In this document: piece by piece, positions 1 to 64,000 of the stretch
Position numbering within the stretch: position 1 is the first letter of the stretch
Layout: the number at the start of each line of letters is the position of its first letter
Source of the DNA: an uncultured Acidobacteriota bacterium
Lineage (GTDB): Bacteria > Acidobacteriota > Terriglobia > Terriglobales > Acidobacteriaceae
Length of the DNA: 64,000 nt
NCBI GenBank assembly: GCA_963819365.1
Contig: CAWFVY010000005.1
Coordinates: 8,809-72,808, forward strand
Direction: 5' to 3'
Notes under the pieces: generated by a model
The model's input: only the letters and a program-made list of their open reading frames with translations
The model's database searches: none
What the model was told of the DNA's origin: nothing
Program-made: the position numbers and the translations under genes

Positions 1-462
1 GATGTCGTCCGCCGTGATGCCCTGATCGGAGTAGTCCTCGCCATTCACAGGTTGCGCATGACCAAAGCCCACGCTTCCCGTTCGGGCATGACTTCTCCCG
101 TTAGAGCCCCGGCCTTCGTCCTCTGGACGGCCGCCCAGCAGAGTGAGGTCGTAAATGAGAATTTCGGTCCGATACTTCTTCTGGCCAGATTCCCGGTCAT
201 CCCACGTGCGGGTCTGGATCTTGCCCTCGATCAAAAGCTGCGAGCCTTTCTTCACATAGTCGCGAATGATCTCGGCGGTGCGGTTGAAAGCTACAAGGTT
301 GTGCCACTCCGTCCGATCCTGCCAGTTTCCCTGGCCGTCCTTTTGGCGGTCGGCGGTGGCGAGTGAGAATGATGCAACGATGGTCCCGCCGTTTGTAGAA
401 CGGATCTCGGGGTCCTTGCCCACATGTCCTAGCAAGATTGCTTTGTTGACACCTTTTGACAT
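1..462 (-). CDS. ssb: Single-stranded DNA-binding protein (last codons run off the window; not in the ORF track)
   Basis: Manual translation from ATG 462 (RBS AGGAG): MSKGVNKAILLGHVGKDPEIR...TEWHNLVAF...KKGSQLLIEGKIQTRTW...GITADDI. Classic SSB OB-fold with an acidic tail. Confidence 0.95.
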   Translation of the reverse strand, partial: MSKGVNKAILLGHVGKDPEIRSTNGGTIVASFSLATADRQKDGQGNWQDRTEWHNLVAFNRTAEIIRDYVKKGSQLLIEGKIQTRTWDDRESGQKKYRTEILIYDLTLLGGRPEDEGRGSNGRSHARTGSVGFGHAQPVNGEDYSDQGITADDI

Positions 463-486
463 AGCCGTGCTCCTTTTGCTCAGGGT

Positions 487-739
487 TCAGCTGCGCACGT
501 GTTCGAGCGCCGCTGCTTGAGAGATTTCGACGTACTCTCCGTTGAGGTACCGGTAGAACCTTTGTGAGTTCCGCCCAATGTTGAGGTAGCGCCGCGTAAT
601 CCGGTGCTTATAGAGCTCGATCTCTCCGGCGCAGCCCATGTACATGAAGTTCTCCCGGTCCGTCACATGGAACGGCCCGCTCAAGGGGAGCCCAGTTCGG
701 CTCGCCGACGGTAACAGCAAGTTGATTGGGGTCTGTCAT
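487..739 (-). CDS. Small hypothetical protein (apparent frameshift near 660)
   Basis: ATG 739 overlaps the upstream stop (ATGA); MTDPNQLAVTVGEPNWAPLERAVP joins the frame encoding DRENFMYMG...EHVRS. Confidence 0.5.
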
Positions 740-1404
740 GCTGGTTGTTCCTTGTCAGTGACGTGATTGACTACCACCATCGGCGGCACTCCGACGTGCG
801 TGTGTTTGCAGCCGACGCAGCAGACGGCCGCGGTTGTTTTTCTGATCGCCTCTTCAAACGGCGGTGGGAGAGGCAGCACCTCGCCGGCACGGCTATAGAA
901 AACGGGAGCCAGCTTCCCCCGGAGCCCACGATTCTCTTCCTTCCAGAGATCCACGGAAAGAACTCCATCCCTGCCACGAAAGAGCGGCTTCGAGACTATC
1001 TGTGGGCGCTCCCGATCTGGAACGCGCGACAGCGTATGGAGCGTGATCGCCAGCTCCCAGGTCCGTTCGCTGCGAAGCATCTCAATGCGCACCATGCTTT
1101 CCGCCAGCAAGATGGCGTGACGGCCATTCACGGCAATCGAGTGGATGGGCTGTAGCCACGGCAATGGCGACCCGTCCTCCGCGACGAAAGCGCAGGCCCG
1201 TCCCATGTCGGAGACTGCGCCTCCGGATTCCACTCCGCGCAGTACATAGCGCCTGGCCAGGTGCTGATGTTCGAGCGAGACTCCGGGCGTGCAGTAGATG
1301 CCTCGCTTTTGAAGCGCCTTAAGCGCGTTTGGCGGTAACGCCAATCCGTAAAGAGCATGGCGAGAAGAGGCGGTTCCGGGTCTCGGTTTTTCGGAAATAC
1401 TCAT
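736..1404 (-). CDS. Hypothetical protein (222 aa)
   Basis: Long ORF with RBS, co-oriented and tightly packed between the primase gene and ssb; no recognisable motif. Confidence 0.75.
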   Translation of the reverse strand: MSISEKPRPGTASSRHALYGLALPPNALKALQKRGIYCTPGVSLEHQHLARRYVLRGVESGGAVSDMGRACAFVAEDGSPLPWLQPIHSIAVNGRHAILLAESMVRIEMLRSERTWELAITLHTLSRVPDRERPQIVSKPLFRGRDGVLSVDLWKEENRGLRGKLAPVFYSRAGEVLPLPPPFEEAIRKTTAAVCCVGCKHTHVGVPPMVVVNHVTDKEQPA

Positions 1405-1416
1405 CGTTCTCGCTCC

Positions 1417-2382
1417 CTAAACCATCGCGCGCTTTCGGACGGGTTGGCCGAGCGCGGCGCGGATCTCCTCTTTGGTGCATCCGGCCCAGCACTTGTAGAA
1501 CCGGGGATCCTTGACCTGAATGGCGAGGTTGTCGCCCGAACGGTCGTGGCCGGAAGCTGCGCAGGAGGGACACCGGGCCCACCAGTTCCGGCTGTCCTTG
1601 CGCGTCGTCCGCACATAGTCGAGAATTCGGAACTCCGGGTAGCGGGGAGATGATGCCGGCGGAGTGTACGGAATCGTGGCGACCGGCCTGTACGCTTCGG
1701 GCAGGCTCATCCCTTCAATGAATGTCCTCAGCTCTGCCTCAGTCAGTTTCGTCAATCGATCGAGATACGCGAGTTGACCTTCGGGAGTGGCTTCAGCTTC
1801 ATAGAACCAGTAACGCCGATTCGTCTTCCGGTGTACGCCGAGCGGAGCACGGATCGCGTTGCCGTACTCGCCGTGATCGAGCTTGTCCTGGCGCGGGAAG
1901 ACTTCTATGCCTTCCTTCAGACCCCCGCCTTTGACCGGAACGCCGAGCCGGAGCGCGAGGTTATAGACATAGATTCGGCATTCGGATGCCAGCAACGGCT
2001 CGGCGCAGAAGATCCAGAGATGACCGCCACGGCGGGATTGCTCCAGCGCGGCGTCCACTCCATCCTGTTTGAGTTCCCATTGCAGCCGGAACAGGGAATC
2101 CAACGCTCCATCGAAGTCGGCGTCAATCGCAACCCACTTTGAACGTTGCGTCTCAGGGTTGATTGCGTAGAGACTGATCGTGACGTCGCCATTGAGGTGC
2201 ATCCGCACCACGCCATCATCGAGCGGTTTTGGTTCCTTGGTCTTCCAATCCCGCGCCGGGTAATAGGGGACGGAACCGTTCGGCAACGGTCGCTCTCCCT
2301 GGATCGCGTAGGCACGCCGGTTTACGAACAGCCGCATGAAGCTGCTTGCCGTTTCCCGGTTTACACAGAACTTGGCATACAT
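1417..2382 (-). CDS. Archaeo-eukaryotic primase (AEP/PrimPol-like) with C-terminal Cys/His Zn finger
   Basis: AEP motif I (WVAIDAD), motif II (SRRGGHLWIF), motif III region (EVFPRQD...GNAIRAPLG); C-terminal CPSC..H..D...KCWAGC; RBS AAGGAGG. Confidence 0.8.
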   Translation of the reverse strand: MYAKFCVNRETASSFMRLFVNRRAYAIQGERPLPNGSVPYYPARDWKTKEPKPLDDGVVRMHLNGDVTISLYAINPETQRSKWVAIDADFDGALDSLFRLQWELKQDGVDAALEQSRRGGHLWIFCAEPLLASECRIYVYNLALRLGVPVKGGGLKEGIEVFPRQDKLDHGEYGNAIRAPLGVHRKTNRRYWFYEAEATPEGQLAYLDRLTKLTEAELRTFIEGMSLPEAYRPVATIPYTPPASSPRYPEFRILDYVRTTRKDSRNWWARCPSCAASGHDRSGDNLAIQVKDPRFYKCWAGCTKEEIRAALGQPVRKRAMV

Positions 2383-2411
2383 GGCGTCCTGCCTCCTTCA
2401 TCCGTTGTGTG

Positions 2412-2442
2412 GTTGTATCCCGGGTCCAAAACTCGGTCAAAT
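2412..2442 (-). promoter_or_regulatory. ICE promoter motif copy A (TTGACC-17-TACAAC), upstream of the primase-ssb operon
   Basis: Minus strand ATTTGACCGAGTTTTGGACCCGGGATACAAC; identical 15-mer at 26603 and 27931. Confidence 0.7.
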
Positions 2443-2506
2443 CTTCGGAATGGGCGAGCAGTACACGCTAGTCAGCATGTCTCCTCGCCCGTTCCGGTTA
2501 AAGGCC

Positions 2507-2689
2507 CTACGCGGCTTTGCTCCTTGGGACGGCGACGATCTTCACGAACTTGGGTGCGCTCATGGAGAAAACTGGCGCCGGGTTGGGGGCCGAGTGGCCG
2601 TGAGTTCTTCCTGGCGCGCACCAGGCGGACGACTGAACCCTGGCGATCGCGCGATTGATCGAGCGGATACGACTTGCGGACAGACGCAT
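2507..2689 (-). CDS. Possible small protein (60 aa)
   Basis: RBS GGAGGAACCGTCATG followed by MRLSASRIRS...PRSKAA. Confidence 0.35.
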   Translation of the reverse strand: MRLSASRIRSINRAIARVQSSAWCAPGRTHGHSAPNPAPVFSMSAPKFVKIVAVPRSKAA

Positions 2690-2744
2690 GACGGTTCCTC
2701 CGTGGATAGGGACGGTTTTGCTTGTTTGGGTGTAGCGAGGTGGG

Positions 2745-3104
2745 CTAGGCGTTGGCCGGCTGGAATTCAGTGAGCAGCAGGCCAGGCTGCTCAACCAGGC
2801 GGAACAGGTCGTACTCGGAGAACGCGCGGTCGAACTTCTCCGAGGTGAACTGGTCTTCGCAACCTTCGAACGAGAGCATGTACCACTGCTCGCGCTGTCG
2901 ATCGAAAACGTAGATCGCTCCTGATTCACTGTTGTCGGGCACCATTTGTAGGAGCAGGACACCTTTGGCTGTCTGGACCCAGCGGGTGGCAATGGCCTCA
3001 CCGAGTTCCAGAAAGGCGGCGACAGTTTGCTCGATTGAGTTGGCGGCACGGTCCCGCCAACTGAACATCTTGTACGCGGACATCTTTCCCAAGCTGGATT
3101 GCAT
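2745..3104 (-). CDS. Hypothetical protein (119 aa)
   Basis: Strong RBS AGAAAGGAGA; globular-looking composition. Confidence 0.7.
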   Translation of the reverse strand: MQSSLGKMSAYKMFSWRDRAANSIEQTVAAFLELGEAIATRWVQTAKGVLLLQMVPDNSESGAIYVFDRQREQWYMLSFEGCEDQFTSEKFDRAFSEYDLFRLVEQPGLLLTEFQPANA

Positions 3105-3152
3105 GGCAATTCTCCTTTCTTCTGAGTTGGGGTTAATGGGATGGATCGCGGG

Positions 3153-3411
3153 TCAGCAGGTCCGGCTCTTCAGTGTGAGGAACCACATTCGAGTAAGCGA
3201 TCCGAGCAGAGCTGCGAACAGCAATGTCACTCCTACCTGCTGAAGCGGGGCGTGGTTGGTAGCTCCATAGAGCGTTCCAGCGTACCTCGCGACGATGATC
3301 GCGTTGAACACGGTCTGCACAAGGCAGATCGCAAGGCGGCGCTGGAAGGGGTTTGAGGGAGAATTCCCTTCCGCCGTTCTGATTGGGGGCGGCAGGGGCG
3401 TAGTGGTGCAT
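3153..3411 (-). CDS. Small membrane protein (apparent frameshift)
   Basis: RBS AAGGAAATCGCCATG at 3411; the C-terminal frame encodes two hydrophobic stretches (LAICLVQTVFNAIIV; VGVTLLFAALLGSL). Confidence 0.4.
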
Positions 3412-3902
3412 GGCGATTTCCTTCCTTTCGTGGCATGGTGGGCCGGTTGTCGTTCTTGGGGTGGGCGCGCAGGGAGGCATTGACGAGCTGGCGCCAAGGG
3501 GGGCGCCTGAGTTTGCCTCGGAGGCTCAGAATGTTTGGGAGTGTGTACTGAGGGCGGGTGCACCCGTTAGCAGTAGGAGTTCCGCCGCTGTGCGTCCTCA
3601 GCTAGCGTTGAGGACTGGGGCCCAACAATCGACCTGACTGGCATCAAATCGCTGGTTGGCCCGATTGAAAATCACTCAATTTCTTTATTCCTTCTCTCCA
3701 ACTTCTTCCCGCCACCTCAACATTGCCATGCAAACAAGGGGATAGTCAGAAAGGAAGTTTTTGAGCGGCCATAACTTAGGGAGTGCCGATTCCGTTCAAT
3801 AACGAGGCAAAAGAGGTCAAAGCAGATGCATTGAAACGTCAATGCGACGTAAATACAACCACAAAGGACAGTCGAAGGAATGCCTTGCCCAGCGCAATGG
3901 AA

Positions 3903-4715
3903 CTACGACACTCTCAAATCGAGAAGTTCGCGGAGCGGCACAATTTCTGAGCTCGCCGTGTTGGTCAGAGTGCGCGTCTCAAGGAGAGAACGGCGGAATG
4001 CTTCGCTCAGTGCAAAGCCGATTCGCTTCCGAGTCGCGCGCAATTCCATGGCAAGCAGATACAGAATGTCGTCGCTTGAGGTCAGGTACAAGACCGTATC
4101 CGTAGCTTTGTCTCTGTTGAGAGCCTCACAAATTGCGTCATAACGGGATGCTGCCTTCGCGCTTCTCTCGTATTCGATCCCGATCGTTCGTGTGCATCCG
4201 TCGACTTCGATCTCCGCGACGGCGTCATAGTCTTTGATCGTTCCGCCGGCGGCAACCAGGTTCCGCGAGGTGATCTCCACGTCACTCTTCCACGACCGAA
4301 GCAAGCCTGATCGGGCAAGAGCCAGATGGATATTGACCAGTTCCAGCGCGTGAGCGACCTTCGACGGGTGGAGAATCTGCTCCGTGTCACTAGGCAACGA
4401 CACCAGGTAGTGACCGCGCGACTCAAGACATTCAAGACCTTGCTGGGTAATTCCATAGACAGGTTTACCCAGAAACCGCTGTCCATTCAATCTTTCGATC
4501 AGGCCAACTTTTTCGAGTCGCGTCACCCGCCAGCGCAACGAGCGAACGATCGCCTCCAGCATCTCGTGGGCAAGCAGGTCGCGAAGCTGATCGAAAGTGA
4601 TCGCGCGCGAGTTCCGCACTTGGAGCAGAACCGGCACATCACATGTGTCGGACAGGGCGATATAGCCCTTGTAATACCTCACGGGAGCGCTCCTTCGCTG
4701 AGTCGAATTCGGCAT
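3903..4715 (-). CDS. Replic_Relax / MOB_C-type relaxase (winged helix + PD-(D/E)xK-like nuclease)
   Basis: N-terminal wHTH (ITFDQLRDL...RVTRLEKVGLIER...VYGITQQG), H-x-L motif (VAHALEL) and D-x-E-x-E motif (DYDAVAEI...IGIEYERSAK); downstream of VirD4. Confidence 0.75.
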   Translation of the reverse strand: MPNSTQRRSAPVRYYKGYIALSDTCDVPVLLQVRNSRAITFDQLRDLLAHEMLEAIVRSLRWRVTRLEKVGLIERLNGQRFLGKPVYGITQQGLECLESRGHYLVSLPSDTEQILHPSKVAHALELVNIHLALARSGLLRSWKSDVEITSRNLVAAGGTIKDYDAVAEIEVDGCTRTIGIEYERSAKAASRYDAICEALNRDKATDTVLYLTSSDDILYLLAMELRATRKRIGFALSEAFRRSLLETRTLTNTASSEIVPLRELLDLRVS

Positions 4716-5206
4716 TCAGCCTGATCAACTTGCCATCGTCCGAGGTCGCTCTCGACCCAATCTCCAGCGCCGAACAGCAACATTGCTTCGTACCTTTCAC
4801 CACGTAGGCTGATCGAAATTGGCCGGACTCCTGTCGACTTCCAACCGGATTTAGCGAACTGGATCGCGCCATGCTCCGCGGATTTGAGAGTGACCAGATA
4901 GGCGTCCGGCGTCATCTCACCCGCGCGTCGCTCGAAAAGCAGGTGCATCTTCCCGGCGAATTGGCGTGGCGCAGAGCAAAGAAATGTCTTGCCGAGCGCG
5001 CGCAATGGAAATTCCGGATCAAATCCGCTCTTCGCGTTGAAGCGAATTTGTCCGGGAAAGATCGCGCTGTGGTGGAGACGCCTTCCCGACATAAGTCCAG
5101 CGGCGTTGAAGTAGGCTGCCTTCCGCCGGAAGCAAAATGGATCGTTTGTGTCGCGTGAACGCATCGCCCACCAGTTCGTCCCGAAGCTGATTACGCGGAT
5201 GTGCAT
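4679..5206 (-). CDS. Hypothetical protein (175 aa)
   Basis: ORF in the coupling protein-relaxase operon with overlapping junctions. Confidence 0.65.
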   Translation of the reverse strand: MHIRVISFGTNWWAMRSRDTNDPFCFRRKAAYFNAAGLMSGRRLHHSAIFPGQIRFNAKSGFDPEFPLRALGKTFLCSAPRQFAGKMHLLFERRAGEMTPDAYLVTLKSAEHGAIQFAKSGWKSTGVRPISISLRGERYEAMLLFGAGDWVESDLGRWQVDQAECRIRLSEGALP

Positions 5207-5865
5207 GCCCCCAACTCCGCCATAAGCGTGCCTAGGACAGCGCGTGTTTGGGCCATTCTTTCGGGACCCCGGAGATAGTGGAGGAACCAGATGCGCTCGA
5301 AAGCGAGCCTGGGAAGTGGCAGATTATCGTCATGAAACAGAGTGAGAAGTCTGTCCAACTCGACCATTGAGCGGGTGAAGTCGATCTCCTCGGCGCGATG
5401 CGGCCCGAGTTCCTGAGCCAGATAATCGTCCCACTCCTCGGCAACCGAGCGGTCGGATACACCACTTTTGTAACCACTCCAAAGCGCGAAATAGGGGTTC
5501 TTCTGCGCAAGATGCGTGAGCAGTTCCTCAATCTGTCTGCGCGGAGATGGTGGTGTCTCGAGATCATCGAATGGAGTAGCCGGCTGCGCCCGATTGAAGA
5601 GATACACCGTGAGACTTTTGAAGATCAGGTCGTTAAGTGCCTCCAATGCGGCTGTTCGCTCAGGGTCCTGCATGGTCACAGTGCGTCTTGCCTCCTCCGC
5701 GAACTGAGTTGGAAACGGAAGTCCCTGGATCCGATAGAAGCTCCGAAAGAGATCCATGCGGCCGACGGCTAGCGCATAAGGCTGCTCCGGGAGGGGAATC
5801 TCACTACGGACATGCGTCAGCCAATCGTCATGACTTCCAAAATCGGATGGGGTCTTTCTGGTCAT
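5191..5865 (-). CDS. Hypothetical protein with an internal two-fold repeat
   Basis: 224-aa ORF; GLPFP..F.E...PERTAALEAL recurs as NLPLP..AFE...PERMAQTRAV. Confidence 0.7.
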   Translation of the reverse strand: MTRKTPSDFGSHDDWLTHVRSEIPLPEQPYALAVGRMDLFRSFYRIQGLPFPTQFAEEARRTVTMQDPERTAALEALNDLIFKSLTVYLFNRAQPATPFDDLETPPSPRRQIEELLTHLAQKNPYFALWSGYKSGVSDRSVAEEWDDYLAQELGPHRAEEIDFTRSMVELDRLLTLFHDDNLPLPRLAFERIWFLHYLRGPERMAQTRAVLGTLMAELGACTSA

Positions 5866-6635
5866 TCTGGTCCTCTCATGCGCCCTTGAGGGTTGCAGTT
5901 ACGGCGCCGCTCCTGGTCGAGCAAGACTGTCGTTTGGTTGAGGCGCTGCTTCAGATTCTGTTCACTGTTCTGCAACGCTTCCACGCGCCGCTGCAGTAAG
6001 AGATTGCTTTGTTGCAGGCTCGCTGCAGTTGCATCCGGCGCCGAGGCGGCGATCTTCTCTGCCTCCGCTGGCGAAATTCCTTTGCTGTCCGCCAGAGCGC
6101 GAACGCTCTTCGTCAAGCTCCCATTCGTGCCGGATTCCTGTTCCGAAGGCCCTGTTTTGCGTGAAAGGGCTGCTTCAGCATCGGCATTATGCGCTTCGAC
6201 CAACTGATTGAACTGTTCGGTCCGGCGCTCTATCTCGACCCGGTCGCTGACGCGGCCGTTCCATAACTGTGCAATGAGAGACGCTGCAATAAGTTCGCGC
6301 TTGTTCATAGCGCGCCACTGAAAGAGGACAATTGCGACCAGTCCGCAGAGCAGAAGGAGCGTCACTACATTCGACCAGAAGTAGAGATCGTCAATCGTGT
6401 ATCCGACGACGGCATTCCGCGCGGACGCCATTTTGGAGCCGTAGTCGGTGTCATGCGGATTTACTTTGCCCAAAGCGTAATCAAGGAACCCTTGGCGTTT
6501 GGGCGCCGACTGCAGGGTTTGAACGCCTGGCTCGCTCGGGGTTTGACCGACGAATTGGCCGGCGACGCAGCAAAATGCGATCGGCGATAAGCACCCGTCG
6601 GATGACGGCTGGAACTTCGCATCTTCATTCTCCAC
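5862..6635 (-). CDS. Membrane-anchored coiled-coil hypothetical protein
   Basis: TM segment (VVTLLLLCGLVAIVLF) and C-terminal heptads (LQRRVEALQNSEQNLKQRL). Confidence 0.6.
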   Translation of the reverse strand: MENEDAKFQPSSDGCLSPIAFCCVAGQFVGQTPSEPGVQTLQSAPKRQGFLDYALGKVNPHDTDYGSKMASARNAVVGYTIDDLYFWSNVVTLLLLCGLVAIVLFQWRAMNKRELIAASLIAQLWNGRVSDRVEIERRTEQFNQLVEAHNADAEAALSRKTGPSEQESGTNGSLTKSVRALADSKGISPAEAEKIAASAPDATAASLQQSNLLLQRRVEALQNSEQNLKQRLNQTTVLLDQERRRNCNPQGRMRGPE

Positions 6636-8654
6636 CTACCTCGCCGAGAAACAATCCCGCCGTTCTCCTGCGCCGCTGCTTCCGGTTCTCCGCCTCTTTG
6701 AAGCGGAGATTCACACCGACCTCAGGGTCGAAATAGCTGTGCATCTTCGGATAGAGGGAAGGCTCAAGGCCCTCCACCTGAAACCGCGGAACACGCCGAA
6801 CGTGCAAATGGGAGTGGCGGGTGCCTTCGCGGCTGTCCACCATCAGGATCTCCATCTGGCCGACCGGCAGGTTCTTGATGTGGTCTTCACGCGCACGCGT
6901 CTCCTTGATGTCGCTCTCGCTTCCCGTTCCGGTCTCTGTATATTTGGTGGAAAAGATCCCGGTTCTGCGCACCGACAGGCTGCGGCGCTTGGTGGCAATC
7001 CGGGACGATGCTTTCAAAAACCACTGCGCCGTGTGCTCTTCCGAAACGTTCATAATCATCTTCGTTCCCGGGCGCGGACGACACTTCGTCCGCAAACGCT
7101 TGGCTCACACGCTGCAACTGCGGAATGCTCTGGAACGAAAAGAGGAATGAGACTCGCGCTCCGCGGGCGGTCTGGAGTACCTGGGTAAACCCGGGATAGG
7201 CGAAGGGCGAAAACTCATCCAGGATCACCGAAAGCATCGGTTCGTCGGCATCCCGATCACTCGTCGGCTGTGCGTAACGCTTGCCAACCATCAGCTGGAT
7301 GTTCTGAAGCAGGATCTTTCCCAGGGCTTCGACGGCACGCTGATTACGGTTGGCGTTGAGGGAGACAAACAGAATGAGATCCTTGTTGAGAACGTCGTCG
7401 AGCGTAAGCAGGTCCTGATAGGAGCCGGTAACAATCGACAGTTCGTCCTCCAGGAAACTCAAAAGCTCGTTCAAAAGCCCCTGAATCTTCTCCACCCGCT
7501 CCCTGTCTGCAAGCGATCGCTGAAGCATTTTGACCGACATCTCGAAGTTCAACCGCTTCTGCATGGAGATACCCGGCACTGAGGCCAGGCGTGCCTTCGC
7601 AACTCCGATCTGTTCCTCCAGAACCTTCTCATCGAGCGCCATCACCAGCACGTCGTAGACGTTGAACAGTTTTCCCGTGTACTGGAGTATGCGAACAAGA
7701 TCCGAGAGGTACGCCTCCTGGTGTCCTTTGAAGAAGTCTTCGCGCAGCCCGAAGGACCGGAAAATGAAATTCACGTGTTCCTGGTAAGCATCGTCGAGTG
7801 CATAAAACGGGTTATATCGCGCCGATTCCGCAGGGTGGGTTGGATCGATCACGCGTAGATCTTGCAGGCGGCCGGCAGCCTCGATATGCGGCAGAAGGCG
7901 ATGAAGAAACTCCCTCTCGCCCTTGCCGTCAAAGATGATCATCGGCATTTTGCGCGAGCCGAAGCGCCGCATCACATCCTGCGCGATGATGTTTTCGAGA
8001 AAAGTTGACTTGCCAGAACCCGTGCCGCCCACGATGACTCCGTGCTTCATGCGCACGATGTCGGGCCAGAGCCACGGCTCCTTGTGCACGTTGTATCCGA
8101 GCAAAGTAGCTTCACCTTGATTGGCGGCACGGACTGTTGCCGCATCCTTCGATGCCGGGATAAGGATGGCGGGGTGTGGCCAATTCTCCTCTCTTCTTCG
8201 TCTGCGACCAACCAGTTGTGCGATGAGAAGGCCGCCGCCGAAAAACAGGATGGCGCCGTACAGGAAGATTTCAAGACACTGTTGGTTGCTGAGATGGAGG
8301 CGTGACACAGCAACATACCACGCGAACGCGAGCACGGCGCAGGTGAGCAGACACCAGAACGCCTAGCGACATCTTCCGGTCCTCTCTGGCGCAATGTGGG
8401 CTGATCGTAGTAGGGGCTCATCCGCGCCCTCCCACTGAGAAATACACAAAGACCCCAAGCAGAGCACACAGCAAGACCACGTGAGAATGAGCAGTGGACT
8501 GGGTCTCCAGCGGCCCTTCTCATCGATGGGTTTGAGTTCATCAGAGAAAGATTCGAGGAGGGAGCTCTGCAGATTGGTTTCGGCATCGCTCACGGTAGAT
8601 CTGTCTCAGCGCCTGGCGCACTTCGTCTGGCGAAATGTAGCCCTGCGCGTCCAT
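6625..8654 (-). CDS. virD4: Type IV coupling protein VirD4/TraD-like (several apparent frameshifts)
   Basis: N-terminal TMs, Walker A GGTGSGKST, DGKG motif, Walker B VILDEF, QTARGARV...FQSIPQL; pieces 8363-8654, 6887-8335 and 6625-7095. Confidence 0.88.
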
Positions 8655-8656
8655 GA

Positions 8657-9505
8657 CTAGAGAACCGCCTCGACCTTCAGAGGTCCGTTTTGGTCAGCGC
8701 CGAAGTTCAGCTGATAAATCTGCGGAGGGTTGTCCTGTCGAAGTTCCAATGCTGATTACGCCCGTCGTCTTTTCTCCCGGCGCAAGATCGCGCACTACCT
8801 GACTCGGCCTGCATCACATCGATGCCTGAAACTTGTGTTCGCTTTGAAGGTCGTGAAGGTCCGAGACGTGATCTGATGATTCCTGAGACTCACGAGCGAA
8901 ATCGGCTGTTCGGTCGGGACAGGGGCGCACACATCCGGAGTCGTGACCCGGAACGGAGCCTTGGTCTCGTTGGCTACCGAATAGCGAATATAGATGCGAT
9001 CCTTCGCGCGATAGACCTGTTCTAGATCGACCTCGACGCGCCCCGTGGCGGGTTTTTCCGCGTCATGCACGACGTCTTCGACTCCCATCATTGCCTGTGT
9101 AAGTACCAGCGAAGCGATCTTGCGAATCTCTACATCTGACGGCTCGGCCGACGCCTGCGTGCTGCTATGCGGGTTGAGCGCAGGTTCGGTGCGAACCAGG
9201 ACATCCATGTGAGCGAGTTGGCCCGCCGGATCGAGCTCGTAGCTCAGTTCGCGCGATGCGGTCCAGACAAAGAGATTGGTGGACACGCCCTCCCGGAGAG
9301 GCTTCACAAAAACCTTGTCGTCATGTCGCTCGACCTGAAAGCTGTCTGGATCGGCGATCGCAAGCGTCGTCACGGATTCGCCGAATTCGAGAACCGTCAG
9401 ATGATTGAGTGACGTCTCGATGTGACGGATCTGGCTTTGGCTGGTCGTCTGCGCCCCGGCCGCGATCGCACCGAGAGCAAGAAAAAGGATCGTGATCGTC
9501 TTCAT
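8657..9505 (-). CDS. Secreted conjugal transfer protein, VirB9/TrbG/TraK-like (frameshift near 8800)
   Basis: Signal peptide MKTITILFLALGAIAAGA; LTVLEF...DKVFVKP...TNLFVWT matches the VirB9-like N-domain pattern; the C-terminus continues in another frame to TAG 8657. Confidence 0.6.
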
Positions 9506-9535
9506 AGCGGCCTCCCTGGGCGCGGGGTGAGTCAC

Positions 9536-9581
9536 AAAAAGGAAAAGAGAAGCCGGGGCGCGAGGCCACAGCTTCTCTTTT
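9536..9581 (-). terminator. Intrinsic terminator-like hairpin after the RNA polymerase-like gene
   Basis: Minus strand AAAAGAGAAGC-17 nt-GCTTCTCTTTT followed by TCCTTTTT. Confidence 0.6.
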
Positions 9582-9586
9582 GCCGG

Positions 9587-12168
9587 TTAGGAATGCTCCA
9601 TTGAATTAGGAACACTCGTGTTTTCGAAGACAAGCGAGCGCTTTCCCGCGTACTGGAAGAGAAATACTCTCTTCTCACACTCCGGGCCTTGAGGATTCGC
9701 CATCCGCTCGACCAGAAATGCCCGCTGCTCATCGTCGAACCAGACATAGCCGTTCACAGTCTTCGGAAGTCGCACACGTACCCGCTGACCACCGGTAACC
9801 TCCGCGAAGGCATCGATCACCTCTTGCGGAAACGACTGGAAGAGAACGGCGCCGGAACCCGAGCCACCTGTGACGACACCATTCATCGCCTGCGCCCATG
9901 CCCGACGGTTCTCCTGTTTACCTTGCGCCCAGTAGTGAACGAATAGATGCAGCGAGCTGAACTGATCCCGTGCGTCCTGTTCGTGTTCCCACAGGGCTGC
10001 CTGCGCCTTGTTTCGCGCAAGCACTGCAGACTTTCTTTTCTCCTTGTCCTCGCTCCCGCGCACAACTTCCCACTGCGCTTGAGCGTCCTTGAGTTGCTGT
10101 TTGACTTCGTCCTCGCGCTGGACAATCCGACTTGCGATATCCCCGTAGATCGAATTGATCAACTGGCATTCCTCGAACATCTCCCGAGTAACGGTTTCAC
10201 CCGAAAAGAGTCCTCGGAAGTCTTCGATGGACATCTTCTCTTCGAAACCGTTGCCGGTTTCGTCGGGAAGAAAGCCAACCTCCTTGCGCAGGACGTTATA
10301 GAGCCTCCCAACCTTATCCGTATCCGCGACTTCAAGATGGGACGGCAGGTCCGACACTCTGCGCTCACGCTTGTAGCGGAGCCAGGGCGCCGGCGCTACC
10401 TCCTTCCTGATTTCACTGACAACGGATTCATCGATCTCGACCCTGTGTTTCAGGGAATCGAGTGCGTTCTGCAGTTGCTCGACGAGCTTGTAGGCCAGGT
10501 CTGGCCGTCCCGCCGAAAGGCATGAGGTCTTCAGATCGGTGATCGAGCCGATCCGGTTTCCACGCGCCTTCATGGCAACCGGGCAGGCATTCCACCAGGG
10601 AGACTTGGCTTTCTGATGCTTTGTCTTTTCCTGGTGAAATCTCTCCCCATACGCGATCCTTCCCGCCACGAACTTCGGGAACTGATCGGAGGGCATTACG
10701 CAGATGGTGTCGAAGTCGAAGTCGCCGCCGTTTTTGCTCGCGGTCTTCGAATGAAGGATGTACGTCCCCTCCATGCGAAGCTGCCGATCAAGAAGATAAG
10801 CGACCTGCGATTCGTCAAGGTCGGCTGTTCCGAGCGCCTGTTTGAGCGCTGGAACAAGCTCGGTGTTGGTGAGATGACGAACGGGTAAAAGATCCTCCTG
10901 CATCCGTATTGGATACCGGATGCACAGGCCCTTCTCCGCCGCCAAGGATGTGATCGCGCTGTCTTCAGGTATCCAGTCGGACGCCGAGAGAATCTTTCCT
11001 CGGTGCTCAATCAGGACACCGTCGTCCGCCAGAGCGAACGATGGCAGCTTCAGATCCGCGCTCGTGCAGGCACGAAATGCCCAGCGGGCCAGCTTGCGGT
11101 TCAGTTGGTTGAAGACATAGGGAATCTTGATTGCATTTCCGCTACGGTCCGCCAACAGAACCGCCTCCGCCGGGTCACATCCCTCTGAAGCCGGATCGTC
11201 CTCTCGCTCCAGGGAGTCGGGGTCAAAGCCGACACCATCTTCGATCGTTGTAACCTCGGACTTGCCGATTACCTCGAAAAGAGCCTGGTAGTCACCCTCG
11301 TCCCATGCCTTTCTCATTGCCTTGATTCGTTCAAGCGCCCACAGCTTCAGTTCAAACTGCAGCGCCTCTTCCGAAGCGTGTTCGATCAAGGTGTAGCTTG
11401 ACCCAAACTCCGATTGACGGGAGATCTGTTTGATCCCGAGAATCGCCGGACCCGTGTACATGCGGCCCGATGTGCCCAGTTGAGGGAAGAAATCGCACAC
11501 CTCCCTTCAAGGGCCGGTTTGCAGGCGCTCTCGGGCAAAATGACATCGACCGCGAGCCTGTCGGCCACGCGATCGCTCATTGCCTTTAATGCGCCTTTCG
11601 CCTGCTTCGGTTCGCTTGCGTCAAATGCCAGCCGAAACTGGCAAAAACGATTCGTGCCGATCTTGAGCTTCCGGTAGAGGGATTCACGCGCCCAGCCACG
11701 GCAATCGTTGGTGCCAAGGACATGATCCTTGACCACAGCGATGCGCAGGTCGGGTTCCTCGACCATCAGCTTGCAGTCGGAGACGAGGATCGCAAAGTAC
11801 ACGATCGCCGCCTCGGGCCAATGCTGAAAGCGCTCAGCTATCGGGCCGGCATGCGCCTTGTCGACGAAGTAGAACTTGCCATCCTTCGCCGAACCGCTGG
11901 CGCCCACCAGCTTGTACTCGACCCCGCCGTAATGAAGGCTCGCCATGCGGTTTTCGACCACAGACTGCTCATACGGCGTCAACTCATACGGCACGCTGAC
12001 GCGCGCGACTCGGATGCCAGGATAAAGCTGACCGAGGAGCTTTCCCTCGAGCGTATCCTTCCGTCCGAGCTTGGTTGGCTTGCGGGTCACTTCACCGGAC
12101 GCATCAATCCTCAGTTCAAGAATGAGCTGCTGATCGAGTGCCGCGTTTTGTGTCCTGTTCGCTGTCAT
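9587..12168 (-). CDS. Single-chain two-barrel RNA polymerase-like protein (RdRP/YonO family), ~860 aa, frameshifted near 11490-11520
   Basis: Ordered motifs NDCRG, QFRL...AKGAL, ILPESACK, CIRYP, GGDFDFD, IGSITD and ALDSLK parallel the RdRP/QDE-1 motifs DGxG, QIR..GxKG, L.xSxxK, RxP, GxDxDGD, LGxI and AVDxxK. RBS GTGAGGAG. Confidence 0.8.
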
Positions 12169-12409
12169 GTTCTCCTCACTTGTCTGGCGCTTCGAGACGA
12201 AGTGATTAGAGACTTGGCTGAACGCCGGTCCTCAATCTCTTCGCCTGGCCGCCCGGGTTAGGGGTGGGGTGTTAGCCGAACCAGGCTTCGAGAGTGCAAA
12301 CCGGGTCAGCGGAATTCCTCATCGCGTGAAGCGATAAGGCGTCAAATGAGGCGACATGAGCCGTATTTCAGGTTTGTCTCCTCTTTGAATCCGAGCTGAC
12401 CTTGCGGCC

Positions 12410-12712
12410 CTATTTGCGCAGGGGCCGCTTTACCAATGTCGGAGATCCTCCCTGTATCTCCGCTTCCGCCTTGTAGGCGAGAACCGTATAGATCACGCCG
12501 TTCTTTGACTGAAAAGCTTTGATCAGAGCCTCACCTTCACTTGCCGCTTCCGCGCCAAGCTCGGGTTTCTCAAACGACGATCCGTCCTTGGCGAGAAAGT
12601 ACCGAACCCCCTCCTCAACTTGCCGGCGAGATTTGCGCGTGTTCCTGGGCTTTGATACCTGTGCCGGTTGCGGCTGCATCTCCGCAACCCGAGCGACCGT
12701 AGCTTCCATCAC
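12410..12712 (-). CDS. Hypothetical protein (100 aa)
   Basis: RBS AAGGAGG, overlaps the upstream stop; directly precedes the RNAP-like gene. Confidence 0.7.
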   Translation of the reverse strand: MMEATVARVAEMQPQPAQVSKPRNTRKSRRQVEEGVRYFLAKDGSSFEKPELGAEAASEGEALIKAFQSKNGVIYTVLAYKAEAEIQGGSPTLVKRPLRK

Positions 12713-13451
12713 TGACCTCCTTTGTTTTGAGCGGCGCCACTCTCCGGAATAGCATCGGGGGCATTCAGGATGCGATCGCGGCGCTCGCCGTCGATCGGGC
12801 GTTCGCTGTAGTCCGCAATCCAGAGCCCGTCCGGGTTCACATCCGAACGCTTGTCCGCAATGAGGCGCACCCGGTACTCGTTGACGAAATGGTCGGTTGT
12901 CTCTGTTCCGTTGGTCAGATGATGAACGTCTTTCACGCCATAGACCAGATAAGTGAGCGGCTCACCACTGACCGCTTCGATCTCGCGCAGATGGAACGCG
13001 GACTGGATTTGTCCATCATCGATCTTGCCGCGCGTATTGTCGTCCGCCATTGCCTTCAGCGTGTACGCCCGCAGGTTGCGGGTCATCATATTGAGGCTGC
13101 GGCCCAGTGGTCGTCTACGTCCGCCGGCGAGTAGTTAAGGTAGCTCGCCAGGAACCGCTTCACAAACGCTTCATCAAGGAATTGATCAGTCCCGCCGGTC
13201 GCGACGTCTGTGACAGCGCCTTTTGCTGGTTTGCCCAGCACCGAGGCGTCGCCGTTCGGGCCGATGCGAATCACTGTCGGCGGCTGCAAGCGTACGAAGA
13301 CTGCAAATCCGATCGCGAGCAGCGCAATCGGTATGGTCAAGAAAGCGAGCAGCCATGCGCGATTTGCGTTCGCCCTGAGTGCTCCATCCATCTCGTAGTA
13401 CTTCGGCCTTGAGAATGTCGCTTCATCCGTTGCAACAGCGCTGTTTTTCAT
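12709..13451 (-). CDS. VirB8/TrbF-like inner-membrane protein (one frameshift at ~13088)
   Basis: N-terminal TM (RAWLLAFLTIPIALL), FVKRFLASYLNYSP...MMT helix, C-terminal NPDGLWIADY (cf. VirB8 NPxGxxV). Confidence 0.7.
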
Positions 13452-13459
13452 GAGCCCTC

Positions 13460-14872
13460 CTATTCGTGCTCCGTCCCTCGACTAGCTGCTCCGGCGATGC
13501 TTCCCGCCGCGATACGTGCGGCATGGTAGGCAGTCCAGGTTCCCAGGTTGTAGCGATGCACACTCGGCCCTCTTTTCACTGCCGCTGTTGATCTGGTCAC
13601 GACCCTGGGTGTTGCTCCTGCAGCATTAGGTTGAGTCAATATGTTGCTCGAGCTTTCCGAGGGCGACCGTGAGTGTTCCAGAGCCCTCGTCACCCGCGTG
13701 TCTGCGTCCCCATCACTTCACTGATCGAGCTGCGGATCTGGTCCGCATGCCCTTCCAGAGTCGGGCTGCCGCTGCCAAGCGAGAATTCCGTTGCAGACGA
13801 GGACGAGGCCGCGGGAATCTGTTGCGGTGGCGCGGGTTGGTTGCCGCCGGCCGCGGACGTGAGTGCTCGCGCAGAACCTGCGGTCGTGCGCTAGAGGATG
13901 CTCCTGCTGAAGTTGCGCCTGCGGATCCTGCTCGCGCTGCTGCCACACCGGCAGCAGCGCCTTCAATCCCTGCCGCTCCTGCGGTCAGCGCAGTGACCGC
14001 CGTGCCCACCATCGCGACTGCTGTGCTGCCGACATCGCCGCTAACAATGCGCTTGGCAATGAATGGAATCACTGCGATTGCCAGAGAGTAGACAATGCTC
14101 ACGATGCCGATCAGGAAGGAGCCTTCGAGGTTTCCGAGCCCGCCGAGGAAATTGTTCTGGTTGAGCATCTGCCCAACCTGGCCCATCTGAACCGCGGTGA
14201 GCAGCGCTCCAAAACCGCCATAAAGGATCGGCCAGGCATTCCAGACAAAGATGTTTTCGATATATGACTTGGCTAGGCGGTTCGCGCCGCCGAGAGGCAT
14301 CAGAGCAATAACAATCGGCCCGAAAATATACAGAATGCTGCCGTAGAAGATATAGAAGAAACCAAAAATGACGACGACAATTGGATAGAGGAGATAGGCA
14401 ACAAGGATTAGGAGGCCATCGATCAGGCCCGCGATAGATCCCGGTGATGAGGCCCCACATCTTTTGAAATCCGACCTGACTGAACTGTGTCTGCAGATCA
14501 TTCCCCCAGTTTCGAAAGACGTTCCCGCCCGGAAGCATTGCTCACCCAATTCCCGGCATTCACAAAGCCCTGATTGATCGTCGTGAATACGGTTCCGTAG
14601 TTCATCACCACAACCGCGGTGACCACATACTTGATCAGACTTGTGCCCAATCCACGGACGTCCCCTCCGTGCAGGGCCGATTGATAGACCTGCCACAGGA
14701 AGCCGACGAGCAGGACCACATAGGCGACGTTCTGCATTCCGGAGGTAATGCCGGTGGAGTCGATCCCCGCCCTTGCCTGAGTCAGAAAACGCTCGAACAG
14801 ATTCAGCTGTGTTGACTGGAAGAACGCGAGCATCGCCTCGGGATGTAAGTTAGCGCACAACATAGCTGTCAC
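13460..14872 (-). CDS. VirB6/TrbL-like polytopic membrane protein (frameshifts)
   Basis: Multiple TMs, YIFGPIVIALMP...YIEN...W..WP.LY pattern and an Ala/Gly/Ser-rich tail typical of TrbL. Confidence 0.72.
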
Positions 14873-15770
14873 CTGTTGGTCAGCGCTCCGTTAATGAGGC
14901 CGTTGTTGTTCGTGTTGTCTGCGGTTGCGAGCTTTGAAGCCTTGCTCTGATTGGCCAAGTCGATGCCGCGTGTCCTCATGAGTTCGGCCAGTGCAGCCTG
15001 CGTGTAGGCATTGGCGCGCACGACCCACACGTCGGCCTCGGCCTCGAGGATCTCCGCGCTTCCGGGAGCTGCCTGCGAAATCTGCTGTCCCATCTGATTC
15101 GCTTCGTTCAGTTCCGCATCGGCGAGGGCATCGATTTCGATGGCCCGCTTCATCGCGTCCTGTGCCTGCGCGTCGGTCATATCGGTCATCGTTCTCATTT
15201 GCGGGGACGCAGCATTCTGCGGCATCACAACCCCATACACGTTCTGAAACTGGCCCGATAGGGTTGGCACATTGGCCGCGTTGCGCGAGAGCAGGAGAGC
15301 TTCGAGATTCTGCGACTGCGGCAGGGTGGCGCTCGATACGTTGACACGGAACATGCCGCTGACCTGGTTGAACTGGTTCTCGAACTGCATCACCGACGTT
15401 TTTGCCTGATTGATCGCGGTGAGCGGGTACATGACCTCTTGCTCATACTTCGCCGTGCTTTGTTCGTACTGGTTGATCGTCCTGAGCGGTGCGGCGATAT
15501 AGGTATTCATCAGCGACTGCATCTTGGATAGCGCCGCCAGGATCGCGGCCGTGTCGATGCCAAACTGTCCGTTCGCGTGGGTTGGCAGGATTGCGAGGAC
15601 TCCAAGCACGACGACCGACACCTTCAGCAGAGTTGGCCGGTACCAGGGTTGAACCGCGCTCGACGCATCCTCTAAGGGCGCGGCTTCGGCGGTTCCGGCG
15701 GGAGTTGGGGCCTGCGGCGCCAGAAGAATGACCTGCGACGCTTGTTCGGGTTTTTCTTGGGATCGGTCAT
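14869..15770 (-). CDS. VirB5/TrbJ-like secreted protein, copy 2 (frameshift in N-terminus)
   Basis: Signal peptide ending AxGQF; Gln/Met/Ala-rich helical body; position between virB4 and virB6. Confidence 0.5.
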
Positions 15771-15780
15771 CGAAAGCTCC

Positions 15781-16633
15781 TTATCGCGCCGTCAGGGCTC
15801 CGGTGATCAAACTGTTGATTCCACCGGTCGCGGCGGTTCTGCGTTTCACAAGAACGTTGTCGTGCGCAATGCGGCCTGCCTCCTGACGCAACTCCGCCGC
15901 AAGCATCTTCTGCATGTACGCCTGGCAGCGGAGATTGGCGACCTGCGCTTGGGCGGTCAGGAACGGATTCGAACCGGGTGTGCTCACCGCAACCTGGTTT
16001 TCCATTTGATTGGCGGTCTGAAGAATGACATCCGCGCCCTGATCGGCGATCAAGGTTGTTTTGAGATTCTCCTGCCCTAGCGCGTCGTCCACGTCCATCA
16101 TCACGCGGTCTTGTGGCGAAGCGGTGTTTAGCTGCGGGATAGCGCCGTAATTCGAAGTGAAGCTCGTCTGCAGATGCGGGAATTTCTGTCGACAGGCGGC
16201 TATGCAGGATGCTTTCGAACTGTTGCGGCCCCGGAGTCACGGCGCTTGTGAACGGCGTGTTGAACACCTGATTCATCTGCCCGCGATAAGTGTTGATCGA
16301 ATTTGCAACGAAGCCTCGGGCCTGGTTGATTGCCGCCAGCGGCGCAACCGTTGTCTGATAGAGCTTCTGCATCTGCTGGGCAATCTGGTTGATGGCTTGA
16401 GAGAGCTGCCGATGTCGTTCTGAATCGAGCTGAAGATCGCGTCGAACACGCTAAGGAATTGCCCTTGAGCGAGCTTGGGCAGGGCAAAGCACGTCTCGAT
16501 CACCAGAACAACAATGAGCACTCTCCTCTTCCAGCGAATCTTGCGTACCCCGCTTTCGGCCGCACCTCGATCGTCCTTATACGGCTCTCCATTCAGAAGT
16601 AGCTTCATCTCGGGTTGGGTATTGTTCAGTCAT
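15781..16633 (-). CDS. VirB5/TrbJ-like secreted protein, copy 1 (frameshifts)
   Basis: Paralogous to 14869-15770 (PLAAINQAR vs PLTAINQAK; MMMDVDDA vs MTDMTDA; ITGALTAR vs INGALTNR). Confidence 0.5.
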
Positions 16634-19279
16634 TGGCTCATCGCCTCCTGCATCTCTCCGGAGAGCTCGACCGGCAAAGGCGCCAGATCCGCCAGCCCCC
16701 TCGGATATTGGGCGGCAAGTTCTTCGTAGGCCTGGATCAACGGCAGTGACTGATGCTGGCGCAGCCACCATTTGCGAAATGCTCGTTCCCGTGCGTATGT
16801 CGTAGTGATCCAGTAGTCCACGGGGCTGGGAACAATCCGGATTGCGTGCGTCGACTCCGCCTTCTCCCCAATCGCAATCAGGAACTCGGCGCTATGACCC
16901 TTCTTCGGGTGAGCGAAGGTCTTGATCTGATTCAGCGCCGTCTCGTTCAAGTGAACATGCTCCCGCAGAGCAGTCATATCGCCAGGCTGTTTGCCGATGA
17001 TCTTTGTGGTCGCATTCTTCACGATTCCGGCGCCATGCTCATTGGGTTTGTCGGGTGTGCCGACAAAATCTTCGGGAGTCTGGCTGATCCCCCAGACGCT
17101 TGCGTTGCGTTTGCGGGCTGTGCGGAAGAGTTGCACGACGACGCCTGCGAGGATCGGCGACTCCAGCAGCGCCCAGCATTCGTCGAGCAGGACGATGCTT
17201 GGCTGACCGGTCATCCCCGATGCGCGGTACGTGGCCGTGTGAGCGATCAAGAGACTCATGGCCCGTTCGAGGCGCGGATCGTCTTTCAATTTCTCGACAT
17301 TGAAGTAGAGCCAAGGATTGTTCAGTTGGACCGTGGTCGGCCGGTCAAAGAGCCGCGCGTAAGGTCCCTCGTCAACCCAAGCCCGCAGCTTCGTCGAGGC
17401 CATCTGCGCCATCGCGTTGATCTTCTGATTGCGATCCCGATCCTGCCAGTGGGCCAGTTCCGCGGCCAGATCTCCGAAGAGCGGAATCGGGTTCGAGGTC
17501 TTCGCGCTGCACCTCTTGTACGTTGAGGCGATGGCTTCGAGCAGAACGCTGTCGAGCAGGTCGATGTCGAGGTCGGGCGGCGTATTCTCGCCCAGCATGT
17601 GCCGCGTGAGGTTCTTAAGAAACGAGATCTGGTCGTTGGAAGGCTGGTCTTCTCCTCTGGGCAAGTCCCAGGGATTGATCGTCTGGTCGCTGTCGAGCGA
17701 CATCTCGATCATCTCTCCGCCCATCAGTTCCACTAATGGCTGATAGGAATCACCGCGCTCGAGGATGGAGATGAGCGGGTTCGCGCGCGCTGCCATCAGC
17801 AGCATCTGCTGAGCGGCAAGAGTTTTGCCGCCTCCGCTTTTCGCCATCAGCAGGCCGTTCGCATCGGAAAGATCCGGATCGAACATCGAGAACGGAATGA
17901 GCTGGCGATAGGGCGTCTCAAAGAGAATGAGCGGGCTCCTCCGTGTCCCGGTCCACGGCATCTCTATAGGGACAAGATCGGCGGCATTGGAGGTAAGCAT
18001 GTCCTGGTCGCGTTTGTCGGCCTCAGCCATGCCCGGTAACGTCCCCAGAAAGATCCGCCGCTTGGCGATCGTCTCAGCCACAGCCTTCGCGCCATTCATG
18101 TGAGTGAAGGCGTTCAGAACCTCTTGAGTCCGATTGGCGAGTTCGCGCTCGGATCGTTCGAGATCGTGCAAGGTGATTGCCGGTTGCGAGGTGCGCACCA
18201 CGACGGAAAGACTGAGCTTGGCCGTCTTGAGAGAGGAGGAGATGATGTCTCGCTGCACCTGGATGAGCTGCGCCTGAGCTACCTCGGCCTCGGGATTCGA
18301 TTTGAAGTTTCCGTTGGCGTCCTTCTGCGCGGCTGTCATTTTCTGGAGGCGCTTTTTGTAGCTCTTGAGGACCTTCACCTGGTCTGGGATCACGACCTGC
18401 CCACTGACGACAACCGGGAAGCCAAGTGTCGAGAAGTTCTGCAGCATCCCCGGAAAAGTCGCATCGGGAAGTTCCTTCAGGCTGACAACGGCGTAGAGAT
18501 ACCCATCGATGTTCAGGTAGGTCTCGGTTTCGTTGAGGATGCTCGCCTCGACCGCCTGGGACCTCGCGCTGCGATACTCAATCATCTCCTCCGGTGGCAC
18601 ATACGGCCGCCGGTCGCGCCGGATTGGGTGCTGCGCATGCTTCAACTCCTCGAAGAGTTCTTGTGTCGAGAGTCTCCGGGGCCCGAGGTTGGCCGCCTCC
18701 ATCGACCCCTCGATGCCCCGGAGGATGGATTCGAACTCGGCCAGATAGGTCTCGTGCTCCTTCCGCGCACGCTGGATGGCCTTCTTCTGGCTCAGAGTGA
18801 ATCCACCAAGACTGCGATTCTGTTGAGTGGAGTGGTAAAGCTTCGCGTGAATGCGCGGGTCCCAGATCAAGTACACATGCAGCCGATTCTCGAAGAAGAA
18901 GCCGCTGTTTTCCTTCTGTCGCCACATCCGAAGCCGGTGCGCATCGAGGGCCATTACTTCCGACTGATCAGTCCGCTGTTCGTGGATGTAGCTGTTCGAG
19001 GAGATCTCCGAGATGCTCAGAAATCTCGTAGCGGAACTGAACGCGCATGCTGACATCGGGAACACTGCGAAAGAGCGCCTCAAGCATCGACTTGTTCTGG
19101 TTGCGATCTCCATCCGTCGCAAAGTACGCGAGGATCCCCCGCAACTCGTAACCGGCGACAAACGCCCCATTGGTGCGCACCATGATGTTGTCCCCAAGGG
19201 GGAGATCGCGCAGAGGCAGCAACTCGCATACCGCCGGTACTTTGAGCCTTCTATCGTGTTCTGCTTGGGTCACCGGCAT
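16630..19279 (-). CDS. virB4: VirB4/TrbE-like conjugation ATPase (frameshift near 19000)
   Basis: Walker A AKSGGGKT, Walker B LLDECW, RTARKRNASVWGISQ; RBS AGGGAG before ATG 19279. Confidence 0.92.
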
Positions 19280-19470
19280 AGCTAATGTCTCCCTCTAGAG
19301 TTCCATCCACCTCGATCTGCAATTGCTGCTCCACGATCCGTGCGAGTGGAGCGATCTCCTCATGAAAGCGTGCTGCGAAGATGACGCACGCGAACGTGAC
19401 GCGTGCCGCTTCCGCGTCGAGAACAGCGACGACCGTCCCGCTCCTCTGGTTGTGATCGATGCCTGCATCC

Positions 19471-19815
19471 TCATTCCTCCTCTTCGACCACGTAAGGTTG
19501 AGTCAGTTCCGAATCTCGCTCAAGCGCGCACCAGGCCTTCGGAGCAAAGAACGAGCGGACCAGGTCGGTGAGATATCCGCGCGGCCTCCCATACTTGAAC
19601 AAAATCAGGAACGGCACAGCCAACGCCGGCACGATGAACTCCATGAAGACGTTCAGCGGAATTCCGAACACATGCGCATTGCCATTCACGAAGTGCGCAA
19701 GGAGGTTCATCAGCGCCGCCAATGCGAGCACCAGAATCAGGTCCTCAAACTCCAGGCCAAGGAACGTCACCTTGGTGTGAAGGTTGCGGTGAACCGGCGT
19801 CATATCGAGACTCAT
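19471..19815 (-). CDS. VirB3-like membrane protein
   Basis: TPVHRNL...TFLGLEFED, two TMs, GRPRGYL; immediately upstream of virB4. Confidence 0.65.
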   Translation of the reverse strand: MSLDMTPVHRNLHTKVTFLGLEFEDLILVLALAALMNLLAHFVNGNAHVFGIPLNVFMEFIVPALAVPFLILFKYGRPRGYLTDLVRSFFAPKAWCALERDSELTQPYVVEEEE

Positions 19816-19819
19816 GACA

Positions 19820-20953
19820 TTACCCTCCGATTCCGTGCGCTTGCGTCACCATCGACTCGGCCAGGCGCACCATTCCCGAAACCATGAGCGCGCCGATCGC
19901 TGCGACGAACTTTCTGATCCAGGTCGAACCCGGATAAATCTCCGAGACCACTCCGGCCATGTGCATTGCCATCGCTGCCAATTGCGTGAGCGCGAACATG
20001 GGCAGGATCACGTTCGCCGTCCAGTTCACCAGGCTCATCGTGGCCATCCAGAATGCATCGGCATTCGTCGCTCCTGCGTGTTGCACGAACCCTTCTAGCG
20101 CCCGCAGCATCCCCGAACACAGTAGCGAAGCGAAGCCTCCGTACAATGGCTGCTCGAATGGACCACCTTTGCTGTAGCGATACACAGCTCCTGCAAAGAA
20201 CAGTCCCGCCATCGTGGGCATCATCGTGTTGCCGGCCCAGGATGCGAGGTTCGTGATGGCCCCATCAAGACTCATAACCTTGCTCCTCACGCCGCCATCG
20301 CTCGAAACAGCGACAGAAGGCCACTCACGCTCAAGGAAAGAGATCGCGGCGAAGACAAGCCTGGTCCAGGGTCTGTGCCGGACGAAGTTGATCACTGCTC
20401 CGACACAGGCTAGTCCCGCCGCAGCCGGCAGAATCTGTCCGGCGATGTAGTTCCACAGGGAAGCGAGCATATCGGTCATCGCGTACTGGCTCCCTGAGTT
20501 CCATCCTTGAAAGAGCTGCATTGTTGCCGAGAGCGACATCAGGAAAAGTGCGGCAACGATCGAGCCGAGCGGATTCTCGCCTGCGGCCCCGTCGAGCGTT
20601 GCTTTCAGGACGAAGTACGCCGCAAGGACTGGCACCAGCTTGGCGACGACGATTTGGTTAACGAAATTCTTGAATACCGTTTCCATGCTGGCCAACCAAC
20701 TCGTACTCACCGATCCGCTCGCGGACGGTATGTTGATGCCCTGCGCGGCAACCCACGACAACAGTTGCGGAAGGGTCAGAAGAACGATGGTCCACAGAAT
20801 CCACTTTCCGGCCCGGCCGTTTACGTGGAAGTTGATCCCGCCTTCATGTCGTAGGCTCACTCCCGCGGCAGCCAGCGTGCAGAACGCCGCCGGCACCGCG
20901 AGATCGAGCAGCAACTGGAGGAGATCGAGGAGGAACTGTGGCGTCTGCATCAC
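19820..20953 (-). CDS. Concatenated VirB2/pilin-like modules (probably two genes; second start ATG 20275)
   Basis: Repeated units W..N.I.P..A...GAV...R...W...L..SG..R; internal RBS GTGAGGAG before MSLDG. Confidence 0.55.
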   Translation of the reverse strand: MMQTPQFLLDLLQLLLDLAVPAAFCTLAAAGVSLRHEGGINFHVNGRAGKWILWTIVLLTLPQLLSWVAAQGINIPSASGSVSTSWLASMETVFKNFVNQIVVAKLVPVLAAYFVLKATLDGAAGENPLGSIVAALFLMSLSATMQLFQGWNSGSQYAMTDMLASLWNYIAGQILPAAAGLACVGAVINFVRHRPWTRLVFAAISFLEREWPSVAVSSDGGVRSKVMSLDGAITNLASWAGNTMMPTMAGLFFAGAVYRYSKGGPFEQPLYGGFASLLCSGMLRALEGFVQHAGATNADAFWMATMSLVNWTANVILPMFALTQLAAMAMHMAGVVSEIYPGSTWIRKFVAAIGALMVSGMVRLAESMVTQAHGIGG

Positions 20954-20965
20954 TCTCCGCCTTTA

Positions 20966-21401
20966 CTACTGAATGCCTTGCGCTTGAGTGATGAAACCCT
21001 CCGCCATGCGTCCGAGACCGGAGATCACCATGAGGGCGACGCCGCTCACACCCCAACCCATGTAGCCGCGTCCGGACTTGAAATGCCATCCCGCGATGCC
21101 GAGGCACGCAACTGCGATGACCGGCGCAATGACATTGCAGCCCCAGTTCACGATGTTGAGGACGGTGCCTTCGACAGTGGTCGCCTGCTGGCCTTGCACG
21201 GCCTGTCCGAACTGCAGGTGCGGTTCCGAGGTTCTGCGCTCTCGCCGCGAAGGGTGCGAGCAGATTGCCGGCGAGGATCAAACTCAGTCCCATCTTGATG
21301 GCGACGTGCAACCAATTGATCTCGTCGGGGCGGTGAAAGACGTGCGTGGAGGTGGAAGCGGACACTTGGGAGCGCCGCCAGAAGGCCAGTGCGGTTCTCA
21401 T
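20966..21401 (-). CDS. VirB2-like pilin precursor (frameshift between leader and mature part)
   Basis: RBS CAGGAG, leader ending AARAQ, then two hydrophobic helices (NWGCNVIAPVIAVACLGIAG; WGVSGVALMVISG). Confidence 0.6.
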
Positions 21402-21452
21402 AGGTTTTCTCTCCTGGACCCGGCTGCTCTCATGGCATCCGTGTCGAGCGAG

Positions 21453-21484
21453 AGAATGAGTGCGGAACCGAAATTCGGTCAAAT
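21453..21484 (-). promoter_or_regulatory. ICE promoter motif copy B, upstream of the pilin-virB4 operon
   Basis: ATTTGACCGAATTTCGGTTCCGCACTCATTCT (TTGACC-18-CATTCT). Confidence 0.6.
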
Positions 21485-21668
21485 GAGCTGGCCGGACCAG
21501 GATGGGTCGTCGGTCTATCTCCAATAGACTGAGGAGGTTCTAGCGACCGAGAGATGCCGAGGCGGGGCTTCCGCCTTCTGGAGCGTTGGAACGATTTGGG
21601 GAAATCGAGCTAAAATCTCAATCGAAGAGCCCGGTGTCGCAAGCTGTCGCCAGCTCAGGGACAACGGC

Positions 21669-22130
21669 ATGGCATCCGTATCGCAGCAGAACCCGTATCA
21701 ATGCGACCAGTGCGGGACCGCGAACATCGTGGCTGCGCCCGTCCTCTATCAACAGGGAACACACACTTACTCCACCAGGTTCCATTCGGGGACGACCCAG
21801 TCCTTTTCCGCGCAGGCGGTTACACCACCCCGTCCCCGGGGTTATCTCCGGCCTTTCTTGCTTTGGGGACCCGCAATATGCTTTTTTCTCTCTTTGGACG
21901 GTTCGTCGGGTTCTAGCTCCATCTCTCGAACATCCAAAGGATGACAACAAGCTGGCAGAGCTACCGTCGTATTCTTCTTGCTTCTGGGTGTCAGCGTCGC
22001 TTGTGGGCATGGTCTTAGCCTTCGCAAAATCGCGCGCTACAACCGTGAGGTCTATCCGCGTCTACATTGGAACTGGGAGCACACCTATATATGTAGGCGT
22101 TGCGGACGGTTCCGCCTGATTCCTTCGTAG
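21669..22130 (+). CDS. Membrane protein with N- and C-terminal CxxC pairs (frameshifted)
   Basis: MASVSQQNPYQCDQC..., hydrophobic middle, final frame ...TVVFFLLLGV...HTYICRRCGRFRLIPS stop 22130. Confidence 0.5.
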
Positions 22131-22221
22131 CTCAGAGACCTGGCTGGTTCATCTGGACTTAATCGGCATAACGGTTGAGTCTCTGAAACTCTCGGTGCGA
22201 TCGTTCTCATGTCCACACCGG

Positions 22222-22589
22222 CTCTATTCGGGAACGACGATTACCCAAGTCGCACTTTGGGTCATTGGGAAGGATCTTTACCCAATCCGGAATTGGGTAA
22301 TCGGGAACAACAGATTCCTCAATTTGCACACTGGGTAATCGGGCATGTTTCTTGCCCAATCGCGAAGTGGGTCAACGGGACCGATCTTTGCTCAATCGGA
22401 ATTGGGTCATCGGGAACAAAAATGACTCATTCTGCAGACTGGGTCAATGGGACCGTTGTTTGCTCAATGGCGAAGTGGGTCAACGGGACCGATCTTTGCC
22501 CAACTTCACATTGGGGCATCGGGAGCAAAGATTGCCCAACTGCGTACTGGGTCATGCGGACCGACCTTGACCCGAACGGGAAGTGCGTC
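22222..22589. repeat. Degenerate ~36-bp tandem array (9 full units + partial) with ~108-bp higher-order period
   Basis: TGGG(T/G) starts at 22258, 22294, 22332, 22368, 22403, 22440, 22476, 22512, 22548; each unit TGGGTCA.YGGGA...T(G/A)C(C/T)CAA. Confidence 0.9.
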
Positions 22590-22680
22590 CAGGGGAAGGG
22601 CGCATTACAGGCACATTTCTTGGAGACGCGACGCAAGAACGATGAGCCGCAAGGCAACTCGCCAGTTGAATATGATGGCC

Positions 22681-22713
22681 AAACACAAGAACGCCCCGGC
22701 ACTGGGCCAGGGC
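22681..22713 (-). terminator. Possible terminator after virB10
   Basis: GCCCTGGC-CCAGT-GCCGGGGC followed by GTTCTTGTGTTT. Confidence 0.4.
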
Positions 22714-22744
22714 GAAGAAGAGAGTCGTGCGGCGAGTGGGCAAT

Positions 22745-24007
22745 CTACTGAACCGTTGGGCTGACCTTGTGAAGCTCGGAAGGCGTTTGTTCGTGTTTGG
22801 TAAACACGACGTAGATCTTCGTGTCGGCCGGAACGGAGACTACCACACGGCTGTTGGCATTGAGGCTCATCACCTCCGAGTCTCCCGCCGTGCCGATATT
22901 CTCGGCAAGCCGCTCACGAAGCATGTCGTCCTCAGAAAACGCAGCGCTGGTGTTGTTCCCGGCAACTTCTGCAAGCACCGAGCCGAGACCCGATGCCGCC
23001 CGCACCAGAAAGTTCTTACCCGTGTTCTTCCCGTACACGCTTCCTTTGATGGGTCCGAGGTCCAGCCCAGTTCCGACAGCGTCGATCTTCTCCCGGGCTC
23101 CATCGAGAAGTTCGATCTCGTCGAACTTCACGCTCACCAGTCCGCTTCGGTCGGCCTGCTGGAGCTGACCGTACACGCGTGCGCCCGCAGGGACGATAAT
23201 TCTGTCGCCGATCGCGTAGGTGTATTCGACTACGGCTACGACAGGGGCCAGCACAGCGCTCGATATCTGCGTCTCAAGCTTCGCCTGAATGCGCGTACCC
23301 GGTGTCAGTTCCAAGCGAGGAGTACCATCCTCGCCGGTATTGAGCTTCTGTGCAGCCAACGCTGGGCTTTGCGCCACACTTCGCACAAAGACCAGAGACG
23401 GCTCCTTGAGGGTGTTCTGTTGCGCTTGCGGCGTTTCCGCGTTGGGAGTTCCGCCATAGGGCGCCGGATCTTCCCACTTCTGTTGCGTGTCTGCGAAAGA
23501 GGGTACATTTCCCAGGGAGCTGGCAACAGCAGGCTTGCCGGCAAACGGCTTCAAACCTGAGCTATTGTCCAGTGTTCGTGTCCGACGAATATCCCCTGGA
23601 CCGAGCTGCCCACTGCTGTTATCCGGCGCCGGCGTGTGCTCGGTATCCATGAGGGGTGTCACACTCCCTTTGGGCTTCGGCGACTGCTCCTGTTTGGCCT
23701 GCTGCGAGGGCTGCTTAACTGCCGCTAGTTTCTTCGGAGACTTGCCAACGATCGCCGCGAAAACAAAGAAGAGCACCGCAACTGCAAGTCCGCCTCCGAG
23801 GAGCATCAGTTTGCCCTTGCTTATTCCTTCAGCTCCCTTGACGGCAGTTCGCGTTGCAAACCGGGTGACGGGTTCCGCTTTCTCCGCGCCATCGATAGGC
23901 TCGGGCGCGCGAATCCGTCCTTGCGAAACCGCCGGCTCTGACGATTCTGCGACAGGAGTAGTGTTCATGCTCCCGTTTCCATTCCTGTTGTTCTCATTGG
24001 CGTTCAT
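22745..24007 (-). CDS. virB10: VirB10/TrbI-like protein
   Basis: Single TM, Pro-rich linker, C-terminal LTPGTRIQAKLETQISS...IVPAGARVYG...VPADTKIYVVF. Confidence 0.82.
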   Translation of the reverse strand: MNANENNRNGNGSMNTTPVAESSEPAVSQGRIRAPEPIDGAEKAEPVTRFATRTAVKGAEGISKGKLMLLGGGLAVAVLFFVFAAIVGKSPKKLAAVKQPSQQAKQEQSPKPKGSVTPLMDTEHTPAPDNSSGQLGPGDIRRTRTLDNSSGLKPFAGKPAVASSLGNVPSFADTQQKWEDPAPYGGTPNAETPQAQQNTLKEPSLVFVRSVAQSPALAAQKLNTGEDGTPRLELTPGTRIQAKLETQISSAVLAPVVAVVEYTYAIGDRIIVPAGARVYGQLQQADRSGLVSVKFDEIELLDGAREKIDAVGTGLDLGPIKGSVYGKNTGKNFLVRAASGLGSVLAEVAGNNTSAAFSEDDMLRERLAENIGTAGDSEVMSLNANSRVVVSVPADTKIYVVFTKHEQTPSELHKVSPTVQ

Positions 24008-24024
24008 AACCTTGGGGCTCCCTT

Positions 24025-24981
24025 CTACTTGCCATCGCCGGATATGGGTGGAGTGAACGGAAGATGGATCAAGATCGGATGATCCACCTGATCCGCTTGG
24101 GCAATCTGCAGAAATAGCTTTTCGGTCGATTCCTTGAAGTTCGGCCGATCAAAGACGACCACGCCATCGGCGCGTTCTCCCGGCTCAAGGCGCGTTGTAC
24201 TCAACCTGTAGTCCCGGATTTCCAGTTGGTCCGAGATAATGCCTTTCCCCTCCTTCTTTTTCTTCTTGGTGGCCTTGCGACCTGTGATCTGGATTTGCGG
24301 AGGGACAATCTCGATAGGCTCATTCGAGCTGTTCAGGATGGAGTACGAGATCATGGTCTGATTGCTCAACTGCCGCATATCGCCAATCGATGTCTCGATT
24401 TGCTTGTCCTCCCATTTCGTCCACTTCGGAGCGTTCACGCTCTCCTGCAGCTTGAACACCTCGTCGAGGCTCGACAGCGGCGCCGAACGCAAACCGGCGG
24501 TCCCGCCACTCACGCCCTGCGCGGGTTCCTTAGTGGGCGCGCTTCGCGTCGCCAGGGATTCAGGATCGGCGGAAATGAGGAAGCTCCGCGTCGTTCTGTA
24601 TTCGATCAGAAAATCAACCGGCTGCGTTGGATTCGTGACACTCGCGCCATCGCTGACCAGTTCCAGCGTGACATGCTGTCCTGATTTAGTTGCGATGAGG
24701 AGGTTCGACTGCGCAGCCTCTTTAACGATCGGTTTGACGTAGACATACTCCGGCTCGCCTTCGTTATGTTCTGCCTTGAACTCACCCGGGCTGCCGAGGA
24801 TTACGGATGTGATCTCCTCCGGCATGCGGATGGTCGATTCAAACTCTGGCCTGAGATGAAGGACCGTGACTTCTCTCGGATTGATCGTGACAGTGGCGAC
24901 ACGTGCTCCAACTGGTGTGTCGCTCGCGCTGAGACGAAGCGGAAGCAGGACTGCGACAGGGATGAGCCAGCGAAGTTTCAT
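24025..24981 (-). CDS. VirB9/TrbG-like secreted protein
   Basis: Signal peptide; VTVLHLRPEFESTIRMPEEITSVILG...VYVKP...SNLLIAT; adjacent to virB10. Confidence 0.65.
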   Translation of the reverse strand: MKLRWLIPVAVLLPLRLSASDTPVGARVATVTINPREVTVLHLRPEFESTIRMPEEITSVILGSPGEFKAEHNEGEPEYVYVKPIVKEAAQSNLLIATKSGQHVTLELVSDGASVTNPTQPVDFLIEYRTTRSFLISADPESLATRSAPTKEPAQGVSGGTAGLRSAPLSSLDEVFKLQESVNAPKWTKWEDKQIETSIGDMRQLSNQTMISYSILNSSNEPIEIVPPQIQITGRKATKKKKKEGKGIISDQLEIRDYRLSTTRLEPGERADGVVVFDRPNFKESTEKLFLQIAQADQVDHPILIHLPFTPPISGDGK

Positions 24982-25459
24982 GGGGTTGACCTCCTCGACG
25001 GCCGAGCGGCCGGATACCTGCGAAGCATGTACTGCCTTCGCACCGCTTGCACGTAGGCGACAACTTCCGGATTACGATAATCCAGTTGTTCCCGTGCAAT
25101 GTTGCGGTCGCCGGCGTAATAGGCAGCGGCAACCAGACGCAGATCTCCGTGGAATTCCCACATCAATGCCGTGACGTAGCGGGTGCCTGCGGCAATGTTT
25201 TGTTCCACATCAAAGGGCTCGAAAGGCGCCAAATCGCTTCGCCGTCGCCGGCATGAGCTGCATCAGCCCCATCGCTCCCTTGGCGGAGACCGCTCGCGGG
25301 TTCCAACGCGATTCGACGTCGATGAATGCGGCGATCAACTCCGGCGGCACACGATAGTGCGCCGCATACTGCCTTACGATCCGCGCTGCCGGTACAGGAT
25401 CCGTCTTGCCCAACGGCAAGATTGGGAAATACCAGCAGTATGAGTACGCACCGAATCAT
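24978..25459 (-). CDS. virB1: VirB1-like lytic transglycosylase (frameshifts)
   Basis: IDVESRWNPRAVSAKGAMGLMQLMP and QNIAAGTRY...AAAYYAG SLT motifs. Confidence 0.85.
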
Positions 25460-26562
25460 GATGCTGATCCTCCTCGGAGCGCGAGACTCTGCGCGAACCT
25501 GGCTCCGTCGTCGAGCAAGCTCTTGAACCCCTCCCGCAACAGGAGGTGGCGACGGTCCTTCTCGGTCTTCGCCAAGAACGGAAGCAGCACGTCGCGGTGC
25601 TCCGCTGTTACGTGGTCGGTCCCGAGGAGTTGCAGTGCATTGGCGAAGTCGATCATCTCCGAGACCGATGGCGGCTTTTCCAGTGAGTAGTTGCGGAAGG
25701 AGAGCGCTATTCCGGCCATCTCGCGATGGAAGCTCTCATCGGCCTTCGGGGTGCGGCTGGCAATGATCTCGGCTTCGCGCTCCGGCGTCGGATGCTCGAC
25801 CCGCACATAGAGGCTTCGCCTCCGGATTGGGTCGCCCAGCCTGCGTTCCTCGTTGCTGGTGAGCACGACGAACGGGAATGCTCTTTGCTGCGACCGTGCC
25901 GAACTCAGGAATCGAGAGCTGCCAGGCGGAAAGGATTTCTAACAGCATCGCTTCGAACCCATCGTCTACCTTGTCCAACTCGTCAATAAGCAGCACACAC
26001 GGCCGATCGCATTCGAGTGCACGCATCAGTGGACCAGGCCGAAAGAAGTCCCGCCCCTTGAGGTTCGCCTGAACGGTCTGCCAGTTTTCGTGCTCGCCTT
26101 TTGAAAACTCCATGTAGAGACGCTGCAGGCTCTCGTCGAAGCGACCGATGGCCTTGTCCTCGGTTACACCGCGATAGCACTGCAGCCGCTCGACATGCGT
26201 GCCGGCAGCAGCGGCGACAGAGATGGCAAATTGGGTCTTGCCGCTGCCCGCGGGCCCTTCGAGCAGCAGCGGCTTTTGGAGCTTGGCGGCGAGAAAGACC
26301 ACCTGGGTCATCACCGGGTCGATGAAGTAGCCCGTGGCCGCGAGTTTGGTCCCGAGATCGTGCGATTGAATCAAACATCTGCTTTGTCCTCGCGCTTCTA
26401 CTTGAATTCCAGCCGCAGTTTGCTCTCCGGTCGGCTTTCCGACCCAAAGGCGGATCGTTTGGTGGGGGAAACCACTTGCGCCCAGACATTCGCGAGCGAT
26501 CGTGACTCCCAACTCAGCAAGGAGGACCAAAAGCCTGCGTTCCAAAATGTCTTCCGCTTCAC
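25456..26562 (-). CDS. MoxR-family AAA+ ATPase (frameshifts)
   Basis: LLLEGPAGSGKT, ERLQCY, GPLMRAL, LLIDELDK, VLTSNEERRLGDPIRRRSLY. Confidence 0.85.
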
Positions 26563-26617
26563 CTGAACCTCCTCCAATGCGGAGACAGCATGAGACGGCA
26601 TCAAAACTCGGTCAAAT
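26560..26617 (-). promoter_or_regulatory. ICE promoter motif copy C plus leader/RBS, upstream of the moxR-virB1-virB9-virB10 operon
   Basis: ATTTGACCGAGTTTT...CTCATGCTG..TCCGCATTGGAGGAGG..GTG (TTGACC-17-CATGCT). Confidence 0.7.
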
Positions 26618-26656
26618 TTCCATTTGAGGCTGTGGATTTACTCCGTCCGATTCAGT

Positions 26657-26932
26657 TCACGATTCCGGCCGGGCGGAAAGCCCAGAAACGGTAACGGCTA
26701 AGCCGTTCGGGCAAGCCGGTTGCGCCCTGCCTGGACTGACCTCGGTCTTACGGCCATTCCCGCCAGTCGGCAGGGGATCCACCCATTGCTCTATCGCTTC
26801 AGGACGGTAGCGCACAAGCGGCCCCACTTTCACGTACTGGGGTCCTTCTCCGCGAAGCCGCCACCGTCTCAAGCACGCCAAGCTAACTTGGATTTTTTCT
26901 GAAACCTGGATTTCATTCAGGAATGATTCCAT
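26657..26932 (-). CDS. AlpA/excisionase-like helix-turn-helix regulator
   Basis: FLNEIQVSEKIQVSLACLRRWRLRGEGPQYVKVGPLVRYR (HTH_17/AlpA pattern). Confidence 0.85.
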   Translation of the reverse strand: MESFLNEIQVSEKIQVSLACLRRWRLRGEGPQYVKVGPLVRYRPEAIEQWVDPLPTGGNGRKTEVSPGRAQPACPNGLAVTVSGLSARPES

Positions 26933-27887
26933 AATGGGAGAGCCAGCGTAATGGTATACAGCGTTTCGGATGAGAAGATTGACGCCTGGTTTGCAGCCTT
27001 CAACCGGCAGAATTGCTGGAACTTGCTAGCAACGAAAGGCGCAAATCGAGATGAGATTCAGCGGTTGCAAAATACAACATAGAGAGTTCTGGGCGTACTA
27101 CCGCTGACTCGTCCCTACCCGAAACCGGCTTCCCAGGGCTGTCCCCCAGGGAACGGCGAATGTTCGTCAAAGGGACGAGTAGCCCACGACTCGCCCGTGA
27201 TGATGCGAGTTGCGATGTATCGTGCCACTATGCAGCTAATGACGGTCACAAACTTGCGTGTTGAGTCCATCACCGGACCCGCCTGCTATCGCCGGGAGAA
27301 CGGATTCTCCGCGCTGATTGCCTACGTGAAATGCGATGATACCGAAATTTCGAGGCAACTCCGCAATGCCGCAGACGCAGGCAATGGTTTGGACTTGCAA
27401 TAGGGGCACTGCAGGGACATGGGGCTGCCGGGAAGAGCTTCAGGAACAGGTGGTTTAGGCATGGGCCGAGTCTAATCCTATTGCGCACGCTCTTCACGCG
27501 TTTTGCGTAAACGGGTTTTCAGGTGAGCGCGAAAATCCGAAACGCGGCGAAAATCCTTTCCCCCTTCCGTCCAATTCCGCTGAAGTGTGCGCGAAACGCC
27601 CCCGGCGAATTGCGCAAGCGGCCGGAGCGCGGTCCCGGGGTTGCCAGGGCCAAAACGGCGGGCACTGTCCGGCGGGCGTCCCGCCCGAGAGTGACCGCCG
27701 ACTCGTCCCTAATCCGTGTCGGCGCTGCTGCCTGTGGGCGAACGTTCGTCAAAGCGACGAGTGGTCCGCTATTCGGCCAGAACCCCGAGGAGCTTCGAGT
27801 TTGGAACGATTTCATCTGCCGTGCGTCTGTTCATTTGGAGGTTCACATGACCAAGTGCTTCCTGGCGTTCGCGCTCTCAGTTCCGAC

Positions 27888-27945
27888 CACGGAGCCTCCT
27901 CCAATGCGGAACCAGCATGAGGTGATTTGAAAAACTCGGTCAAAT
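27888..27945 (-). promoter_or_regulatory. ICE promoter motif copy D plus leader/RBS (near-duplicate of 26560-26617), overlapping the integrase stop
   Basis: ATTTGACCGAGTTTTTCAAATCACCTCATGCTGGTTCCGCATTGGAGGAGGCTCCGTG. Confidence 0.65.
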
Positions 27946-29043
27946 CGGGACGTGGCAATCAGGCCCGGCAACCTCCCCCTGTTGTGGGGTTTTGCTACTC
28001 AGCCGATTCCTGCGGACCTCCAGTTTCTCAACAGCGTCTTCGACATCGGAATGGGCTACGATCGCATATCTTTCGAAGACACTCCGCGTCTTCCAGCCGC
28101 CGATCTTCATGATCACGCCCTCGGCGATGCCGGCTCGCCGATAGTTCCTTGCTGCTGTCCGGCGCAGGTCGTGAAAGAGCAAATTGGGAACCCCCGCGGC
28201 TTTGCACGCCTTTTCCCACGTACCTCGAAAATCTTTCACGGGTTTCCCATTTGGCCACGTGAGCACGTAAGCATCCGGTGCCTTGCCTTGGACGCATAGA
28301 GTCAGGAGTGCGTGAATGATCTTTGTCATCTTGACCTCTCGGCCCTCTTTGTTCTTCGTGGTGCCAGGATGGAGTCGAATGGTCCAGTTCTCGAGCTCAA
28401 TTTGATTGACTCTCAGCTTCTTTAGTTCGCTAATGCGCCATCCATAGGTAGCTCCGAGTTCTACAACCGTTTGGAACCAACGCTCCGAGCAAGACTCCAA
28501 CAGCTTTTCGAATTGAGCATCTTCCAGAAAGCCTTGACGGATATTGCTCTCAGCGAGCCGCGGGAATGCGGGAACAAAAATGATCTTCGGAGGTGTTGCC
28601 CTCCGCCCAAGACTGAACATCCTCTTAAACGCCGCGAGTTCCCGATTGATGGTTCCGTTTGCGGCTCCCTCGACTTGGCGTCTGTCGACGTATGCGTTCA
28701 GCAGGCTGCTCGTGACCTGCACCGCACGAAGAGATCCGAAAAATGGCCGGATATGAAGACGCCATCGCGCCTCGCAGTCGTCCAGCGAAGCCTTACCATT
28801 AATGCGGTAGTCGCGGAGGAAGTCCTCGGCAAGCTCCGTGACGCGAGTGCGCTCTACCGTGGGTCCGATGAATTTTCCCGTCATCACTTCCGCCACGCGG
28901 AGATTCAATGCTCGTGTTGCCTTGCGCTTGTCGGACGTTCCTGTCGACTCCCGAAAGGGCTCCCCATTTCGATAGAACTTAATCCACCAGACACTACTGT
29001 CCTTCTGCCGATAGATTCTCCCGGTGCCACGTGGGCGCCTCAT
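27940..29043 (-). CDS. int: Tyrosine recombinase/integrase
   Basis: TYGWRISE (R), TTKNKEGR (K), FHDLRRT (HxxR), GGWKTRSVFERY (catalytic Y); N-terminal arm-binding domain GTGRIYR...WWIKFY. Confidence 0.96.
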   Translation of the reverse strand: MRRPRGTGRIYRQKDSSVWWIKFYRNGEPFRESTGTSDKRKATRALNLRVAEVMTGKFIGPTVERTRVTELAEDFLRDYRINGKASLDDCEARWRLHIRPFFGSLRAVQVTSSLLNAYVDRRQVEGAANGTINRELAAFKRMFSLGRRATPPKIIFVPAFPRLAESNIRQGFLEDAQFEKLLESCSERWFQTVVELGATYGWRISELKKLRVNQIELENWTIRLHPGTTKNKEGREVKMTKIIHALLTLCVQGKAPDAYVLTWPNGKPVKDFRGTWEKACKAAGVPNLLFHDLRRTAARNYRRAGIAEGVIMKIGGWKTRSVFERYAIVAHSDVEDAVEKLEVRRNRLSSKTPQQGEVAGPDCHVPI

Positions 29044-29321
29044 TCTACCCTCCGCGATCCGTTCCGGGTGTGGGTTGTGACCGCTGCTACCGAGAAGCCA
29101 ATATTCGGTGAATAGTCGTCGGGGATTGAGCGCTTGTGGTTTTCAACATAGCTGTCAAGATCCCGAATATCGAGGAGGAAGGGGCCTCCCTCATGATCCT
29201 GCACAACCGGAAACGCGCCTTCTTGAATCAGGCGCCTCAGCTTCCAGTCGCTCATGGAGAGATATGCGGCCGCCTCTTTGGTGCGGATGAGGCGGCGGTG
29301 TAGTGTGGCTGTCGTCGTCAT
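29040..29321 (-). CDS. xis: Excisionase (HTH_17)
   Basis: LIRTKEAAAYLSMSDWKLRRLIQEGAFP...DIRDLDSYVE; stop overlaps the int start. Confidence 0.85.
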   Translation of the reverse strand: MTTTATLHRRLIRTKEAAAYLSMSDWKLRRLIQEGAFPVVQDHEGGPFLLDIRDLDSYVENHKRSIPDDYSPNIGFSVAAVTTHTRNGSRRVE

Positions 29322-29374
29322 AGATGATTCCTCGTCATGAGTTCTCACGTCCGCTCCCGACATGGGGCGAACGT

Positions 29375-29405
29375 ATCGTGGAGTCAAACGCTGACTCGGT
29401 CAAAT
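29375..29405 (-). promoter_or_regulatory. ICE promoter motif copy E, upstream of xis-int
   Basis: ATTTGACCGAGTCAGCGTTTGACTCCACGAT (TTGACC-17-CACGAT). Confidence 0.55.
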
Positions 29406-29562
29406 CAGCGCAGATCCGTGCTGAGGCGCGATGATGGAACTTGTTTCGAGGAAAGTCTTCGGGGTACTCGCCGGCATCAGGCAGGTAGCGATAGCATCCA
29501 GCCCAAAAAGGGGAGAGCTTGGGTGCTACACAGATCCATCTGACATAGACGGTAAAGGCGAA

Positions 29563-29621
29563 AACCCAAACTTTTCGAGTTTGGGCATAGTTTGGGCATA
29601 GTCGTGTGATTGAACCCAAAC
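29563..29621. repeat. Putative integrase arm-type binding sites of the att junction
   Basis: Direct repeat AGTTTGGGCAT x2 (29578-29599) flanked by two AACCCAAAC copies (29563, 29613), ~100-150 bp from the crossover. Confidence 0.65.
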
Positions 29622-29716
29622 GGACAGTTTTCGCCGTTTCCTTAAGTCGCAGATTGCGAAAGTCTTATGCGTTTGCGCAACGGAGACTTGGACCTTCGTC
29701 GGGCTCGGTGCCTCTT

Positions 29717-29756
29717 ATTTTAAGTCCGCTGCGTCTGCCAATTTCGCCATCCGGGC
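29717..29756 (-). tRNA. trnL: 5' half of tRNA-Leu(UAA), interrupted at the anticodon loop (att core)
   Basis: GCCCGGATGGCGAAATTGGCAGACGCAGCGGA-CTTAAAA-T gives the acceptor 5' strand, D arm and anticodon loop; the expected CCGC 3' stem is replaced by AAGAGG. Confidence 0.85.
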
Positions 29757-29911
29757 ATGGCTTTGAGGACGGTGATTCTCAGCCTGTCCATGTTCATTCT
29801 ACCCACCACAGAGACGAGATGTGCACGGAGCACGACCTGCTCATGTCGCGACGCGCCGGCTGTGTGGTCGAAAAACCCAACGTGAGGCGAAACGGCCAGG
29901 CGATCCACGCT

Positions 29912-30688
29912 CTATCCGTCCAACTCGCCCGCAGATTCCGGGTCAAGAAAGAGCGTGGCGCCGGGATGGGTGCGCAGGACGGTGGCCGGGCAATCGGTGG
30001 AGACGGGGTCGTGCAAGGCTCGGCGGACAATAGCCGCCTTGCGCATGCCCGGAACCGAGAGGATCAGGCGGGGCACGCGCATCAGCGCAGGAACGGTGAG
30101 CGTGATCGCCGCCTCCGGGACATCCGCGATGTCTGCGAACCAGCCTTCGGCTACCTGCTGCTCGCGGCACATCCGGTCGAGTTCGACAACCTTGGCGTCG
30201 AGCGGGTCAGCGAAATCGGCGACAGGCGGATCGTTGAAGGCCAGATGGCCGTTCTCGCCGATTCCCAGGACGCAGAGTTGCGGTGCGGCGGCGCGGAGTT
30301 GTTCAGCGTAGACGTCTGCGGTCCGCTGAGGGTCGAGCGCGTTGCCGTTGATCTCGTGGAACTGCTTCATAGGCACGAGATTCGTGAGCTTCTCGCGCAT
30401 GTAGCGGCGGAAGGACGCGAGATGATCGACGGGCAGACCGATGTACTCGTCCATGTGGAAGCCAATGATCTGGCGCCAGGGAACGCCTTCGACAGAGATG
30501 AGCGCGGCAAGGGTGCTGATCTGCGACGCCCCGGTGGCGAAGATGACTGCGATGGAGGCGTGGATGGGCTGGAGAGAAACCAGCGTCTCGGCAGCCGCGC
30601 GGGCGGCAGCTTCTCCGGCTGCGTCGCGCGTGGGGTGGATCTCGACGGAGAGCTTATCGAATTTGAGCCGTTTTGGTTCCGGGGGCAT
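29912..30688 (-). CDS. nagB: Glucosamine-6-phosphate deaminase
   Basis: FATGASQ, FHMDEYIGL, LGIGENGHLAFNDP, AITLTVPALM. Confidence 0.9.
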   Translation of the reverse strand: MPPEPKRLKFDKLSVEIHPTRDAAGEAAARAAAETLVSLQPIHASIAVIFATGASQISTLAALISVEGVPWRQIIGFHMDEYIGLPVDHLASFRRYMREKLTNLVPMKQFHEINGNALDPQRTADVYAEQLRAAAPQLCVLGIGENGHLAFNDPPVADFADPLDAKVVELDRMCREQQVAEGWFADIADVPEAAITLTVPALMRVPRLILSVPGMRKAAIVRRALHDPVSTDCPATVLRTHPGATLFLDPESAGELDG

Positions 30689-30818
30689 AAAGCGAGCTAT
30701 TCTCCGGGTTGACGTTATCACAAACGCATCCCGGCGGCGGCCGCAGCCTGCTCAGGTTTGGACTCTCCGGGAGCCGCGCCTGCATCTTTACAGATGGAAG
30801 CGAAATGAGGATCAACGG

Positions 30819-32285
30819 ATGGCACTGAACGAATCCGAACCGCGCATCGAGGATTTACCGATTGGAACCGGGGCCACGGGCGAACGGATCGAAAGCGATT
30901 CGATGGGCAAGATCGCCGTGCCGGCAGACCACTACTGGGGCGCGCAGACCGAACGCTCGCTGCATCATTTTGCAATCGGCACGGATCGAATGCCGATCGA
31001 GGTCTGCCGTGCTTATGGCTACGTAAAGAAGGCGGCGGCGTTGGCAAACGGCGAACTCGGCCTGCTGCCGCGGTGGAAGACGGATCTGATTGCGCGTGTT
31101 TGCGACGAGATCATCCGCGGAGAGCTCGATAGCGAGTTTCAGCTGAAGGTGTGGCAGACAGGCTCAGGCACGCAGACCAACATGAATGTGAATGAGGTGA
31201 TCGGCAATCGCGCCATCCAGCTTGCGGGCGGCGCATTGGGAAGCAAGGAACCGATCCATCCCAACGAGCACGTGAACCTGTCGCAATCGTCGAACGACAC
31301 GTTTCCGGGCGCGATGCACGTCGCCACGGTACTCGCGTTTGATGATCAGCTGATTCCGTCTGTGACTGCACTGAAGGATGCCATCTGGGCCAAGGCGCGC
31401 GAGTGGGTGGACGTAGTGAAGCTCGGCCGCACGCATCTGCAGGATGCAACGCCGCTCACCGTTGGGCAGGAGTGGTCGGGCTATGCCGTGCAGCTCGAGG
31501 ATGCCATCGAGGTGATGGAGGACTCGATGAAGCGCCTGTATCCGCTGGCCATCGGCGGAACCGCGGTCGGAACGGGGCTGAACGCCCCCGCGGATTTCGG
31601 GACGAAAGTGGCGGCGGAGATCGCCCGCATGACCGGCCGTCCGTTCATCACGGCGCGCAATAAATTCGCCGCGCAGGCCTCGCTGGATCCAATGGTGAAC
31701 GCCAGCGCGGCCCTGCGGATGCTGGCGGTCGCGCTGATGAAGATTGCCAACGATCTGCGCTGGCTGGGGTCGGGCCCGCGAGCAGGTCTGCACGAGCTGG
31801 TCCTGCCGGAGAACGAGCCCGGCAGCTCCATCATGCCGGGCAAGGTCAATCCCACGCAGCAGGAAGCCATGGTGATGGTGTGCATCCAGGTGATCGCGAA
31901 CGACACGGCCGTGGCCTTCGCAGGATCGCAGGGCAACTTCGAGCTGAATGCGATGCGGCCCATCGTCATCTGGAACGTCTTGCAGTCGGCGCGGCTTCTG
32001 ACGGACGCATGCAGCCGGCTTCGCGAGTTTGGCATCGAGGGCATCACGCTTGATCGCGATCGGATTCAGCGCTACGTCAACGACTCGCTGATGCTGGTCA
32101 CGGCCTTGAGCCCGGTGATCGGATACGACAAGGCCGCGCAGATTGCGCACAGTGCCATGGAGGAGAACCTGACCCTGCGCGAGGCGGCGCTGAAAAGCGG
32201 ATTCATCCGTGCCGAGGAGTTCGACAAGGTTGTCGATCCATCAAAACTGGTGGGCAACCCGCACGCGGACCTTGGACTTTCTTAG
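30819..32285 (+). CDS. fumC: Class II fumarate hydratase
   Basis: ESDSMG..VPADHYWGAQT, WQTGSGTQTNMN, GRTHLQDATP, signature GSSIMPGKVNPTQ. Confidence 0.96.
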   Translation: MALNESEPRIEDLPIGTGATGERIESDSMGKIAVPADHYWGAQTERSLHHFAIGTDRMPIEVCRAYGYVKKAAALANGELGLLPRWKTDLIARVCDEIIRGELDSEFQLKVWQTGSGTQTNMNVNEVIGNRAIQLAGGALGSKEPIHPNEHVNLSQSSNDTFPGAMHVATVLAFDDQLIPSVTALKDAIWAKAREWVDVVKLGRTHLQDATPLTVGQEWSGYAVQLEDAIEVMEDSMKRLYPLAIGGTAVGTGLNAPADFGTKVAAEIARMTGRPFITARNKFAAQASLDPMVNASAALRMLAVALMKIANDLRWLGSGPRAGLHELVLPENEPGSSIMPGKVNPTQQEAMVMVCIQVIANDTAVAFAGSQGNFELNAMRPIVIWNVLQSARLLTDACSRLREFGIEGITLDRDRIQRYVNDSLMLVTALSPVIGYDKAAQIAHSAMEENLTLREAALKSGFIRAEEFDKVVDPSKLVGNPHADLGLS

Positions 32286-32396
32286 AGTGCGTAAAAAAAC
32301 CTCTTCGGGGCCGTGGACGCCGTCGGCGCAGACCCTGCCGCTGGCTGGTTTTCAAACGTTCGGTGATACACTTCGCTCGGGGAAAACGACGAAACC

Positions 32397-32924
32397 ATGA
32401 AACCGCCATCGAACGTCAAGACGCCAGCGCAATACATCGCCTCACTCCCCGCCGATCGTGCGAAGACGATCGCGACGGTGCGCGCCCTCGTGAACAAGCA
32501 CATTCCGCGCGGCTACGATGAGTGCCTCGTCTGGGGCACGATCGGCTGGGCGATTCCCCTGTCTCGATATCCAGACACTTACAACAAGCAGCCGATCACC
32601 TACGTCGCGCTCTCGTCGCAGAAGAACTACTGCTCGCTCTACCTGATGGGCGCGTTTTGGAGTGCGACTCAGCTCGAGCAGCTGAAGGCGGAGTTCAAGG
32701 CGGCGGGGAAGAAGCTCGACATGGGGAAGTGTTGCGTTCATTTCGAGTCGCCGGACGATTTGCCGCTCGAAGCGATTGGCAAGCTGATCTCGGCAATTTC
32801 GAGCGAGAAGTGGATCGAGATGTACGAACAAACGCGCTTGATGACCAAGGCGGGGCAGGCGCAGAAGGCGAAGCAAGGCGCCCCAGCGGCGAGCAAGGCG
32901 TCCGCCAGGCGCGCCCGCTCCTAA
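32397..32924 (+). CDS. DUF1801/YdhG-like protein
   Basis: YIASLP.DR, LSSQKNYCSLY, KKLDMGKCCVHF. Confidence 0.8.
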   Translation: MKPPSNVKTPAQYIASLPADRAKTIATVRALVNKHIPRGYDECLVWGTIGWAIPLSRYPDTYNKQPITYVALSSQKNYCSLYLMGAFWSATQLEQLKAEFKAAGKKLDMGKCCVHFESPDDLPLEAIGKLISAISSEKWIEMYEQTRLMTKAGQAQKAKQGAPAASKASARRARS

Positions 32925-33000
32925 GAGGAGAACGAGCCCCGCCTGAGCGCACATGCGTGAACCCTGAACAGCGGGTCCACCCAACGGCAAAAGCCTTGAC

Positions 33001-33264
33001 CTATTGCGGATTGCGGAAGCAGATGTTCTCGCCCTGAAGCTGGTACTCGGCAGAGCAGAAGTCGCCGCCGCAGATCATGGGTTCGCAGCCGCAGAGCTGC
33101 CGGCGCGTGATCAGCCCCATGGTTCCGCAGCGCGGACACGACATGACGGCGACGTAAGGGTTTTGGGCATTCCCCAGCGAGGTCTGGTTTTCGAGAACGA
33201 AAACCGTGCCGGGGTCCATTCTCTCGGGGATCCATTCTTCCAGAAACTGCAAGTCGGCTGACAT
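33001..33264 (-). CDS. Small Cys-rich (Zn-ribbon-like) hypothetical protein
   Basis: CPRC...CGGDFC; preceded by RBS GGAGGG. Confidence 0.65.
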   Translation of the reverse strand: MSADLQFLEEWIPERMDPGTVFVLENQTSLGNAQNPYVAVMSCPRCGTMGLITRRQLCGCEPMICGGDFCSAEYQLQGENICFRNPQ

Positions 33265-33539
33265 CCTGCCCTCCAAGGGTTGAGATGCAAGCAAGCCGAT
33301 GCGATGATCCGCGCCGACTCCGTTGTAGCAACACGAGCAGCTGCGAGAGTCAACCCGGAGATTGGACGCTTCCGGGTCGAAAACAGTGTTGCCCGGCCCG
33401 CAGGTTTCGTCAATGAGAATCGCATGAGGGGAGTGCCGATATGGATTCCTCTATCGGATATTCAGGTTTGGGACGCCAGTTTGGCCCCAAAGACGAAACG
33501 GGCTCGCCGAGGGCCAATCCGCCCCTCGATCCCTAAAAA

Positions 33540-35901
33540 TCACTGCTTGCGTGAAGCAATCCCAGCCTTGGCCTGTGCGGTTGCCGCAGCATCAATGCCG
33601 CGATAGATCTCCTCGTTGCGGAGAATTGCCTGGACATAATCACGGGTCTGCGTGAACGGAATCGACTCCACGAATTCATCCATACCGCGATACGGGCCCG
33701 CGGCCTGCCAGTCCACCACGCGCGAGTCGCCTGCGTTATAGGCGGCAAGCGCATACTCCTGCACCCCGCCGAATTTATCCAGCATCTGACGCAGATAGCG
33801 CGTGCCAAGCCGGATGTTTGTCTCAGGATTCAGAAGTTGATAGGTCTGGAAGCCCGAGATGCCTTCCTGGCGCGCCAGCGACTTGCCCACGCTTGGCTCG
33901 ATCTGCATCAGGCCGTACGCATTGGCGTAGGAGATGACAGTGGGGTTGAATTCTGATTCCTGCCGGATCAACGAAGCCACTAGATAAGGATCGAGGCCGT
34001 TCTTTGCGCTCTCGGCCTTGATCGTGTCCCACCACGCCTCCGGGAAGAGAATGCGCCAGTACGCCAGCGGAATCGATTTGATGGGAGCCGAAGTGGCGAA
34101 CGGCAGGGCCTTCTTCAGCGACCGCATGGCGCGATACGTCTCGCCAAACGACGCGTAGATCTGCGCCTCGGCCAGCGCGCCCCACGATGCATAGTCAGGA
34201 TCGGCTGCCAGCTCCTGGCCAATGAACTCATTGAGGCCGGCGTTGGCAATGAGCCGCGCCTTGGCGATGTGCGGCGAGTCGGCCGGGAACGTATCGACCA
34301 GGTGCGGCACCGGCGGGGGCTCGTAGCCGTCTATGCGCTGCGAGACCAACTCCGGCTGCCCCAGAACCTTCAGGCGTTCACGCGACATCTGCGCGTAGAA
34401 GTAATGCTGATAGCGCGAGACAACGGCGCGATAGTTCGTCGTGGCCAGAGCAGGCTTGTGGTCCTGCATCTCGTAGAGGCGGCCGCGCCAGTAGAGAGCC
34501 GCAGCCCGTTCCGTGTCGTCGGGAAAGAGCTTGATCTGCTCATCGAAAATTCGCGCGGCGTCAGCAAAGTTGCCCTCGCGATACAGGAGCCAGCCCGCGC
34601 GCCAGTGGGCGGCGGCGGAATTCTTGTTCGTGGGAAAGTGCAACGCGAGATAGGAGTAGTAGCCGATGGCCTGGGGGTAATCGCGACGCAACATATACAT
34701 GTTGCCGCTTGAGAAGAGCGCCTCGGCCAGCCACTGGCTCTGCGGGAACCGCTGCTTGAGATCCTCAACCATCTGCTGCTGCGCGCCATCATTCTGGGCG
34801 CTGCGGGCCAGTTCCATCAGCAGGTAGAGACGCCGCGCGCCATTATCGTCGTTCGTCTCAGGGAGTGCGCGGGCCTGCGCTTCAGTCAGCCTCTTGAGCT
34901 TGAGGTCGCATGCCGCTGCCGCCACCGCAAATCCATTGCGGACGCTCGCTTCGATCTGCGTGTTACGGGCCAGCGCATGGTACTGCTCTGACGCAAGCTG
35001 ATACCGGCCCGCGTTGTAGTAGGCATCCGCCAGGCTGCGCAGTTCGGCGGGAGTCAGGCTGCTCTCGGCGCCCATCGAGGTAAGGCGGGCCCGGGCCACC
35101 TCGGCTTCCGGGCTAAGCGGGTGGCTGAGCAACAGGTGTTTGAACAGCCGCAGCGCCTCGTCATTCAGCTGGATGGAGTAGGCGATTTTAGCCGCGGTCA
35201 GCTCGTAGTTCGGTTTGTCGCGGGCGACGTCCGCAACCGTGAGTAGCGCGCGCTGGGCGGCCGTAGCATCGCCCTGGGCCAGCAGCACATTCGCTTCGAG
35301 TTCCGGGGCTTCCACTTCGAAGATGCTGTCCGGGTAGCGGTCATTGAAGCCCTTCAGGAGGGCCTTAGCCGCGCTTTCGTTCTGCTGAGCGTGGAGACAC
35401 TCAGCAGCAAGGAAATCGGCATAGTCTCCCAGCACATCGCTGCGCCTCTTCACCTGCTCGAATGCCGAAACGGCATCGGCGTAACGCTTGTCGTCCTGGT
35501 AGGCGCGCCCCAGTGAAAGGTACGCTGCCGCGGCGGCGTCGCCGGTGTGGCGCTGCGCAAAGCCGTTAACGCCGGCGTAGGCGGCCGGGGTGCGCATGGT
35601 CTGGAGCTGCGTGGCCATGGGCCGCAGTTCCGACGACGCAACAAATGCCTGCTTCAGCCGGGCAGTCCGCGCGCGGCGCTCCGCGGGCGTGCCGCGATGG
35701 CTCGTCCTGCGAGCGGTGGATTTGGAGGATTTTCTTCTTGGTCGTAGAAGTGTGTTTCTTTGTCGTGGAACCGGCAGCACTACTCGAGCCTTGTCCTGAG
35801 ATGGGGACCGCGGCAACCAGCAGACAAATCAATCCAGCCAGGCAGGCCTTACCAAGCCTGGAGGGAAAAATCGGGGAAATGCATACCCTCATATATTCCA
35901 C
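33540..35901 (-). CDS. slt: Soluble lytic murein transglycosylase with TPR repeats (N-terminal frameshift)
   Basis: IRQESEFNP...AYGLMQ, ALAAYNAG, ESIPFTQTRDYV; signal peptide in the 35566-35901 frame. Confidence 0.88.
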
Positions 35902-36089
35902 TCTATGACGGATTTGCCCGGCGCGACAGCGTCACGCATCATGGCAGTCACTTCCCGCCGGTTTGGGAGCAACTTCCCGGCATGGGAATGTGGCTCCCGC
36001 TCCGCGATTCGGTCCTTTAGAATGAGGGGAGCGGAGCCTGACTCCCCGGAACAAATCAACCGGCCCGCGGAATTGCGCAACCAACTCGC

Positions 36090-36734
36090 ATGGCGACCAT
36101 CCAACCCATAGCAGGAGAGAACGAGCAGCATCCCGACGTAGCCCTTGTTGAAAGGGTACGCGCCGGTGATGTCTCGGCCTACGACGAACTGGTCCGCAAA
36201 TACGAGCGGCAGGTCTTCCGGATTGCGCTGCGAATTACGCAGAATCGGGAGGATGCCGAAGACGTTACGCAGGACGCGTTCGTCAAAGGATTCGAAAAGC
36301 TCGATCAGTTCCAGGGGAACTCGAAGTTCTACACATGGTTAGTTCGAATCGCAGTCAACGAGAGCCTGATGCGGTTGCGCAAGCGGCGCACAGGCAAGAT
36401 GGTCTCAATCGACGAGGACGTCGAGACGGACGAGGGCAGCGTGCCTCGCGATCTTGCCGACTGGGCCCCCGATCCCGAGCAGAACTACAGCCAGGCCGAG
36501 TTACACAAGATCCTGGAGAAGACCATCAAAGGACTACCGCCCGGATTTCGGGTCGTATTCGAGCTGCGCGACGTGCAGGGACTCTCGACGGAGGAGACCG
36601 CCGAGGCGCTCGGACTCAGTATTCCCGCTGTAAAATCAAGGCTTTTGCGCGCACGGCTGCAACTGCGCGAACGGCTCACCCGCTACTTCAAGCGCAAGCG
36701 GGCGGCCGCAACTCAAGATGGACGAAGGGGTTAG
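36090..36734 (+). CDS. rpoE: ECF RNA polymerase sigma factor (sigma-24/RpoE-like)
   Basis: DAEDVTQDAF, KFYTWLVRIAVN, region 4 EETAEALGLSIPAVKSRLLRAR. Confidence 0.9.
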   Translation: MATIQPIAGENEQHPDVALVERVRAGDVSAYDELVRKYERQVFRIALRITQNREDAEDVTQDAFVKGFEKLDQFQGNSKFYTWLVRIAVNESLMRLRKRRTGKMVSIDEDVETDEGSVPRDLADWAPDPEQNYSQAELHKILEKTIKGLPPGFRVVFELRDVQGLSTEETAEALGLSIPAVKSRLLRARLQLRERLTRYFKRKRAAATQDGRRG

Positions 36735-36738
36735 AGAA

Positions 36739-36975
36739 ATGACCTGCACCGAGTTTCTTGCCCTGCTCGACGATATGCTCGACGACGCCATCCAACCGGG
36801 GCTGCGTGCGCAGTTGCAGGAGCACCTGGAATCCTGCGATCACTGCGAAGTCACCCTCAGCACCACCCGCAAGACCATACAGATCTACCGCTCCAACCAG
36901 ATCTACGAAATGCCTCCCGGCCTGCGCGAGCGGCTGCACGCGGCCATCATGGCGCGGTGCAAAAAGGGCTGCTGA
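36739..36975 (+). CDS. Zinc-binding anti-sigma factor (zf-HC2)
   Basis: MTC...EHLESCDHC (HxxxCxxC) directly after the sigma gene. Confidence 0.88.
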   Translation: MTCTEFLALLDDMLDDAIQPGLRAQLQEHLESCDHCEVTLSTTRKTIQIYRSNQIYEMPPGLRERLHAAIMARCKKGC

Positions 36976-37038
36976 CCCGGTTCCCAACCCCGCCGCGCCA
37001 TAGACGAAATTGGATGGAGTTCAGGCCGTGCGGTTTGG

Positions 37039-39405
37039 ATGGTACATGTGCACCGACAGACTCCGCTGCCCATCGATTCCCTGCTCCCCGAAATTGTCGC
37101 GTCTCTCGCCCGCACCCCAAACCTCGTCATCGAAGCGGAACCCGGCGCAGGAAAAACCACGCGCGTTCCCCCGGCGCTCCTGCACACGGTCAGCGGAGAT
37201 GTTCTGGTGCTGGAACCGCGCCGCATCGCCGCCCGCCTAGCTGCAAAACGCGTGGCGTGGGAGTTGAACGAGGAACTGGGGCAGACCGTCGGCTACCAGG
37301 TCCGGTTCGAGCGCGTTGCCGGCCCCACGACCCGCCTGCACTTCCTCACCGAAGGCGTACTCACGCGGCGGCTCCTCTCCGATCCCGATCTGAAAGGAGT
37401 GGATGCCATTGTTCTCGATGAGTTCCACGAGCGGCACCTCGAGAGCGACCTGGCGCTGGCGTTGCTGAGACGCCTGCAGCAGAGACGTCCTGCGCTGCGC
37501 ATCGTCGTAATGTCAGCCACGCTGGACGCCGGGCCTGTTGCGCGCTTTCTGGGCGAGTGCCCGGTGCTGCAGTCGTCGGGAAGACTCTTCGACCTCTCCG
37601 TCGAATACACCGAGTACTCCTCCACCCCGCTGCACGATCAGGTGAAAGATGCGCTGGAACGCGTGCTGCGCGAGCCCGATGCGGGTGAGGTTCTTGTATT
37701 CCTGCCGGGTGCGGCGGAGATTCGGCGCGCGGCTGCCGCATGCAACGGGCCGGCGCGCGCGTTCAACCGTCTGGTGCTGCCGTTATATGGAGACCTGCCG
37801 GCCGCCGAGCAGGATCGCGCCGTGGGCCCTGCGGCGCAGCCCAAGGTGATCCTCTCCACCAACGTTGCGGAGAGCTCGATCACGATTGACGGCGTAAGAA
37901 CGGTGATCGACAGCGGCCTTGCGCGCATTGCGAGCTACTCCCCCTGGACGGGCTTGCCGACGCTGAGCGTGAGTCGCGTCAGCAAAGCGTCCGCCAAGCA
38001 ACGAGCAGGTCGCGCCGCGCGAACCGCGCCGGGCCGCGTGATCCATTTGTATTCGCAGATGGATTACCAGGGCCGCGCCGATTTCGAAACGCCGGAGATT
38101 CTGCGCAGCGACCTGACGCAGATGTGCCTGGCGCTGCGTGCCATGGGGATTCGCGACCTCAATGAAATCGAGTGGCTCGATGCTCCGCCCGCTGATGCAG
38201 CGGAGCATGCGGATCGCCTTCTGGAGCGGCTCATCACGCCTGAAGTGGACGCGCGCGCCCTGATGCGCCTGCCTCTGCATCCGCGCTTGTCGCGGATGAT
38301 TGAGGCCGCGGCAGACAAGGGCGCGGGCCACGCTGCCTGCGTGGCTGCAGCGATTCTGGCGTCGGGCGAGCGCGTCTTGCACAACGATCTGCTCGAGGCG
38401 CTCGATGAGCCGCTCGGCACTTCGGCACAGCAGCAGTTGCGGCATATGTTGCGCATCGTAAAGCCGCATGGGCCGACGAAACATGACGACGATGCGCTGC
38501 TGCAGGCGGTGCTGCTGGGGTTTCCCGATCGTGTTGCGCAGTGCAAAAGTGGCAACCAGGTGATGCTCGCCAACGGCAGGGCCGTGGAAATTGTAGGCAA
38601 ACCGCCATCCTCGCAGTTGCTTGTGGCGCTCGATGCGGAAGACCGCACGGAGAAGCCCCTGCCGCAGGTTCGGCTGTTCGCCCGCATGGAGCCGGAGTGG
38701 CTTCTCGATCATTTTCCCGAGCACGTCTGCGAAGAAACCGCAGTGTTGTGGAATCGGCAGGCGGAGCGCGTCGATGCGGTGAGCCGGCTGGTCTACGGCG
38801 AGTTAGTGTTACAGGAATCGAACCGCCCGCCGGATGCGAACGACGCGGCCGCGCTTCTGGCGGAGAAAGCGCTGGAAGCGGGAATCGCACGCTTCGTAGA
38901 CGAAGAGATGCTCGAGGATCTTGCGGGCAGGCTTGAGTTCGCGGGCCATGAGGCCACGGAGATTCGTGAAAGCTTCAAGGAGTTTTGCGTCGGACGGCGC
39001 AGCTTTGCGGAGTTGAAGAAAGACGGCGCGAGTTTTGTGCCGTGGCTGGAGCAGCAACTGGAGCCGCACGTACTGCGCCAAGATGCGCCGCGCAGTGTTC
39101 GTCTGAAAGGCGGACGGCAGGTGAAGATTCACTATCAGCCGGGAAAAACTCCGTGGATCGCATCGCGTCTCCAGGATTTCTTCGGAATGGACGAAACGCC
39201 GCGCATCGGTCCACGACGCGTGCCGGTGGTGACGCATCTGCTTGCGCCCAATCAGCGACCGGTGCAGACGACCACGGATCTGGCCGGATTCTGGGAGCGG
39301 CTCTATCCGCAGGTGCGCCGCGAGTTGATGCGCCGCTATCCAAAACACGCATGGCCCGAGAATCATGGAAGATTACGCCAGGACGCTATGAGCCGGCTAA
39401 CTTGA
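37039..39405 (+). CDS. hrpB: ATP-dependent helicase HrpB
   Basis: AEPGAGKTT, LDEFHER, MSAT, QRAGRAAR, C-terminal LLAPNQRPVQTTTDLAGFW...RYPKHAWPE. Confidence 0.95.
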   Translation: MVHVHRQTPLPIDSLLPEIVASLARTPNLVIEAEPGAGKTTRVPPALLHTVSGDVLVLEPRRIAARLAAKRVAWELNEELGQTVGYQVRFERVAGPTTRLHFLTEGVLTRRLLSDPDLKGVDAIVLDEFHERHLESDLALALLRRLQQRRPALRIVVMSATLDAGPVARFLGECPVLQSSGRLFDLSVEYTEYSSTPLHDQVKDALERVLREPDAGEVLVFLPGAAEIRRAAAACNGPARAFNRLVLPLYGDLPAAEQDRAVGPAAQPKVILSTNVAESSITIDGVRTVIDSGLARIASYSPWTGLPTLSVSRVSKASAKQRAGRAARTAPGRVIHLYSQMDYQGRADFETPEILRSDLTQMCLALRAMGIRDLNEIEWLDAPPADAAEHADRLLERLITPEVDARALMRLPLHPRLSRMIEAAADKGAGHAACVAAAILASGERVLHNDLLEALDEPLGTSAQQQLRHMLRIVKPHGPTKHDDDALLQAVLLGFPDRVAQCKSGNQVMLANGRAVEIVGKPPSSQLLVALDAEDRTEKPLPQVRLFARMEPEWLLDHFPEHVCEETAVLWNRQAERVDAVSRLVYGELVLQESNRPPDANDAAALLAEKALEAGIARFVDEEMLEDLAGRLEFAGHEATEIRESFKEFCVGRRSFAELKKDGASFVPWLEQQLEPHVLRQDAPRSVRLKGGRQVKIHYQPGKTPWIASRLQDFFGMDETPRIGPRRVPVVTHLLAPNQRPVQTTTDLAGFWERLYPQVRRELMRRYPKHAWPENHGRLRQDAMSRLT

Positions 39406-39541
39406 GTTAGACCAAAACCCCGCCGACAAATGAGACACGCGGCATTCCTGAGCATTCCCTCGCCAACCTGAGCCTACCCTCCCCACCCGAAATGACAAAT
39501 GAAAGACATGTCGCTGACAAACATCGCCTTATGCTGTTCGT

Positions 39542-42500
39542 ATGCTGCGGCTAGTGGCAGTCATGAGGGCAAGATTGATGAAACTAGATCGTTGGCAGCA
39601 ATATCTCATTTTGTCCTGCCTGTTGCTTCTGGCCGCGCTGGGGCGCAGCCAGGCTCCCGGCACAGGAGCAATCCGTGGGACAGTCTACGATCCTACGGGA
39701 CGCGCGGTGCCGAACGCCGCCGTGACCGTGGAGCAGCAGGCCACGCACGCGGTTCGAACCGCAGTGAGCGATCCGTCGGGGACATTCGAGTTCCCCCTGT
39801 TGATGCCTGGAAGTTATGTGGCAAGCGTCAGCGCGGATGGATTCGCGCGGAGCCGGTCGCAGGCCATCGCCGTCGTAGTCAGCGAAACCAGCTCACTTGA
39901 GTTCCGTCTTGCGCTCGCCACGGCCAAGACCACGGTTGAAGTGGCGGCGACCGAGGAGATCGCCTCGACAGAGAGCTCGACTCTGGGCCGAGCCGTGGAC
40001 GAGCAGGCAATCAACGCACTGCCGCTGTCAAACAGGAATTTCACGCAGATTCTTTCGCTTTCGCCCGGCGTAGTGGTTGGCCTGCCTGATGCGACTGTGC
40101 TGGGCCGCGGCACCCAGGATGTAACGGCGAACGGCGGCAAGACTACGGCGAACAACATCCAGTTCAACGGTGTTGACGCCAATAACCTGGCGCAAAACTC
40201 GGCGGCGTCGGATGGCCCAGAGGTAGGCGTGGCAGTGCCGGCGCCGGACACCATCCAGGAGTTCAAGGTTCAGACCGGCAATTACGACGCGACGTATGGG
40301 CGCGGCACGGGCGCCAACGTTGACGTGGTGAGCAAGACAGGCAGCAATCGATTCCACGGGACTGCATGGGAATTTCTACGCAATGATGTGCTGAATGCGA
40401 ATGATTTCTTTTCAAAGATGACGGGGCAGCCGCGCCCGGTGCTGAAGCAGAACCAGTTTGGCGGCGCACTCGGCGGGCCGCTGCTGCGCGACAAGACTTT
40501 CTTTTTTGTGGCGTACCAGGGGCTTCGGTCGAGCAACGGCCTGGGGACCGAGGTGACGGCATTCCTTCCGCAGTTGACATCCGATCGCAGCGCGGCCACG
40601 CTGGGGGCGCAGTTCTGCGCGTATCCCACCTTCGCCGGCGGGACGCAACTGAAATGCGACGGATCGAATATCAGCCCGGTGGCGCTGAAGCTGTTGAATT
40701 TCAAGCTTCCCAACGGGCAATTTGCGATTCCGAGCCCGCAGCTCCTTCTGCCGGCCCAACCGGGACAGATGCCGATCGGCGAATCCACATACGCGACTCC
40801 CGCCAGTTACAACGAAGATCAATACTCAGGCAACTTCGACCATCAGTTCTCTGCCAAAAACTCTGCATCGGCACGCGTGTTTTATTCGCGGGCTCCCACC
40901 GTGGAACCATTCTCGCCGTTCGCCGCCAACGTTCCCGGATGGGGCACGAACGAAGTCGACAAGAACGTGATGGTGGTTGCATCGGACACGCATGTAGTAA
41001 GCGAGCACCTGATAAACGTAGCCCGGCTTGGCTACATGCGGTTCGACGGCGTATCGGCGGTCGCGAGTCCCATCCTGGCAAGCGATCTGGGAACGCAGTC
41101 GCCCACCGGATTGTCGGGGCCCGGAGTTCCCGCTCCGGGAATTACGGTGGATGGCCTCTTCACCATCGGCGATGCGGGCACGCCTTCGCAAACGCAGCGG
41201 ACCAACAGCTATATCGCGCAGGATATGGTGTCACTGACGCATGGCAGGCATTTCATCCGCATGGGTGCCGAGGTGAAGCAGCACCAGGTCATGGTGAATT
41301 CCCCGTTCAATTCGTCAGGCCTGCTCGACATCAGAACATTCAGCGATTTCCTGCTGGGGATGAACGCGCACGACAACGGCAGTCTCAACGGGGTGAGCAA
41401 TGTGACTTCGAGCGGCGGAAGCTCGGGACTGTTCCGCAAGGACGAGCGCTATACGGACTTTGCGGTATTCGCGCAGGACGACGTGAAGCTGACGCCGCGG
41501 CTCACGGTGAACGCGGGGTTGCGCTACGAGATCTTCGGACCTCCTTCGGAGATTCATGGCCGACTGGTTTCGTTCGATCCGACCATCGCGACACTCAGCG
41601 CGCCGCCGGCACCGGAGGGCACGCTCAGCGGGTTCGTGGTTGCATCGAACTTCGAGGGCACTCCGCCACAAGGCGTGAAGCAAACCGGAATGCGCGGGTT
41701 ATGGCCGACGCGATATGCAGACCTCTCGCCGAGGCTGGGGTTTGCGTTTCAGGTGTCGAGCCATCCTGATTTTGTGGTGCGCGGAGGATACGGAATCTAC
41801 TTCGACCGGCTGTCGGGCGGGCTATCAGAGAATCTCGTGGGTCAACCGCCATTCTCGATCAGCCAAAACTTTTCGGGATCGCAGAATGGCGGGGCAAGCC
41901 TGGAGGCGCCCTTCAATCCGCTGCTGCCGAGCCATTCAAGCTTTCCGGTCTGGGTACCGCGCATCGCAGGCGGCGGGCCACCGTGGAGGGGCTGTCGACG
42001 AAGATGGTCGATCCCTACACGCAGGAATACAACCTGAATATGCAGATCGGGATTGGATGGAACACTCTCGCTGAAATCGGTTACGTGGGCACGCGCTCGC
42101 TTCACGTGGCGGGCTGCAACGAGTTCAACCAGTCACTGCTGGCGAGCCCTGATGCGCCAGTGTATGGCGAGACGACAAACACCGCTTTGAATACAGTGCA
42201 GCGCGCACCGTATCAAGGCGTCGCCCTGGGGTCACTCGAGTGCGCGTCGAAGTATGACTCGAATTACAACGGGTTGCAAGCCAGCGTGACCAAGCGCCTG
42301 AGCAAAGGACTGCAATTCCTGGGAAGCTACACGTGGTCGAGGACGCTGGATCAGACGAGCGGGTCGTCGGGCGGCCAGGTCTTCGAACTGTGGCTATTGA
42401 CGAATGATCAACGCAATCCGCGGCAGAGCTACGGACCGACGGATTTCGATCGCACCCATCGCGGCGTCTTCAGCTTCACGTATGACATTCCTGGCGTAAA

Positions 42501-43020
42501 GAACGCGTCTGCCTTCGTCAGCGCGTTGACTTCGCACTGGCAGGGATCCGGAATCCTTGTGGCTCAATCGGGCACGCCGAATACTATTCTCGACTTCGGC
42601 GCGGGCGCGGTTTACGGAAACTATCCCTTTGAGAATCGGGCGCAGTTGAGCGGAAAGCGCATTACTACTTCCGGGTCGATGTACTCGCGCGTGCAGGGCA
42701 ATTATCTCAATGCGGATGCGTTTACAGATGCGCCCGAGGCCCCGCACGGCACCGGACCGTTCGATACAGACTTCGGCAACAGCGGAGTGGGCGTTGTGCG
42801 CGGGCCGGGGCAGCGGGATATGGACCTGGCGATTGAGCGTGCCATTCGGATTTCAGAGCGGCACAGCTTCCACCTGCGGGGCGAATTCTTTAACGCGACG
42901 AACACTCCCAACTTCGGGAATCCGGTCAATATTGTCAACGCTGGACCGGCGTTCGGAAAGATCTTCTCAAAGTCGAATAACCCGCGCATTATTCAGGTAG
43001 CGCTGAAATATCAATTCTAG
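39542..43020 (+). CDS. TonB-dependent receptor with carboxypeptidase-regulatory-like N-domain (frameshift ~41990)
   Basis: GAIRGTVYDPTG..VPNA, LPLSNRNFTQ, EFKVQT..YDA..GR..GA, terminal PRIIQVALKYQF. Confidence 0.9.
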
Positions 43021-43037
43021 GTATCGAAAGGGTCTTC

Positions 43038-44090
43038 ATGCAGAGTTCGCCGCAGACAGAGACGGCACAGGCAATGGACTTGTTGACCACGGAACAGCTG
43101 AAGGCCGCATGGCTGAGGGGAGAGCGAGTCGAGTTCGGGGATCCGACAATGGCGCACGCGAAGATGCCCTTTCGCGAGACGTACTTCCCTCTCGGCTTCC
43201 CGTTGATTGTTTCAACGAATTCCATCGAGGTGCTGAACGCCGCGGCAGAGAGTTGGGGTACGTTTGCGAAGCTCTTTGATACCGAGCCGCTCCAAATCAA
43301 TGTGAGCGTAAGTTCAACCGACTCGCAGGTGTGTCCGCCCACCCCGACGTGCCGCGTGCGCGGCCATCTCTCGATCAACATTGCCGACGCCGAGAATTTT
43401 TCGGTCAACGATCACTCGCGTGGCTATTCGCTGATCTGGGTAACCACGGCAGCATTGCGGCACCGCGACTATTTTCGCTACCTCTTTCTTGAGTCGAGCG
43501 CCTTGGGCGGCATTGCAAGCCTCTTTACAACTGGGATTCACGCAGCATGCGTCTCTCTCGGGGGAACGGGCATTCTGCTGTGCGGGGACTCGGGCACAGG
43601 CAAGACGACCCTCTCGTACGCTTGCGCCCGAGCCGGCTGGACTTACATCACGGATGATGGCAGCTTCCTTGTGCATGGGCGCGACGATCGCCTGGTAGTG
43701 GGCAATTGCGGCCAGGTACGGTTCCGCCCTACGGCCCAGGCGTTGTTTCCCGAGCTGCGGGGGCGCGGAGTGATGGAACGCGCGGGGGTGGGCAAGCCGT
43801 CGATGGAGATGCCGACGGCAGAGAGTGCTGACGCTAAAACATCGATCACGGCACAGGTCAGGCACATCGTCTTTCTGAAGCGCGATGTGGATCGAGAGGA
43901 GCTTGCCGTATTTCCCACAGCGGTGGCGCGGCTTTACATGATGCAACGCGTCCACTGCATGGCTTATCAAGCCCCGGCGCAGGCTGAGGCAATCGATCAC
44001 TTGCTCCGCGTGGGCGCCTATGAGCTGCGCTACAACGATCTGGACTGGGCGGTGAAGCGGCTGGAATTGCTGGCGCGTGAGGGACGCTGA
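43038..44090 (+). CDS. HPr kinase-related P-loop kinase
   Basis: IHAACVS...GILLCGDSGTGKTTLSYA...WTYITDD. Confidence 0.8.
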   Translation: MQSSPQTETAQAMDLLTTEQLKAAWLRGERVEFGDPTMAHAKMPFRETYFPLGFPLIVSTNSIEVLNAAAESWGTFAKLFDTEPLQINVSVSSTDSQVCPPTPTCRVRGHLSINIADAENFSVNDHSRGYSLIWVTTAALRHRDYFRYLFLESSALGGIASLFTTGIHAACVSLGGTGILLCGDSGTGKTTLSYACARAGWTYITDDGSFLVHGRDDRLVVGNCGQVRFRPTAQALFPELRGRGVMERAGVGKPSMEMPTAESADAKTSITAQVRHIVFLKRDVDREELAVFPTAVARLYMMQRVHCMAYQAPAQAEAIDHLLRVGAYELRYNDLDWAVKRLELLAREGR

Positions 44091-45362
44091 TGGCCGCACT
44101 GGTGATCGTGCGATCGCGTCGTGAGATCTGCCTGACGCGCTGGACGCGCATGAGGCGCCGATTCAGCTCACAATTCTGGACCTTCTTTGCGGCAGCGTTC
44201 TTCTTTGATCTCGGATTCGGCCTGTTCTTCTTTCTGTTCAACCTCTACCTTACCGACCTGCATTTCAACGAGCACGCCGTGGGAAACATCGTGGCCTCGC
44301 TGACCCTGGGCAATGTCGTTGCCACGTTTCCGGTAACGTTTCTGGCACGGCGCTTCGGCTTGCGTCCATTGCTGTTGTTCTCGTTCATAACCGCGCCCCT
44401 GATCTGCATGGCACGCGTGCTGATTCTGTGGGAGCCGGCGCAGATCGCACTCGCATTCGCCACCGGAATGGCGCTGTGCTGCTGGCCCATCTGCTTTTCT
44501 CCCACCATCGCATCGCTGACGGATGAACGCAACAGAACGTCGGGATTCAGCATCATGTTCGCCACCGGCATCGGCATGGGAACATTCGCCGGCCTGCTGG
44601 GCGGATACATTCCCGAGCTGTTGCACAAGGGTGGCATGCATGAATCGATCGTCGGCGGCATCCGCATCGTTCTGTTGCTCGCGTGCGGTTTGATCATGAT
44701 GGGAGCGTGGCCGCTCTGGAAGCTCAAACCGCGTGACCGCCTGCCCGCATCAGGCCAGCGCATGCGCTTTCATCCATTCCTGCTGCGCTTTCTCCCGCCG
44801 TTTGTCTTGTGGAATGTCGTAACAGGTTCCTTCCCCGCGTTCGGCGCAATCTATTTGCAACAAGTGCTGAAGATTCCCCTGGGGCAGGTCGGAATGGTCT
44901 TCTCCGCCTCGCAGCTCGCACAATTTTCTGCGGTGCTCGCTGCTCCGCTGCTGTTCCGCCGACGAGGACTTGATCAAGGGCATCGCGCTCGCCCAGGTGG
45001 GCACGGCAATCTTTCTCGTGCTGATCGGCGCAACAAAAATGATCCCGGCTGCTGTAGGTTTTTATCTCGCTTACAACGCCATGCAGTACATGTGCACCCC
45101 GGGCATCTACAACCTCCTCATGAACCGGATTCCGGAGTCCGAACGGAGCACGGCCTCCGCAGTGCAGAACCTGAGCGGCGCAATCTGCCAGGCAGGCACG
45201 CAGGCGCTGACGGGCCTCTGTATCGTCCAGTTTGGCTACAGGCCGGTGCTCATGACCAATGCTCTCTTCGCCCTGGGCGCTGCCGTTCTGTTCTTCGGGA
45301 TTCGCGAACAGGCAAAGAATGCGGAAAGCGGCTCGATTCAAGCTGCGTCCGCGACCCGGTGA
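44090..45362 (+). CDS. MFS transporter (frameshift ~44960)
   Basis: About 12 TMs when 44090-45385 and 44970-45362 are joined; IASLTDERNRTSGFS motif. Confidence 0.82.
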
Positions 45363-45470
45363 CGCTCGAGCAGACAATGCTGTGACAATCCTCTGACTCA
45401 CTTCTGACACGCATCACGCTGCCACTGATTACGGTGACAATACAGGAGATTGTCACTGAAGTCTGTCGCG

Positions 45471-46787
45471 ATGAAGGGTCACCTGTCGAACGCGGTATAC
45501 GGCACGCTGGATTACCTGGCGTATCCGCTGGGCATGCTTGCGGCCGCTCCCATCGCTCTACGAGCCCTGGGCATGGACCGCTACGGCATCTGGATGGTGG
45601 CCACCGCCGCAATCAGCACCGGCGCTATCGTAGCTTCGGGATTCGGCGACGCAAACATCCGCGTGGTTGCCACCCAGGAAGCAACAGGCAATCGGGATGC
45701 GGTCGTGAAAGCCGTCCGCACAACCCTGGGCATTCACATCGCTCTCGGCCTCATCATGGCGCTTGCGGGCTGCATCATTGCCCCCTGGCTCACAGATCGC
45801 GTCGTGGCCGGGCATCCCGAGCTTCGCGCCGATTGTCTCTGGTCGCTGCGCCTCGCGAGTCTCCTGATGCTTTTGCGCGCGATTGAAACCGTGTGCGTAA
45901 GCACGCAGCGTGCGTTCGCGCGCTATGGCGCGGCAATGGCCGTCAGCCTCACGGCGCGCATCGCATCGCTGGCAGCCGCGTGTATCCTGCCGTTTCTCGC
46001 GCGCTCGGTAAGCATCCTCGTCCTTGCAACCGCGATTCTGACCACCGCAGCCGTATGGATACAGTTCCGGCAATTGCACAGCCTGCTCGGAGTCAGGCGG
46101 CTGCGTCCGCAGCTTGATCCTGCGACAACATTCGCTCTGCTCAGCTTTGGCGTCTTCACGTGGATCCAGGCACTCACAGGACTCCTGTTCGGGCAGGTCG
46201 ATCGCCTGATCGCCGGCGCCGCCTTCGGCGCCGCGGCAGTCACCTCTTATGCATTCTGCGCGCAACTGTCTCAACCCATCTATGGAGTCGCCGCCGCCGG
46301 CCTGCATTTCATGTTTCCCGACCTCGCTCGCAAGAAAGCTCTAGGTTCCGCGGCGATTCGCCGTAGCGTGACCTTGGCATTCGCCGCCAATCTGCTGTTT
46401 GTCGCGCTCAGCCTGCTGGGTCTCCTGTTGTTTGGCAATGCGATTCTCAAAGTCTGGGGCGGACGTGCGATCGCTCAAAGCAGCGTGCGTCTGCTGCCGC
46501 TCATCGCATCAAGCGCCGCGCTCTCGGCGCTGGGCGTAACAGGCACTTATTCAATGCTCGCGCTGGGACACGTGCGCATCGTGACCCTCCTGAACGTAAT
46601 GGGCGGATTGACCATGCTGGCGTCCACTTACTGGCTCCTGCCTCGCTTCGGCCTCGAAGGCATGGGCTACGCACGCCTCCTGTATGGCCCTTTCGCGCTC
46701 ATGGTCTATGTGCCTCTGGTTGCGATGCTGGTGCGAAGCTCGCGAACGTCAGTGCCAGCCAACGCAGCCGTGTACGAGGAAGCCTGA
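45471..46787 (+). CDS. Wzx/MOP-family polysaccharide flippase
   Basis: LGMDRYGIW, GQVDRLIAGAAFGAAAVTSYAF, many TMs. Confidence 0.82.
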   Translation: MKGHLSNAVYGTLDYLAYPLGMLAAAPIALRALGMDRYGIWMVATAAISTGAIVASGFGDANIRVVATQEATGNRDAVVKAVRTTLGIHIALGLIMALAGCIIAPWLTDRVVAGHPELRADCLWSLRLASLLMLLRAIETVCVSTQRAFARYGAAMAVSLTARIASLAAACILPFLARSVSILVLATAILTTAAVWIQFRQLHSLLGVRRLRPQLDPATTFALLSFGVFTWIQALTGLLFGQVDRLIAGAAFGAAAVTSYAFCAQLSQPIYGVAAAGLHFMFPDLARKKALGSAAIRRSVTLAFAANLLFVALSLLGLLLFGNAILKVWGGRAIAQSSVRLLPLIASSAALSALGVTGTYSMLALGHVRIVTLLNVMGGLTMLASTYWLLPRFGLEGMGYARLLYGPFALMVYVPLVAMLVRSSRTSVPANAAVYEEA

Positions 46788-47679
46788 ATGCGCGAGCAAA
46801 ACGAATTCGCCGTCGACACCATTGCAGCAGATCAAGACATCCATCCATCGCACAGCGGCGAGCGCACGCGCGCCAACATCCTCGGCGTGGGGATTGATGC
46901 CGTCGACATGCATGGCGCCCTCGCGACAATCAGGCGTCATCTGCTACGCAATCGCAAGGGTTATGTGTGCGCTGTAAGCGTTCACGGAATCCTCGAATCT
47001 CTGCGCTGCCACGAGCTCGCCGTCACCTATGCCGAATCCACAATCAATGTCCCCGATGGCACGCCGACCGTGTGGGTGGGCCGCTTCCAGGGCTTCCGGC
47101 AGATGGACCATGTGACCGGACCGGCGCTGATGCAGGAAGTCTTCCGCAATGCCGAATTCTCCTCGTGTTCGCATTTCTTTTATGGAGGAAAGCCCGGCGT
47201 TGCCCAGGAACTAGCCGCGCGCATGTCGCAGCAGTATCCGTGGACACGCATCGCGGGAACCTATACGCCACCGTTCCGCGACTTGAATGAGCAGGAAGAA
47301 CGGGACCTGGCAGCGCAGATCAACGCCCTCCAGCCTGACATCGTCTGGGTTGGAATCGGCACTCCACGGCAGGAATTGTGGATGCACCGCATGCTGCCGC
47401 AGCTGGATACCAGGCTCATGTTCGGTGTCGGCGCGGCGTTCGATTTTCACACCGGCGCGGATTCGCGAGAGTCCACCATGGATCAAGCGCGCCGGATTTC
47501 ATTGGCTCCATCGCTTGCTTCAGGACCCGAAACGTCTGTGGCGGCGCAACGTGTTCAACACCGCGTTCCTCTGGCACATTGCCATGCAGCTCACCGGCGC
47601 GCGACAGTACCCGATGCGTCGACCGTCCGCTAGTACGGAGCGCTTGACCCGCGATCATAAGGCCGGCCGTATTTATTGA
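46788..47679 (+). CDS. WecB/TagA/CpsF-family glycosyltransferase (frameshift ~47460)
   Basis: NVPDGTPTVW, VTGPALM, HFFYGGKPG, DIVWVGIGTPRQELW, GVGAAFDF; C-terminus LEW-like FHWLHRL..DPKRLWRR. Confidence 0.9.
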
Positions 47680-48361
47680 GGTGCTTCTCCGGCTGGAACG
47701 GTACGCTCCTCGCATCCACAACCACCGCATTTGCCCCATCGGAAGTCACCTGCACGCGCCGCGTCATTCGATCGAGTGCAGGCTGCATCAAACCTTCCAC
47801 CCAGATGTGGAGAAGGTACTCACCGGCCGGCGTGTTGCGTATGGTGACGCGGGCAGATGAATCGGCTACTCCGTAAAGCGGAGTGCTCATCGCGAGAATG
47901 ACTGCGCTCATCTCCGGATGAATATTGCAGAAGATGTACGACACGCCCTCACGCGAGAACGTGACTTCCTTCGATGTTCCCGCTTCGTACAACCCGAGAT
48001 CGAAGCGCTTCCCGTTGAAGAACGAAAAGACGTTATGAAAGAAGGGATCCGCGTTTGGAAACGAAACCACGCTGCCCACCGGGATGACGAGCAAATGCGG
48101 AGAGAACATCCGGTTCTTCTGCAGCAGCGTGAAGTGGCCGGGTGATGCGGGACGAATGCCCGATCTACCGTCTGCTGGTTCGAGCCAAACCACCGCCGAG
48201 GGCGCGTGCTCTTTCGTCGCGTGCGACTCCGGCAGTTGGATCTGCACTTGAAAGTCCACCTGGGTCGAAGCCCCCGGTCTCGCGCCGATAGCGCCCGGAA
48301 GCAGCCAAAGCACGCACCCCGCTGTCCATCGAAATCCGATGCGGCGTTTCGAGCGCATCAA
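47630..48361 (-). CDS. Secreted cupredoxin-like protein
   Basis: QKNRMFSP...FPNADPFFHNVFS...YIFCNIHPEM (H...C..H..M ligands). Confidence 0.75.
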   Translation of the reverse strand: MMRSKRRIGFRWTAGCVLWLLPGAIGARPGASTQVDFQVQIQLPESHATKEHAPSAVVWLEPADGRSGIRPASPGHFTLLQKNRMFSPHLLVIPVGSVVSFPNADPFFHNVFSFFNGKRFDLGLYEAGTSKEVTFSREGVSYIFCNIHPEMSAVILAMSTPLYGVADSSARVTIRNTPAGEYLLHIWVEGLMQPALDRMTRRVQVTSDGANAVVVDARSVPFQPEKHLNKYGRPYDRGSSAPY

Positions 48362-49884
48362 AATTTATACCCCGCGCCTAGTCCGATAACGTCGCTGAAC
48401 TCGGTCGGCGAGTTCACAAACGAAGAAGCGATGCGGCGGTATTCCAGCGTAAACAGCAGATAGGCGCTGGGACTGTAGATCAGGTTCCCGGTGATGGTGC
48501 GATTGCGCGCAAGATTGTAATAACTGTCGGCGCTTGTAATCGTGTATGGCCGGATCTGATGCGCGGGAACGTTGTCCATTCCGAAGGCCTCGTTGAATTC
48601 CAGCCGCTGACCCGCGTGCTGTTTCCACTGCACCCATCCACCCATATCGTCGGGAGCGCGATAGTACCACTCGCCATTGTAGAGGCGCGCAACATAGTCC
48701 TTGAATGCGCCTTCACCAAGCCCTCCCAGCGCCTGCCCGTAGTACGAGCTGCCCGAAAGCCGCGTATATCGGGTGACGGGAAAATTGAAGTCAGCCGTAC
48801 CGGCCCATGAATCAAATTGCGTCAACTGCGCCACGTGATGCGGAGCCACATAGCCGCCGATTCCGAACCGTGCGCCGTCCTCACCCCCAACATTCACCAG
48901 CGCGAGACGGCCCTGCACCCCCGGCCAGCGCGATTGCTCGGTTGTGCTGGGAGGTAGATACGTTCCCACCGCAGCGGTGCCATAAAGCGGTGGCGGATCA
49001 GCAACAAAGATCAGCGCACCCTGCGCTCTCAGAGTCACCACGCGGTTCGAGAAGAAATCATGCTGTCCGCCCACCTGCGGATTCCACGACCACAACGTTC
49101 CCGACCACGCCAGCGGCGGAATCGCAACCGCAGTCATCGACGTTGGCGAGCCAGGGCTCAGCAGCGGCCGGTCGAGCGCGAAGTAAGCACTCGAGTGCTG
49201 CCAGTCCAGTTGCGCGTGAGCCGTACGCATCCGCAGAATCCCAAGTGCCGTGCTCGCGCCATAGCCTGATCCGCCAGGGTTGGCAAAGAAGTCAAACCGG
49301 ATGTCGGCTCGGCTCGCCGCTCCAAACAGGTGCGGACCGTGCGCATCGATCCCGACAATCGTCTGTCGAATCGTTGCCGCGGTAGAGCCTGAGCCGTGCA
49401 CAGCAATGGTCGGCGCCTGCGCCATATCCACACCCTGCGTGTTGACCATGCTCGTCATCAGGATGAGTCCGCTGAGCTTGACGGGATACTTCGATTCGCT
49501 TTCCACCTTGGTCTGCTCGAGCGTGGCAAGCTGAGTTTCCTCAATCGCCTGCGTCTCCCGGATCCCGGCAACTGCGGCCGCAAGGTCTGCTGCCGCGGGC
49601 GGCTGCTCTGGTGAAGCGGATGGGGTGGTCGCCCCCGTCGCGCCCTGCAATACGGCGAGCTGACCCTTCAGCTCGGCAAGCTCGCGCTGCGACTCATCAA
49701 TCTGCGTCTGCACGCGATTTACTGCGTCATTGATCCTGCGTACCTGGTCCTGGACGTCTGCGGACTGCGCGCTCTGAGAATGCGCGCCGGTCGACAGAGA
49801 AAGAAGGACTACGGCAGGCGCAGTCGCCAGCCGCAGGCACGACACCCAACTCAGTAGTGCACGAGAGCGGTTGCGTTTCATCAC
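48358..49884 (-). CDS. Outer-membrane beta-barrel protein with N-terminal coiled coil
   Basis: Signal peptide, heptad region, alternating beta strands, terminal LGAGYKF. Confidence 0.7.
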   Translation of the reverse strand: MMKRNRSRALLSWVSCLRLATAPAVVLLSLSTGAHSQSAQSADVQDQVRRINDAVNRVQTQIDESQRELAELKGQLAVLQGATGATTPSASPEQPPAAADLAAAVAGIRETQAIEETQLATLEQTKVESESKYPVKLSGLILMTSMVNTQGVDMAQAPTIAVHGSGSTAATIRQTIVGIDAHGPHLFGAASRADIRFDFFANPGGSGYGASTALGILRMRTAHAQLDWQHSSAYFALDRPLLSPGSPTSMTAVAIPPLAWSGTLWSWNPQVGGQHDFFSNRVVTLRAQGALIFVADPPPLYGTAAVGTYLPPSTTEQSRWPGVQGRLALVNVGGEDGARFGIGGYVAPHHVAQLTQFDSWAGTADFNFPVTRYTRLSGSSYYGQALGGLGEGAFKDYVARLYNGEWYYRAPDDMGGWVQWKQHAGQRLEFNEAFGMDNVPAHQIRPYTITSADSYYNLARNRTITGNLIYSPSAYLLFTLEYRRIASSFVNSPTEFSDVIGLGAGYKF

Positions 49885-51716
49885 TCCCCCATTCGCGCGT
49901 GGCTTGCGAAGGCTGATGATGCGCGTGAACTGCCGCGGCCCACTGACATGCGAAACACCGTTTCGCCCGGCCGGCTCCTCACCAGCATCACTCCTCCGCC
50001 GTGGTCGGCGGCGATACTCTGGGTCAGCGTCAGACCCAGGCCAGAGCCTTTGTGTTTGCCCTCGCTGACGAACGGCTCAAACAAAGTATCGCGAACCCCT
50101 GTCGGAACGCCTTCCCCATTATCGGCTACGTCAATCACAACATCCTCCTCGCGCGCAGTCACCGCAATGGAAACGCTGGGCGCGGTTCCAGCTGCGCGTG
50201 GAGCCTGGCAGCCATTCAACAGAAGGTTGTAGATCGCGCGCTCAATCTGCTTCGCATCCGCCAGAACCTCCGTCTCCGCGGGATCTCCCGCCTCCACAGA
50301 AAACGTCACGCCGGCAGCATCGGGATGCGCCCGGGCCATCCCAACCGCCTTCTCGACGAACGAAGTGACCGAGCGCAGATTGCGCCGGCCTGGCGAGCCC
50401 GTGCGGCCAAACATCAGCAGCGATTCAAGCAACTCGGTGGTTCCGTTCACAGCGGTACGAATCTCCGCGAGAATCTCGGCGCGCTCCGATTCCGGCAGCT
50501 TGCCTGAGGCGAGAAACTCCGAGTTGGCATACACCGCCGCCAGGTAGTGACGCAGATCGTGCGACACCGAGCTGGCCATTCGCCCAATGGTCGCCAGCCG
50601 CTCCGACTCGAGAAGCGCCTGGTTCGCATCCACAATCTCACGGCGCATGCCGGCAAACGCGGCGCTCAGCTCGCGAACCTCTCTTGTCCCGCGGTAAGGC
50701 AGAAGGTGCGAACTATCGCCGCTGCCGAACGCGCGTACACCGGCGGCAAGCTGTTCCAGCGGACGCGTAACAAGGCGCGACAACAACGCCATCAGCACTG
50801 CGCCCAGCACCAGGGCAAGCGAACCGGCCATCAGCACCAGGCGATCAATCTCGCGGATCGCGCGCTCTTCCGGCTCTAGCGATTTCAACTCGACAAGGGT
50901 CAGCGGAGCCGCCGGATCGGGTGACAACTGGCGCGAAACCGCGAGGAACCTCTCGCTCCCCAGCATGATCGTGAAAGCTCCGGAAGCCTCAGCCGACGGA
51001 TGCGCCGGAATGCCGGACACTTCCTTCTCAAACTTGGGATCGAGCGAACTCGCGAGCAGATGACCGTTCCTGAGAAACACCTCATCGACATTGGTGGCGC
51101 GGCTGAGAGCCTCAACAGCCGCGTGATCAATCGCAAATCCGCTGACGACGTATCCAAGCAGAGTGCCCTCGGAACTGCTTCCAAAATAGAGCGGCTTCAC
51201 GGAGCATTCAAACAATCGGTTGCCGCTGACAAAGTAGGACCCCTGTTGTCCCGACAGGAACGACTGCAGATTCGCTCGAAATTCTGCGTCTGCCGATCCT
51301 CCGGCGACCAGCGCCGCCATGATCTTGCCATTGCGATCGGCCAGCGCAAACAACTCGTTGCCGCTGGTCTTCCAGAACTCCACCGCTCCATCTGCAATGG
51401 TCCGCTCGTCGCTGGTAGTCATCAGCGCTTTCAGGCTGGGCAGGTCGGCGAGAAGCGCGTTCTCGCGATCCAGAGCCGTCATGCGCTGCGAGCGAACGTT
51501 TTCAAACGTCGCGACGGAATGAAGAAGTTCTGATGAGACGTTGTCGACAATCAGGTTGCGAAGAGGACGCCGAATGGCCAACAGGCTCACCAGCGTGGTG
51601 CCCGTTGTGATCAGCGCCACCGCAAGAATCAGAAGAACGCGGGTTCGCACTCCCTGATCCATCTGTTCCGTACCCGGAATCACTCCAGGGTTCAATGGAG
51701 CACTTCGCTCTGTCAT
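49881..51716 (-). CDS. HAMP-domain sensor histidine kinase
   Basis: SVSHDLRH (H box), NLLLNG, DVADNGEG, GSGLGL. Confidence 0.92.
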   Translation of the reverse strand: MTERSAPLNPGVIPGTEQMDQGVRTRVLLILAVALITTGTTLVSLLAIRRPLRNLIVDNVSSELLHSVATFENVRSQRMTALDRENALLADLPSLKALMTTSDERTIADGAVEFWKTSGNELFALADRNGKIMAALVAGGSADAEFRANLQSFLSGQQGSYFVSGNRLFECSVKPLYFGSSSEGTLLGYVVSGFAIDHAAVEALSRATNVDEVFLRNGHLLASSLDPKFEKEVSGIPAHPSAEASGAFTIMLGSERFLAVSRQLSPDPAAPLTLVELKSLEPEERAIREIDRLVLMAGSLALVLGAVLMALLSRLVTRPLEQLAAGVRAFGSGDSSHLLPYRGTREVRELSAAFAGMRREIVDANQALLESERLATIGRMASSVSHDLRHYLAAVYANSEFLASGKLPESERAEILAEIRTAVNGTTELLESLLMFGRTGSPGRRNLRSVTSFVEKAVGMARAHPDAAGVTFSVEAGDPAETEVLADAKQIERAIYNLLLNGCQAPRAAGTAPSVSIAVTAREEDVVIDVADNGEGVPTGVRDTLFEPFVSEGKHKGSGLGLTLTQSIAADHGGGVMLVRSRPGETVFRMSVGRGSSRASSAFASHARMGE

Positions 51717-51720
51717 TTGC

Positions 51721-52458
51721 TTATGGAACGAACTTGTACCCCGCTCCGTAGATCGTCAGAAGATAACGCGGGTTCGCGGGATCGGGCTCGAGCTTCTGGC
51801 GGAGTTTCAGCATCTGGTTATCAACGGTTCGCGTGGTTGGATAGCAGTTATATCCCCATACCTCATTGAGTAACTCTTCGCGGCTTAGCACGCGCTCCGC
51901 ATTATCGGTGAAAAACTTCAGCAGCTTGAACTCGTGAGAAGTGAGAGTAACCAGCTGCCCCCCGCGCGACACCGTCATCTTCTTGAAATCCACTTCGCAG
52001 TCCGCAAAACGATATGTGCTCGACGTTGTAGGCCGGCGGCGGCGACGAATGGCTGCCTGCACGCGCGCCATCAGTTCGCGGGGACTGAAGGGCTTGGTGA
52101 CATAGTCATCGGCGCCAAGCTCCAGAAGAAGAACCTTGTCCACCACTTCAGAAATTGCGCTGACAACGACGACAGGCGTTTCGGGCGATGCCGCCTTGAA
52201 CTTCTGGCATAACTCGCGGCCTGAGATGTGCGGAAGAATCAAGTCAAGAACGACAGCCAGTGGCTTCCGCGAGTGGAAGAGGTCCAGCGCAGACTGTCCA
52301 TCTCCGGCAGTAGCAACGTCATACTGCTCAGCAGAAAACATGCGCTGCAACACACGCTGCATGCGCGGGTCGTCTTCAACGATCAGAATGGTTCCGATTT
52401 CCTGCAACGGCAAAGCCTGCCTTGTCTCGCCAGAGTAAACCTGCACGTCCCGGATCAT
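51721..52458 (-). CDS. OmpR-family response regulator
   Basis: ILIVEDD, LDLILP, GADDYVTKPF, RTVDNQMLKLRQK, YGAGYKF. Confidence 0.93.
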   Translation of the reverse strand: MIRDVQVYSGETRQALPLQEIGTILIVEDDPRMQRVLQRMFSAEQYDVATAGDGQSALDLFHSRKPLAVVLDLILPHISGRELCQKFKAASPETPVVVVSAISEVVDKVLLLELGADDYVTKPFSPRELMARVQAAIRRRRRPTTSSTYRFADCEVDFKKMTVSRGGQLVTLTSHEFKLLKFFTDNAERVLSREELLNEVWGYNCYPTTRTVDNQMLKLRQKLEPDPANPRYLLTIYGAGYKFVP

Positions 52459-52542
52459 GGCTTCATTCTCCCTCGAAGAAACACGAATAAATCATCTGTT
52501 CTATAGAAATGACATTCCCGTTACATTTAGCTCGCACGGAAC

Positions 52543-53724
52543 TTACTCACAACCACGCACAATCTGCCCTTGTTGGGTTGGCCGTAGCATACCAGAAACC
52601 GAGATGCCGCGACACGACAATCTCCCGTAGAAATCAACGTACTTCTGTGCAATAAATCGCGAAGAGAGATGGGGCATCACAATCGCGCCCGGCCGCGGCA
52701 GCACAAGTACCGCGCGAATGGCGTCAGCGTAACGGCCGATCGATCCTTCGCCGCCGTCCACGTAATGACACAGGTCGCCGCCAATCTCTCTGAACGCAGG
52801 TATGTCGGAGCAAACCACCGGGCATCCGGCCAGCAGCGCCTCCGCAATCGGAAGCCCGAACCCCTCAGTGATCGACGGCGCCAGCAACAGCTTGCAGTGC
52901 CGATAGCACCATTGCAACTGGGCGTCGGATAGGCCGCTCGTCAGCAGCACGTTCGATTCGAGTTTCAGGCTGCGAATCTGATCGCGAATACTGGCCGTCT
53001 CCGGCCCCGCGATGCCGACCACTACAAGCTGTGTGGCGCTCGAAACCATTCTCCGCTGAATAAGCCGCCCGAATATTCCCAGAGCAAGGCCAATGTTCTT
53101 GTTCCTGCGGTGTTGCGCCACACACAGCAAAAAGTCGCGCCCGGGTGGAACCAGATGGAATGCATCCGCGTGTGAACACCGATCGGGCTCCACAATATTG
53201 CAGATCGTCTCAGCCTTGTGCAGCTCTCTGGGGAACCACGCCTCCAGCCTGATTCTGGTGCTCTCGGAAACACACGCAATCCCATCGACATGGCGAATGC
53301 ACTGAGCCATAATCCGCCGAGTAACTGTGCTCTTGAATCGGCCGAAGTTCTCCGGGATATCGAAAGAGTACAAATCGTGCAGGCTCACAACCGTGCTGCA
53401 GCGGAACGCACCGGCCCTCAGCGGAACGCAACACGCGAAGTGCACCACGTGCACCCCGAGCTGTGTCGCGATCTGCGGCAGCTCCCGGTAATACCAGTGA
53501 AGACGGCTGAAATTGGAATCGCCAAGCGTGACATAGTGCGCGTGAAAACGCGAATCAGCGCGCTCGCATGTCCTGCGGAACATCTCCTTCTGCCACGAGC
53601 CCGCGACGAAATGCAGCTCGGAGACGGAGCTCGTCTGCAGCAGAGCAGTCGTCAGATTGGCAGCGTGACGCGACACTCCGTTCATGTGCACCGGTGCCGA
53701 TACAGCCGCGATTAGAATCTTCAC
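52543..53724 (-). CDS. GT4 glycosyltransferase
   Basis: HDLYSF, RNKNI, EGFGLPIAEALLAGCPVVCSDIPAFRE. Confidence 0.9.
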   Translation of the reverse strand: MKILIAAVSAPVHMNGVSRHAANLTTALLQTSSVSELHFVAGSWQKEMFRRTCERADSRFHAHYVTLGDSNFSRLHWYYRELPQIATQLGVHVVHFACCVPLRAGAFRCSTVVSLHDLYSFDIPENFGRFKSTVTRRIMAQCIRHVDGIACVSESTRIRLEAWFPRELHKAETICNIVEPDRCSHADAFHLVPPGRDFLLCVAQHRRNKNIGLALGIFGRLIQRRMVSSATQLVVVGIAGPETASIRDQIRSLKLESNVLLTSGLSDAQLQWCYRHCKLLLAPSITEGFGLPIAEALLAGCPVVCSDIPAFREIGGDLCHYVDGGEGSIGRYADAIRAVLVLPRPGAIVMPHLSSRFIAQKYVDFYGRLSCRGISVSGMLRPTQQGQIVRGCE

Positions 53725-53733
53725 GTTCTTACC

Positions 53734-54018
53734 TCAAATCGATGAGCCGGGACCGGCCTCTGAAACAAAACCTTCAGTTGCGGCGAAATCCAGTTGAAAC
53801 CGCGACTCACCACTCCGGTCTAACTGAAGAACGATCGTCGCGATGATCCAGATTGGTAGCAGCAGATCAAAAGGCTCGGCTTCCGCAAATCCGCGGATGA
53901 TGACAAACACCACCAGCGACAGCAGAACAAGCCGCTCAGAAGGATTGCCGATCACACGCAGCCGTCTACAGAGCGTGCTGTAAATCGCGCCGGACCGCAC
54001 TGTCCCCCCGCCGCTCAC
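53734..54018 (-). pseudogene. Probable C-terminal remnant of an O-antigen ligase/Wzy-like gene
   Basis: Only ~94 codons with the last two TMs (LLSLVVFVIIRGFAEAEPFDLLLPIWIIATIV); no RBS/ATG; sits between wzz-like and GT4 genes. Confidence 0.4.
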
Positions 54019-55325
54019 TCCGCCCTCCTCAGGAATCGCGAACCCCGCCGCATCAGGCCGCGCACCTCTTCCATCACCTCGGTCGCAAATGCCTTGCGCG
54101 GATCATCCACACCTACAAACCGCCAATGCTCTCTGAAAATAAGAAGGGCCGACAACCCCAGAAAAAACAGCAGCGTGAGCGCCAGCGTCAAAACCGCTCT
54201 CGGCGGAAAGTCCTTCTTCTCCGGAACTCCCGGCGCATCGATAATCTCCACCGCCGGAACATCCTTCGCCTCCTGAATCCGCGCCACCTCATGCTGCTGA
54301 GTCAGCAGATCGTACACCGTCTCCTTTACGCGCACTTCGCGATAGAGATTCGCGAAAGGAACAGCAAGCCGCGGCACTTGGCGCAGCGGAAGATAAGACT
54401 CCGGATGATCCGATCCCGTCGCCGAAGCCGGCGCCAGCGGAGCGGCCGACCCACCCATCTTCTCCAGTTCCCTTTTGAGGCTCGCCACGCGGGCGCCGGC
54501 TTCACGCACGCGTATATTGCCATCTCCGTACACCTGCCGCAGAGAATCCAGTTCGCCCTGTGCCGCGATCAGTTGCCCCTGGATCCTCGCCTCCGATTCG
54601 ACAGTAGCCTTCGCCTGCTCAGGCAGATCGATCGTTGAATTCTTGCTTGAGAACTCGCTCAGCGCCTCCTGTGCTTTTTCCAGTTGCGACTTCACATCGG
54701 CGAGCCTTGCCTCAATAAATGTCCTCTCCTGGTGTGCGGACGACGTACTGGTGCGATTCACAATCGCATTCAACTGATCGAGATAGGCCTGCGCCATGTC
54801 GCGCGCCCGCACCGGATCCTCATCCTTCACTGACAGCGTAATGACACCGCTCTTCTTGTCCTGCGCAATCGTTGTGTTCCGCACAAGACGCTTGATAGCG
54901 TCGACTTTGTAGCGCTTGTGATAGACATGCTGCAGTTGGAAACGATCGACTAGCACTGCAGTCACCGAGTCGCTGCGCAGCAAATCGATAAACAGAGCTC
55001 CGCTGTGGTACGACCCCATGAGACTCGCCGCCAGCCCGCTCAGTAATTCGCCTTGCATCGAGCGCCCCGCCAGCGACGCAAGCAATGCCGAACTCGTATT
55101 TCCGCTCTCCGGCGGCATGATCCGCGCCTGCGACACATACGTCTTGGGAATCAGAAAAACGATGATCAGACTGACCACCAGCGCAATACCCGTCCCCTTC
55201 ATCACAAATCTGCGGTGAGCCCAGACGGTGCGAAGGTTATCAACCCAATTCGGCGCAGTTGGACTCCCGAGCGCAAACTCTGCTTCGCGCTCAGACAGAC
55301 CAACAATGGGATCTCGCGTAATCAT
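54015..55325 (-). CDS. Wzz/GumC-like polysaccharide chain-length determinant
   Basis: N-terminal TM + PKTYVSQARIMPP, coiled coil, C-terminal IIDAPGVPEKKDFPPR + TM. Confidence 0.85.
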   Translation of the reverse strand: MITRDPIVGLSEREAEFALGSPTAPNWVDNLRTVWAHRRFVMKGTGIALVVSLIIVFLIPKTYVSQARIMPPESGNTSSALLASLAGRSMQGELLSGLAASLMGSYHSGALFIDLLRSDSVTAVLVDRFQLQHVYHKRYKVDAIKRLVRNTTIAQDKKSGVITLSVKDEDPVRARDMAQAYLDQLNAIVNRTSTSSAHQERTFIEARLADVKSQLEKAQEALSEFSSKNSTIDLPEQAKATVESEARIQGQLIAAQGELDSLRQVYGDGNIRVREAGARVASLKRELEKMGGSAAPLAPASATGSDHPESYLPLRQVPRLAVPFANLYREVRVKETVYDLLTQQHEVARIQEAKDVPAVEIIDAPGVPEKKDFPPRAVLTLALTLLFFLGLSALLIFREHWRFVGVDDPRKAFATEVMEEVRGLMRRGSRFLRRAE

Positions 55326-55330
55326 CGTCC

Positions 55331-58324
55331 TTACAACCCCACCACCGCGGCGGCAAACGTAATCGAAGCGGCCACCTGCGCGGTCGCCAGAAGATTGCGC
55401 CACACCACCGACGCTCCCTGAATCTTTTGCGGAACCACAACCGTATCGCCCGCGTTCAGCTTCGTCGACAAAACATCGTGACTCGAGTGCCGCCCGATAA
55501 CCTCCCCGTTGGCGCGGATGATGAAGACATGCTTGCGGTCGGCAGTCGGCGATGCCCCGCCCGCCTTCTGCAGATACCACTCCGCAGTCTGATCCGGTAA
55601 GTAAGTGATCGCCGACGCGTTGTAGACCTGTCCGCTCACCAGCACAAATCCCGGCCGCTTCGGAACCTTCAACACATCGCCGCGCCTCACTTCGATATCC
55701 GCCGCTGTGCCCGCCCAGCTATTCACGTCCGTGGTAATGTGGATGACCAGCCTGCCGGTTGCAGGCCGGCTCTTGAGCTGCGTCAGCACCTGGTCGCGCT
55801 GCTCCTGAATCGATTGCAGCGATGCGCTCTGATCGCCCGTGGCTCCGCGGGATGACAGCCGAGCTGCCGCCGAACTCGTCTCGATCTGCCGAATCAGTTC
55901 CTGGCGGCTCTTCTCTTCCAGCACCGCGACTTCAGGCCGTGTCAGCACCGCTCCTTCTGGATACGCGCTGTCACGGAACCCACCTGCGCGCTTCAGAACG
56001 TCGCTCAGGTGTTCGCCCTCCTGGAACCCGTAGCTGCCCGGATGCGCAACCTCTCCGTCAATCGTGATCGAAGCGCCCACATCGCTCCAGCCGCTCAGTT
56101 GGTGCACCGTGATCACGTCGCCGGCCTTCAACGGCACGTCCGCCGCGCGATCGTCCTTCAGAACCGCGGCTCCAATTAAAACATCGCGCCGGCTCACCGA
56201 AACCCTGGAGCCGTTCACTACCTCATAGCTGGTAAGATCGGCGCGGCTCAGCAGAGCATCGCGCTTGAATCCTCCCGCGGTTCGCACCAGTTGCGAAGCC
56301 GTCATGCCCTCAAACAGGGGATACGCGCCCGGGTGCTGCACCTCCCCGTGAATCGTGACCGTCGGCGCATCCTGTTCGTAGCGGCCAAAAACCCTCACCG
56401 TATCGAAGGGCTGCAGACTCAATGCGAAGTTTCCGATCAGAACATCTGGAACGTTGAACTCGATTGTCTCGGGATGCATATCCGGTGCAACCAGCCGCAC
56501 CACCTCACCCGTGTCCGCCGGCTCCGGAAGCATGTCGCCGTAACTACGCAACACATCGGAGATGCGCATGTTGTCGCGGTACGCAATCCTCCCGGGCCGC
56601 GCCACATGCCCCTGCAGATACACCACTCTCTCGCTGGTTGGCAGCACCGACGCAACGTGAACGCGATCACCGTCCTTCACCGCGAATTGAGCAAGCCGCC
56701 CCATCGTGACAGCCGGATTCTCATTCACATCGGCATTCAAGCCAATCTCCTGGCGTCCCTCATTGGCAATCACTCGATCGACGGTGATATGCGTCAGCGC
56801 CGCCGCAACCGTCACGCCGCCGGCATTCTCCAGAACCTCGGCAAGGTTCTTCTCCGATCGCAACTCATAAATCGCGGGCCGCTTCACTGCGCCGAAGATC
56901 GCAACCTGAGGTCCCACCGGCGGAACCAGAAGTGTGTCGCCGCTCTGCAACTGGGCGTGCCCATCCCTCAGTCCATGCAGCATGAAATCGTAGAGATCAA
57001 TATCGCCAATCAGTTTCTCGCCGCGCAGATGACGAAGAATTCTGAGCGACCCAATCGCTGTCGGCCCGCCCGCGGCATAAAGCGCGCTCACCGGCGATGC
57101 AACGGAGCTGATCTCGTAGGAACCGGGCCGCTGCACGTCTCCCACAACAAAGATGCGTATCGTTCTAAGACGGCCCGTCGTTACCGCAACGCGCGCATTT
57201 CGATATTGAGAACGCAGCGCATCCGCGATCACTGCCTGTGCCCGTTCCATCGTTAGCCCCGCCACCTGCACCACGCCGGCCTCAGGCAGCGCCACGCCGC
57301 CGTCGCGATTCACAACGCGCACCAGGTTCTCTGCCACGCCTCCCCAGATGTTGATGCTTAACTCATCACCCGGGCCGAGCACGTAATCCGGTCCCACCGG
57401 AACATCCAGCGTGGTCAGCCCTTCATTCGGAGCCAGCGGCGACTTGCGGCTCCCGGCACGCATGACAAATACGTCCGAGCCAAATCGCTTCAAATGCTCC
57501 GGCATATCCGGCACCTGCGTGTAGAGATCCCTTAACGCGAGCAGGTTGTACGGCGCGCGCCGCCTCAATACCTCGGGTTCATCCGTAACATTATGCGAAG
57601 GCTTTTGCGCTTCACTCTCGGTCGCCTCCCGCTGGCTCGTCTGCTGCTGGCTCACCGTCTGCGAGCCTTGCATCCGCGACCGCGCCGTGCGTTGATTGCG
57701 TTGCGGCTCTTGCGAAAGGCTGCCGCCGTTGGCCTGCTGTAGGCCCAAAGCCGTACTAGTGTCCAAATCTTGCCTGTCCAGCCCTTGCCCATTCAGGTCT
57801 TGCCCATTCAGGTCTTGCCCGGAACTCATCCCGGCCCCAACCTGGTTATTCTGCTGACGAACAATCGCAGACTGAACCTGTTCTTCCGTGATGTATCCAC
57901 GTGACAGCAGAAAACGAGTGACCGTCTTCCGCAGGCCTGCGCTCGATTGGATGTAGTTATTGACCTGTTCATCCGTCATCGCGTCCGCGGTCACCGTCGT
58001 GCCCTGCTGTTCGAGAAAGTCCGCCACCACCGGCTTCACTTCCACCATGGCCTCGGAATTGTTTTTGAGCATCAGGATCAGATCGGCCGCGGGCGCCGCG
58101 GGCGTTGCCGAGTCGCTCTGTTCCTGAACCCCCATCGTCTCAAGATCCGAGGAATCGCGCGGCGCAAGCGCCGGTGATTCAGGCAGCGTGGAGCTCTGTC
58201 CATGAGCCTGCTGCGCCAGCGTCAGGCACCCCAGTGTTAGCAGCAGACACGCACAGCCGGCAGCGGTGATGGAGCGCGTCTGTTTCGTCTGGTCATCGCT
58301 TCCCCCCGATGGCACCTTCGTCAT
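55331..58324 (-). CDS. SLBB-domain polysaccharide export protein (Wza/KpsD-like)
   Basis: PDYVLGPGDELSINIWG, repeated V.G.V..PG SLBB units; RBS GGAGGAAAGCG-ATG at 58324; in frame with the upstream nucleotidyltransferase. Confidence 0.85.
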   Translation of the reverse strand: MTKVPSGGSDDQTKQTRSITAAGCACLLLTLGCLTLAQQAHGQSSTLPESPALAPRDSSDLETMGVQEQSDSATPAAPAADLILMLKNNSEAMVEVKPVVADFLEQQGTTVTADAMTDEQVNNYIQSSAGLRKTVTRFLLSRGYITEEQVQSAIVRQQNNQVGAGMSSGQDLNGQDLNGQGLDRQDLDTSTALGLQQANGGSLSQEPQRNQRTARSRMQGSQTVSQQQTSQREATESEAQKPSHNVTDEPEVLRRRAPYNLLALRDLYTQVPDMPEHLKRFGSDVFVMRAGSRKSPLAPNEGLTTLDVPVGPDYVLGPGDELSINIWGGVAENLVRVVNRDGGVALPEAGVVQVAGLTMERAQAVIADALRSQYRNARVAVTTGRLRTIRIFVVGDVQRPGSYEISSVASPVSALYAAGGPTAIGSLRILRHLRGEKLIGDIDLYDFMLHGLRDGHAQLQSGDTLLVPPVGPQVAIFGAVKRPAIYELRSEKNLAEVLENAGGVTVAAALTHITVDRVIANEGRQEIGLNADVNENPAVTMGRLAQFAVKDGDRVHVASVLPTSERVVYLQGHVARPGRIAYRDNMRISDVLRSYGDMLPEPADTGEVVRLVAPDMHPETIEFNVPDVLIGNFALSLQPFDTVRVFGRYEQDAPTVTIHGEVQHPGAYPLFEGMTASQLVRTAGGFKRDALLSRADLTSYEVVNGSRVSVSRRDVLIGAAVLKDDRAADVPLKAGDVITVHQLSGWSDVGASITIDGEVAHPGSYGFQEGEHLSDVLKRAGGFRDSAYPEGAVLTRPEVAVLEEKSRQELIRQIETSSAAARLSSRGATGDQSASLQSIQEQRDQVLTQLKSRPATGRLVIHITTDVNSWAGTAADIEVRRGDVLKVPKRPGFVLVSGQVYNASAITYLPDQTAEWYLQKAGGASPTADRKHVFIIRANGEVIGRHSSHDVLSTKLNAGDTVVVPQKIQGASVVWRNLLATAQVAASITFAAAVVGL

Positions 58325-59563
58325 CGCTTTCCTCCATCGCGCCGACTCAATCGCGATACGAACACCCTCGACAACGTGAAAACGCAGCCGTCTGAGGAAA
58401 TACTTTGTCTCAATCGAATAGCGCTCGAAACGATCCCGCGTCGATTCATCCGCCGCAGGCTCCATGATTCGAAACGGCGGGCGCAGCGGGAACAGAACAC
58501 TGCGTGTGCTTCGCGCGGCTCCGGGCAACGTTGCACTCTGCTTGCTCAGCAGGGCGTAATACTTGGTGCTGGTCGCGTCGGACAGCAGCACCCGATGCGC
58601 ATAACGCGCCAGCCACATTCTCACGCCCTCGGGCAAACGCTCTGCTCCGCTGCGCTCGGCGGCGTCAATGTGCAGCGGCCCAATCACCTTATCTGAAAGC
58701 CACAGCGCCACCGTCAAAGCCAGGTCGCCATTGGGCATCCTTGACGCAATCGCCTTTACGTCGTTCCAGAAGCGGACGTCTCCCCGCCGCACGTCAACAT
58801 GCCTGCGAAATTCAAGTACCCACGAGAGCCTGGTGTGCTCGCCGCATAAATGCTTCAGCAGATGCGTTGCCTGCTGCAGAAGAATATCGGGAGCGGAAAG
58901 TGTCGAGAAGTGAAGCCCCGCAATCTCTCGCGTGCTGCGCCGCTCAAGCAGCTCTGAGTCATTCTCGGCAACATGCACCTCCAGCGCCCGCTGCGTGTGA
59001 ACCGAATAGATCTTCGCGATGTCCGGCCTTCCCGCCACTCCCGCCCTGAACTCAAGAGTCCTTCCTGCATCCGCATGCCGCGCGTATCCCAGGCGGCCGA
59101 TAAAGTATTGCGCGGCCCGCAGGTTCCCGCGTGCCACCAGAAAGTCGAGATCCGTCTGCCAACGCAGCGCCGCATCCGGAACCGAGTCTGGCGTCAGCGT
59201 AAAGCCCTTCAGCAATGCGTAGGCCATCCCCGCCGCATCGAACCAGCTCGCAATCAACTCGGCTTCCTTCATCAATGCCTGTGTGCGAATCCGGTTCCGC
59301 GCCTCCCTGTCCTCCAGCGCATCCAGCACCGGCCTGGGAACCGCGCCGGCAGCGCTCGCCGACCGCACCAGCTCAAGCAGATACAAAGCCATTCCGCTGA
59401 TGTCGAGCCACCACATCACCCCGCGCCATTCGTCTTCATCAAATCCATCCAGCACGCTGAAGACTTCGTGCGCGGGCTTCGCGAAGGCCGCGACAATGGC
59501 CCTCTTCAGCTCGTAGACGCGCTCTGCCCTGATACCTCGGTTATGCATCGAAGACATATTCAT
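58318..59563 (-). CDS. Uncharacterised nucleotidyltransferase (NTP_transf_5-like)
   Basis: YALLKG, RWQTDLDFLV, LEVH, LSAPDILLQQATH...LSWVLEF. Confidence 0.82.
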
Positions 59564-59569
59564 CCCAGT

Positions 59570-60040
59570 TCAGTGGCTGTACATTTCCGGTTCGCCCACG
59601 CTACCTCCCGGGGGAAGATGACGCAGATAAACGACGATCGACCAGATCTCGTCGTCACTCAGAATCCCTTTGGATCCAGGCATGCCCGAAGGCCAGAGGC
59701 CGTTGTCAATCACCCACTTCAACTGCCCGTCCGTATACTGCTGCACCTCTTTCGAAGTCAGCAACGGAACCGGCGGCGACATGCGGCTTGCAAACGGCAC
59801 CCCGGTGTTCTGCCCATCCAGCCCATGACACGCGGCGCAATAATGACCGAACGCTTCCTTCCCATCGGCAATGCTCTCGGCCGTCGTCGCGATCGGGTTC
59901 TTCTGCTTCTTGTCGCCCACCAGCATATGGTGCTTGGCGCTCCACATCGTTCGCACCTCAGCCCCTCCCGGCGGAGTCGCCTTGCACCCGCAAACCAAAA
60001 CACTCACCGCCGCCATCACAATACAAACTACGTACTTCAT
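59570..60040 (-). CDS. c-type cytochrome (lipoprotein)
   Basis: CAACHG heme motif, TDGQLKWVIDNG...GMP...WSIVVYLR. Confidence 0.9.
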   Translation of the reverse strand: MKYVVCIVMAAVSVLVCGCKATPPGGAEVRTMWSAKHHMLVGDKKQKNPIATTAESIADGKEAFGHYCAACHGLDGQNTGVPFASRMSPPVPLLTSKEVQQYTDGQLKWVIDNGLWPSGMPGSKGILSDDEIWSIVVYLRHLPPGGSVGEPEMYSH

Positions 60041-60409
60041 CTAACCAACCACGTGCAGGGTTAGCGCCATGGTCCCGTGTCCCTCGCCGCAGAACACAAT
60101 GCAGTGGCCCACAAAGTCTCCCACCTTGTCGGGAGTGAATTGAACCTGGCCGGTTCCTCCCTTTGAAACCTTCAGTTCCACGCCCAGCTCGCGAAAGCGC
60201 AGCCCGTGCGGCACGTCTGAGCTCTTCAGCACCAGCACCACAGGCTCTCCCTTTTTGAGAGTGATCACCGCCGGATCGAATGCAAATCGCTTCGCTGAAA
60301 TCTCCACGCGCCGTGGGCCCGCGGCCGCGGCCGCCGGCTCTGATTGAAGACGAACTCCCGGGATCACCAATGCGGCCGAGATAATGATTAGGAGCAGTAT
60401 CTTTTTCAT
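60041..60409 (-). CDS. Cupredoxin (cytochrome c oxidase subunit II C-terminal-like)
   Basis: DVPHG...GHCIVFCGEGHGTM CuA-type ligand set. Confidence 0.85.
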   Translation of the reverse strand: MKKILLLIIISAALVIPGVRLQSEPAAAAAGPRRVEISAKRFAFDPAVITLKKGEPVVLVLKSSDVPHGLRFRELGVELKVSKGGTGQVQFTPDKVGDFVGHCIVFCGEGHGTMALTLHVVG

Positions 60410-60654
60410 AAATCTCCCAAAACTCGATAACGAAATGAGTTCAGAAAAGCATTGAACGTGTCCTCAACTTAGTTCGCGCCCTCTGGCCGGGTGTCATGTG
60501 TGTGTCAGTGGATTGTCATGGCATTGTCGCCGCTGATTCCCAACGAGATGCACAGCACTTTGCGCCCCGCGTTCCAGGGTGAAGTGACAATCCGCTTACA
60601 TTCACAAGACCCCCTTCTGACACACCTGCACCCGTTTCGCGCGACCCTGAACAC

Positions 60655-61707
60655 ATGTCGAGATTCTTCCGTCATCGTCACGGGCCGCAAACAACCAGCT
60701 TCATCGGCATCCTCGCCTGCGCCTCCCTCTTTCTGTCCATACAGAACGCCGGCGCGCAGGAAGTCCCCCTCATCTCCGGTGGGATTGGCTTTGTCACCAG
60801 CACCAACGGCGGCAACACCACCTACCTTCCTGTCGTCTCGCCGCTGCTGGCCGCGCCGCTCGGCAGCCACGTGCTCGTTGAGAGCCGCGCCACCATTCTG
60901 CAGCGCTTTTTCCCAAGGCCCGGGCAGGGATACGATCACGATGCCTTCCTTGGCCTCGACTACCTTCAGGCCGACATCACCGCCAACCGCCATCTCGCCG
61001 TCGTCGCCGGGCAATTCCTCATCCCGTTCGCCACCTACAACGAGCGCCTGACGCCCATCTGGATCGGCAACTTCGAAAGTGCGCCGCTCATCTTCAGCCT
61101 GGGCACAATGCAAACTACGCACAGTGTCGGCGGAATGCTGCGTGGCTCCGTCGCATCGAACGCCCACTTCAACCTCGATTACGCGGCCTACTTCTCCGCG
61201 GCCAGCACCAACGAGCAGTTCAACGCGCAACGCTCGTCCGGCGGACGCGGCAGCCTCTACCTTCCCGCGGCCCATCTTGAAATCGGCGGCTCCTACAACC
61301 GCCTCCTCCAGGGCACGCACGAAAACTTCGGCGGCGTCCACCTCTGGTGGGAGCCCGCCGACTCCGCCTTCCGCCTACGCTCCGAGTTCGCCAGCGGCGA
61401 GCACGCACGCGGCTACTGGATCGAGGCAGGCTACCGGCTGAATCGGTTCGGTGGCGACCATCGCATCCTCGCCGGCTTCGAGCCGCTGATCCGTATGCAG
61501 CAGACCTTCCGCTCCCAGCCCGACCCCAACGACGGCCTCCCCGCGGCGAACACGCAGCAACCGGACTTCGGCCTCGATTACCACTTTCCCCACGAGATTC
61601 GAATCAACACCAGTTACTCGCGCCAGTTCTCATCAACGGGCAATCGCAATCTCTGGCAAACCGGAATCATCTATCGATTCCTATTCCCCACATGGAGAGG
61701 CAAATGA
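60655..61707 (+). CDS. Putative outer-membrane beta-barrel protein
   Basis: Signal peptide, alternating aromatic beta strands, C-terminal IIYRFLFP. Confidence 0.65.
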   Translation: MSRFFRHRHGPQTTSFIGILACASLFLSIQNAGAQEVPLISGGIGFVTSTNGGNTTYLPVVSPLLAAPLGSHVLVESRATILQRFFPRPGQGYDHDAFLGLDYLQADITANRHLAVVAGQFLIPFATYNERLTPIWIGNFESAPLIFSLGTMQTTHSVGGMLRGSVASNAHFNLDYAAYFSAASTNEQFNAQRSSGGRGSLYLPAAHLEIGGSYNRLLQGTHENFGGVHLWWEPADSAFRLRSEFASGEHARGYWIEAGYRLNRFGGDHRILAGFEPLIRMQQTFRSQPDPNDGLPAANTQQPDFGLDYHFPHEIRINTSYSRQFSSTGNRNLWQTGIIYRFLFPTWRGK

Positions 61708-62003
61708 GTCGTCGCGCTCTGTTCGTCGTCCCCGCCTGTGCGCTTGCGGCGCTGTTGCCGCTCATCGCACAAAAGGGCCCATCACCAAAATCGAACGCCG
61801 CCCACCCCGAGACCGCGCAGCCCGCGCAGAAGGCCGATGAGCCTGAAGGCCAACGCATCTTCCGCCAGAACTGCGCCCGCTGTCACGACGCGCCCCAGGG
61901 ATTTCCGGCCCAGGTGTCCGGAACCGTCCTCCGTCACATGCGTATCCGCGCATCACTGAGCCAGAAGGACGAAAAGGCGCTCATGCAATTCATGAACCCC
62001 TAG
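61704..62003 (+). CDS. Small c-type cytochrome
   Basis: Signal peptide and CARCH; start overlaps the upstream stop. Confidence 0.85.
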   Translation: MSRRALFVVPACALAALLPLIAQKGPSPKSNAAHPETAQPAQKADEPEGQRIFRQNCARCHDAPQGFPAQVSGTVLRHMRIRASLSQKDEKALMQFMNP

Positions 62004-62189
62004 ACCAAACCGCGAGTTGATTTGGCAGCTTTGTAACAACTGCACGACTTCACAGCTTGCCGAAAAACTCGATCGGACGGTAGGCCGGGGATTTATCCCC
62101 GGCACGAGGCACGCAGAATCATCGGGGCTTTAGCCCCTGCAAAACACAACGGCTTCACAACCGCTTCGCACGAGGTTAAAAGACAAATC

Positions 62190-62942
62190 TTGAGCGCCCT
62201 GACACAACCTAACGCCGTAGTTTCGCTCTCGATGCTTGAAGCACAAGCCGACATCGAAATGCCGCTGAGCCGATGGTCCCTCTCGCCCCTCAAGCGCGCC
62301 TTCGATATCGCCGTGGTGTGCGCGGCGTCTCCACTCGTCTGTCCTCTATTCCTCATCATCGCGGCCGCCGTGCGCTTGTCCTCGCCCGGGCCCGCCATCT
62401 TCCGGCAGACGCGCATCGGCGCGCGCGCAAAGCCCTTCACCATCCTCAAATTCAGAACCATGCTCGTGCCCGACGCCGGCGAGCAGCACGGCATCGCATC
62501 CGCAGCCGCGGAAAGAATCACGCCCATCGGAGAAATCCTGCGGAAACTCAAGCTCGATGAGCTACCCCAGTTCTTCAACGTCCTTCGCGGAGACATGAGC
62601 CTCGTCGGTCCCCGCCCAAAAATCGCGGAACAGCAGATCGGCGTCTTCCTCTGCAAGCCGGGAATCACCGGAGCAGCAACGCTCGCTTTCGCACGCGAAG
62701 AATCGTTCCTCTCGCAGATACCCGCGGAATCCCTCCCCCGGTACTTCCGGAAACACGTTCTGCCGGCCAAGCATGCGCTCGACTCAGCCTACATGGCGCA
62801 GGCCACCCTCTCCTCTGACCTGCGTCTTCTTCTGCTCACAGCTTTCGGTAGATGGCACGCGCCACAACTCACCGCGCACGATACCCGAGAGTCGCGCCCG
62901 CCAACCGACCCCGACCCCATCTGCGGCAGCGAACCCGCATAA
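62190..62942 (+). CDS. Bacterial sugar transferase (priming glycosyltransferase, WcaJ/WbaP C-domain)
   Basis: KRAFDI, FRQTRIG, KFRTM, LDELPQFFNVLRGDMSLVGPRP, KPGITG. Confidence 0.93.
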   Translation: MSALTQPNAVVSLSMLEAQADIEMPLSRWSLSPLKRAFDIAVVCAASPLVCPLFLIIAAAVRLSSPGPAIFRQTRIGARAKPFTILKFRTMLVPDAGEQHGIASAAAERITPIGEILRKLKLDELPQFFNVLRGDMSLVGPRPKIAEQQIGVFLCKPGITGAATLAFAREESFLSQIPAESLPRYFRKHVLPAKHALDSAYMAQATLSSDLRLLLLTAFGRWHAPQLTAHDTRESRPPTDPDPICGSEPA

Positions 62943-62998
62943 TCCCGCCACAGTGCATCGACATAGGTCTGTCTTGTAAATCCGCATAAATAAATAGG

Positions 62999-63056
62999 TG
63001 TCATCCTGAGCGGAGCAGGTGCGGTTCTTTGTACCTGCGGAGTCGAAGGATCTGCG
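62999..63056 (+). repeat. REP-like palindromic intergenic element
   Basis: TGTCATCCTGAGCGGA...GAGTCGAAGGATCTGC with internal hairpin GCAGGT..ACCTGC; resembles GTCATCCTGAGC...GAAGGATCT intergenic repeats. Only one copy is seen here. Confidence 0.4.
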
Positions 63057-63138
63057 GTTGCATTTGCGGCCAGCCGAGGCCATCGTCTACGATGGCCCCT
63101 GATTGCTGGCCCACCTTCCGCGCCCACGGAGCCCGCCG

Positions 63139-64000
63139 ATGACAAGGTCTTTGCTGTCCCGCTTTGCCTTCTTCGCCCTGCTCGTCTCAACCTCGCTCTT
63201 CGGGCAAGTCACCACCCAGATCGCTCCACCCCAGGCCCAGGCCACCGCTCCAGCTCCTGTCCCGCCCGACGCCCCCTACAAAAACTCCGCTCTTCCCGTC
63301 GAACAGCGTGTCACCGACCTGCTCTCCCGCATGACCCTCGACGAAAAAATCTCCATGCTCGCCGGCTCCGGCTGGATGGAGTCCACGCCCGTCCCGCGCC
63401 TCGGCATCCCCGCCATCAAAATGGCCGACGGCCCCCTCGGCGTACGCTCATGGCTCGGCAGTTCCGCAATCACCTCGTCCACCAACGCGCCCGTCAAAAT
63501 CGAATCCACCTCCTTCCCCTCCGGCGTCTGCATGGCGGCCTCGTGGGATACCGCCCTCACCCAGAAAGAAGGACAGGCCATCGCGCAGGAGGTCAAGGCG
63601 CTGGGCCGCGACATGATCCTCGGCCCCACCGTCAACATCAACCGCCAGCCGCTCTGGGGCCGCAACTTTGAAGGCTACGGCGAGGACCCCTACCTCTCCG
63701 GCAAGCTCGGCGTCGCCTACATCCGCGGCGTGCAGGGCGAAGGCGTGATTCCCAGTCTCAAGCACTTCGCCGCCAACAACCAGGAGTTCGAGCGCCACCG
63801 CGTCAACGAAACCATCAGCGAGCGCGCGCTCCACGAAATCTACCTCCCCGCCTTCAAAGCCGGCGTCCAGGAAGGCGGTGTGTGGAACGTCATGTCGGCC
63901 TATCAACTGGTGAACGGCGCGCACCTGGCCGAGAGCACCCCTCTTCTCCGCGACGTCCTTCAGCAGGAGTTCGGCTTCCAGGGCTTCGTCATCTCTGACT
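63139..64000 (+). CDS. GH3 beta-glucosidase (partial, runs off the window)
   Basis: Signal peptide, RMTLDEKI, IKMADGP, GRNFEGYGEDP, KHFAAN, VMSAY, GFVISD. Confidence 0.92.
   Translation, partial: MTRSLLSRFAFFALLVSTSLFGQVTTQIAPPQAQATAPAPVPPDAPYKNSALPVEQRVTDLLSRMTLDEKISMLAGSGWMESTPVPRLGIPAIKMADGPLGVRSWLGSSAITSSTNAPVKIESTSFPSGVCMAASWDTALTQKEGQAIAQEVKALGRDMILGPTVNINRQPLWGRNFEGYGEDPYLSGKLGVAYIRGVQGEGVIPSLKHFAANNQEFERHRVNETISERALHEIYLPAFKAGVQEGGVWNVMSAYQLVNGAHLAESTPLLRDVLQQEFGFQGFVISD

Follow-up and report, generated by a model that had tools for sequence, protein, structure and literature searches.

Five copies of a short box, ATTTGACCGAR, lie in the 64,000-nt stretch of Acidobacteriaceae DNA analysed here (the window), and we estimate at about 60% the probability that they mark a promoter family specific to an integrative conjugative element (ICE), an excision/transfer regulon whose readers are the host sigma-A polymerase and a conserved factor of the ICE. 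The five boxes would be copies of one element-specific promoter that heads each functional module of the ICE: the module for excision and integration, both mating-pore operons, and the DNA-processing/primase operon. With this common promoter type the modules could switch on jointly, and joint activation of the excision and transfer genes is probable. The sites and genes concerned are the following.

29375-29405, minus strand: P_xis; box ATTTGACCGAG at 29395-29405, -35 TTGACC at 29398-29403, 17-nt spacer, -10-like CACGAT at 29375-29380; heads xis-int
29040-29321, minus strand: xis (ATG at 29321); excisionase family, Pfam HTH_17, TIGR01764 excisionase above cut-off
27940-29043, minus strand: tyrosine integrase gene, int; Pfam Phage_integrase, E 1.8e-17
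27914-27945, minus strand: box copy 4; box at 27935-27945 overlapping the int stop codon, 18-nt spacer, -10-like CATGCT at 27914-27919
26657-26932, minus strand: HTH_17 protein of 91 aa (Pfam)
26587-26617, minus strand: P_mox; box at 26607-26617, 17-nt spacer, -10-like CATGCT at 26587-26592
22692-22714, minus strand: terminator-like hairpin 3' of the VirB10-like gene, closing the P_mox unit
21453-21484, minus strand: P_pil; box at 21474-21484, 18-nt spacer, -10-like CATTCT at 21453-21458
9587-12168, minus strand: two-barrel single-subunit RNA polymerase-like gene, split in the window by two 1-nt shifts near 11490-11520
2412-2442, minus strand: P_prim; box at 2432-2442, 17-nt spacer, -10-like TACAAC at 2412-2417

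An exact search recovered ATTTGACCGAR five times in the window, only on the minus strand and always inside the ~31 kb ICE, while shuffled sequences held 0.09 copies on average and none of 100 shuffles reached five. This confirmed the five minus-strand copies described in the first-pass annotation, whose coordinates were right at the high ends and one base off at the low ends. In the ICE, ATTTGACCGA ranked first among repeated 10-mers, and the repeat count returned no repeated motif besides the box. The 5.73 Mb assembly contains 11 exact copies, five in the 31 kb of the ICE versus six in the remaining 5.7 Mb, the latter being the chance level for the genome. One of these six lies within a response-regulator coding sequence 1.8 kb left of the window, without a -10-like block, and the other five are scattered over the assembly; the absence of the motif from the host half, noticed earlier within the window, therefore holds genome-wide. 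When a weight matrix trained on sites of related elements only was run over the whole genome, three of the window ICE sites took ranks 1-3, with scores of 38.7, 31.5 and 25.4 versus 21.4 for the next hit.

The genes behind the boxes were those that had been named from the sequence (primase, pilin-like ORF, small ORF with MoxR, post-int region and xis-int), and the hexamers TACAAC, CATTCT, CATGCT, CATGCT and CACGAT were found downstream of the boxes at spacers of 17, 18, 17, 18 and 17 nt, as described. Copy 4, upstream of the post-int region, is a duplicate of P_mox that includes the leader and the Shine-Dalgarno sequence (CTCATGCTG..TCCGCATTGGAGGAGG). The P_mox unit comprises a small ORF (26398-26562), a MoxR-like AAA+ gene (25736-26545), and genes for an SLT-domain protein, a CagX-like protein and a VirB10-like protein (22745-24007). 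The P_pil unit starts with the pilin-like ORF (ATG at 21401) and continues as a same-strand run through VirB4 (16630-19197), the polymerase-like gene, T4CP (6887-8335) and a MobC-like gene. Behind P_prim lie an AEP primase gene (1417-2382, ATG at 2382), two unknown ORFs and ssb (1-462). All ICE genes, including the polymerase-like gene, are located 3' of some box-type promoter.

The box is kept across a large ICE family. Species-representative genomes contain 259 VirB4 relatives, cultured strains among them, and cultured carriers include Telmatobacter bradus DSM 23630, Acidicapsa dinghuensis 4GSKX and Tunturiibacter psychrotolerans X4BP1; our comparison set consisted of 80 related ICE loci of Acidobacteriaceae (1.43 Mb), in which the gene strand carries 156 copies versus 24 on the opposite strand, these counts being drawn from kin elements and not independent observations. 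Across the related loci the positions are fixed, ahead of the pilin, MoxR-VirB10 and primase operons and, back-to-back, ahead of xis-int. The P_mox box keeps its position in nearly all relatives; the P_pil box lies about 2.3-2.5 kb 5' of VirB4, with a conserved CTCGACACGGATG following it; and the orthologue of P_xis in one relative (L026) retains both the box and CACGAT. The box before the primase is retained at 53% VirB4 identity, where flanking non-coding DNA stops aligning, and the region from -40 to +5 of P_prim is retained whole in elements with a primase identity of only 57%. Conservation at orthologous positions matches the prediction of a coordinated regulon, so the proposal that the motif heads the ICE transcription units as a regulon gains support from the promoter-like sites kept in the 80 loci.

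The second block was analysed at 147 non-redundant sites, using positions that played no part in site selection. Its sequence is (C/T)A(T)n(C)T, 132 of the 147 sites have a 17-nt spacer, and motif positions 27 and 31 are occupied by A in 93% and by T in 78%, respectively. The -35 hexamer is TTGACC in all five window sites, which is near TTGACA and is the commonest hexamer of host tRNA promoters. These host promoters have the form TTGACC-N17-TAnnnT: TTGACN-16..18-NANNNT occurred in 6 of 53 host tRNA upstream regions (shuffles: 0.28), TTGACC being the hexamer in four of these and 17 nt the spacer in five, indicating that the geometry of the ICE sites fits the host primary sigma factor. With respect to that factor, the ICE sites have the -35, the A and T at the second and sixth -10 positions and the 16-18 nt spacing; they lack the T at the first position and closeness to TATAAT. 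A generic E. coli-type sigma-70 scan called none of the five window sites, because their -10 hexamers are weak.

The ICE sites also have two features of their own. One is the invariant extension TTTGACCGAR(TTT), and no GAR-TTT was seen 3' of the hexamer in the host promoters. The other is C for T at the first -10 base (C 61%, T 27% at ICE sites; T 38%, C 20% at host promoters), so that the earlier remark on -10 hexamers starting with C rather than the sigma70 T proved true family-wide. Promoters of the primase class carry C or A in place of the last -10 T (TACAAC). In one promoter class, a second, inverted copy (TTGACCGAGA-N19-TCTCGGYCA) lies at exactly +32 without a -10 of its own, which we counted as a possible sign of a reader other than sigma. 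Many pilin promoters contain the dyad GACCGA-RTT-TCGGTC, and where promoters stand back-to-back, the pair makes up a large inverted repeat.

We infer from the two-block host geometry that the boxes act as promoters and that host sigma-A RNA polymerase most likely initiates there, about 7 nt 3' of the second block, which predicts starts near 29368, 27907, 26580, 21446 and 2405. As the polymerase-like gene itself lies behind a box, the host polymerase must be able to start at least one such promoter. Both the extension (A)TTTGACCGAR(TTT), which is invariant, and the weakened first -10 base would exceed the needs of sigma-A, and a conserved ICE-encoded factor, whose existence and sign we infer, may dock on the extension and decide the firing of these sub-optimal promoters. 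The weak -10s, the primase class without the last T, the ICE's own polymerase-like gene, whose phage relatives use promoter motifs of their own, and the kinship of the elements behind the site counts were counted against this explanation.

The first-pass annotation had named the HTH protein at 26657 as an example of an ICE activator or repressor acting with host sigma70. Its homologues were found in 17 of the 80 related loci, always directly after one integrase type, and therefore it cannot universally read an invariant box. We consider it an unlikely reader; with its place at the excisionase position, it is probably a subtype-specific, excisionase-type factor. Pfam and NCBIfam searches over the scanned ICE ORFs gave no candidate for the conserved ICE factor, only excisionase-type HTH proteins that differ between subtypes, and this too was counted against the explanation by host polymerase with such a factor. 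No sigma-70-family gene was detected in the ICE by six-frame Sigma70_r2 and Sigma70_r4 searches (E<=1), the nearest being about 6.8 kb outside.

The suggestion of an ICE-encoded RNA polymerase holds at the level of the modelled fold, that of the double-psi beta-barrel enzymes. The gene is a single 859-aa ORF in relatives and is core to every intact related ICE, and its product has invariant signatures, GGDFDFD (D-F-D-F-D), R417-x-P419 and K191/K195, corresponding to the DxDxD, R-x-P and conserved-lysine residues listed for two-barrel polymerases (PMC2919709). The AlphaFold model (pLDDT 86) matched 8f72, 8f5m and 8h2m in Foldseek at E 2e-8 to 9e-6, among them the Thermus phage enzymes P32 gp64 and P74 gp62 (E 2e-8) and P23-45 gp96 (E 9e-6), which would place it with the P23-45-family two-barrel enzymes. 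In the literature searched, we found no report of a two-barrel polymerase on a conjugative element. It is possible, though considerably less probable than reading by the host enzyme with an ICE factor, that the box is a promoter, or part of one, for this putative polymerase, recognised directly or with a small ICE factor. The ICE enzyme would then transcribe the transfer and excision operons, the host polymerase only a first basal round, and transcription could begin at the conserved CA of motif positions 26-27, which would then not be -12/-11. The core status of the protein, with its signatures and modelled fold, speaks for this, as do the related phage enzymes, each of which is served by a conserved promoter motif of its own (PMC10770324). 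Moreover, the HTH proteins vary among subtypes but the box does not, and its reader has to be equally constant; the box is the sole repeated motif of the ICE; and the first -10 base departs from host usage. However, an unrelated enzyme would hardly share by chance an exact host -35 at the optimal 17 nt from the A...T block, the gene for the polymerase belongs to an operon headed by a box and so cannot start its own first expression, and in the window this gene is split by two frameshifts, yet the five boxes are intact. With the same tentative standing, the ICE may run its own rifampicin-insensitive excision/transfer programme, with promoters that host sigma-A could also use weakly, to bootstrap the enzyme.

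We regard as rather doubtful the view that an ICE or host repressor binds TGACCGAG over the -35 and shuts ordinary sigma-A promoters until induction, with no activator and no special polymerase. The overlap of box and -35 would suit an operator, and so would the inverted copy at +32, the dyad of the pilin promoters and the large inverted repeats; but Pfam and NCBIfam scans found no XRE/cI-type repressor gene in the ICE, a host repressor should also act on host sites, of which the genome holds no more than chance would give, and a repressor alone leaves the systematic weakening of the -10 unexplained. Least probable by far is reading of the boxes by a host alternative sigma factor, which would tie ICE activation to a host stress response. 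The genome encodes many sigma-70-family proteins, and the C at the first -10 base with the C-rich stretch before it loosely resembles heat-shock-type -10 regions, but the A-to-T distance in the -10 is 4, as for the primary sigma, versus 3 in CCCCATnT, and a host regulon would put boxes before host genes, where none occurs above chance.

Acidobacteriaceae are abundant in soil and have almost no genetic tools, and we know of no conjugative system described for them. For a widespread ICE family, the box defines the logic of regulation and supplies precise test sites, five promoters whose starts are predicted and an invariant core of 10 nt. The question of what a polymerase-like gene on a conjugative element transcribes also becomes directly answerable. 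Reading of the box by the ICE polymerase would mean a new transcription system outside phages, while reading by host sigma-A with an ICE factor would provide a ready-made inducible promoter set for Acidobacteria.

The combination of host polymerase and an element-encoded factor is known from T4 middle promoters, where a MotA box near -30 is joined to a sigma-70 -10. The MotA box replaces the -35 and requires AsiA remodelling of sigma, whereas the -35 of the ICE sites is consensus, and Pfam scans detected no MotA/AsiA-like genes in the ICE. Q-type/AlpA antiterminators likewise use a short asymmetric site in fixed register in a sigma-70 promoter, and the ICE has long operons (about 19 kb from P_pil) and encodes HTH_17/AlpA-like proteins. 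However, the AlpA binding element, GGGACG at -25 to -20 between the -35 and -10 and read by a small HTH protein that a mobile element encodes (PMC9371919), is clear of the -35, which the ICE box overlaps; no sigma-dependent pause element was identified in the ICE, and its HTH_17 proteins, in a further difference from AlpA systems, are not conserved between subtypes. Thermus phage P23-45 has its own two-barrel polymerases, gp96 and gp64, and a conserved motif before many transcription units (PMC10770324). The ICE is alike in being a mobile element with a two-barrel polymerase gene, its product a predicted structural relative of gp64/gp62, and an element-specific motif, but the -35/-10 geometry of the ICE box is that of the host, and the phage motifs bear no relation to sigma-70 promoters. 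The promoter sequence of SPbeta YonO is undefined (PMC5467207).

In the SetCD/AcaCD regulons of SXT/R391 ICEs and IncA/C plasmids, one box lies before the xis/int, mobilisation and mating-pore operons, overlaps the -35 region of promoters with poor -10 elements, and allows the modules to be activated jointly (PMC4542580). These promoters have no recognisable -35, for which an FlhDC-like activator substitutes, whereas the ICE box contains a perfect host -35, and neither an FlhD/FlhC-like gene by Pfam nor an FlhDC-like activator by Pfam or NCBIfam was matched among the scanned ICE ORFs. The ICE box also differs in being short (10-14 bp) and asymmetric and in its host phylum, Acidobacteriota. What the two share is one box, kept among relatives, in front of the operons for excision, mobilisation and the mating pore.

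All long open reading frames (ORFs) from about 29.4 kb to base 1 of the window lie on the minus strand, and this gene block of about 31 kb is an integrative conjugative element (ICE), with a G+C content of 57-58% versus 60-63% in the flanking DNA. Its genes are ordered as follows:

xis (excisionase-type HTH), tyrosine integrase, second HTH_17 protein, MoxR-like AAA+ ATPase;
SLT-domain protein, CagX-like, VirB10/TrbI-like, pilin-like proteins, VirB4;
VirB8-like, VirB6-like, long protein without a Pfam match;
second CagX-like, coupling protein, weak MobC-like, AEP primase, SSB.

The SLT lytic-transglycosylase domain lies in a VirB1-like ORF of 84 aa (24978-25232), and a 270-aa ORF (3903-4715) gave the weak match to the MobC-family 'replication-relaxation'; no canonical relaxase was recognised among the element's ORFs. 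No att repeats were found at the ICE ends, and the contig may begin inside the element, leaving out its left end. The DNA to the left of ssb (C5:1-8800, C5 being the contig) is low in G+C (47-57%), codes for Crp-like and response-regulator proteins, and may be ICE cargo.

The box ATTTGACCGAR had exactly five matches in the 64-kb window, all on the minus strand, and each was followed in register by a -10-like hexamer (spacers run from TTGACC to the hexamer):

2432-2442, minus strand: box before primase, 17 nt, then TACAAC;
21474-21484, minus strand: box before the pilin operon, 18 nt, then CATTCT;
26607-26617, minus strand: box before the MoxR operon, 17 nt, then CATGCT;
27935-27945, minus strand: copy 4, 18 nt, then CATGCT;
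29395-29405, minus strand: box before xis-int, 17 nt, then CACGAT.

Dinucleotide-preserving shuffles gave a mean of 0.09 copies, with five or more in 0 of 100, and an unbiased word count returned ATTTGACCGA as the element's most repeated 10-mer. When up to two mismatches were allowed, there were 36 matches against 28 expected; since these extras are at chance level, the five exact boxes form a sharp class. The whole assembly (5.73 Mb, 38 contigs, with the window at C5:8809-72808) contained 11 exact copies: five in the ICE, five scattered, and one at C5:6989. The six non-ICE copies equal the number predicted by shuffles for 5.7 Mb, and the C5:6989 copy, which lies within a response-regulator CDS and carries no -10-like block, was rejected as a real site and assigned to chance. 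Both genome strands were also scanned with a weight matrix built from related-element sites only, the window's own sites being excluded. Three window sites took ranks 1-3 genome-wide (38.7, 31.5 and 25.4; next best 21.4), while the two window sites with 18-nt spacers scored lower because the spacing of the matrix is fixed. The first-pass annotation had described the five-copy box with these hexamers and had not noticed it in the host half; the former was borne out by exact search, shuffles and a register print, and the latter holds as well, with host copies at chance level and ICE sites at the top of the matrix scan.

Conservation was first examined in seven syntenic elements of the same genus, whose VirB4 identity to that of the window ranged from 92% down to 53%. 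In these elements the box precedes the primase gene as well as the pilin and MoxR operons, and the region from about -40 to +5 before the primase gene was kept where the primase was only 57% identical and the DNA immediately upstream was unalignable. VirB4 relatives numbered 259 in species-representative genomes, and the best 80 of these 259 loci (1.43 Mb, all Acidobacteriaceae, cultured strains included) were used as the footprint set. With up to one mismatch, 156 box copies were present on the gene strand versus 24 on the opposite strand. The copies lie at fixed places: ahead of the pilin operon, some 2.3-2.5 kb upstream of VirB4; immediately before the MoxR operon; and, in many loci, back-to-back with another copy, 40-130 bp off on the other strand, where the box heads xis-int. 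Family-wide, the box is borne by the excision/integration, both mating-pore and the DNA-processing operons. These fixed operon-heading places lend strong comparative support to a putative co-regulated set of box-headed operons, and the candidate regulon of the first-pass annotation is well supported on this basis.

Copy 4 (27914-27945), which overlaps the stop codon of int, duplicates the MoxR promoter (26571-26617) together with the leader, Shine-Dalgarno sequence and GTG start of that promoter. Three different xis/int layouts exist in the family, joined at the MoxR-type promoter; together with the duplication, they suggest that recombination at the conserved box may have led to module exchange. 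In the region from int to the HTH gene, where no convincing ORFs were found, a bipartite element occurs in two copies about 590 bp apart (27100-27196 and 27694-27778), each with an internal inverted repeat ACTCGTCCCT...AGGGACGAGT.

Promoter anatomy was read from 147 non-redundant sites, using only columns that had not been used in site selection and counting positions from the box start. No conservation was seen upstream of position 1, positions 12-14 were T-rich (73%, 76% and 61% T), and the second block at positions 26-31 read C/T (61%/27%), A (93%), T (57%), n, C (56%), T (78%), with a 17-nt spacer from TTGACC in 132 of the 147 sites. Sigma-70 recognises -11A and -7T, and an A and a T four bases apart, 17 nt from TTGAC, are the signature of a primary sigma. 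Host promoters agree with this geometry: TTGACN-16..18-NANNNT was present in 6 of 53 host tRNA upstream regions versus 0.28 in shuffles, and among these six, TTGACC occurred in four, a 17-nt spacer in five, and a -10 starting with T in four. The core TTTGACCGAR is near-invariant, its orthologous exceptions being single changes such as TTGACCAAG, TTGACGGAA and TTGACTGAA; in host promoters, nothing was conserved after the -35 hexamer. At the first -10 base, C predominates in the ICE; host sites of this form carry T in 38% and C in 20% when intergenic, and T in 8.5% when inside ORFs. The C-rich -10 was also considered as a heat-shock-type element (CCCCATnT), but this was rejected, as the A-to-T distance is 4, not 3. 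The five window sites are sub-consensus and were not called by a generic scan, whose criteria are those of E. coli.

The box bases beyond the -35 TTGACC form an extension. A host regulator of the extended box would be expected to act on host genes too, yet no host sites were seen above chance, so the reader of the extension is probably ICE-encoded and kept across subtypes like the box. A six-frame Pfam search (Sigma70_r2 and Sigma70_r4, E<=1) found no sigma-70-family gene in the ICE. One promoter class, standing before the homologue of the 91-aa HTH_17 protein HTH91 (26657-26932, minus strand), combines the box with an inverted second copy at exactly +32 (TTGACCGAGA-N19-TCTCGGYCA), bracketing the -10, in five fetched loci that carry related ICEs (L014:2192, L018:2105, L043:2270, L059:2105 and L051:4235). 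The inverted copy has no -10 of its own, and many pilin promoters contain the dyad GACCGA-RTT-TCGGTC; taken together, these features make it probable that a non-sigma protein recognises TGACCGAG. The HTH91-homologue promoter looks autoregulated. HTH91 itself, which the initial reading had offered as a regulator acting at the box, is an unlikely reader and was rejected as a universal reader or master regulator, because only 17 of the 80 loci have a homologue. The family shows at least three xis/int architectures, whose HTH proteins are mutually unrecognisable, and HTH_17 proteins, differing among these architectures, were disqualified as the extension reader. A tandem array of 36-bp/108-bp units at 22222-22589, each unit with a -35-like TTGACCCA on the minus strand, occurs only in the closest relatives (e.g. 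L014) and is absent from L054, L057, L079 and L092; the 36-bp array thus falls outside the conserved system and was rejected as a sink for the box reader.

Two ORFs of the window at 9587-12168 (minus strand) correspond to a single 859-aa polymerase-like ORF in relatives (L054:16804-19383), and the window's gene is broken by two 1-nt shifts near 11490-11520, which may stem from assembly errors or from decay. The two 18-nt spacers (21453-21484 and 27914-27945) are the only ones among 52 family CAT[TG]CT-type sites, the other 50 having 17 nt; with the frameshifted gene, they suggest assembly indel errors or a decaying element. The 859-aa protein had no sequence match in Pfam or PDB; among cluster representatives at 50% identity, it had 551 relatives. 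Invariant in 26 diverse aligned members are G-G-D-F-D-F-D, R417-x-P419 and lysines K191/K195, which match the signature residues listed for two-barrel polymerases (PMC2919709). Its AlphaFold model (pLDDT 86, pTM 0.83) matched the Thermus phage single-subunit two-barrel polymerases P32 gp64 (8f72) and P74 gp62 (8f5m) with an E of 2e-8 and a probability of 1.0, and P23-45 gp96 (8h2m) with an E of 9e-6. Within the ICE family, this gene belongs to the core: every locus without it is a truncated or internally deleted element, and of 401 genomes sampled evenly from the phylum, 7 contained it, all of this family. A second, partial copy (profile positions 166-438) in the same genome assembly (G000:C24:52506-53339) is probably the remnant of another element. 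The literature searched contained no description of this ICE family or of a conjugative element with a two-barrel polymerase.

Between a 100-aa ORF and the polymerase-like gene lies a non-coding leader of about 220 nt (12169-12400, minus strand), which is kept family-wide far better than other intergenic DNA. Its hairpin, CCTTATCGC-(variable loop)-GCGATGAGG, is invariant, and there are additional pairings, GCCTGG/CCAGGC and CCCGG/CCGGG, which may form a pseudoknot. An Rfam search of the ICE gave zero matches, the leader included; for this stretch, either an RNA leader or a single-strand DNA site is conceivable.

With a probability of roughly 0.6, we propose that the box would be read by host sigma-A together with an ICE factor. 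The box holds the exact host -35 consensus, the host spacer and the A...T block, and L094, a locus with a more distant polymerase homologue, keeps -35 and -10 before its primase gene (ATTTGACAAAG-N14-TAGGTA, i.e. ATTTGACA-17-TAGGTA) with the extension degraded. L094 was the sole informative case for co-variation of enzyme and box, the contigs of more distant homologues being short or IS-interrupted. We hold it to be rather unlikely that the ICE polymerase reads the box, alone or in a dual mode. This enzyme exists and is as conserved as the box, the word count found no other repeated motif in the ICE, the -10 of the ICE sites departs from host usage, and related phage enzymes use promoters of their own, with a separate conserved motif for each polymerase of P23-45 (PMC10770324). 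For YonO, the promoter is still undefined (PMC5467207). In favour of host sigma-A, the polymerase-like gene itself lies within a box-headed operon, so initiation there must be possible for the host enzyme. Compared with sigma-A plus an ICE factor, a plain repressor-operator arrangement at these promoters seems improbable, and we give very little credence to a host alternative sigma as the reader of the box.

Of the systems already described, the SetCD/AcaCD regulon of SXT/R391 ICEs and IncA/C plasmids comes closest in function; in it, one box lies over the -35 before the xis/int, mob and tra operons, with a poor -10 (PMC4542580). Unlike in that regulon, no FlhDC-like activator was found among the ICE ORFs scanned with Pfam and NCBIfam, and the ICE promoters do have a consensus -35. 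The arrangement may also resemble two other systems, namely the sites within promoters at which Q/AlpA antiterminators load (PMC9371919) and the promoters dedicated to phage two-barrel polymerases.

Follow-up and report, generated by a model that had tools for sequence, protein, structure and literature searches.

RNA polymerases of the single-chain two-barrel type have been described in phages, on yeast killer plasmids, and in eukaryotic RNA silencing. RdRP homologues in bacterial selfish elements were reportedly described by Iyer and Aravind in 2012 and, that work aside, we found no characterised conjugation system with a single-chain two-barrel RNA polymerase in the literature. YonO is a proven DNA-dependent RNA polymerase (PMC5467207), virion RNA polymerases transcribe early phage genes (PMC5512222), and gp96 of a Thermus phage enters the target cell together with the phage DNA (PMC10770324). 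Uncharacterised non-phage homologues of the single-chain two-barrel type include YonO-like proteins of cyanobacteria and firmicutes and NCgl1702-type proteins of mobile elements (PMC2919709, PMC7824862). In conjugation, the TraC1 (RP4) and Sog (R64/ColIb) primases are encoded in the transfer region, are carried into the recipient, and start the synthesis of the complementary strand there (PMC5512222). In a comparative survey of proteins that phages and conjugative elements deliver together with DNA, the only entries are primases on the conjugative side and N4-type polymerases on the phage side (PMC5512222).

We analysed a stretch of 64,000 nucleotides from an uncultured acidobacterium, here called the window, in which an earlier note had joined two ORFs into a polymerase gene of about 860 codons within the transfer cluster of a conjugative element. 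Translation and comparison with an intact orthologue, P0001 (859 amino acids, 97% identical to the window copy), confirmed that the two ORFs are one gene for 859 amino acids whose frame is broken twice, by one base each time and at a distance of 27 nt (Table 1). A three-frame translation of the minus strand from 12168 to 9587 follows P0001 in frame 1, then for approximately nine codons in frame 2, and then in frame 3. Residues 1-222 of P0001 match 12168-11503 with 98.6% identity (tblastn). Two 1-nt shifts had been placed near 11490-11520, which is essentially right because the two letters that the window copy has in addition to those of the orthologues map to ~11,510 and ~11,483. All seven motifs that had been read from the sequence are present in the order claimed: the upstream ORF carries NDCRG, QFRL..AKGAL, and ILPESACK, and the downstream ORF carries CIRYP, GGDFDFD, IGSITD, and ALDSLK. 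In their wider context these read GASGSAK.GK, GTNDCRGW, QFRL..AKGALK, and ILPESACKP in the upstream fragment; the downstream fragment covers the second barrel, to which IRYP and the catalytic GGDFDFD loop belong, and further has GNRIGSITD, LQNALDSLKH, long helices, and a beta domain at the C-terminus.

Table 1. Positions in the window of the polymerase-like gene, its flanking elements, and other genes of the ICE.
Feature	Position	Strand	Remarks
AEP-type primase (AEP-TOTE domain)	1417-2382	-	Same element; in 47/55 loci
Candidate relaxase	3903-4715	-	Intact orthologue vs Replic_Relax E 3.9e-5, just under the Pfam cut-off
VirD4/TraG coupling-protein gene	6628-8422	-	Read in several frames
CagX/VirB9-like gene	8660-9535 (or 8795-9535)	-	Directly downstream of the polymerase gene
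Downstream ORF fragment	9587-11500	-	Residues ~226-859
GGDFDFD codons	10709-10729	-	DxDxD metal-binding loop, from sequence
Zone of two one-base length differences	11483-11510	-	Compared with intact orthologues
Upstream ORF fragment	11386-12168	-	Residues 1 to ~220 of 859, then out of frame
Conserved structured leader, ~240 nt	12169-12409	-	Directly upstream of the polymerase gene
Gene for 99-100 amino acids, function not assigned	12410-12712	-	Precedes the polymerase gene; in 54/55 loci
VirB8-like gene	12709-13451	-	Split into two ORFs; intact orthologue PF04335, E 4e-4 (weak)
VirB6/TrbL-like gene	13463-14863	-	Fragmented, four frame switches
VirB4/TraC-type ATPase gene	16630-19279	-	One frame change
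Promoter-like motif of the ICE, ATTTGACCGA(A/G)TTT	21470-21484	-	Before the long transfer operon
Further copies of the motif	2428-2442, 26603-26617, 27931-27945, 29391-29405
TrbI/VirB10 gene	22745-24007
Second CagX gene	24025-24981
Tyrosine integrase	27940-29043	-	Near the right end of the element; phrog_1, E 8e-48

Intact copies of the gene are present elsewhere in large numbers. There are more than 1,200 intact related proteins, and the frame is open across the break zone in 64 of the 70 full-length orthologous loci. Cultured strains with intact orthologues include Tunturiibacter psychrotolerans X4BP1, Telmatobacter bradus DSM 23630, and Acidicapsa dinghuensis. Differences between the window copy and its orthologue fall on the three codon positions in a ratio of 15:3:89; most substitutions are thus synonymous, a sign of selection.

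To judge the frame breaks we counted protein-level frame switches. Raw blastn gap counts (~34 frameshifting indels in the ICE) were dropped as uninformative because isolate-to-isolate comparisons give equal counts from compensating gaps in divergent stretches. Relative to the proteins of locus L001, the window has 14 switches; loci L003, L005, and L056, which come from MAGs of one project, have 9-10; and isolates and other assemblies have 0-3. Because the element is similarly broken in MAGs of one project and has few switches in isolates, a sequencing or assembly cause is indicated, and we consider it quite likely that the frame breaks are artefacts of indel errors in assembly. A uniform error rate is insufficient to explain their density, which in the ICE is approximately 10 times that of the chromosomal part of the window. 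The other explanation, that the polymerase gene here is a true pseudogene in a decaying and non-transferable ICE, draws on the spread of at least 14 switches across approximately 10 ICE genes, including those for VirB4, VirD4, and the VirB6-like and VirB8-like proteins. The paralogue of the polymerase gene on contig C24 is likewise read in several frames, whereas rpoB and rpoC are both unbroken, and no more than two genes are split in the ~25 kb of chromosomal sequence in the window. However, third-position changes dominate in all ICE genes and nonsense substitutions are nearly absent, unlike what neutral decay would leave; the counts in the three other MAGs, whose project-style names are alike, set against those in isolates also speak against decay, as does the fact that two chromosomal accessory genes are split too. 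We therefore regard a true pseudogene as unlikely.

The AlphaFold (AF2) model of the polymerase-like protein (pLDDT 85.6, pTM 0.83) has two beta-rich modules, at residues ~134-255 and ~373-492. In a Foldseek search, the only PDB matches with E < 1e-3 were to the phage proteins P74-26 gp62 (8f5m), the gp64 RNA polymerase (8f72), and P23-45 gp96 (8h2m/8h2n). These are single-chain two-barrel RNA polymerases and were matched with E 3e-7 to 3e-6, a probability of 1.0, and a TM of 0.5 on the target. Weaker matches were to isolated DPBB domains, Pol IV, and bacterial beta', and the best matches in BFVD were to uncharacterised phage proteins (E 1e-10). The two-barrel (DPBB) fold that had been proposed is supported by a predicted structure that matches whole RNA polymerases of this kind. 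Of the structural relatives that had been suggested, QDE-1 and phi14:2 gp66 were absent among the 50 Foldseek matches listed. We consider it very probable that this protein is a homologue of two-barrel polymerases and, given that predicted fold, it would not be of the Toprim/DnaG or AEP type of conjugative primases, although it may still act like a primase.

Putative catalytic residues are conserved. In 24 diverse homologues, down to 28% identity, Q177, R179, K191, K195, K217, R417, P419, G481, D482, D484, D486, N537, G540, Q566, and K573 are invariant, so that the Asp triad on which the proposal depended is kept throughout. Across 70 loci the catalytic loop is GGDFDFD in 64 and GGDFDYD in four, and is thus kept in 68. 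In alignments, this DxDxD loop falls on DNDGD in YonO and on DYDGD in gp64; together with the RxP motif (R417 and P419) it marks the beta'-like barrel. In the first barrel, D155 is at least 90% conserved and, with the invariant K191, K195, and K217, provides candidate residues of a beta-like barrel. By eye, motif comparison suggests that these candidates may correspond to D837, K979, and K987 of Rpb2, a match from which the hhalign register of the N-terminal halves differs. Intact copies are probably catalytically competent RNA polymerases.

Membership in the RdRP/YonO family, as read from the motifs in the earlier note, was not recovered at the sequence level. Neither the ORFs of the window nor two intact orthologues, P0001 and P0066, matched PF05183 when E values of up to 10 were allowed; several YonO relatives do match it. 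Searches of Pfam, NCBIfam, and PHROGs gave no relevant match to the polymerase-like protein, and neither did searches of PDB sequences with phmmer and with a 24-sequence profile. With hhalign, the family profile gave E 0.067 against the YonO-family alignment and E 0.073 against P23-45 gp64. Over all comparisons (YonO alone, the YonO family, gp64, and N- and C-terminal sub-alignments) E was only 0.02-0.07, and crossed controls gave 0.2-0.6. The N-terminal halves aligned at E 0.05 in a register unlike the by-eye motif match, and hhalign did not reproduce the motif pairs that the eye picks out in the N-terminal part. No match to the protein was found by tblastn in 50,697 phage records. Very distant relatives, with 23-25% identity, were found by tblastn on plasmids of Pseudanabaena and Oscillatoria; the one cyanobacterial plasmid neighbourhood that was inspected has no T4SS genes near the homologue.

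The neighbourhood of the gene is more uniform than this among the Acidobacteriota. Of 55 acidobacterial loci, 53-54 have the order VirB4 ... VirB8-like gene, 99-amino-acid gene, polymerase, VirB9-like gene, VirD4 (VirB4 in 54, VirD4 in 53, with identical order), which recurs in three distant metagenomic relatives; the same arrangement also surrounds homologues of 28-44% identity. Within this ICE family, homologues are therefore linked to VirB4 and VirD4 almost without exception, and distant relatives show the linkage too. Among the neighbours that had been named, the VirB8-like, VirB9-like, and VirD4 genes are as claimed, and the relaxase is backed by a sub-threshold Replic_Relax match only. 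The statement that phage structural genes are absent agrees with our searches: a comparison of ICE proteins with PHROGs turned up no such gene, only the integrase. Besides its AEP-type primase the element encodes an SSB. A genome-wide measure of ORF density did not set the ICE apart from the remaining genome. The polymerase-like protein had no match to the T4SS families of Pfam and NCBIfam, and its likeness to core T4SS components is one of operon position only. Together, these data show that the polymerase gene is a fixed gene of the T4SS/transfer operon of a widespread ICE of Acidobacteriota (Terriglobales), and this ICE was found in hundreds of soil acidobacterial genomes.

What the protein does in this operon can be proposed from its relatives. 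The intact protein would be an active, Mg2+-dependent, RNA-making polymerase, as are all characterised single-chain relatives, and it may act on the DNA of its own element in connection with transfer. The template would most likely be the transferred single strand, and the RNA made on it would either prime synthesis of the complementary strand or be a first transcript; this could take place in the recipient after passage through the T4SS or in the donor. By analogy with known systems, we tentatively favour such transfer-coupled action on single-stranded DNA of the element. A more specific and doubtful version is that polymerase made in the donor crosses the T4SS with or before the strand and, once in the recipient, uses the incoming single-stranded DNA as its template for RNA; its products there would be complementary-strand primers, first transcripts of establishment genes, or both. 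If true, this would be the conjugative counterpart of the injected virion RNA polymerases (N4, crAss-like, P23-45) and independent of the transcription machinery of the recipient. A classical VirB/D4 C-terminal signal cannot be seen in the protein, whose C-terminus varies and lacks basic character. The AEP primase and SSB of the same element could cover priming, which counts against the transfer-coupled reading, as does the fact that cyanobacterial plasmid homologues do not always lie beside a T4SS. The explanation as a whole, in which an active, transfer-coupled, single-chain two-barrel polymerase belongs to the T4SS operon and the frame breaks are artefactual, has in our view an even chance of being right.

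The promoters of the element bear on a second possibility, which is that the protein is an element-specific transcriptase of the donor, like YonO or gp64, that uses ICE promoters to transcribe the long transfer and establishment operons without host sigma factors. A 15-nt motif, ATTTGACCGAGTTTT, lies upstream of five ICE operons in the window, each time on the coding strand, and is kept at two syntenic sites in 49 loci, to 50% protein identity. This conservation exceeds what a bare -35 hexamer would need, and the characterised relatives from bacterial viruses are all DNA-dependent transcriptases (PMC5467207, PMC10770324). However, the motif includes TTGACC, a canonical -35 hexamer, and at least one copy has a plausible -10 spaced at 17 nt from it; the host RNA polymerase with an ICE regulator would explain it equally well. 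The polymerase gene also lies inside the operon that it would have to transcribe rather than at the head of a cascade, and has no copy of the motif in front of it. The motif fits transcription by the host RNA polymerase as well as a donor-side transcriptase; it neither proves nor excludes a dedicated polymerase for tra operons. We think a donor transcriptase improbable. The canonical -35 motif before ICE operons was also counted against transfer-coupled action.

The leader directly upstream of the gene has an outer helix (GGTCAGC/GCTGACC) and a hairpin (CCTTATCGC/GCGATGAGG), and its Shine-Dalgarno sequence, GGAGA, is able to pair with an upstream TCTCT. The only other copy found in this genome precedes the paralogue on contig C24. 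Searches of Rfam with gathering and E-value thresholds gave no match, and nhmmer did not find the leader in the distant loci L083-L085 or in the cyanobacterial plasmid. RNAalifold recovered a single helix from the whole alignment, as distant sequences there are out of register by one column, and a manual structure and a shorter alignment were used instead. A small ORF in the leader was considered and rejected, its frame not being conserved. The leader may exert translational control over the polymerase, which would be made together with the transfer apparatus.

A structured RNA-like element that is co-inherited with the gene in both paralogues would also suit an RNA-templated enzyme like QDE-1 or RDR that copies RNA of the element, for instance the leader, into antisense or double-stranded RNA for regulation or conflict between elements. 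The single-chain two-barrel clade does include RNA-dependent enzymes, and QDE-1 uses RNA and single-stranded DNA (PMC10770324). However, the bacterial and phage members tested so far all use DNA templates, nothing in the locus resembles RNA-silencing partners, and the leader is more simply a translational control element because its Shine-Dalgarno sequence is predicted to be sequestered. This makes an RNA-templated enzyme very unlikely. Less credible still is a polymerase-derived but non-polymerising T4SS accessory with a structural or DNA-handling role, which would fit the fixed position among structural T4SS genes and the lack of sequence matches to active families but not the invariance over deep divergence of the Asp triad, RxP, and basic residues that is typical of a maintained active site.

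If the polymerase works in transfer, conjugation of these elements would have an extra step, in which they provide for themselves either the priming or transcription of the strand or the host-independent expression of transfer genes. Either role could help to explain how such elements become established in distant hosts. The finding also extends the known distribution of the clade that is thought to have given rise to the polymerases of eukaryotic RNAi, and the intact orthologues in cultured strains make the question open to direct testing.

Compared with known systems, the protein is closest in structure to the Thermus phage RNA polymerases (P23-45 gp64, P74-26 gp62, and P23-45 gp96; 8f72, 8f5m, 8h2m), its sole significant structural matches. 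Like these, it is a predicted single-chain two-barrel protein with a DxDxD loop followed by a helix with an (A/L)xD..K motif. The phage proteins differ in having ~600 residues or in being the N-terminal module of a tape-measure protein, whereas the ICE protein has 859 residues and is encoded in a T4SS operon with no phage genes nearby. YonO of SPbeta and the eukaryotic RdRP family (QDE-1, RDR; PF05183) are alike in having both barrels in one chain and in the same order. By eye, the motifs of YonO and the ICE protein are colinear (TDGCG/NDCRG, RL..KG/FRL..AKG, SQFK/SACK, RSP/RYP, DNDGD/DFDFD, NIGE.SN/RIGSITD, and IDFAK/LDSLK). By contrast, the ICE protein has no PF05183 match and aligns with the YonO family by profile-profile comparison at E 0.02-0.07 in the catalytic half only, and YonO is a transcriptase of prophage late genes without linkage to a T4SS. 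The folds of the TraC1 and Sog primases (Toprim/DnaG or AEP) are unrelated to that of the ICE protein, and the ICE has a separate AEP primase gene. As polymerising enzymes that are made with the transfer apparatus, however, they are the nearest functional analogy to the polymerase described here.

The two overlapping ORFs in the transfer operon of this ICE are a single gene. We translated 9587-12168 in three frames and compared the products with P0001, the closest intact relative (859 aa, 97% identity, encoded on a metagenome contig in ENA). The gene is read in frame 1 through ILPESACKP, in frame 2 for about nine codons (KGGVRFLP), and in frame 3 from LGTSGR on. The only two gaps in the nucleotide alignment with the orthologue at L001, a comparison locus, are each one additional letter in the window copy, at ~11,510 and ~11,483; 107 positions are mismatched. 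This bears out an earlier note that had joined the ORFs across two 1-nt shifts; the motifs it listed were all found, in the order claimed.

The frame changes in the polymerase gene are quite likely to be consensus errors. Compared with the intact L001 proteins, the ICE in the window has 14 frame switches in ~10 genes, including VirB4, VirD4, and the VirB6-like and VirB8-like genes. Real decay of the ICE genes is the alternative, and it is consistent with intact rpoB and rpoC genes and with the presence of only two split genes in ~25 kb of chromosomal sequence in the window. Against decay, most substitutions in each ICE gene fall on third positions, and hardly any are nonsense. Also, a protein-level test gave 9-10 frame switches in L003, L005, and L056 versus 0-3 in isolates and other assemblies. 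These three loci are from MAGs with one project-style naming and "contig_N" records, which we take to come from a long-read soil MAG project. In these public MAGs, the frameshifts in ICE genes probably have a technical origin. The ~34 frameshifting indels counted from blastn gaps were dropped as evidence because comparisons between isolate genomes show the same gap density. Among MAG loci, frame breaks in the polymerase gene also affect L071, L072, and L076. The two split chromosomal genes suggest that indel errors or pseudogenes occur at a background level in the assembly. Another contig of the same genome (C24, 51853-54419) carries a paralogous polymerase-like gene with ~45% identity and its own leader copy that is also read in several frames and is presumably part of a second ICE. 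Because of the probable assembly errors, the window's own polymerase copy is of limited value.

The family itself is widespread. A word-indexed search returned >1,200 relatives, mostly of 846-873 aa and all annotated as "hypothetical"; an exhaustive HMMER search against 1.84 billion cluster representatives gave 558 clusters at E<=1e-3, and at least 498 loci encode a relative in a scan that took one genome for each species. The top 80 of these loci are almost all from Terriglobales (Acidobacteriota), with cultured carriers that include Tunturiibacter psychrotolerans X4BP1, Telmatobacter bradus DSM 23630, Acidicapsa dinghuensis, and Granulicella sp. L60, among others. The earlier note had considered that intact copies might be lacking elsewhere; the frame is open end to end in 64 of the 70 loci that hold the full length. 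Differences between the window and L001 genes fall on codon positions 1, 2, and 3 in the ratio 15:3:89, a signature of purifying selection. The polymerase gene is thus real and conserved.

The protein has no match among Pfam, NCBIfam, or PHROG families and no sequence match in the PDB, including with a profile of 24 sequences. We aligned 24 full-length homologues with identities down to 28%. Residues Q177, R179, K191, K195, P212, K217, P218, R417, P419, L427, P428, G481, D482, D484, D486, N537, G540, Q566, and K573 (numbered as in the 859-aa protein) are invariant, among them the DxDxD triad that the earlier note had proposed as a test, and T153, N154, D155, G158, and W159 are kept in >=90%. 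An AlphaFold2 model built from this alignment was confident (mean pLDDT 85.6, pTM 0.83). It shows two beta-rich modules (~134-255 and ~373-492) with a helical connector between them, the second module bearing the Asp loop; an alpha/beta domain lies on their N-terminal side, and a long helical region and a small beta domain lie on their C-terminal side. A Foldseek search of the PDB gave five matches with E<1e-3, all of them single-chain two-barrel phage RNA polymerases: P74-26 gp62 (8f5m), a phage gp64 RNA polymerase (8f72), and P23-45 gp96 (8h2m, 8h2n), with E of 3e-7 to 3e-6, probability 1.00, and TM ~0.5 normalised on the target. The next matches, at E 0.1-1, were isolated DPBB domains, plant Pol IV, and bacterial beta' chains. 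In a viral predicted-structure library the top matches were uncharacterised phage proteins (E down to 8e-11).

Eight residues are common to all two-barrel RNAPs (PMC2919709): one barrel contributes three Asp and an RxP, the other two Lys and one Asp. The candidates in this family are D482/D484/D486, R417-x-P419, D155, and K191/K195/K217, where the residue-by-residue mapping of the first barrel is putative. We also compared profiles with YonO (taken from the SPbeta record), a YonO-family alignment, and P23-45 gp64. The DxDxD loop, the GNxIG segment after it, and the LDxLK helix aligned with their YonO/gp64 counterparts at an E of only ~0.07; the C-terminal halves alone gave E 0.017 versus 0.2-0.6 in crossed controls. 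On the basis of the modeled structure, we assign the protein to the two-barrel polymerase superfamily at the level of fold. The RdRP/YonO-like polymerase of the earlier note stands in this sense, but membership of PF05183/YonO or the gp64 family is not demonstrable at the level of sequence.

Features of the window, with the genes of the element in their order along the minus strand
Feature	Position	Strand	Remark
ATTTGACCGAGTTTT copies	2428-2442, 21470-21484, 26603-26617, 27931-27945, 29391-29405	minus	promoter-like motif
Small pilin-like genes		minus	follow motif copy 21470-21484
VirB4	16630-19279	minus	
Two genes		minus	no named family; between VirB4 and VirB6-like gene
VirB6-like gene		minus	before VirB8-like gene
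VirB8-like gene	12709-13451	minus	
99-aa gene	12410-12712	minus	
Leader	12169-12409	minus	~240 nt, between 99-aa gene and polymerase start
Polymerase, upstream ORF	11386-12168	minus	260 aa; overlaps downstream ORF
Polymerase, downstream ORF	9587-11500	minus	637 aa; overlaps upstream ORF
GGDFDFD codons	10709-10729		in polymerase gene
CagX/VirB9-like gene	8660-9535	minus	
Small gene		minus	between CagX/VirB9-like gene and VirD4
VirD4	6628-8422	minus	
Three genes	3903-4715 (relaxase)	minus	include candidate Replic_Relax relaxase
AEP primase	1417-2382	minus	
VirB10/TrbI and second VirB9-like gene			other side of transfer operon
Tyrosine integrase	27940-29043		other side of transfer operon
TonB-dependent-receptor-like outer-membrane gene	~42,000; ORFs 39542-42037, 41983-43020		chromosomal, outside ICE; split, frame changes vs relatives
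WecG-type glycosyltransferase gene	~47,450; ORF 46788-47633		chromosomal, outside ICE; split, frame changes vs relatives

The gene order in the table is the same at L001 and in acidobacterial loci of at least 20 kb (n=55), where VirB4 is present in 54, VirD4 in 53, and CagX in 54, in agreement with the linkage to VirB4 and VirD4 that the earlier note had proposed as a test. VirB4, polymerase, CagX, and VirD4 also occur in this order around three distant metagenomic homologues, P0121 (44% identity), P0143 (33%), and P0155 (28%), two of which also have an AEP-TOTE primase. Relatives with 23-25% identity are found on Pseudanabaena and Oscillatoria plasmids, none were found among 50,697 phage records, and the one cyanobacterial plasmid neighbourhood examined had no T4SS gene within 12 kb of the polymerase relative. 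Because the order is kept in nearly all of the 55 loci and around the three distant homologues, and that plasmid neighbourhood is without T4SS genes, the linkage to conjugation genes is robust within the family and looser in the most distant relatives.

On the Pseudanabaena galeata plasmid pPg_05 (L002), a 787-aa protein (11770-14133) 24% identical to the family has methyltransferases, a DEAD/DEAH helicase, a PLD nuclease, and a Rho-N domain protein as neighbours, not T4SS genes. In one distant relative of the element (L085), the transfer genes are separated from the AEP primase by an RNase H gene (16365-16835) that is absent from L001 and the window; processing of RNA:DNA hybrids would fit. 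Between the head of the transfer operon and the VirB10 side, the window also holds an array of ~36-nt units (22244-22575; a 78-nt repeat family with five copies), which could be an operator array or oriT.

The leader is more conserved than the flanking coding DNA in 20-24 loci. Its profile hits exactly two places in the 5.7-Mb genome, this one and a site immediately upstream of the paralogue on C24. No Rfam family matches it. The hairpin CCTTATCGC/GCGATGAGG becomes CCCTACA/TGTAGGG in distant loci and GCCCTG/CAGGGC in the paralogue, with double changes at five of nine hairpin pairs. In our manual structure 85% of cells are paired versus 37-55% in slid controls, and RNAalifold recovered the outer helix GGTCAGC/GCTGACC. 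These tests support a structured element. The Shine-Dalgarno is paired in minimum-energy folds of both copies, by a helix with weak covariation support, and the leader is compatible with a role in translational control.

The five copies of ATTTGACCGAGTTTT in the ICE part of the window are all on the coding strand upstream of a gene or operon, and 49 loci keep the motif at two syntenic sites, one ahead of the first transfer gene and the other ahead of the AEP primase. A TTGACC -35 hexamer is part of the motif, and one copy has a TACAAC-like -10 at a distance of 17 nt. The motif may be a sigma-70-type promoter of the host combined with an operator, or else a site that the element's own polymerase recognises. 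Two 90%-identical blocks of ~50 nt (26565-26617 and 27892-27945), each with the motif and a 5' untranslated region containing GGAGG, precede two different ICE genes, which suggests co-regulated paralogous control regions.

The analysis thus establishes the predicted fold class, the maintained active-site residues, purifying selection, a fixed place in the transfer operon, and a dedicated leader. The enzyme would polymerise ribonucleotides on the element's DNA at the time of transfer. We tentatively favour action on the transferred single strand, because the gene would be transcribed along with the secretion machinery and does not head a regulatory cascade, because recipients are known to receive priming enzymes (TraC1, Sog) from conjugative elements, and RNA polymerases from phages (PMC5512222), and because the nearest solved structure, gp96 of P23-45, is delivered with DNA (PMC10770324). 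The main rival, an element-specific transcriptase acting in the donor, is rated somewhat less probable. Less likely again are a non-catalytic role and synthesis on an RNA template.

Single-chain two-barrel RNAPs are established in phages, killer plasmids, and eukaryotic RNAi. YonO-like proteins were noted in firmicute, cyanobacterial, and Bacteroides genomes in 2010 (PMC2919709). Our literature search, which did not include Iyer and Aravind (2012), found no paper placing a single-chain two-barrel enzyme in a T4SS operon. A polymerase in a conjugation operon is of interest for both conjugation biology and polymerase evolution.

Follow-up and report, generated by a model that had tools for sequence, protein, structure and literature searches.

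An ICE has displaced the 5' half of a tRNA-Leu(UAA) gene in an acidobacterial genome, and a 5' half carried by the element itself probably rebuilds the gene at the element's far end, a reading to which we assign a probability of roughly 0.78. The 5'-fragment layout is a rare but known one, rather than a translational switch. The window, by which we mean the whole 64-kb stretch of DNA that was analysed (G000:C5:8809-72808), comes from a metagenome-assembled genome of 38 contigs that is 91% complete, and named relatives place the host in the Acidobacteriaceae, near Terracidiphilus. A first-pass annotation of the same DNA had described the host as GC-rich, which overstates a measured G+C content of only about 58-60%.

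On the minus strand, window positions 29717-29756 read GCCCGGATGGCGAAATTGGCAGACGCAGCGGACTTAAAAT, a perfect 40-nt 5' half of tRNA-Leu(UAA). This half comprises the 5' strand of the acceptor stem, the D arm, the 5' strand of the anticodon stem, the loop CTTAAAA and the first base of the stem's 3' strand. The break falls one base past the loop, after position 40, and the junction thus lies inside a tRNA gene at the anticodon loop. The same 5' half, identical or nearly so, is found in the intact tRNA-Leu(UAA) genes of at least nine relatives. The likeness to a tRNA stops after CTTAAAAT, and the next bases, AAGAGGCACCGAGCCC... (also given as AAGAGGCACC...), are non-tRNA. ARAGORN found no tRNA gene in the 64-kb window and Rfam RF00005 had no match at the junction. 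The features around the junction are:

29717..29756, minus strand: displaced 5' half of the host tRNA-Leu(UAA), positions 1-40, occurring once in the whole assembly.
29718-29724, minus strand: anticodon loop CTTAAAA, within the orphan 5' half.
29796..29825, minus strand: promoter-like site TGCACA-18-TAGAAT of the host tRNA-Leu(UAA), a consensus match only, at 9/12 positions.
29670..29716, minus strand: element-borne stretch in place of the tRNA 3' half, a probable decayed pseudo-3' half by column-for-column alignment with the intact tRNA-Leu(CAA) 3' halves of sister ICEs.
29579..29601, minus strand: integrase arm-type doublet, two copies of CTATGCCCAAA, P' arm, conserved in all sister ICEs and unique in the assembly.

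The promoter-like site is of the sigma-70 kind, and one such site was found where 0.3 were expected from shuffled sequences. It is now orphaned and directed through the 5' half toward xis and int, which lie on the same strand, and no terminator was predicted between the half gene and these next genes. Transcription from the orphan tRNA promoter into xis and int would fit this geometry. At this junction the first-pass annotation was largely borne out: it had reported the perfect 40-nt 5' half, a TAGAAT -10-like box upstream, unrelated DNA straight after the half and a gene that is not restored, and the integrase-proximal side indeed lacks a rebuilt tRNA. Its further statement that the window contains no 3' half also holds, the sole 3' half in the assembly being on contig C10.

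The DNA to the left of the junction is the element and that to the right is the chromosome, since a 97-aa gene and a 758-aa SLT/TPR gene found on the right precede tRNA-Leu(UAA) in many relatives (at least eight). The genes and segments on the two sides are:

1..29716: ICE body, continuing to the start of contig C5 and at least 38.5 kb in all.
29040..29387, minus strand: xis-like helix-turn-helix protein, 115 aa (PF12728 HTH_17, E 1.1e-5, 26 bits, just below the cut-off of 27).
27940..29043, minus strand: tyrosine integrase, 367 aa (PF00589, E 1.8e-17).
25736-26545, ICE body: AAA ATPase.
24025-24981, ICE body: VirB9-like gene (the Pfam matches for ICE transfer genes include CagX).
22745-24007, ICE body: VirB10/TrbI-like gene (the Pfam matches include TrbI).
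16630-19197, ICE body: VirB4/TraC-like gene (TraG P-loop/VirB4-like match).
6887-8335, ICE body: coupling protein (T4SS-DNA_transf match).
29912..35816: chromosomal flank, recognised by Pfam matches.

The xis-like gene, the integrase gene, the VirB9-, VirB10- and VirB4-like genes and the coupling protein gene are all on the strand of the half gene. Conjugation machinery is present in the form of type IV secretion genes and the coupling protein, both recognised by Pfam, and no relaxase was identified among the ICE genes. With its integrase, xis-like and type IV secretion genes, the element agrees with the earlier description of an ICE integrated in the anticodon loop of tRNA-Leu(UAA). The xis-like protein is 85% identical in Terracidiphilus sp. 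SPRUCE 456, and the arm doublet can be written degenerately as CTATGCC(T/C)AAACTATGCCCAAAC. A 637-aa ORF inside the transfer cluster (window 9587-11500) had no Pfam match. The genes of the chromosomal flank encode a lactonase/glucosamine-isomerase-like protein, a lyase of the class II fumarase/aspartase family (Lyase_1 and FumaraseC_C), a DUF1801 protein, the 97-aa protein and the SLT/TPR transglycosylase. Contig C5 terminates inside the ICE, so that the far junction is absent from the assembly, and no second att-like site was found within C5:1-38524.

Integrases about 62-81% identical to that of the ICE are found in other Acidobacteriaceae, where they adjoin tRNA-Leu genes; the cultured Acidobacteriaceae bacterium TAA 166 encodes an integrase of 66% identity. 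These sister ICEs (L066, L067, L068 and L103) have the arm-site doublet, the xis-int order and the position relative to the tRNA in common with the present element, the order being tRNA, arm-type doublet CTATGCCCAAACTATGCCCAAAC, xis and int, as here. They differ in their target, which is tRNA-Leu(CAA) instead of tRNA-Leu(UAA), and in their element-borne 3' half, which is intact and gives a complete tRNA-Leu(CAA) gene at the integrase-proximal junction, whereas the homologous 47 nt are degenerate here. Likeness of this 47-nt stretch to a tRNA 3' half is weak in the present genome (z 1.9) and clear in the relative L065 (z 5.8), in which the 3' half is recognisable but broken. These alignments suggest that the element-borne 3' half has decayed in this lineage, and by analogy the crossover would be placed in the anticodon loop. 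No tRNA-Leu fragment was found within 1.5 kb of the closest within-genus homologues of the integrase (G066, G087 and G088).

Evidence for the far end comes from relatives. Two genomes with decayed copies of the junction, SPRUCE 518 and MFD01476.bin.1.131, each contain one intact tRNA-Leu(UAA) gene, located at the other end of the element. In MFD01476.bin.1.131 the orphan 5' half shares its contig and strand with the only intact gene, which lies 14.4 kb further downstream, and the interval holds cargo-like genes and a piece of a transposase. No xis, int or transfer genes were found in the decayed elements that show the rebuilt gene. The approximately 480 nt preceding the intact genes are about 90% conserved among three genomes, while the DNA upstream of this block and that after the tRNA are unrelated among the genomes compared. 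Within the block lies CTATGCCTAAACTATGCCCAAAC, the arm doublet already met at window 29579-29601. Because the doublet is located in a conserved block before an intact tRNA gene, we infer that the far arm of the element carries arm sites together with a full 5' half, and hence that the gene is rebuilt at the far junction. One of the two possibilities offered by the first-pass annotation was that the far end supplies a replacement 5' half together with a promoter; the replacement 5' half was recovered, in related copies only, and the promoter part would follow by extension.

The window contains the integrase-proximal junction (attL) of an ICE whose recombination with the tRNA-Leu(UAA) gene of the host took place in or at the anticodon loop. 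Left at attL are the promoter and the 5' half of the host gene, followed directly by a decayed stand-in for the 3' half, and this copy of the gene is dead. At attR in the relatives, the 5' half of the element is fused to the 3' half of the host and yields a working gene. The same far-junction structure, presumably transcribed from an element-borne promoter, is likely to exist in this genome, in DNA outside the assembly, and the probable order at the locus is 5' fragment, ICE, intact tRNA, small island or islands, 3' fragment. The target is not regenerated at attL, and related copies show it regenerated at their other end, a part of the ICE that the present assembly does not reach.

Searches of the 91%-complete assembly with ARAGORN, with Rfam RF00005 and RF00028, with patterns and by BLAST with 16 intron-bearing genes of relatives as queries detected neither an intron-free nor an intron-bearing tRNA-Leu(UAA) gene. 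The second, intact copy that the first-pass annotation had proposed to look for was thus not detected in the assembly. Neither a second arm doublet nor a second 5' half was present, each occurring once in the assembly, and the assembled ICE contained no hidden 3' exon. Interruption of the gene by a group I intron was considered and rejected: the break lies after position 40, not at the U34/A35 site, RF00028 has no match in the genome, and there is no 3' exon. The lack of a detected gene would be explained by contig C5 ending inside the ICE, and location of the far junction in unassembled DNA is the simplest reading. Also missing from the assembly is tRNA-Val(UAC), a tRNA without which GUA should not be readable. 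SPRUCE 456, in which the junction is next to xis and a truncated int, has no tRNA-Leu(UAA) gene either, and its tRNA array contains Leu(CAA) and Leu(UAG) and no Leu(UAA). The SPRUCE 456 assembly is in fragments, however, and tRNA-Tyr too is missing from its Rfam matches, so the absence there counts for little, though it leaves a small doubt about the rebuilt gene.

The alternative that survives best is that nothing is rebuilt at the far end of the ICE and that UUA is read by another tRNA-Leu(UAA), perhaps an intron-bearing one, encoded in the unassembled 9% or so of the genome. Such an arrangement has precedents in at least ten species of the genus, in which an island of another family interrupts the same gene at the same spot and supplies a complete tRNA-Leu(UAA) containing a group I intron, and the incompleteness of the assembly, as witnessed by the absent tRNA-Val(UAC), would leave room for it. 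However, neither an intron nor any matching exon sequence is present anywhere in the assembly, and copies of the same element show restoration at the far end. We consider this alternative unlikely.

The intron-bearing islands are of interest in themselves. At loci in eight species of the genus (L016 in G011:C33, L038, L039, L040, L045, L046, L048 and L050), a complete second tRNA-Leu(UAA) gene, with a different acceptor stem and a group I intron of about 200-240 nt at U34/A35, comes after an orphan tRNA-Leu(UAA) 5' half whose last bases are CTTAAAAT, and decayed remnants of the same arrangement are found in G013 and G002. The orphan half and the second tRNA are mostly separated by about 1.4 kb, the distance being 0.43 kb in G043 and 50-70 nt in G013 and G002, and the spacer in G011 encodes a divergent, 441-aa integrase-like gene. 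At two far ends (L133, G035:C27:229663, and L137, G085:C1:241431), the host 3' half is about 49 kb further along the same contig and has no more than 11-23 nt of the 5' side before it; the host gene is therefore not rebuilt in these genomes. RF00028 had matches in 19 of the 81 genomes available for the genus. The islands apparently disrupt the host gene and supply in its stead a copy resistant to cutting by their own integrase, and they bear on the spread of tRNA-Leu(UAA) introns and on the long-standing proposal that an interruption protects tRNA genes from integrases. Their closest analogue is archaeal, at the tRNA-Thr gene of Caldiarchaeum (PMC3293823).

The first-pass annotation had also suggested that integration removes the only decoder of UUA, so that excision acts as a bldA-like switch, with the orphan promoter driving xis and int. 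If this were true, reading of UUA with the ICE integrated would depend on excision or on an unknown route. The suggestion gains from the fact that tRNA-Leu(UAA) was found neither here nor in SPRUCE 456, that is, in none of the two assemblies with the junction beside xis and an integrase gene, yet both of these assemblies are incomplete. The codon tabulation proposed for host and ICE also went against it, in that TTA is not confined to a small set of non-essential genes. TTA is the rarest leucine codon, making up 1.2% of leucine codons (1.1 per 1000 codons), yet 38% of the ORFs of at least 350 aa contain it. When the count was limited to ORFs of 300 aa or more and to the last 80% of each, the share ranged from 13 to 57% by GC3 class and was 13% even in the highest class. 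Among the ICE ORFs, 18 of 54 contain TTA, including the VirB4-like gene. With TTA this widespread, a cell without the decoder would not be in a mild condition of the bldA kind. Moreover, fossil junctions that are unable to excise persist where an intact gene is located at the far end. In Streptomyces, bldA is a tRNA-Leu(UAA) that is dispensable for growth, and TTA is confined to a few percent of the genes, none of them essential. The tRNA species is thus the same and TTA is likewise the rarest leucine codon here, but about a quarter or more of the long ORFs contain it. Taken together, we regard a switch of this kind as very improbable.

The sole tRNA-Leu(UAA) 3' half in the assembly, at C10:172440-172496, forms a perfect 89-nt tRNA-Leu(UAA) when combined with the 5' half. 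Together with a shared 11-bp sequence, GGACTTAAAAT, it was a candidate for the far end of the ICE, which we rejected because the neighbouring 2.4 kb constitute a separate conserved module without the ICE arm sites. Several genomes carry this module, about 90% conserved, beside a tRNA-Leu 3' half, and G096 has it at the same chromosomal locus with an intact tRNA-Leu(UAA) gene 4.6 kb away. No overlaps between contig ends link C5 and C10. The C10 3' half is most probably the fragment that another, smaller island, one of the restoring type, displaced in the usual way at this locus. That the two halves instead act as a split tRNA joined in trans, as in Nanoarchaeum, can be set aside: both are undamaged and their acceptor strands pair perfectly, but complementarity between the 5'-half trailer and the 3'-half leader is no better than in shuffled sequences, 38% of which do as well, orphan 5' halves decay in the relatives, and no bacterial split-tRNA system of the Nanoarchaeum kind is known.

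The C10 module itself (G000:C10:172496-174893; L011 7497-9894) encodes an HTH_3 protein of 258 aa and a DUF6036 nucleotidyltransferase-like protein, and is bounded by the tRNA-Leu(UAA) 3' half and a tRNA-Asp(GUC) 3' fragment. It occurs in many Terracidiphilus/Acidobacteriaceae genomes, sometimes beside a tRNA-Leu(UAG) 3' half instead, and may be a small mobilisable unit or a toxin-antitoxin cassette. Other displaced tRNA fragments in the same genome include three tRNA-Asp 3' fragments on C10 (at about 157667-157712, 174844-174893 and 194346-194411), two tRNA-Leu(UAG) 3' remnants on C30 (at about 47806 and 43462, downstream of the intact gene) and a tRNA-Leu(CAA) 3' half on C4 (at about 3555; the intact gene is on C18). 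All of these fragments on C10, C30 and C4 start at the anticodon loop, which points to heavy traffic of anticodon-loop integrases at tRNA-Leu and tRNA-Asp genes. In SPRUCE 456 (G093; L126 on C104 and L128 on C124), tRNA-Leu(CAA) is likewise split: the 5' half is followed by island DNA, and a complete tRNA-Leu(CAA) lies on a different contig from that half, 150 nt before an att remnant consisting of 23 nt of the 5' side and a 3' half. The same genome has 29 tRNA genes within 3.9 kb (G093:C108:2294-6164, L130), odd ones among them including Ile(UAU) and long 'Arg'/'Lys' genes, an array that is probably carried by a mobile element or phage. By-products of the analysis, such as the intron-bearing islands, may exceed the main finding in interest.

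The junction is not an assembly artefact, as it recurs in three other species-level genomes and in independent contigs. A 1.7-kb block that spans the junction and takes in the 5' half, xis and the greater part of the integrase gene has 91.5% nucleotide identity in SPRUCE 456, and the DNA surrounding the block differs between the two genomes. The exact junction word GCGGACTTAAAATAAGAGG is also found in SPRUCE 518 and MFD01476.bin.1.131, and metagenome contigs from independent bog and soil runs span the same junction. In the public runs, which contain little of the strain, no reads covered its attB, attP or attR, and the only crossings were of the same attL junction from related elements. A chimera of assembly or binning is conceivable for a metagenome-assembled source of 38 contigs, and the first-pass annotation had named a misassembly at 29717 as a possible refutation, but a break exactly at the anticodon loop that is repeated in these genomes and runs leaves such an error with a negligible chance.

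A lesson from this locus is that an essential tRNA gene may seem to have been destroyed when the end of a contig is missing. The locus also documents, in Acidobacteria, the rare type of element that brings along the 5' half of the tRNA it targets, with the integrase beside the dead 5' fragment. It further raises the idea that an orphaned host tRNA promoter may read into xis and int only while the element is integrated.

In the Islander survey (Hudson, Lau and Williams 2015, PMC4383910), 159 of 3919 islands had a 5' tDNA fragment. The present element shares with these islands a tyrosine integrase, a crossover centred on the anticodon loop, an orphan 5' fragment and regeneration of the gene at the opposite end. 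It differs from them in that the rebuilt gene is found here only in related copies, in that it is a large conjugative element with type IV secretion genes, and in that its attP seems to hold a whole tRNA-like gene with a decayed 3' half. At the tRNA-Cys locus of Anabaena variabilis, a 38-bp 5' fragment is followed by a 10-kb element, a complete tRNA, a 37-kb element and a 45-bp 3' fragment (bioRxiv 10.64898/2025.12.09.693284). This matches the order inferred here, also with att sites in the anticodon loop, although the Anabaena array concerns another tRNA and another phylum and lies on one finished chromosome, whereas the middle of the array is unassembled here.
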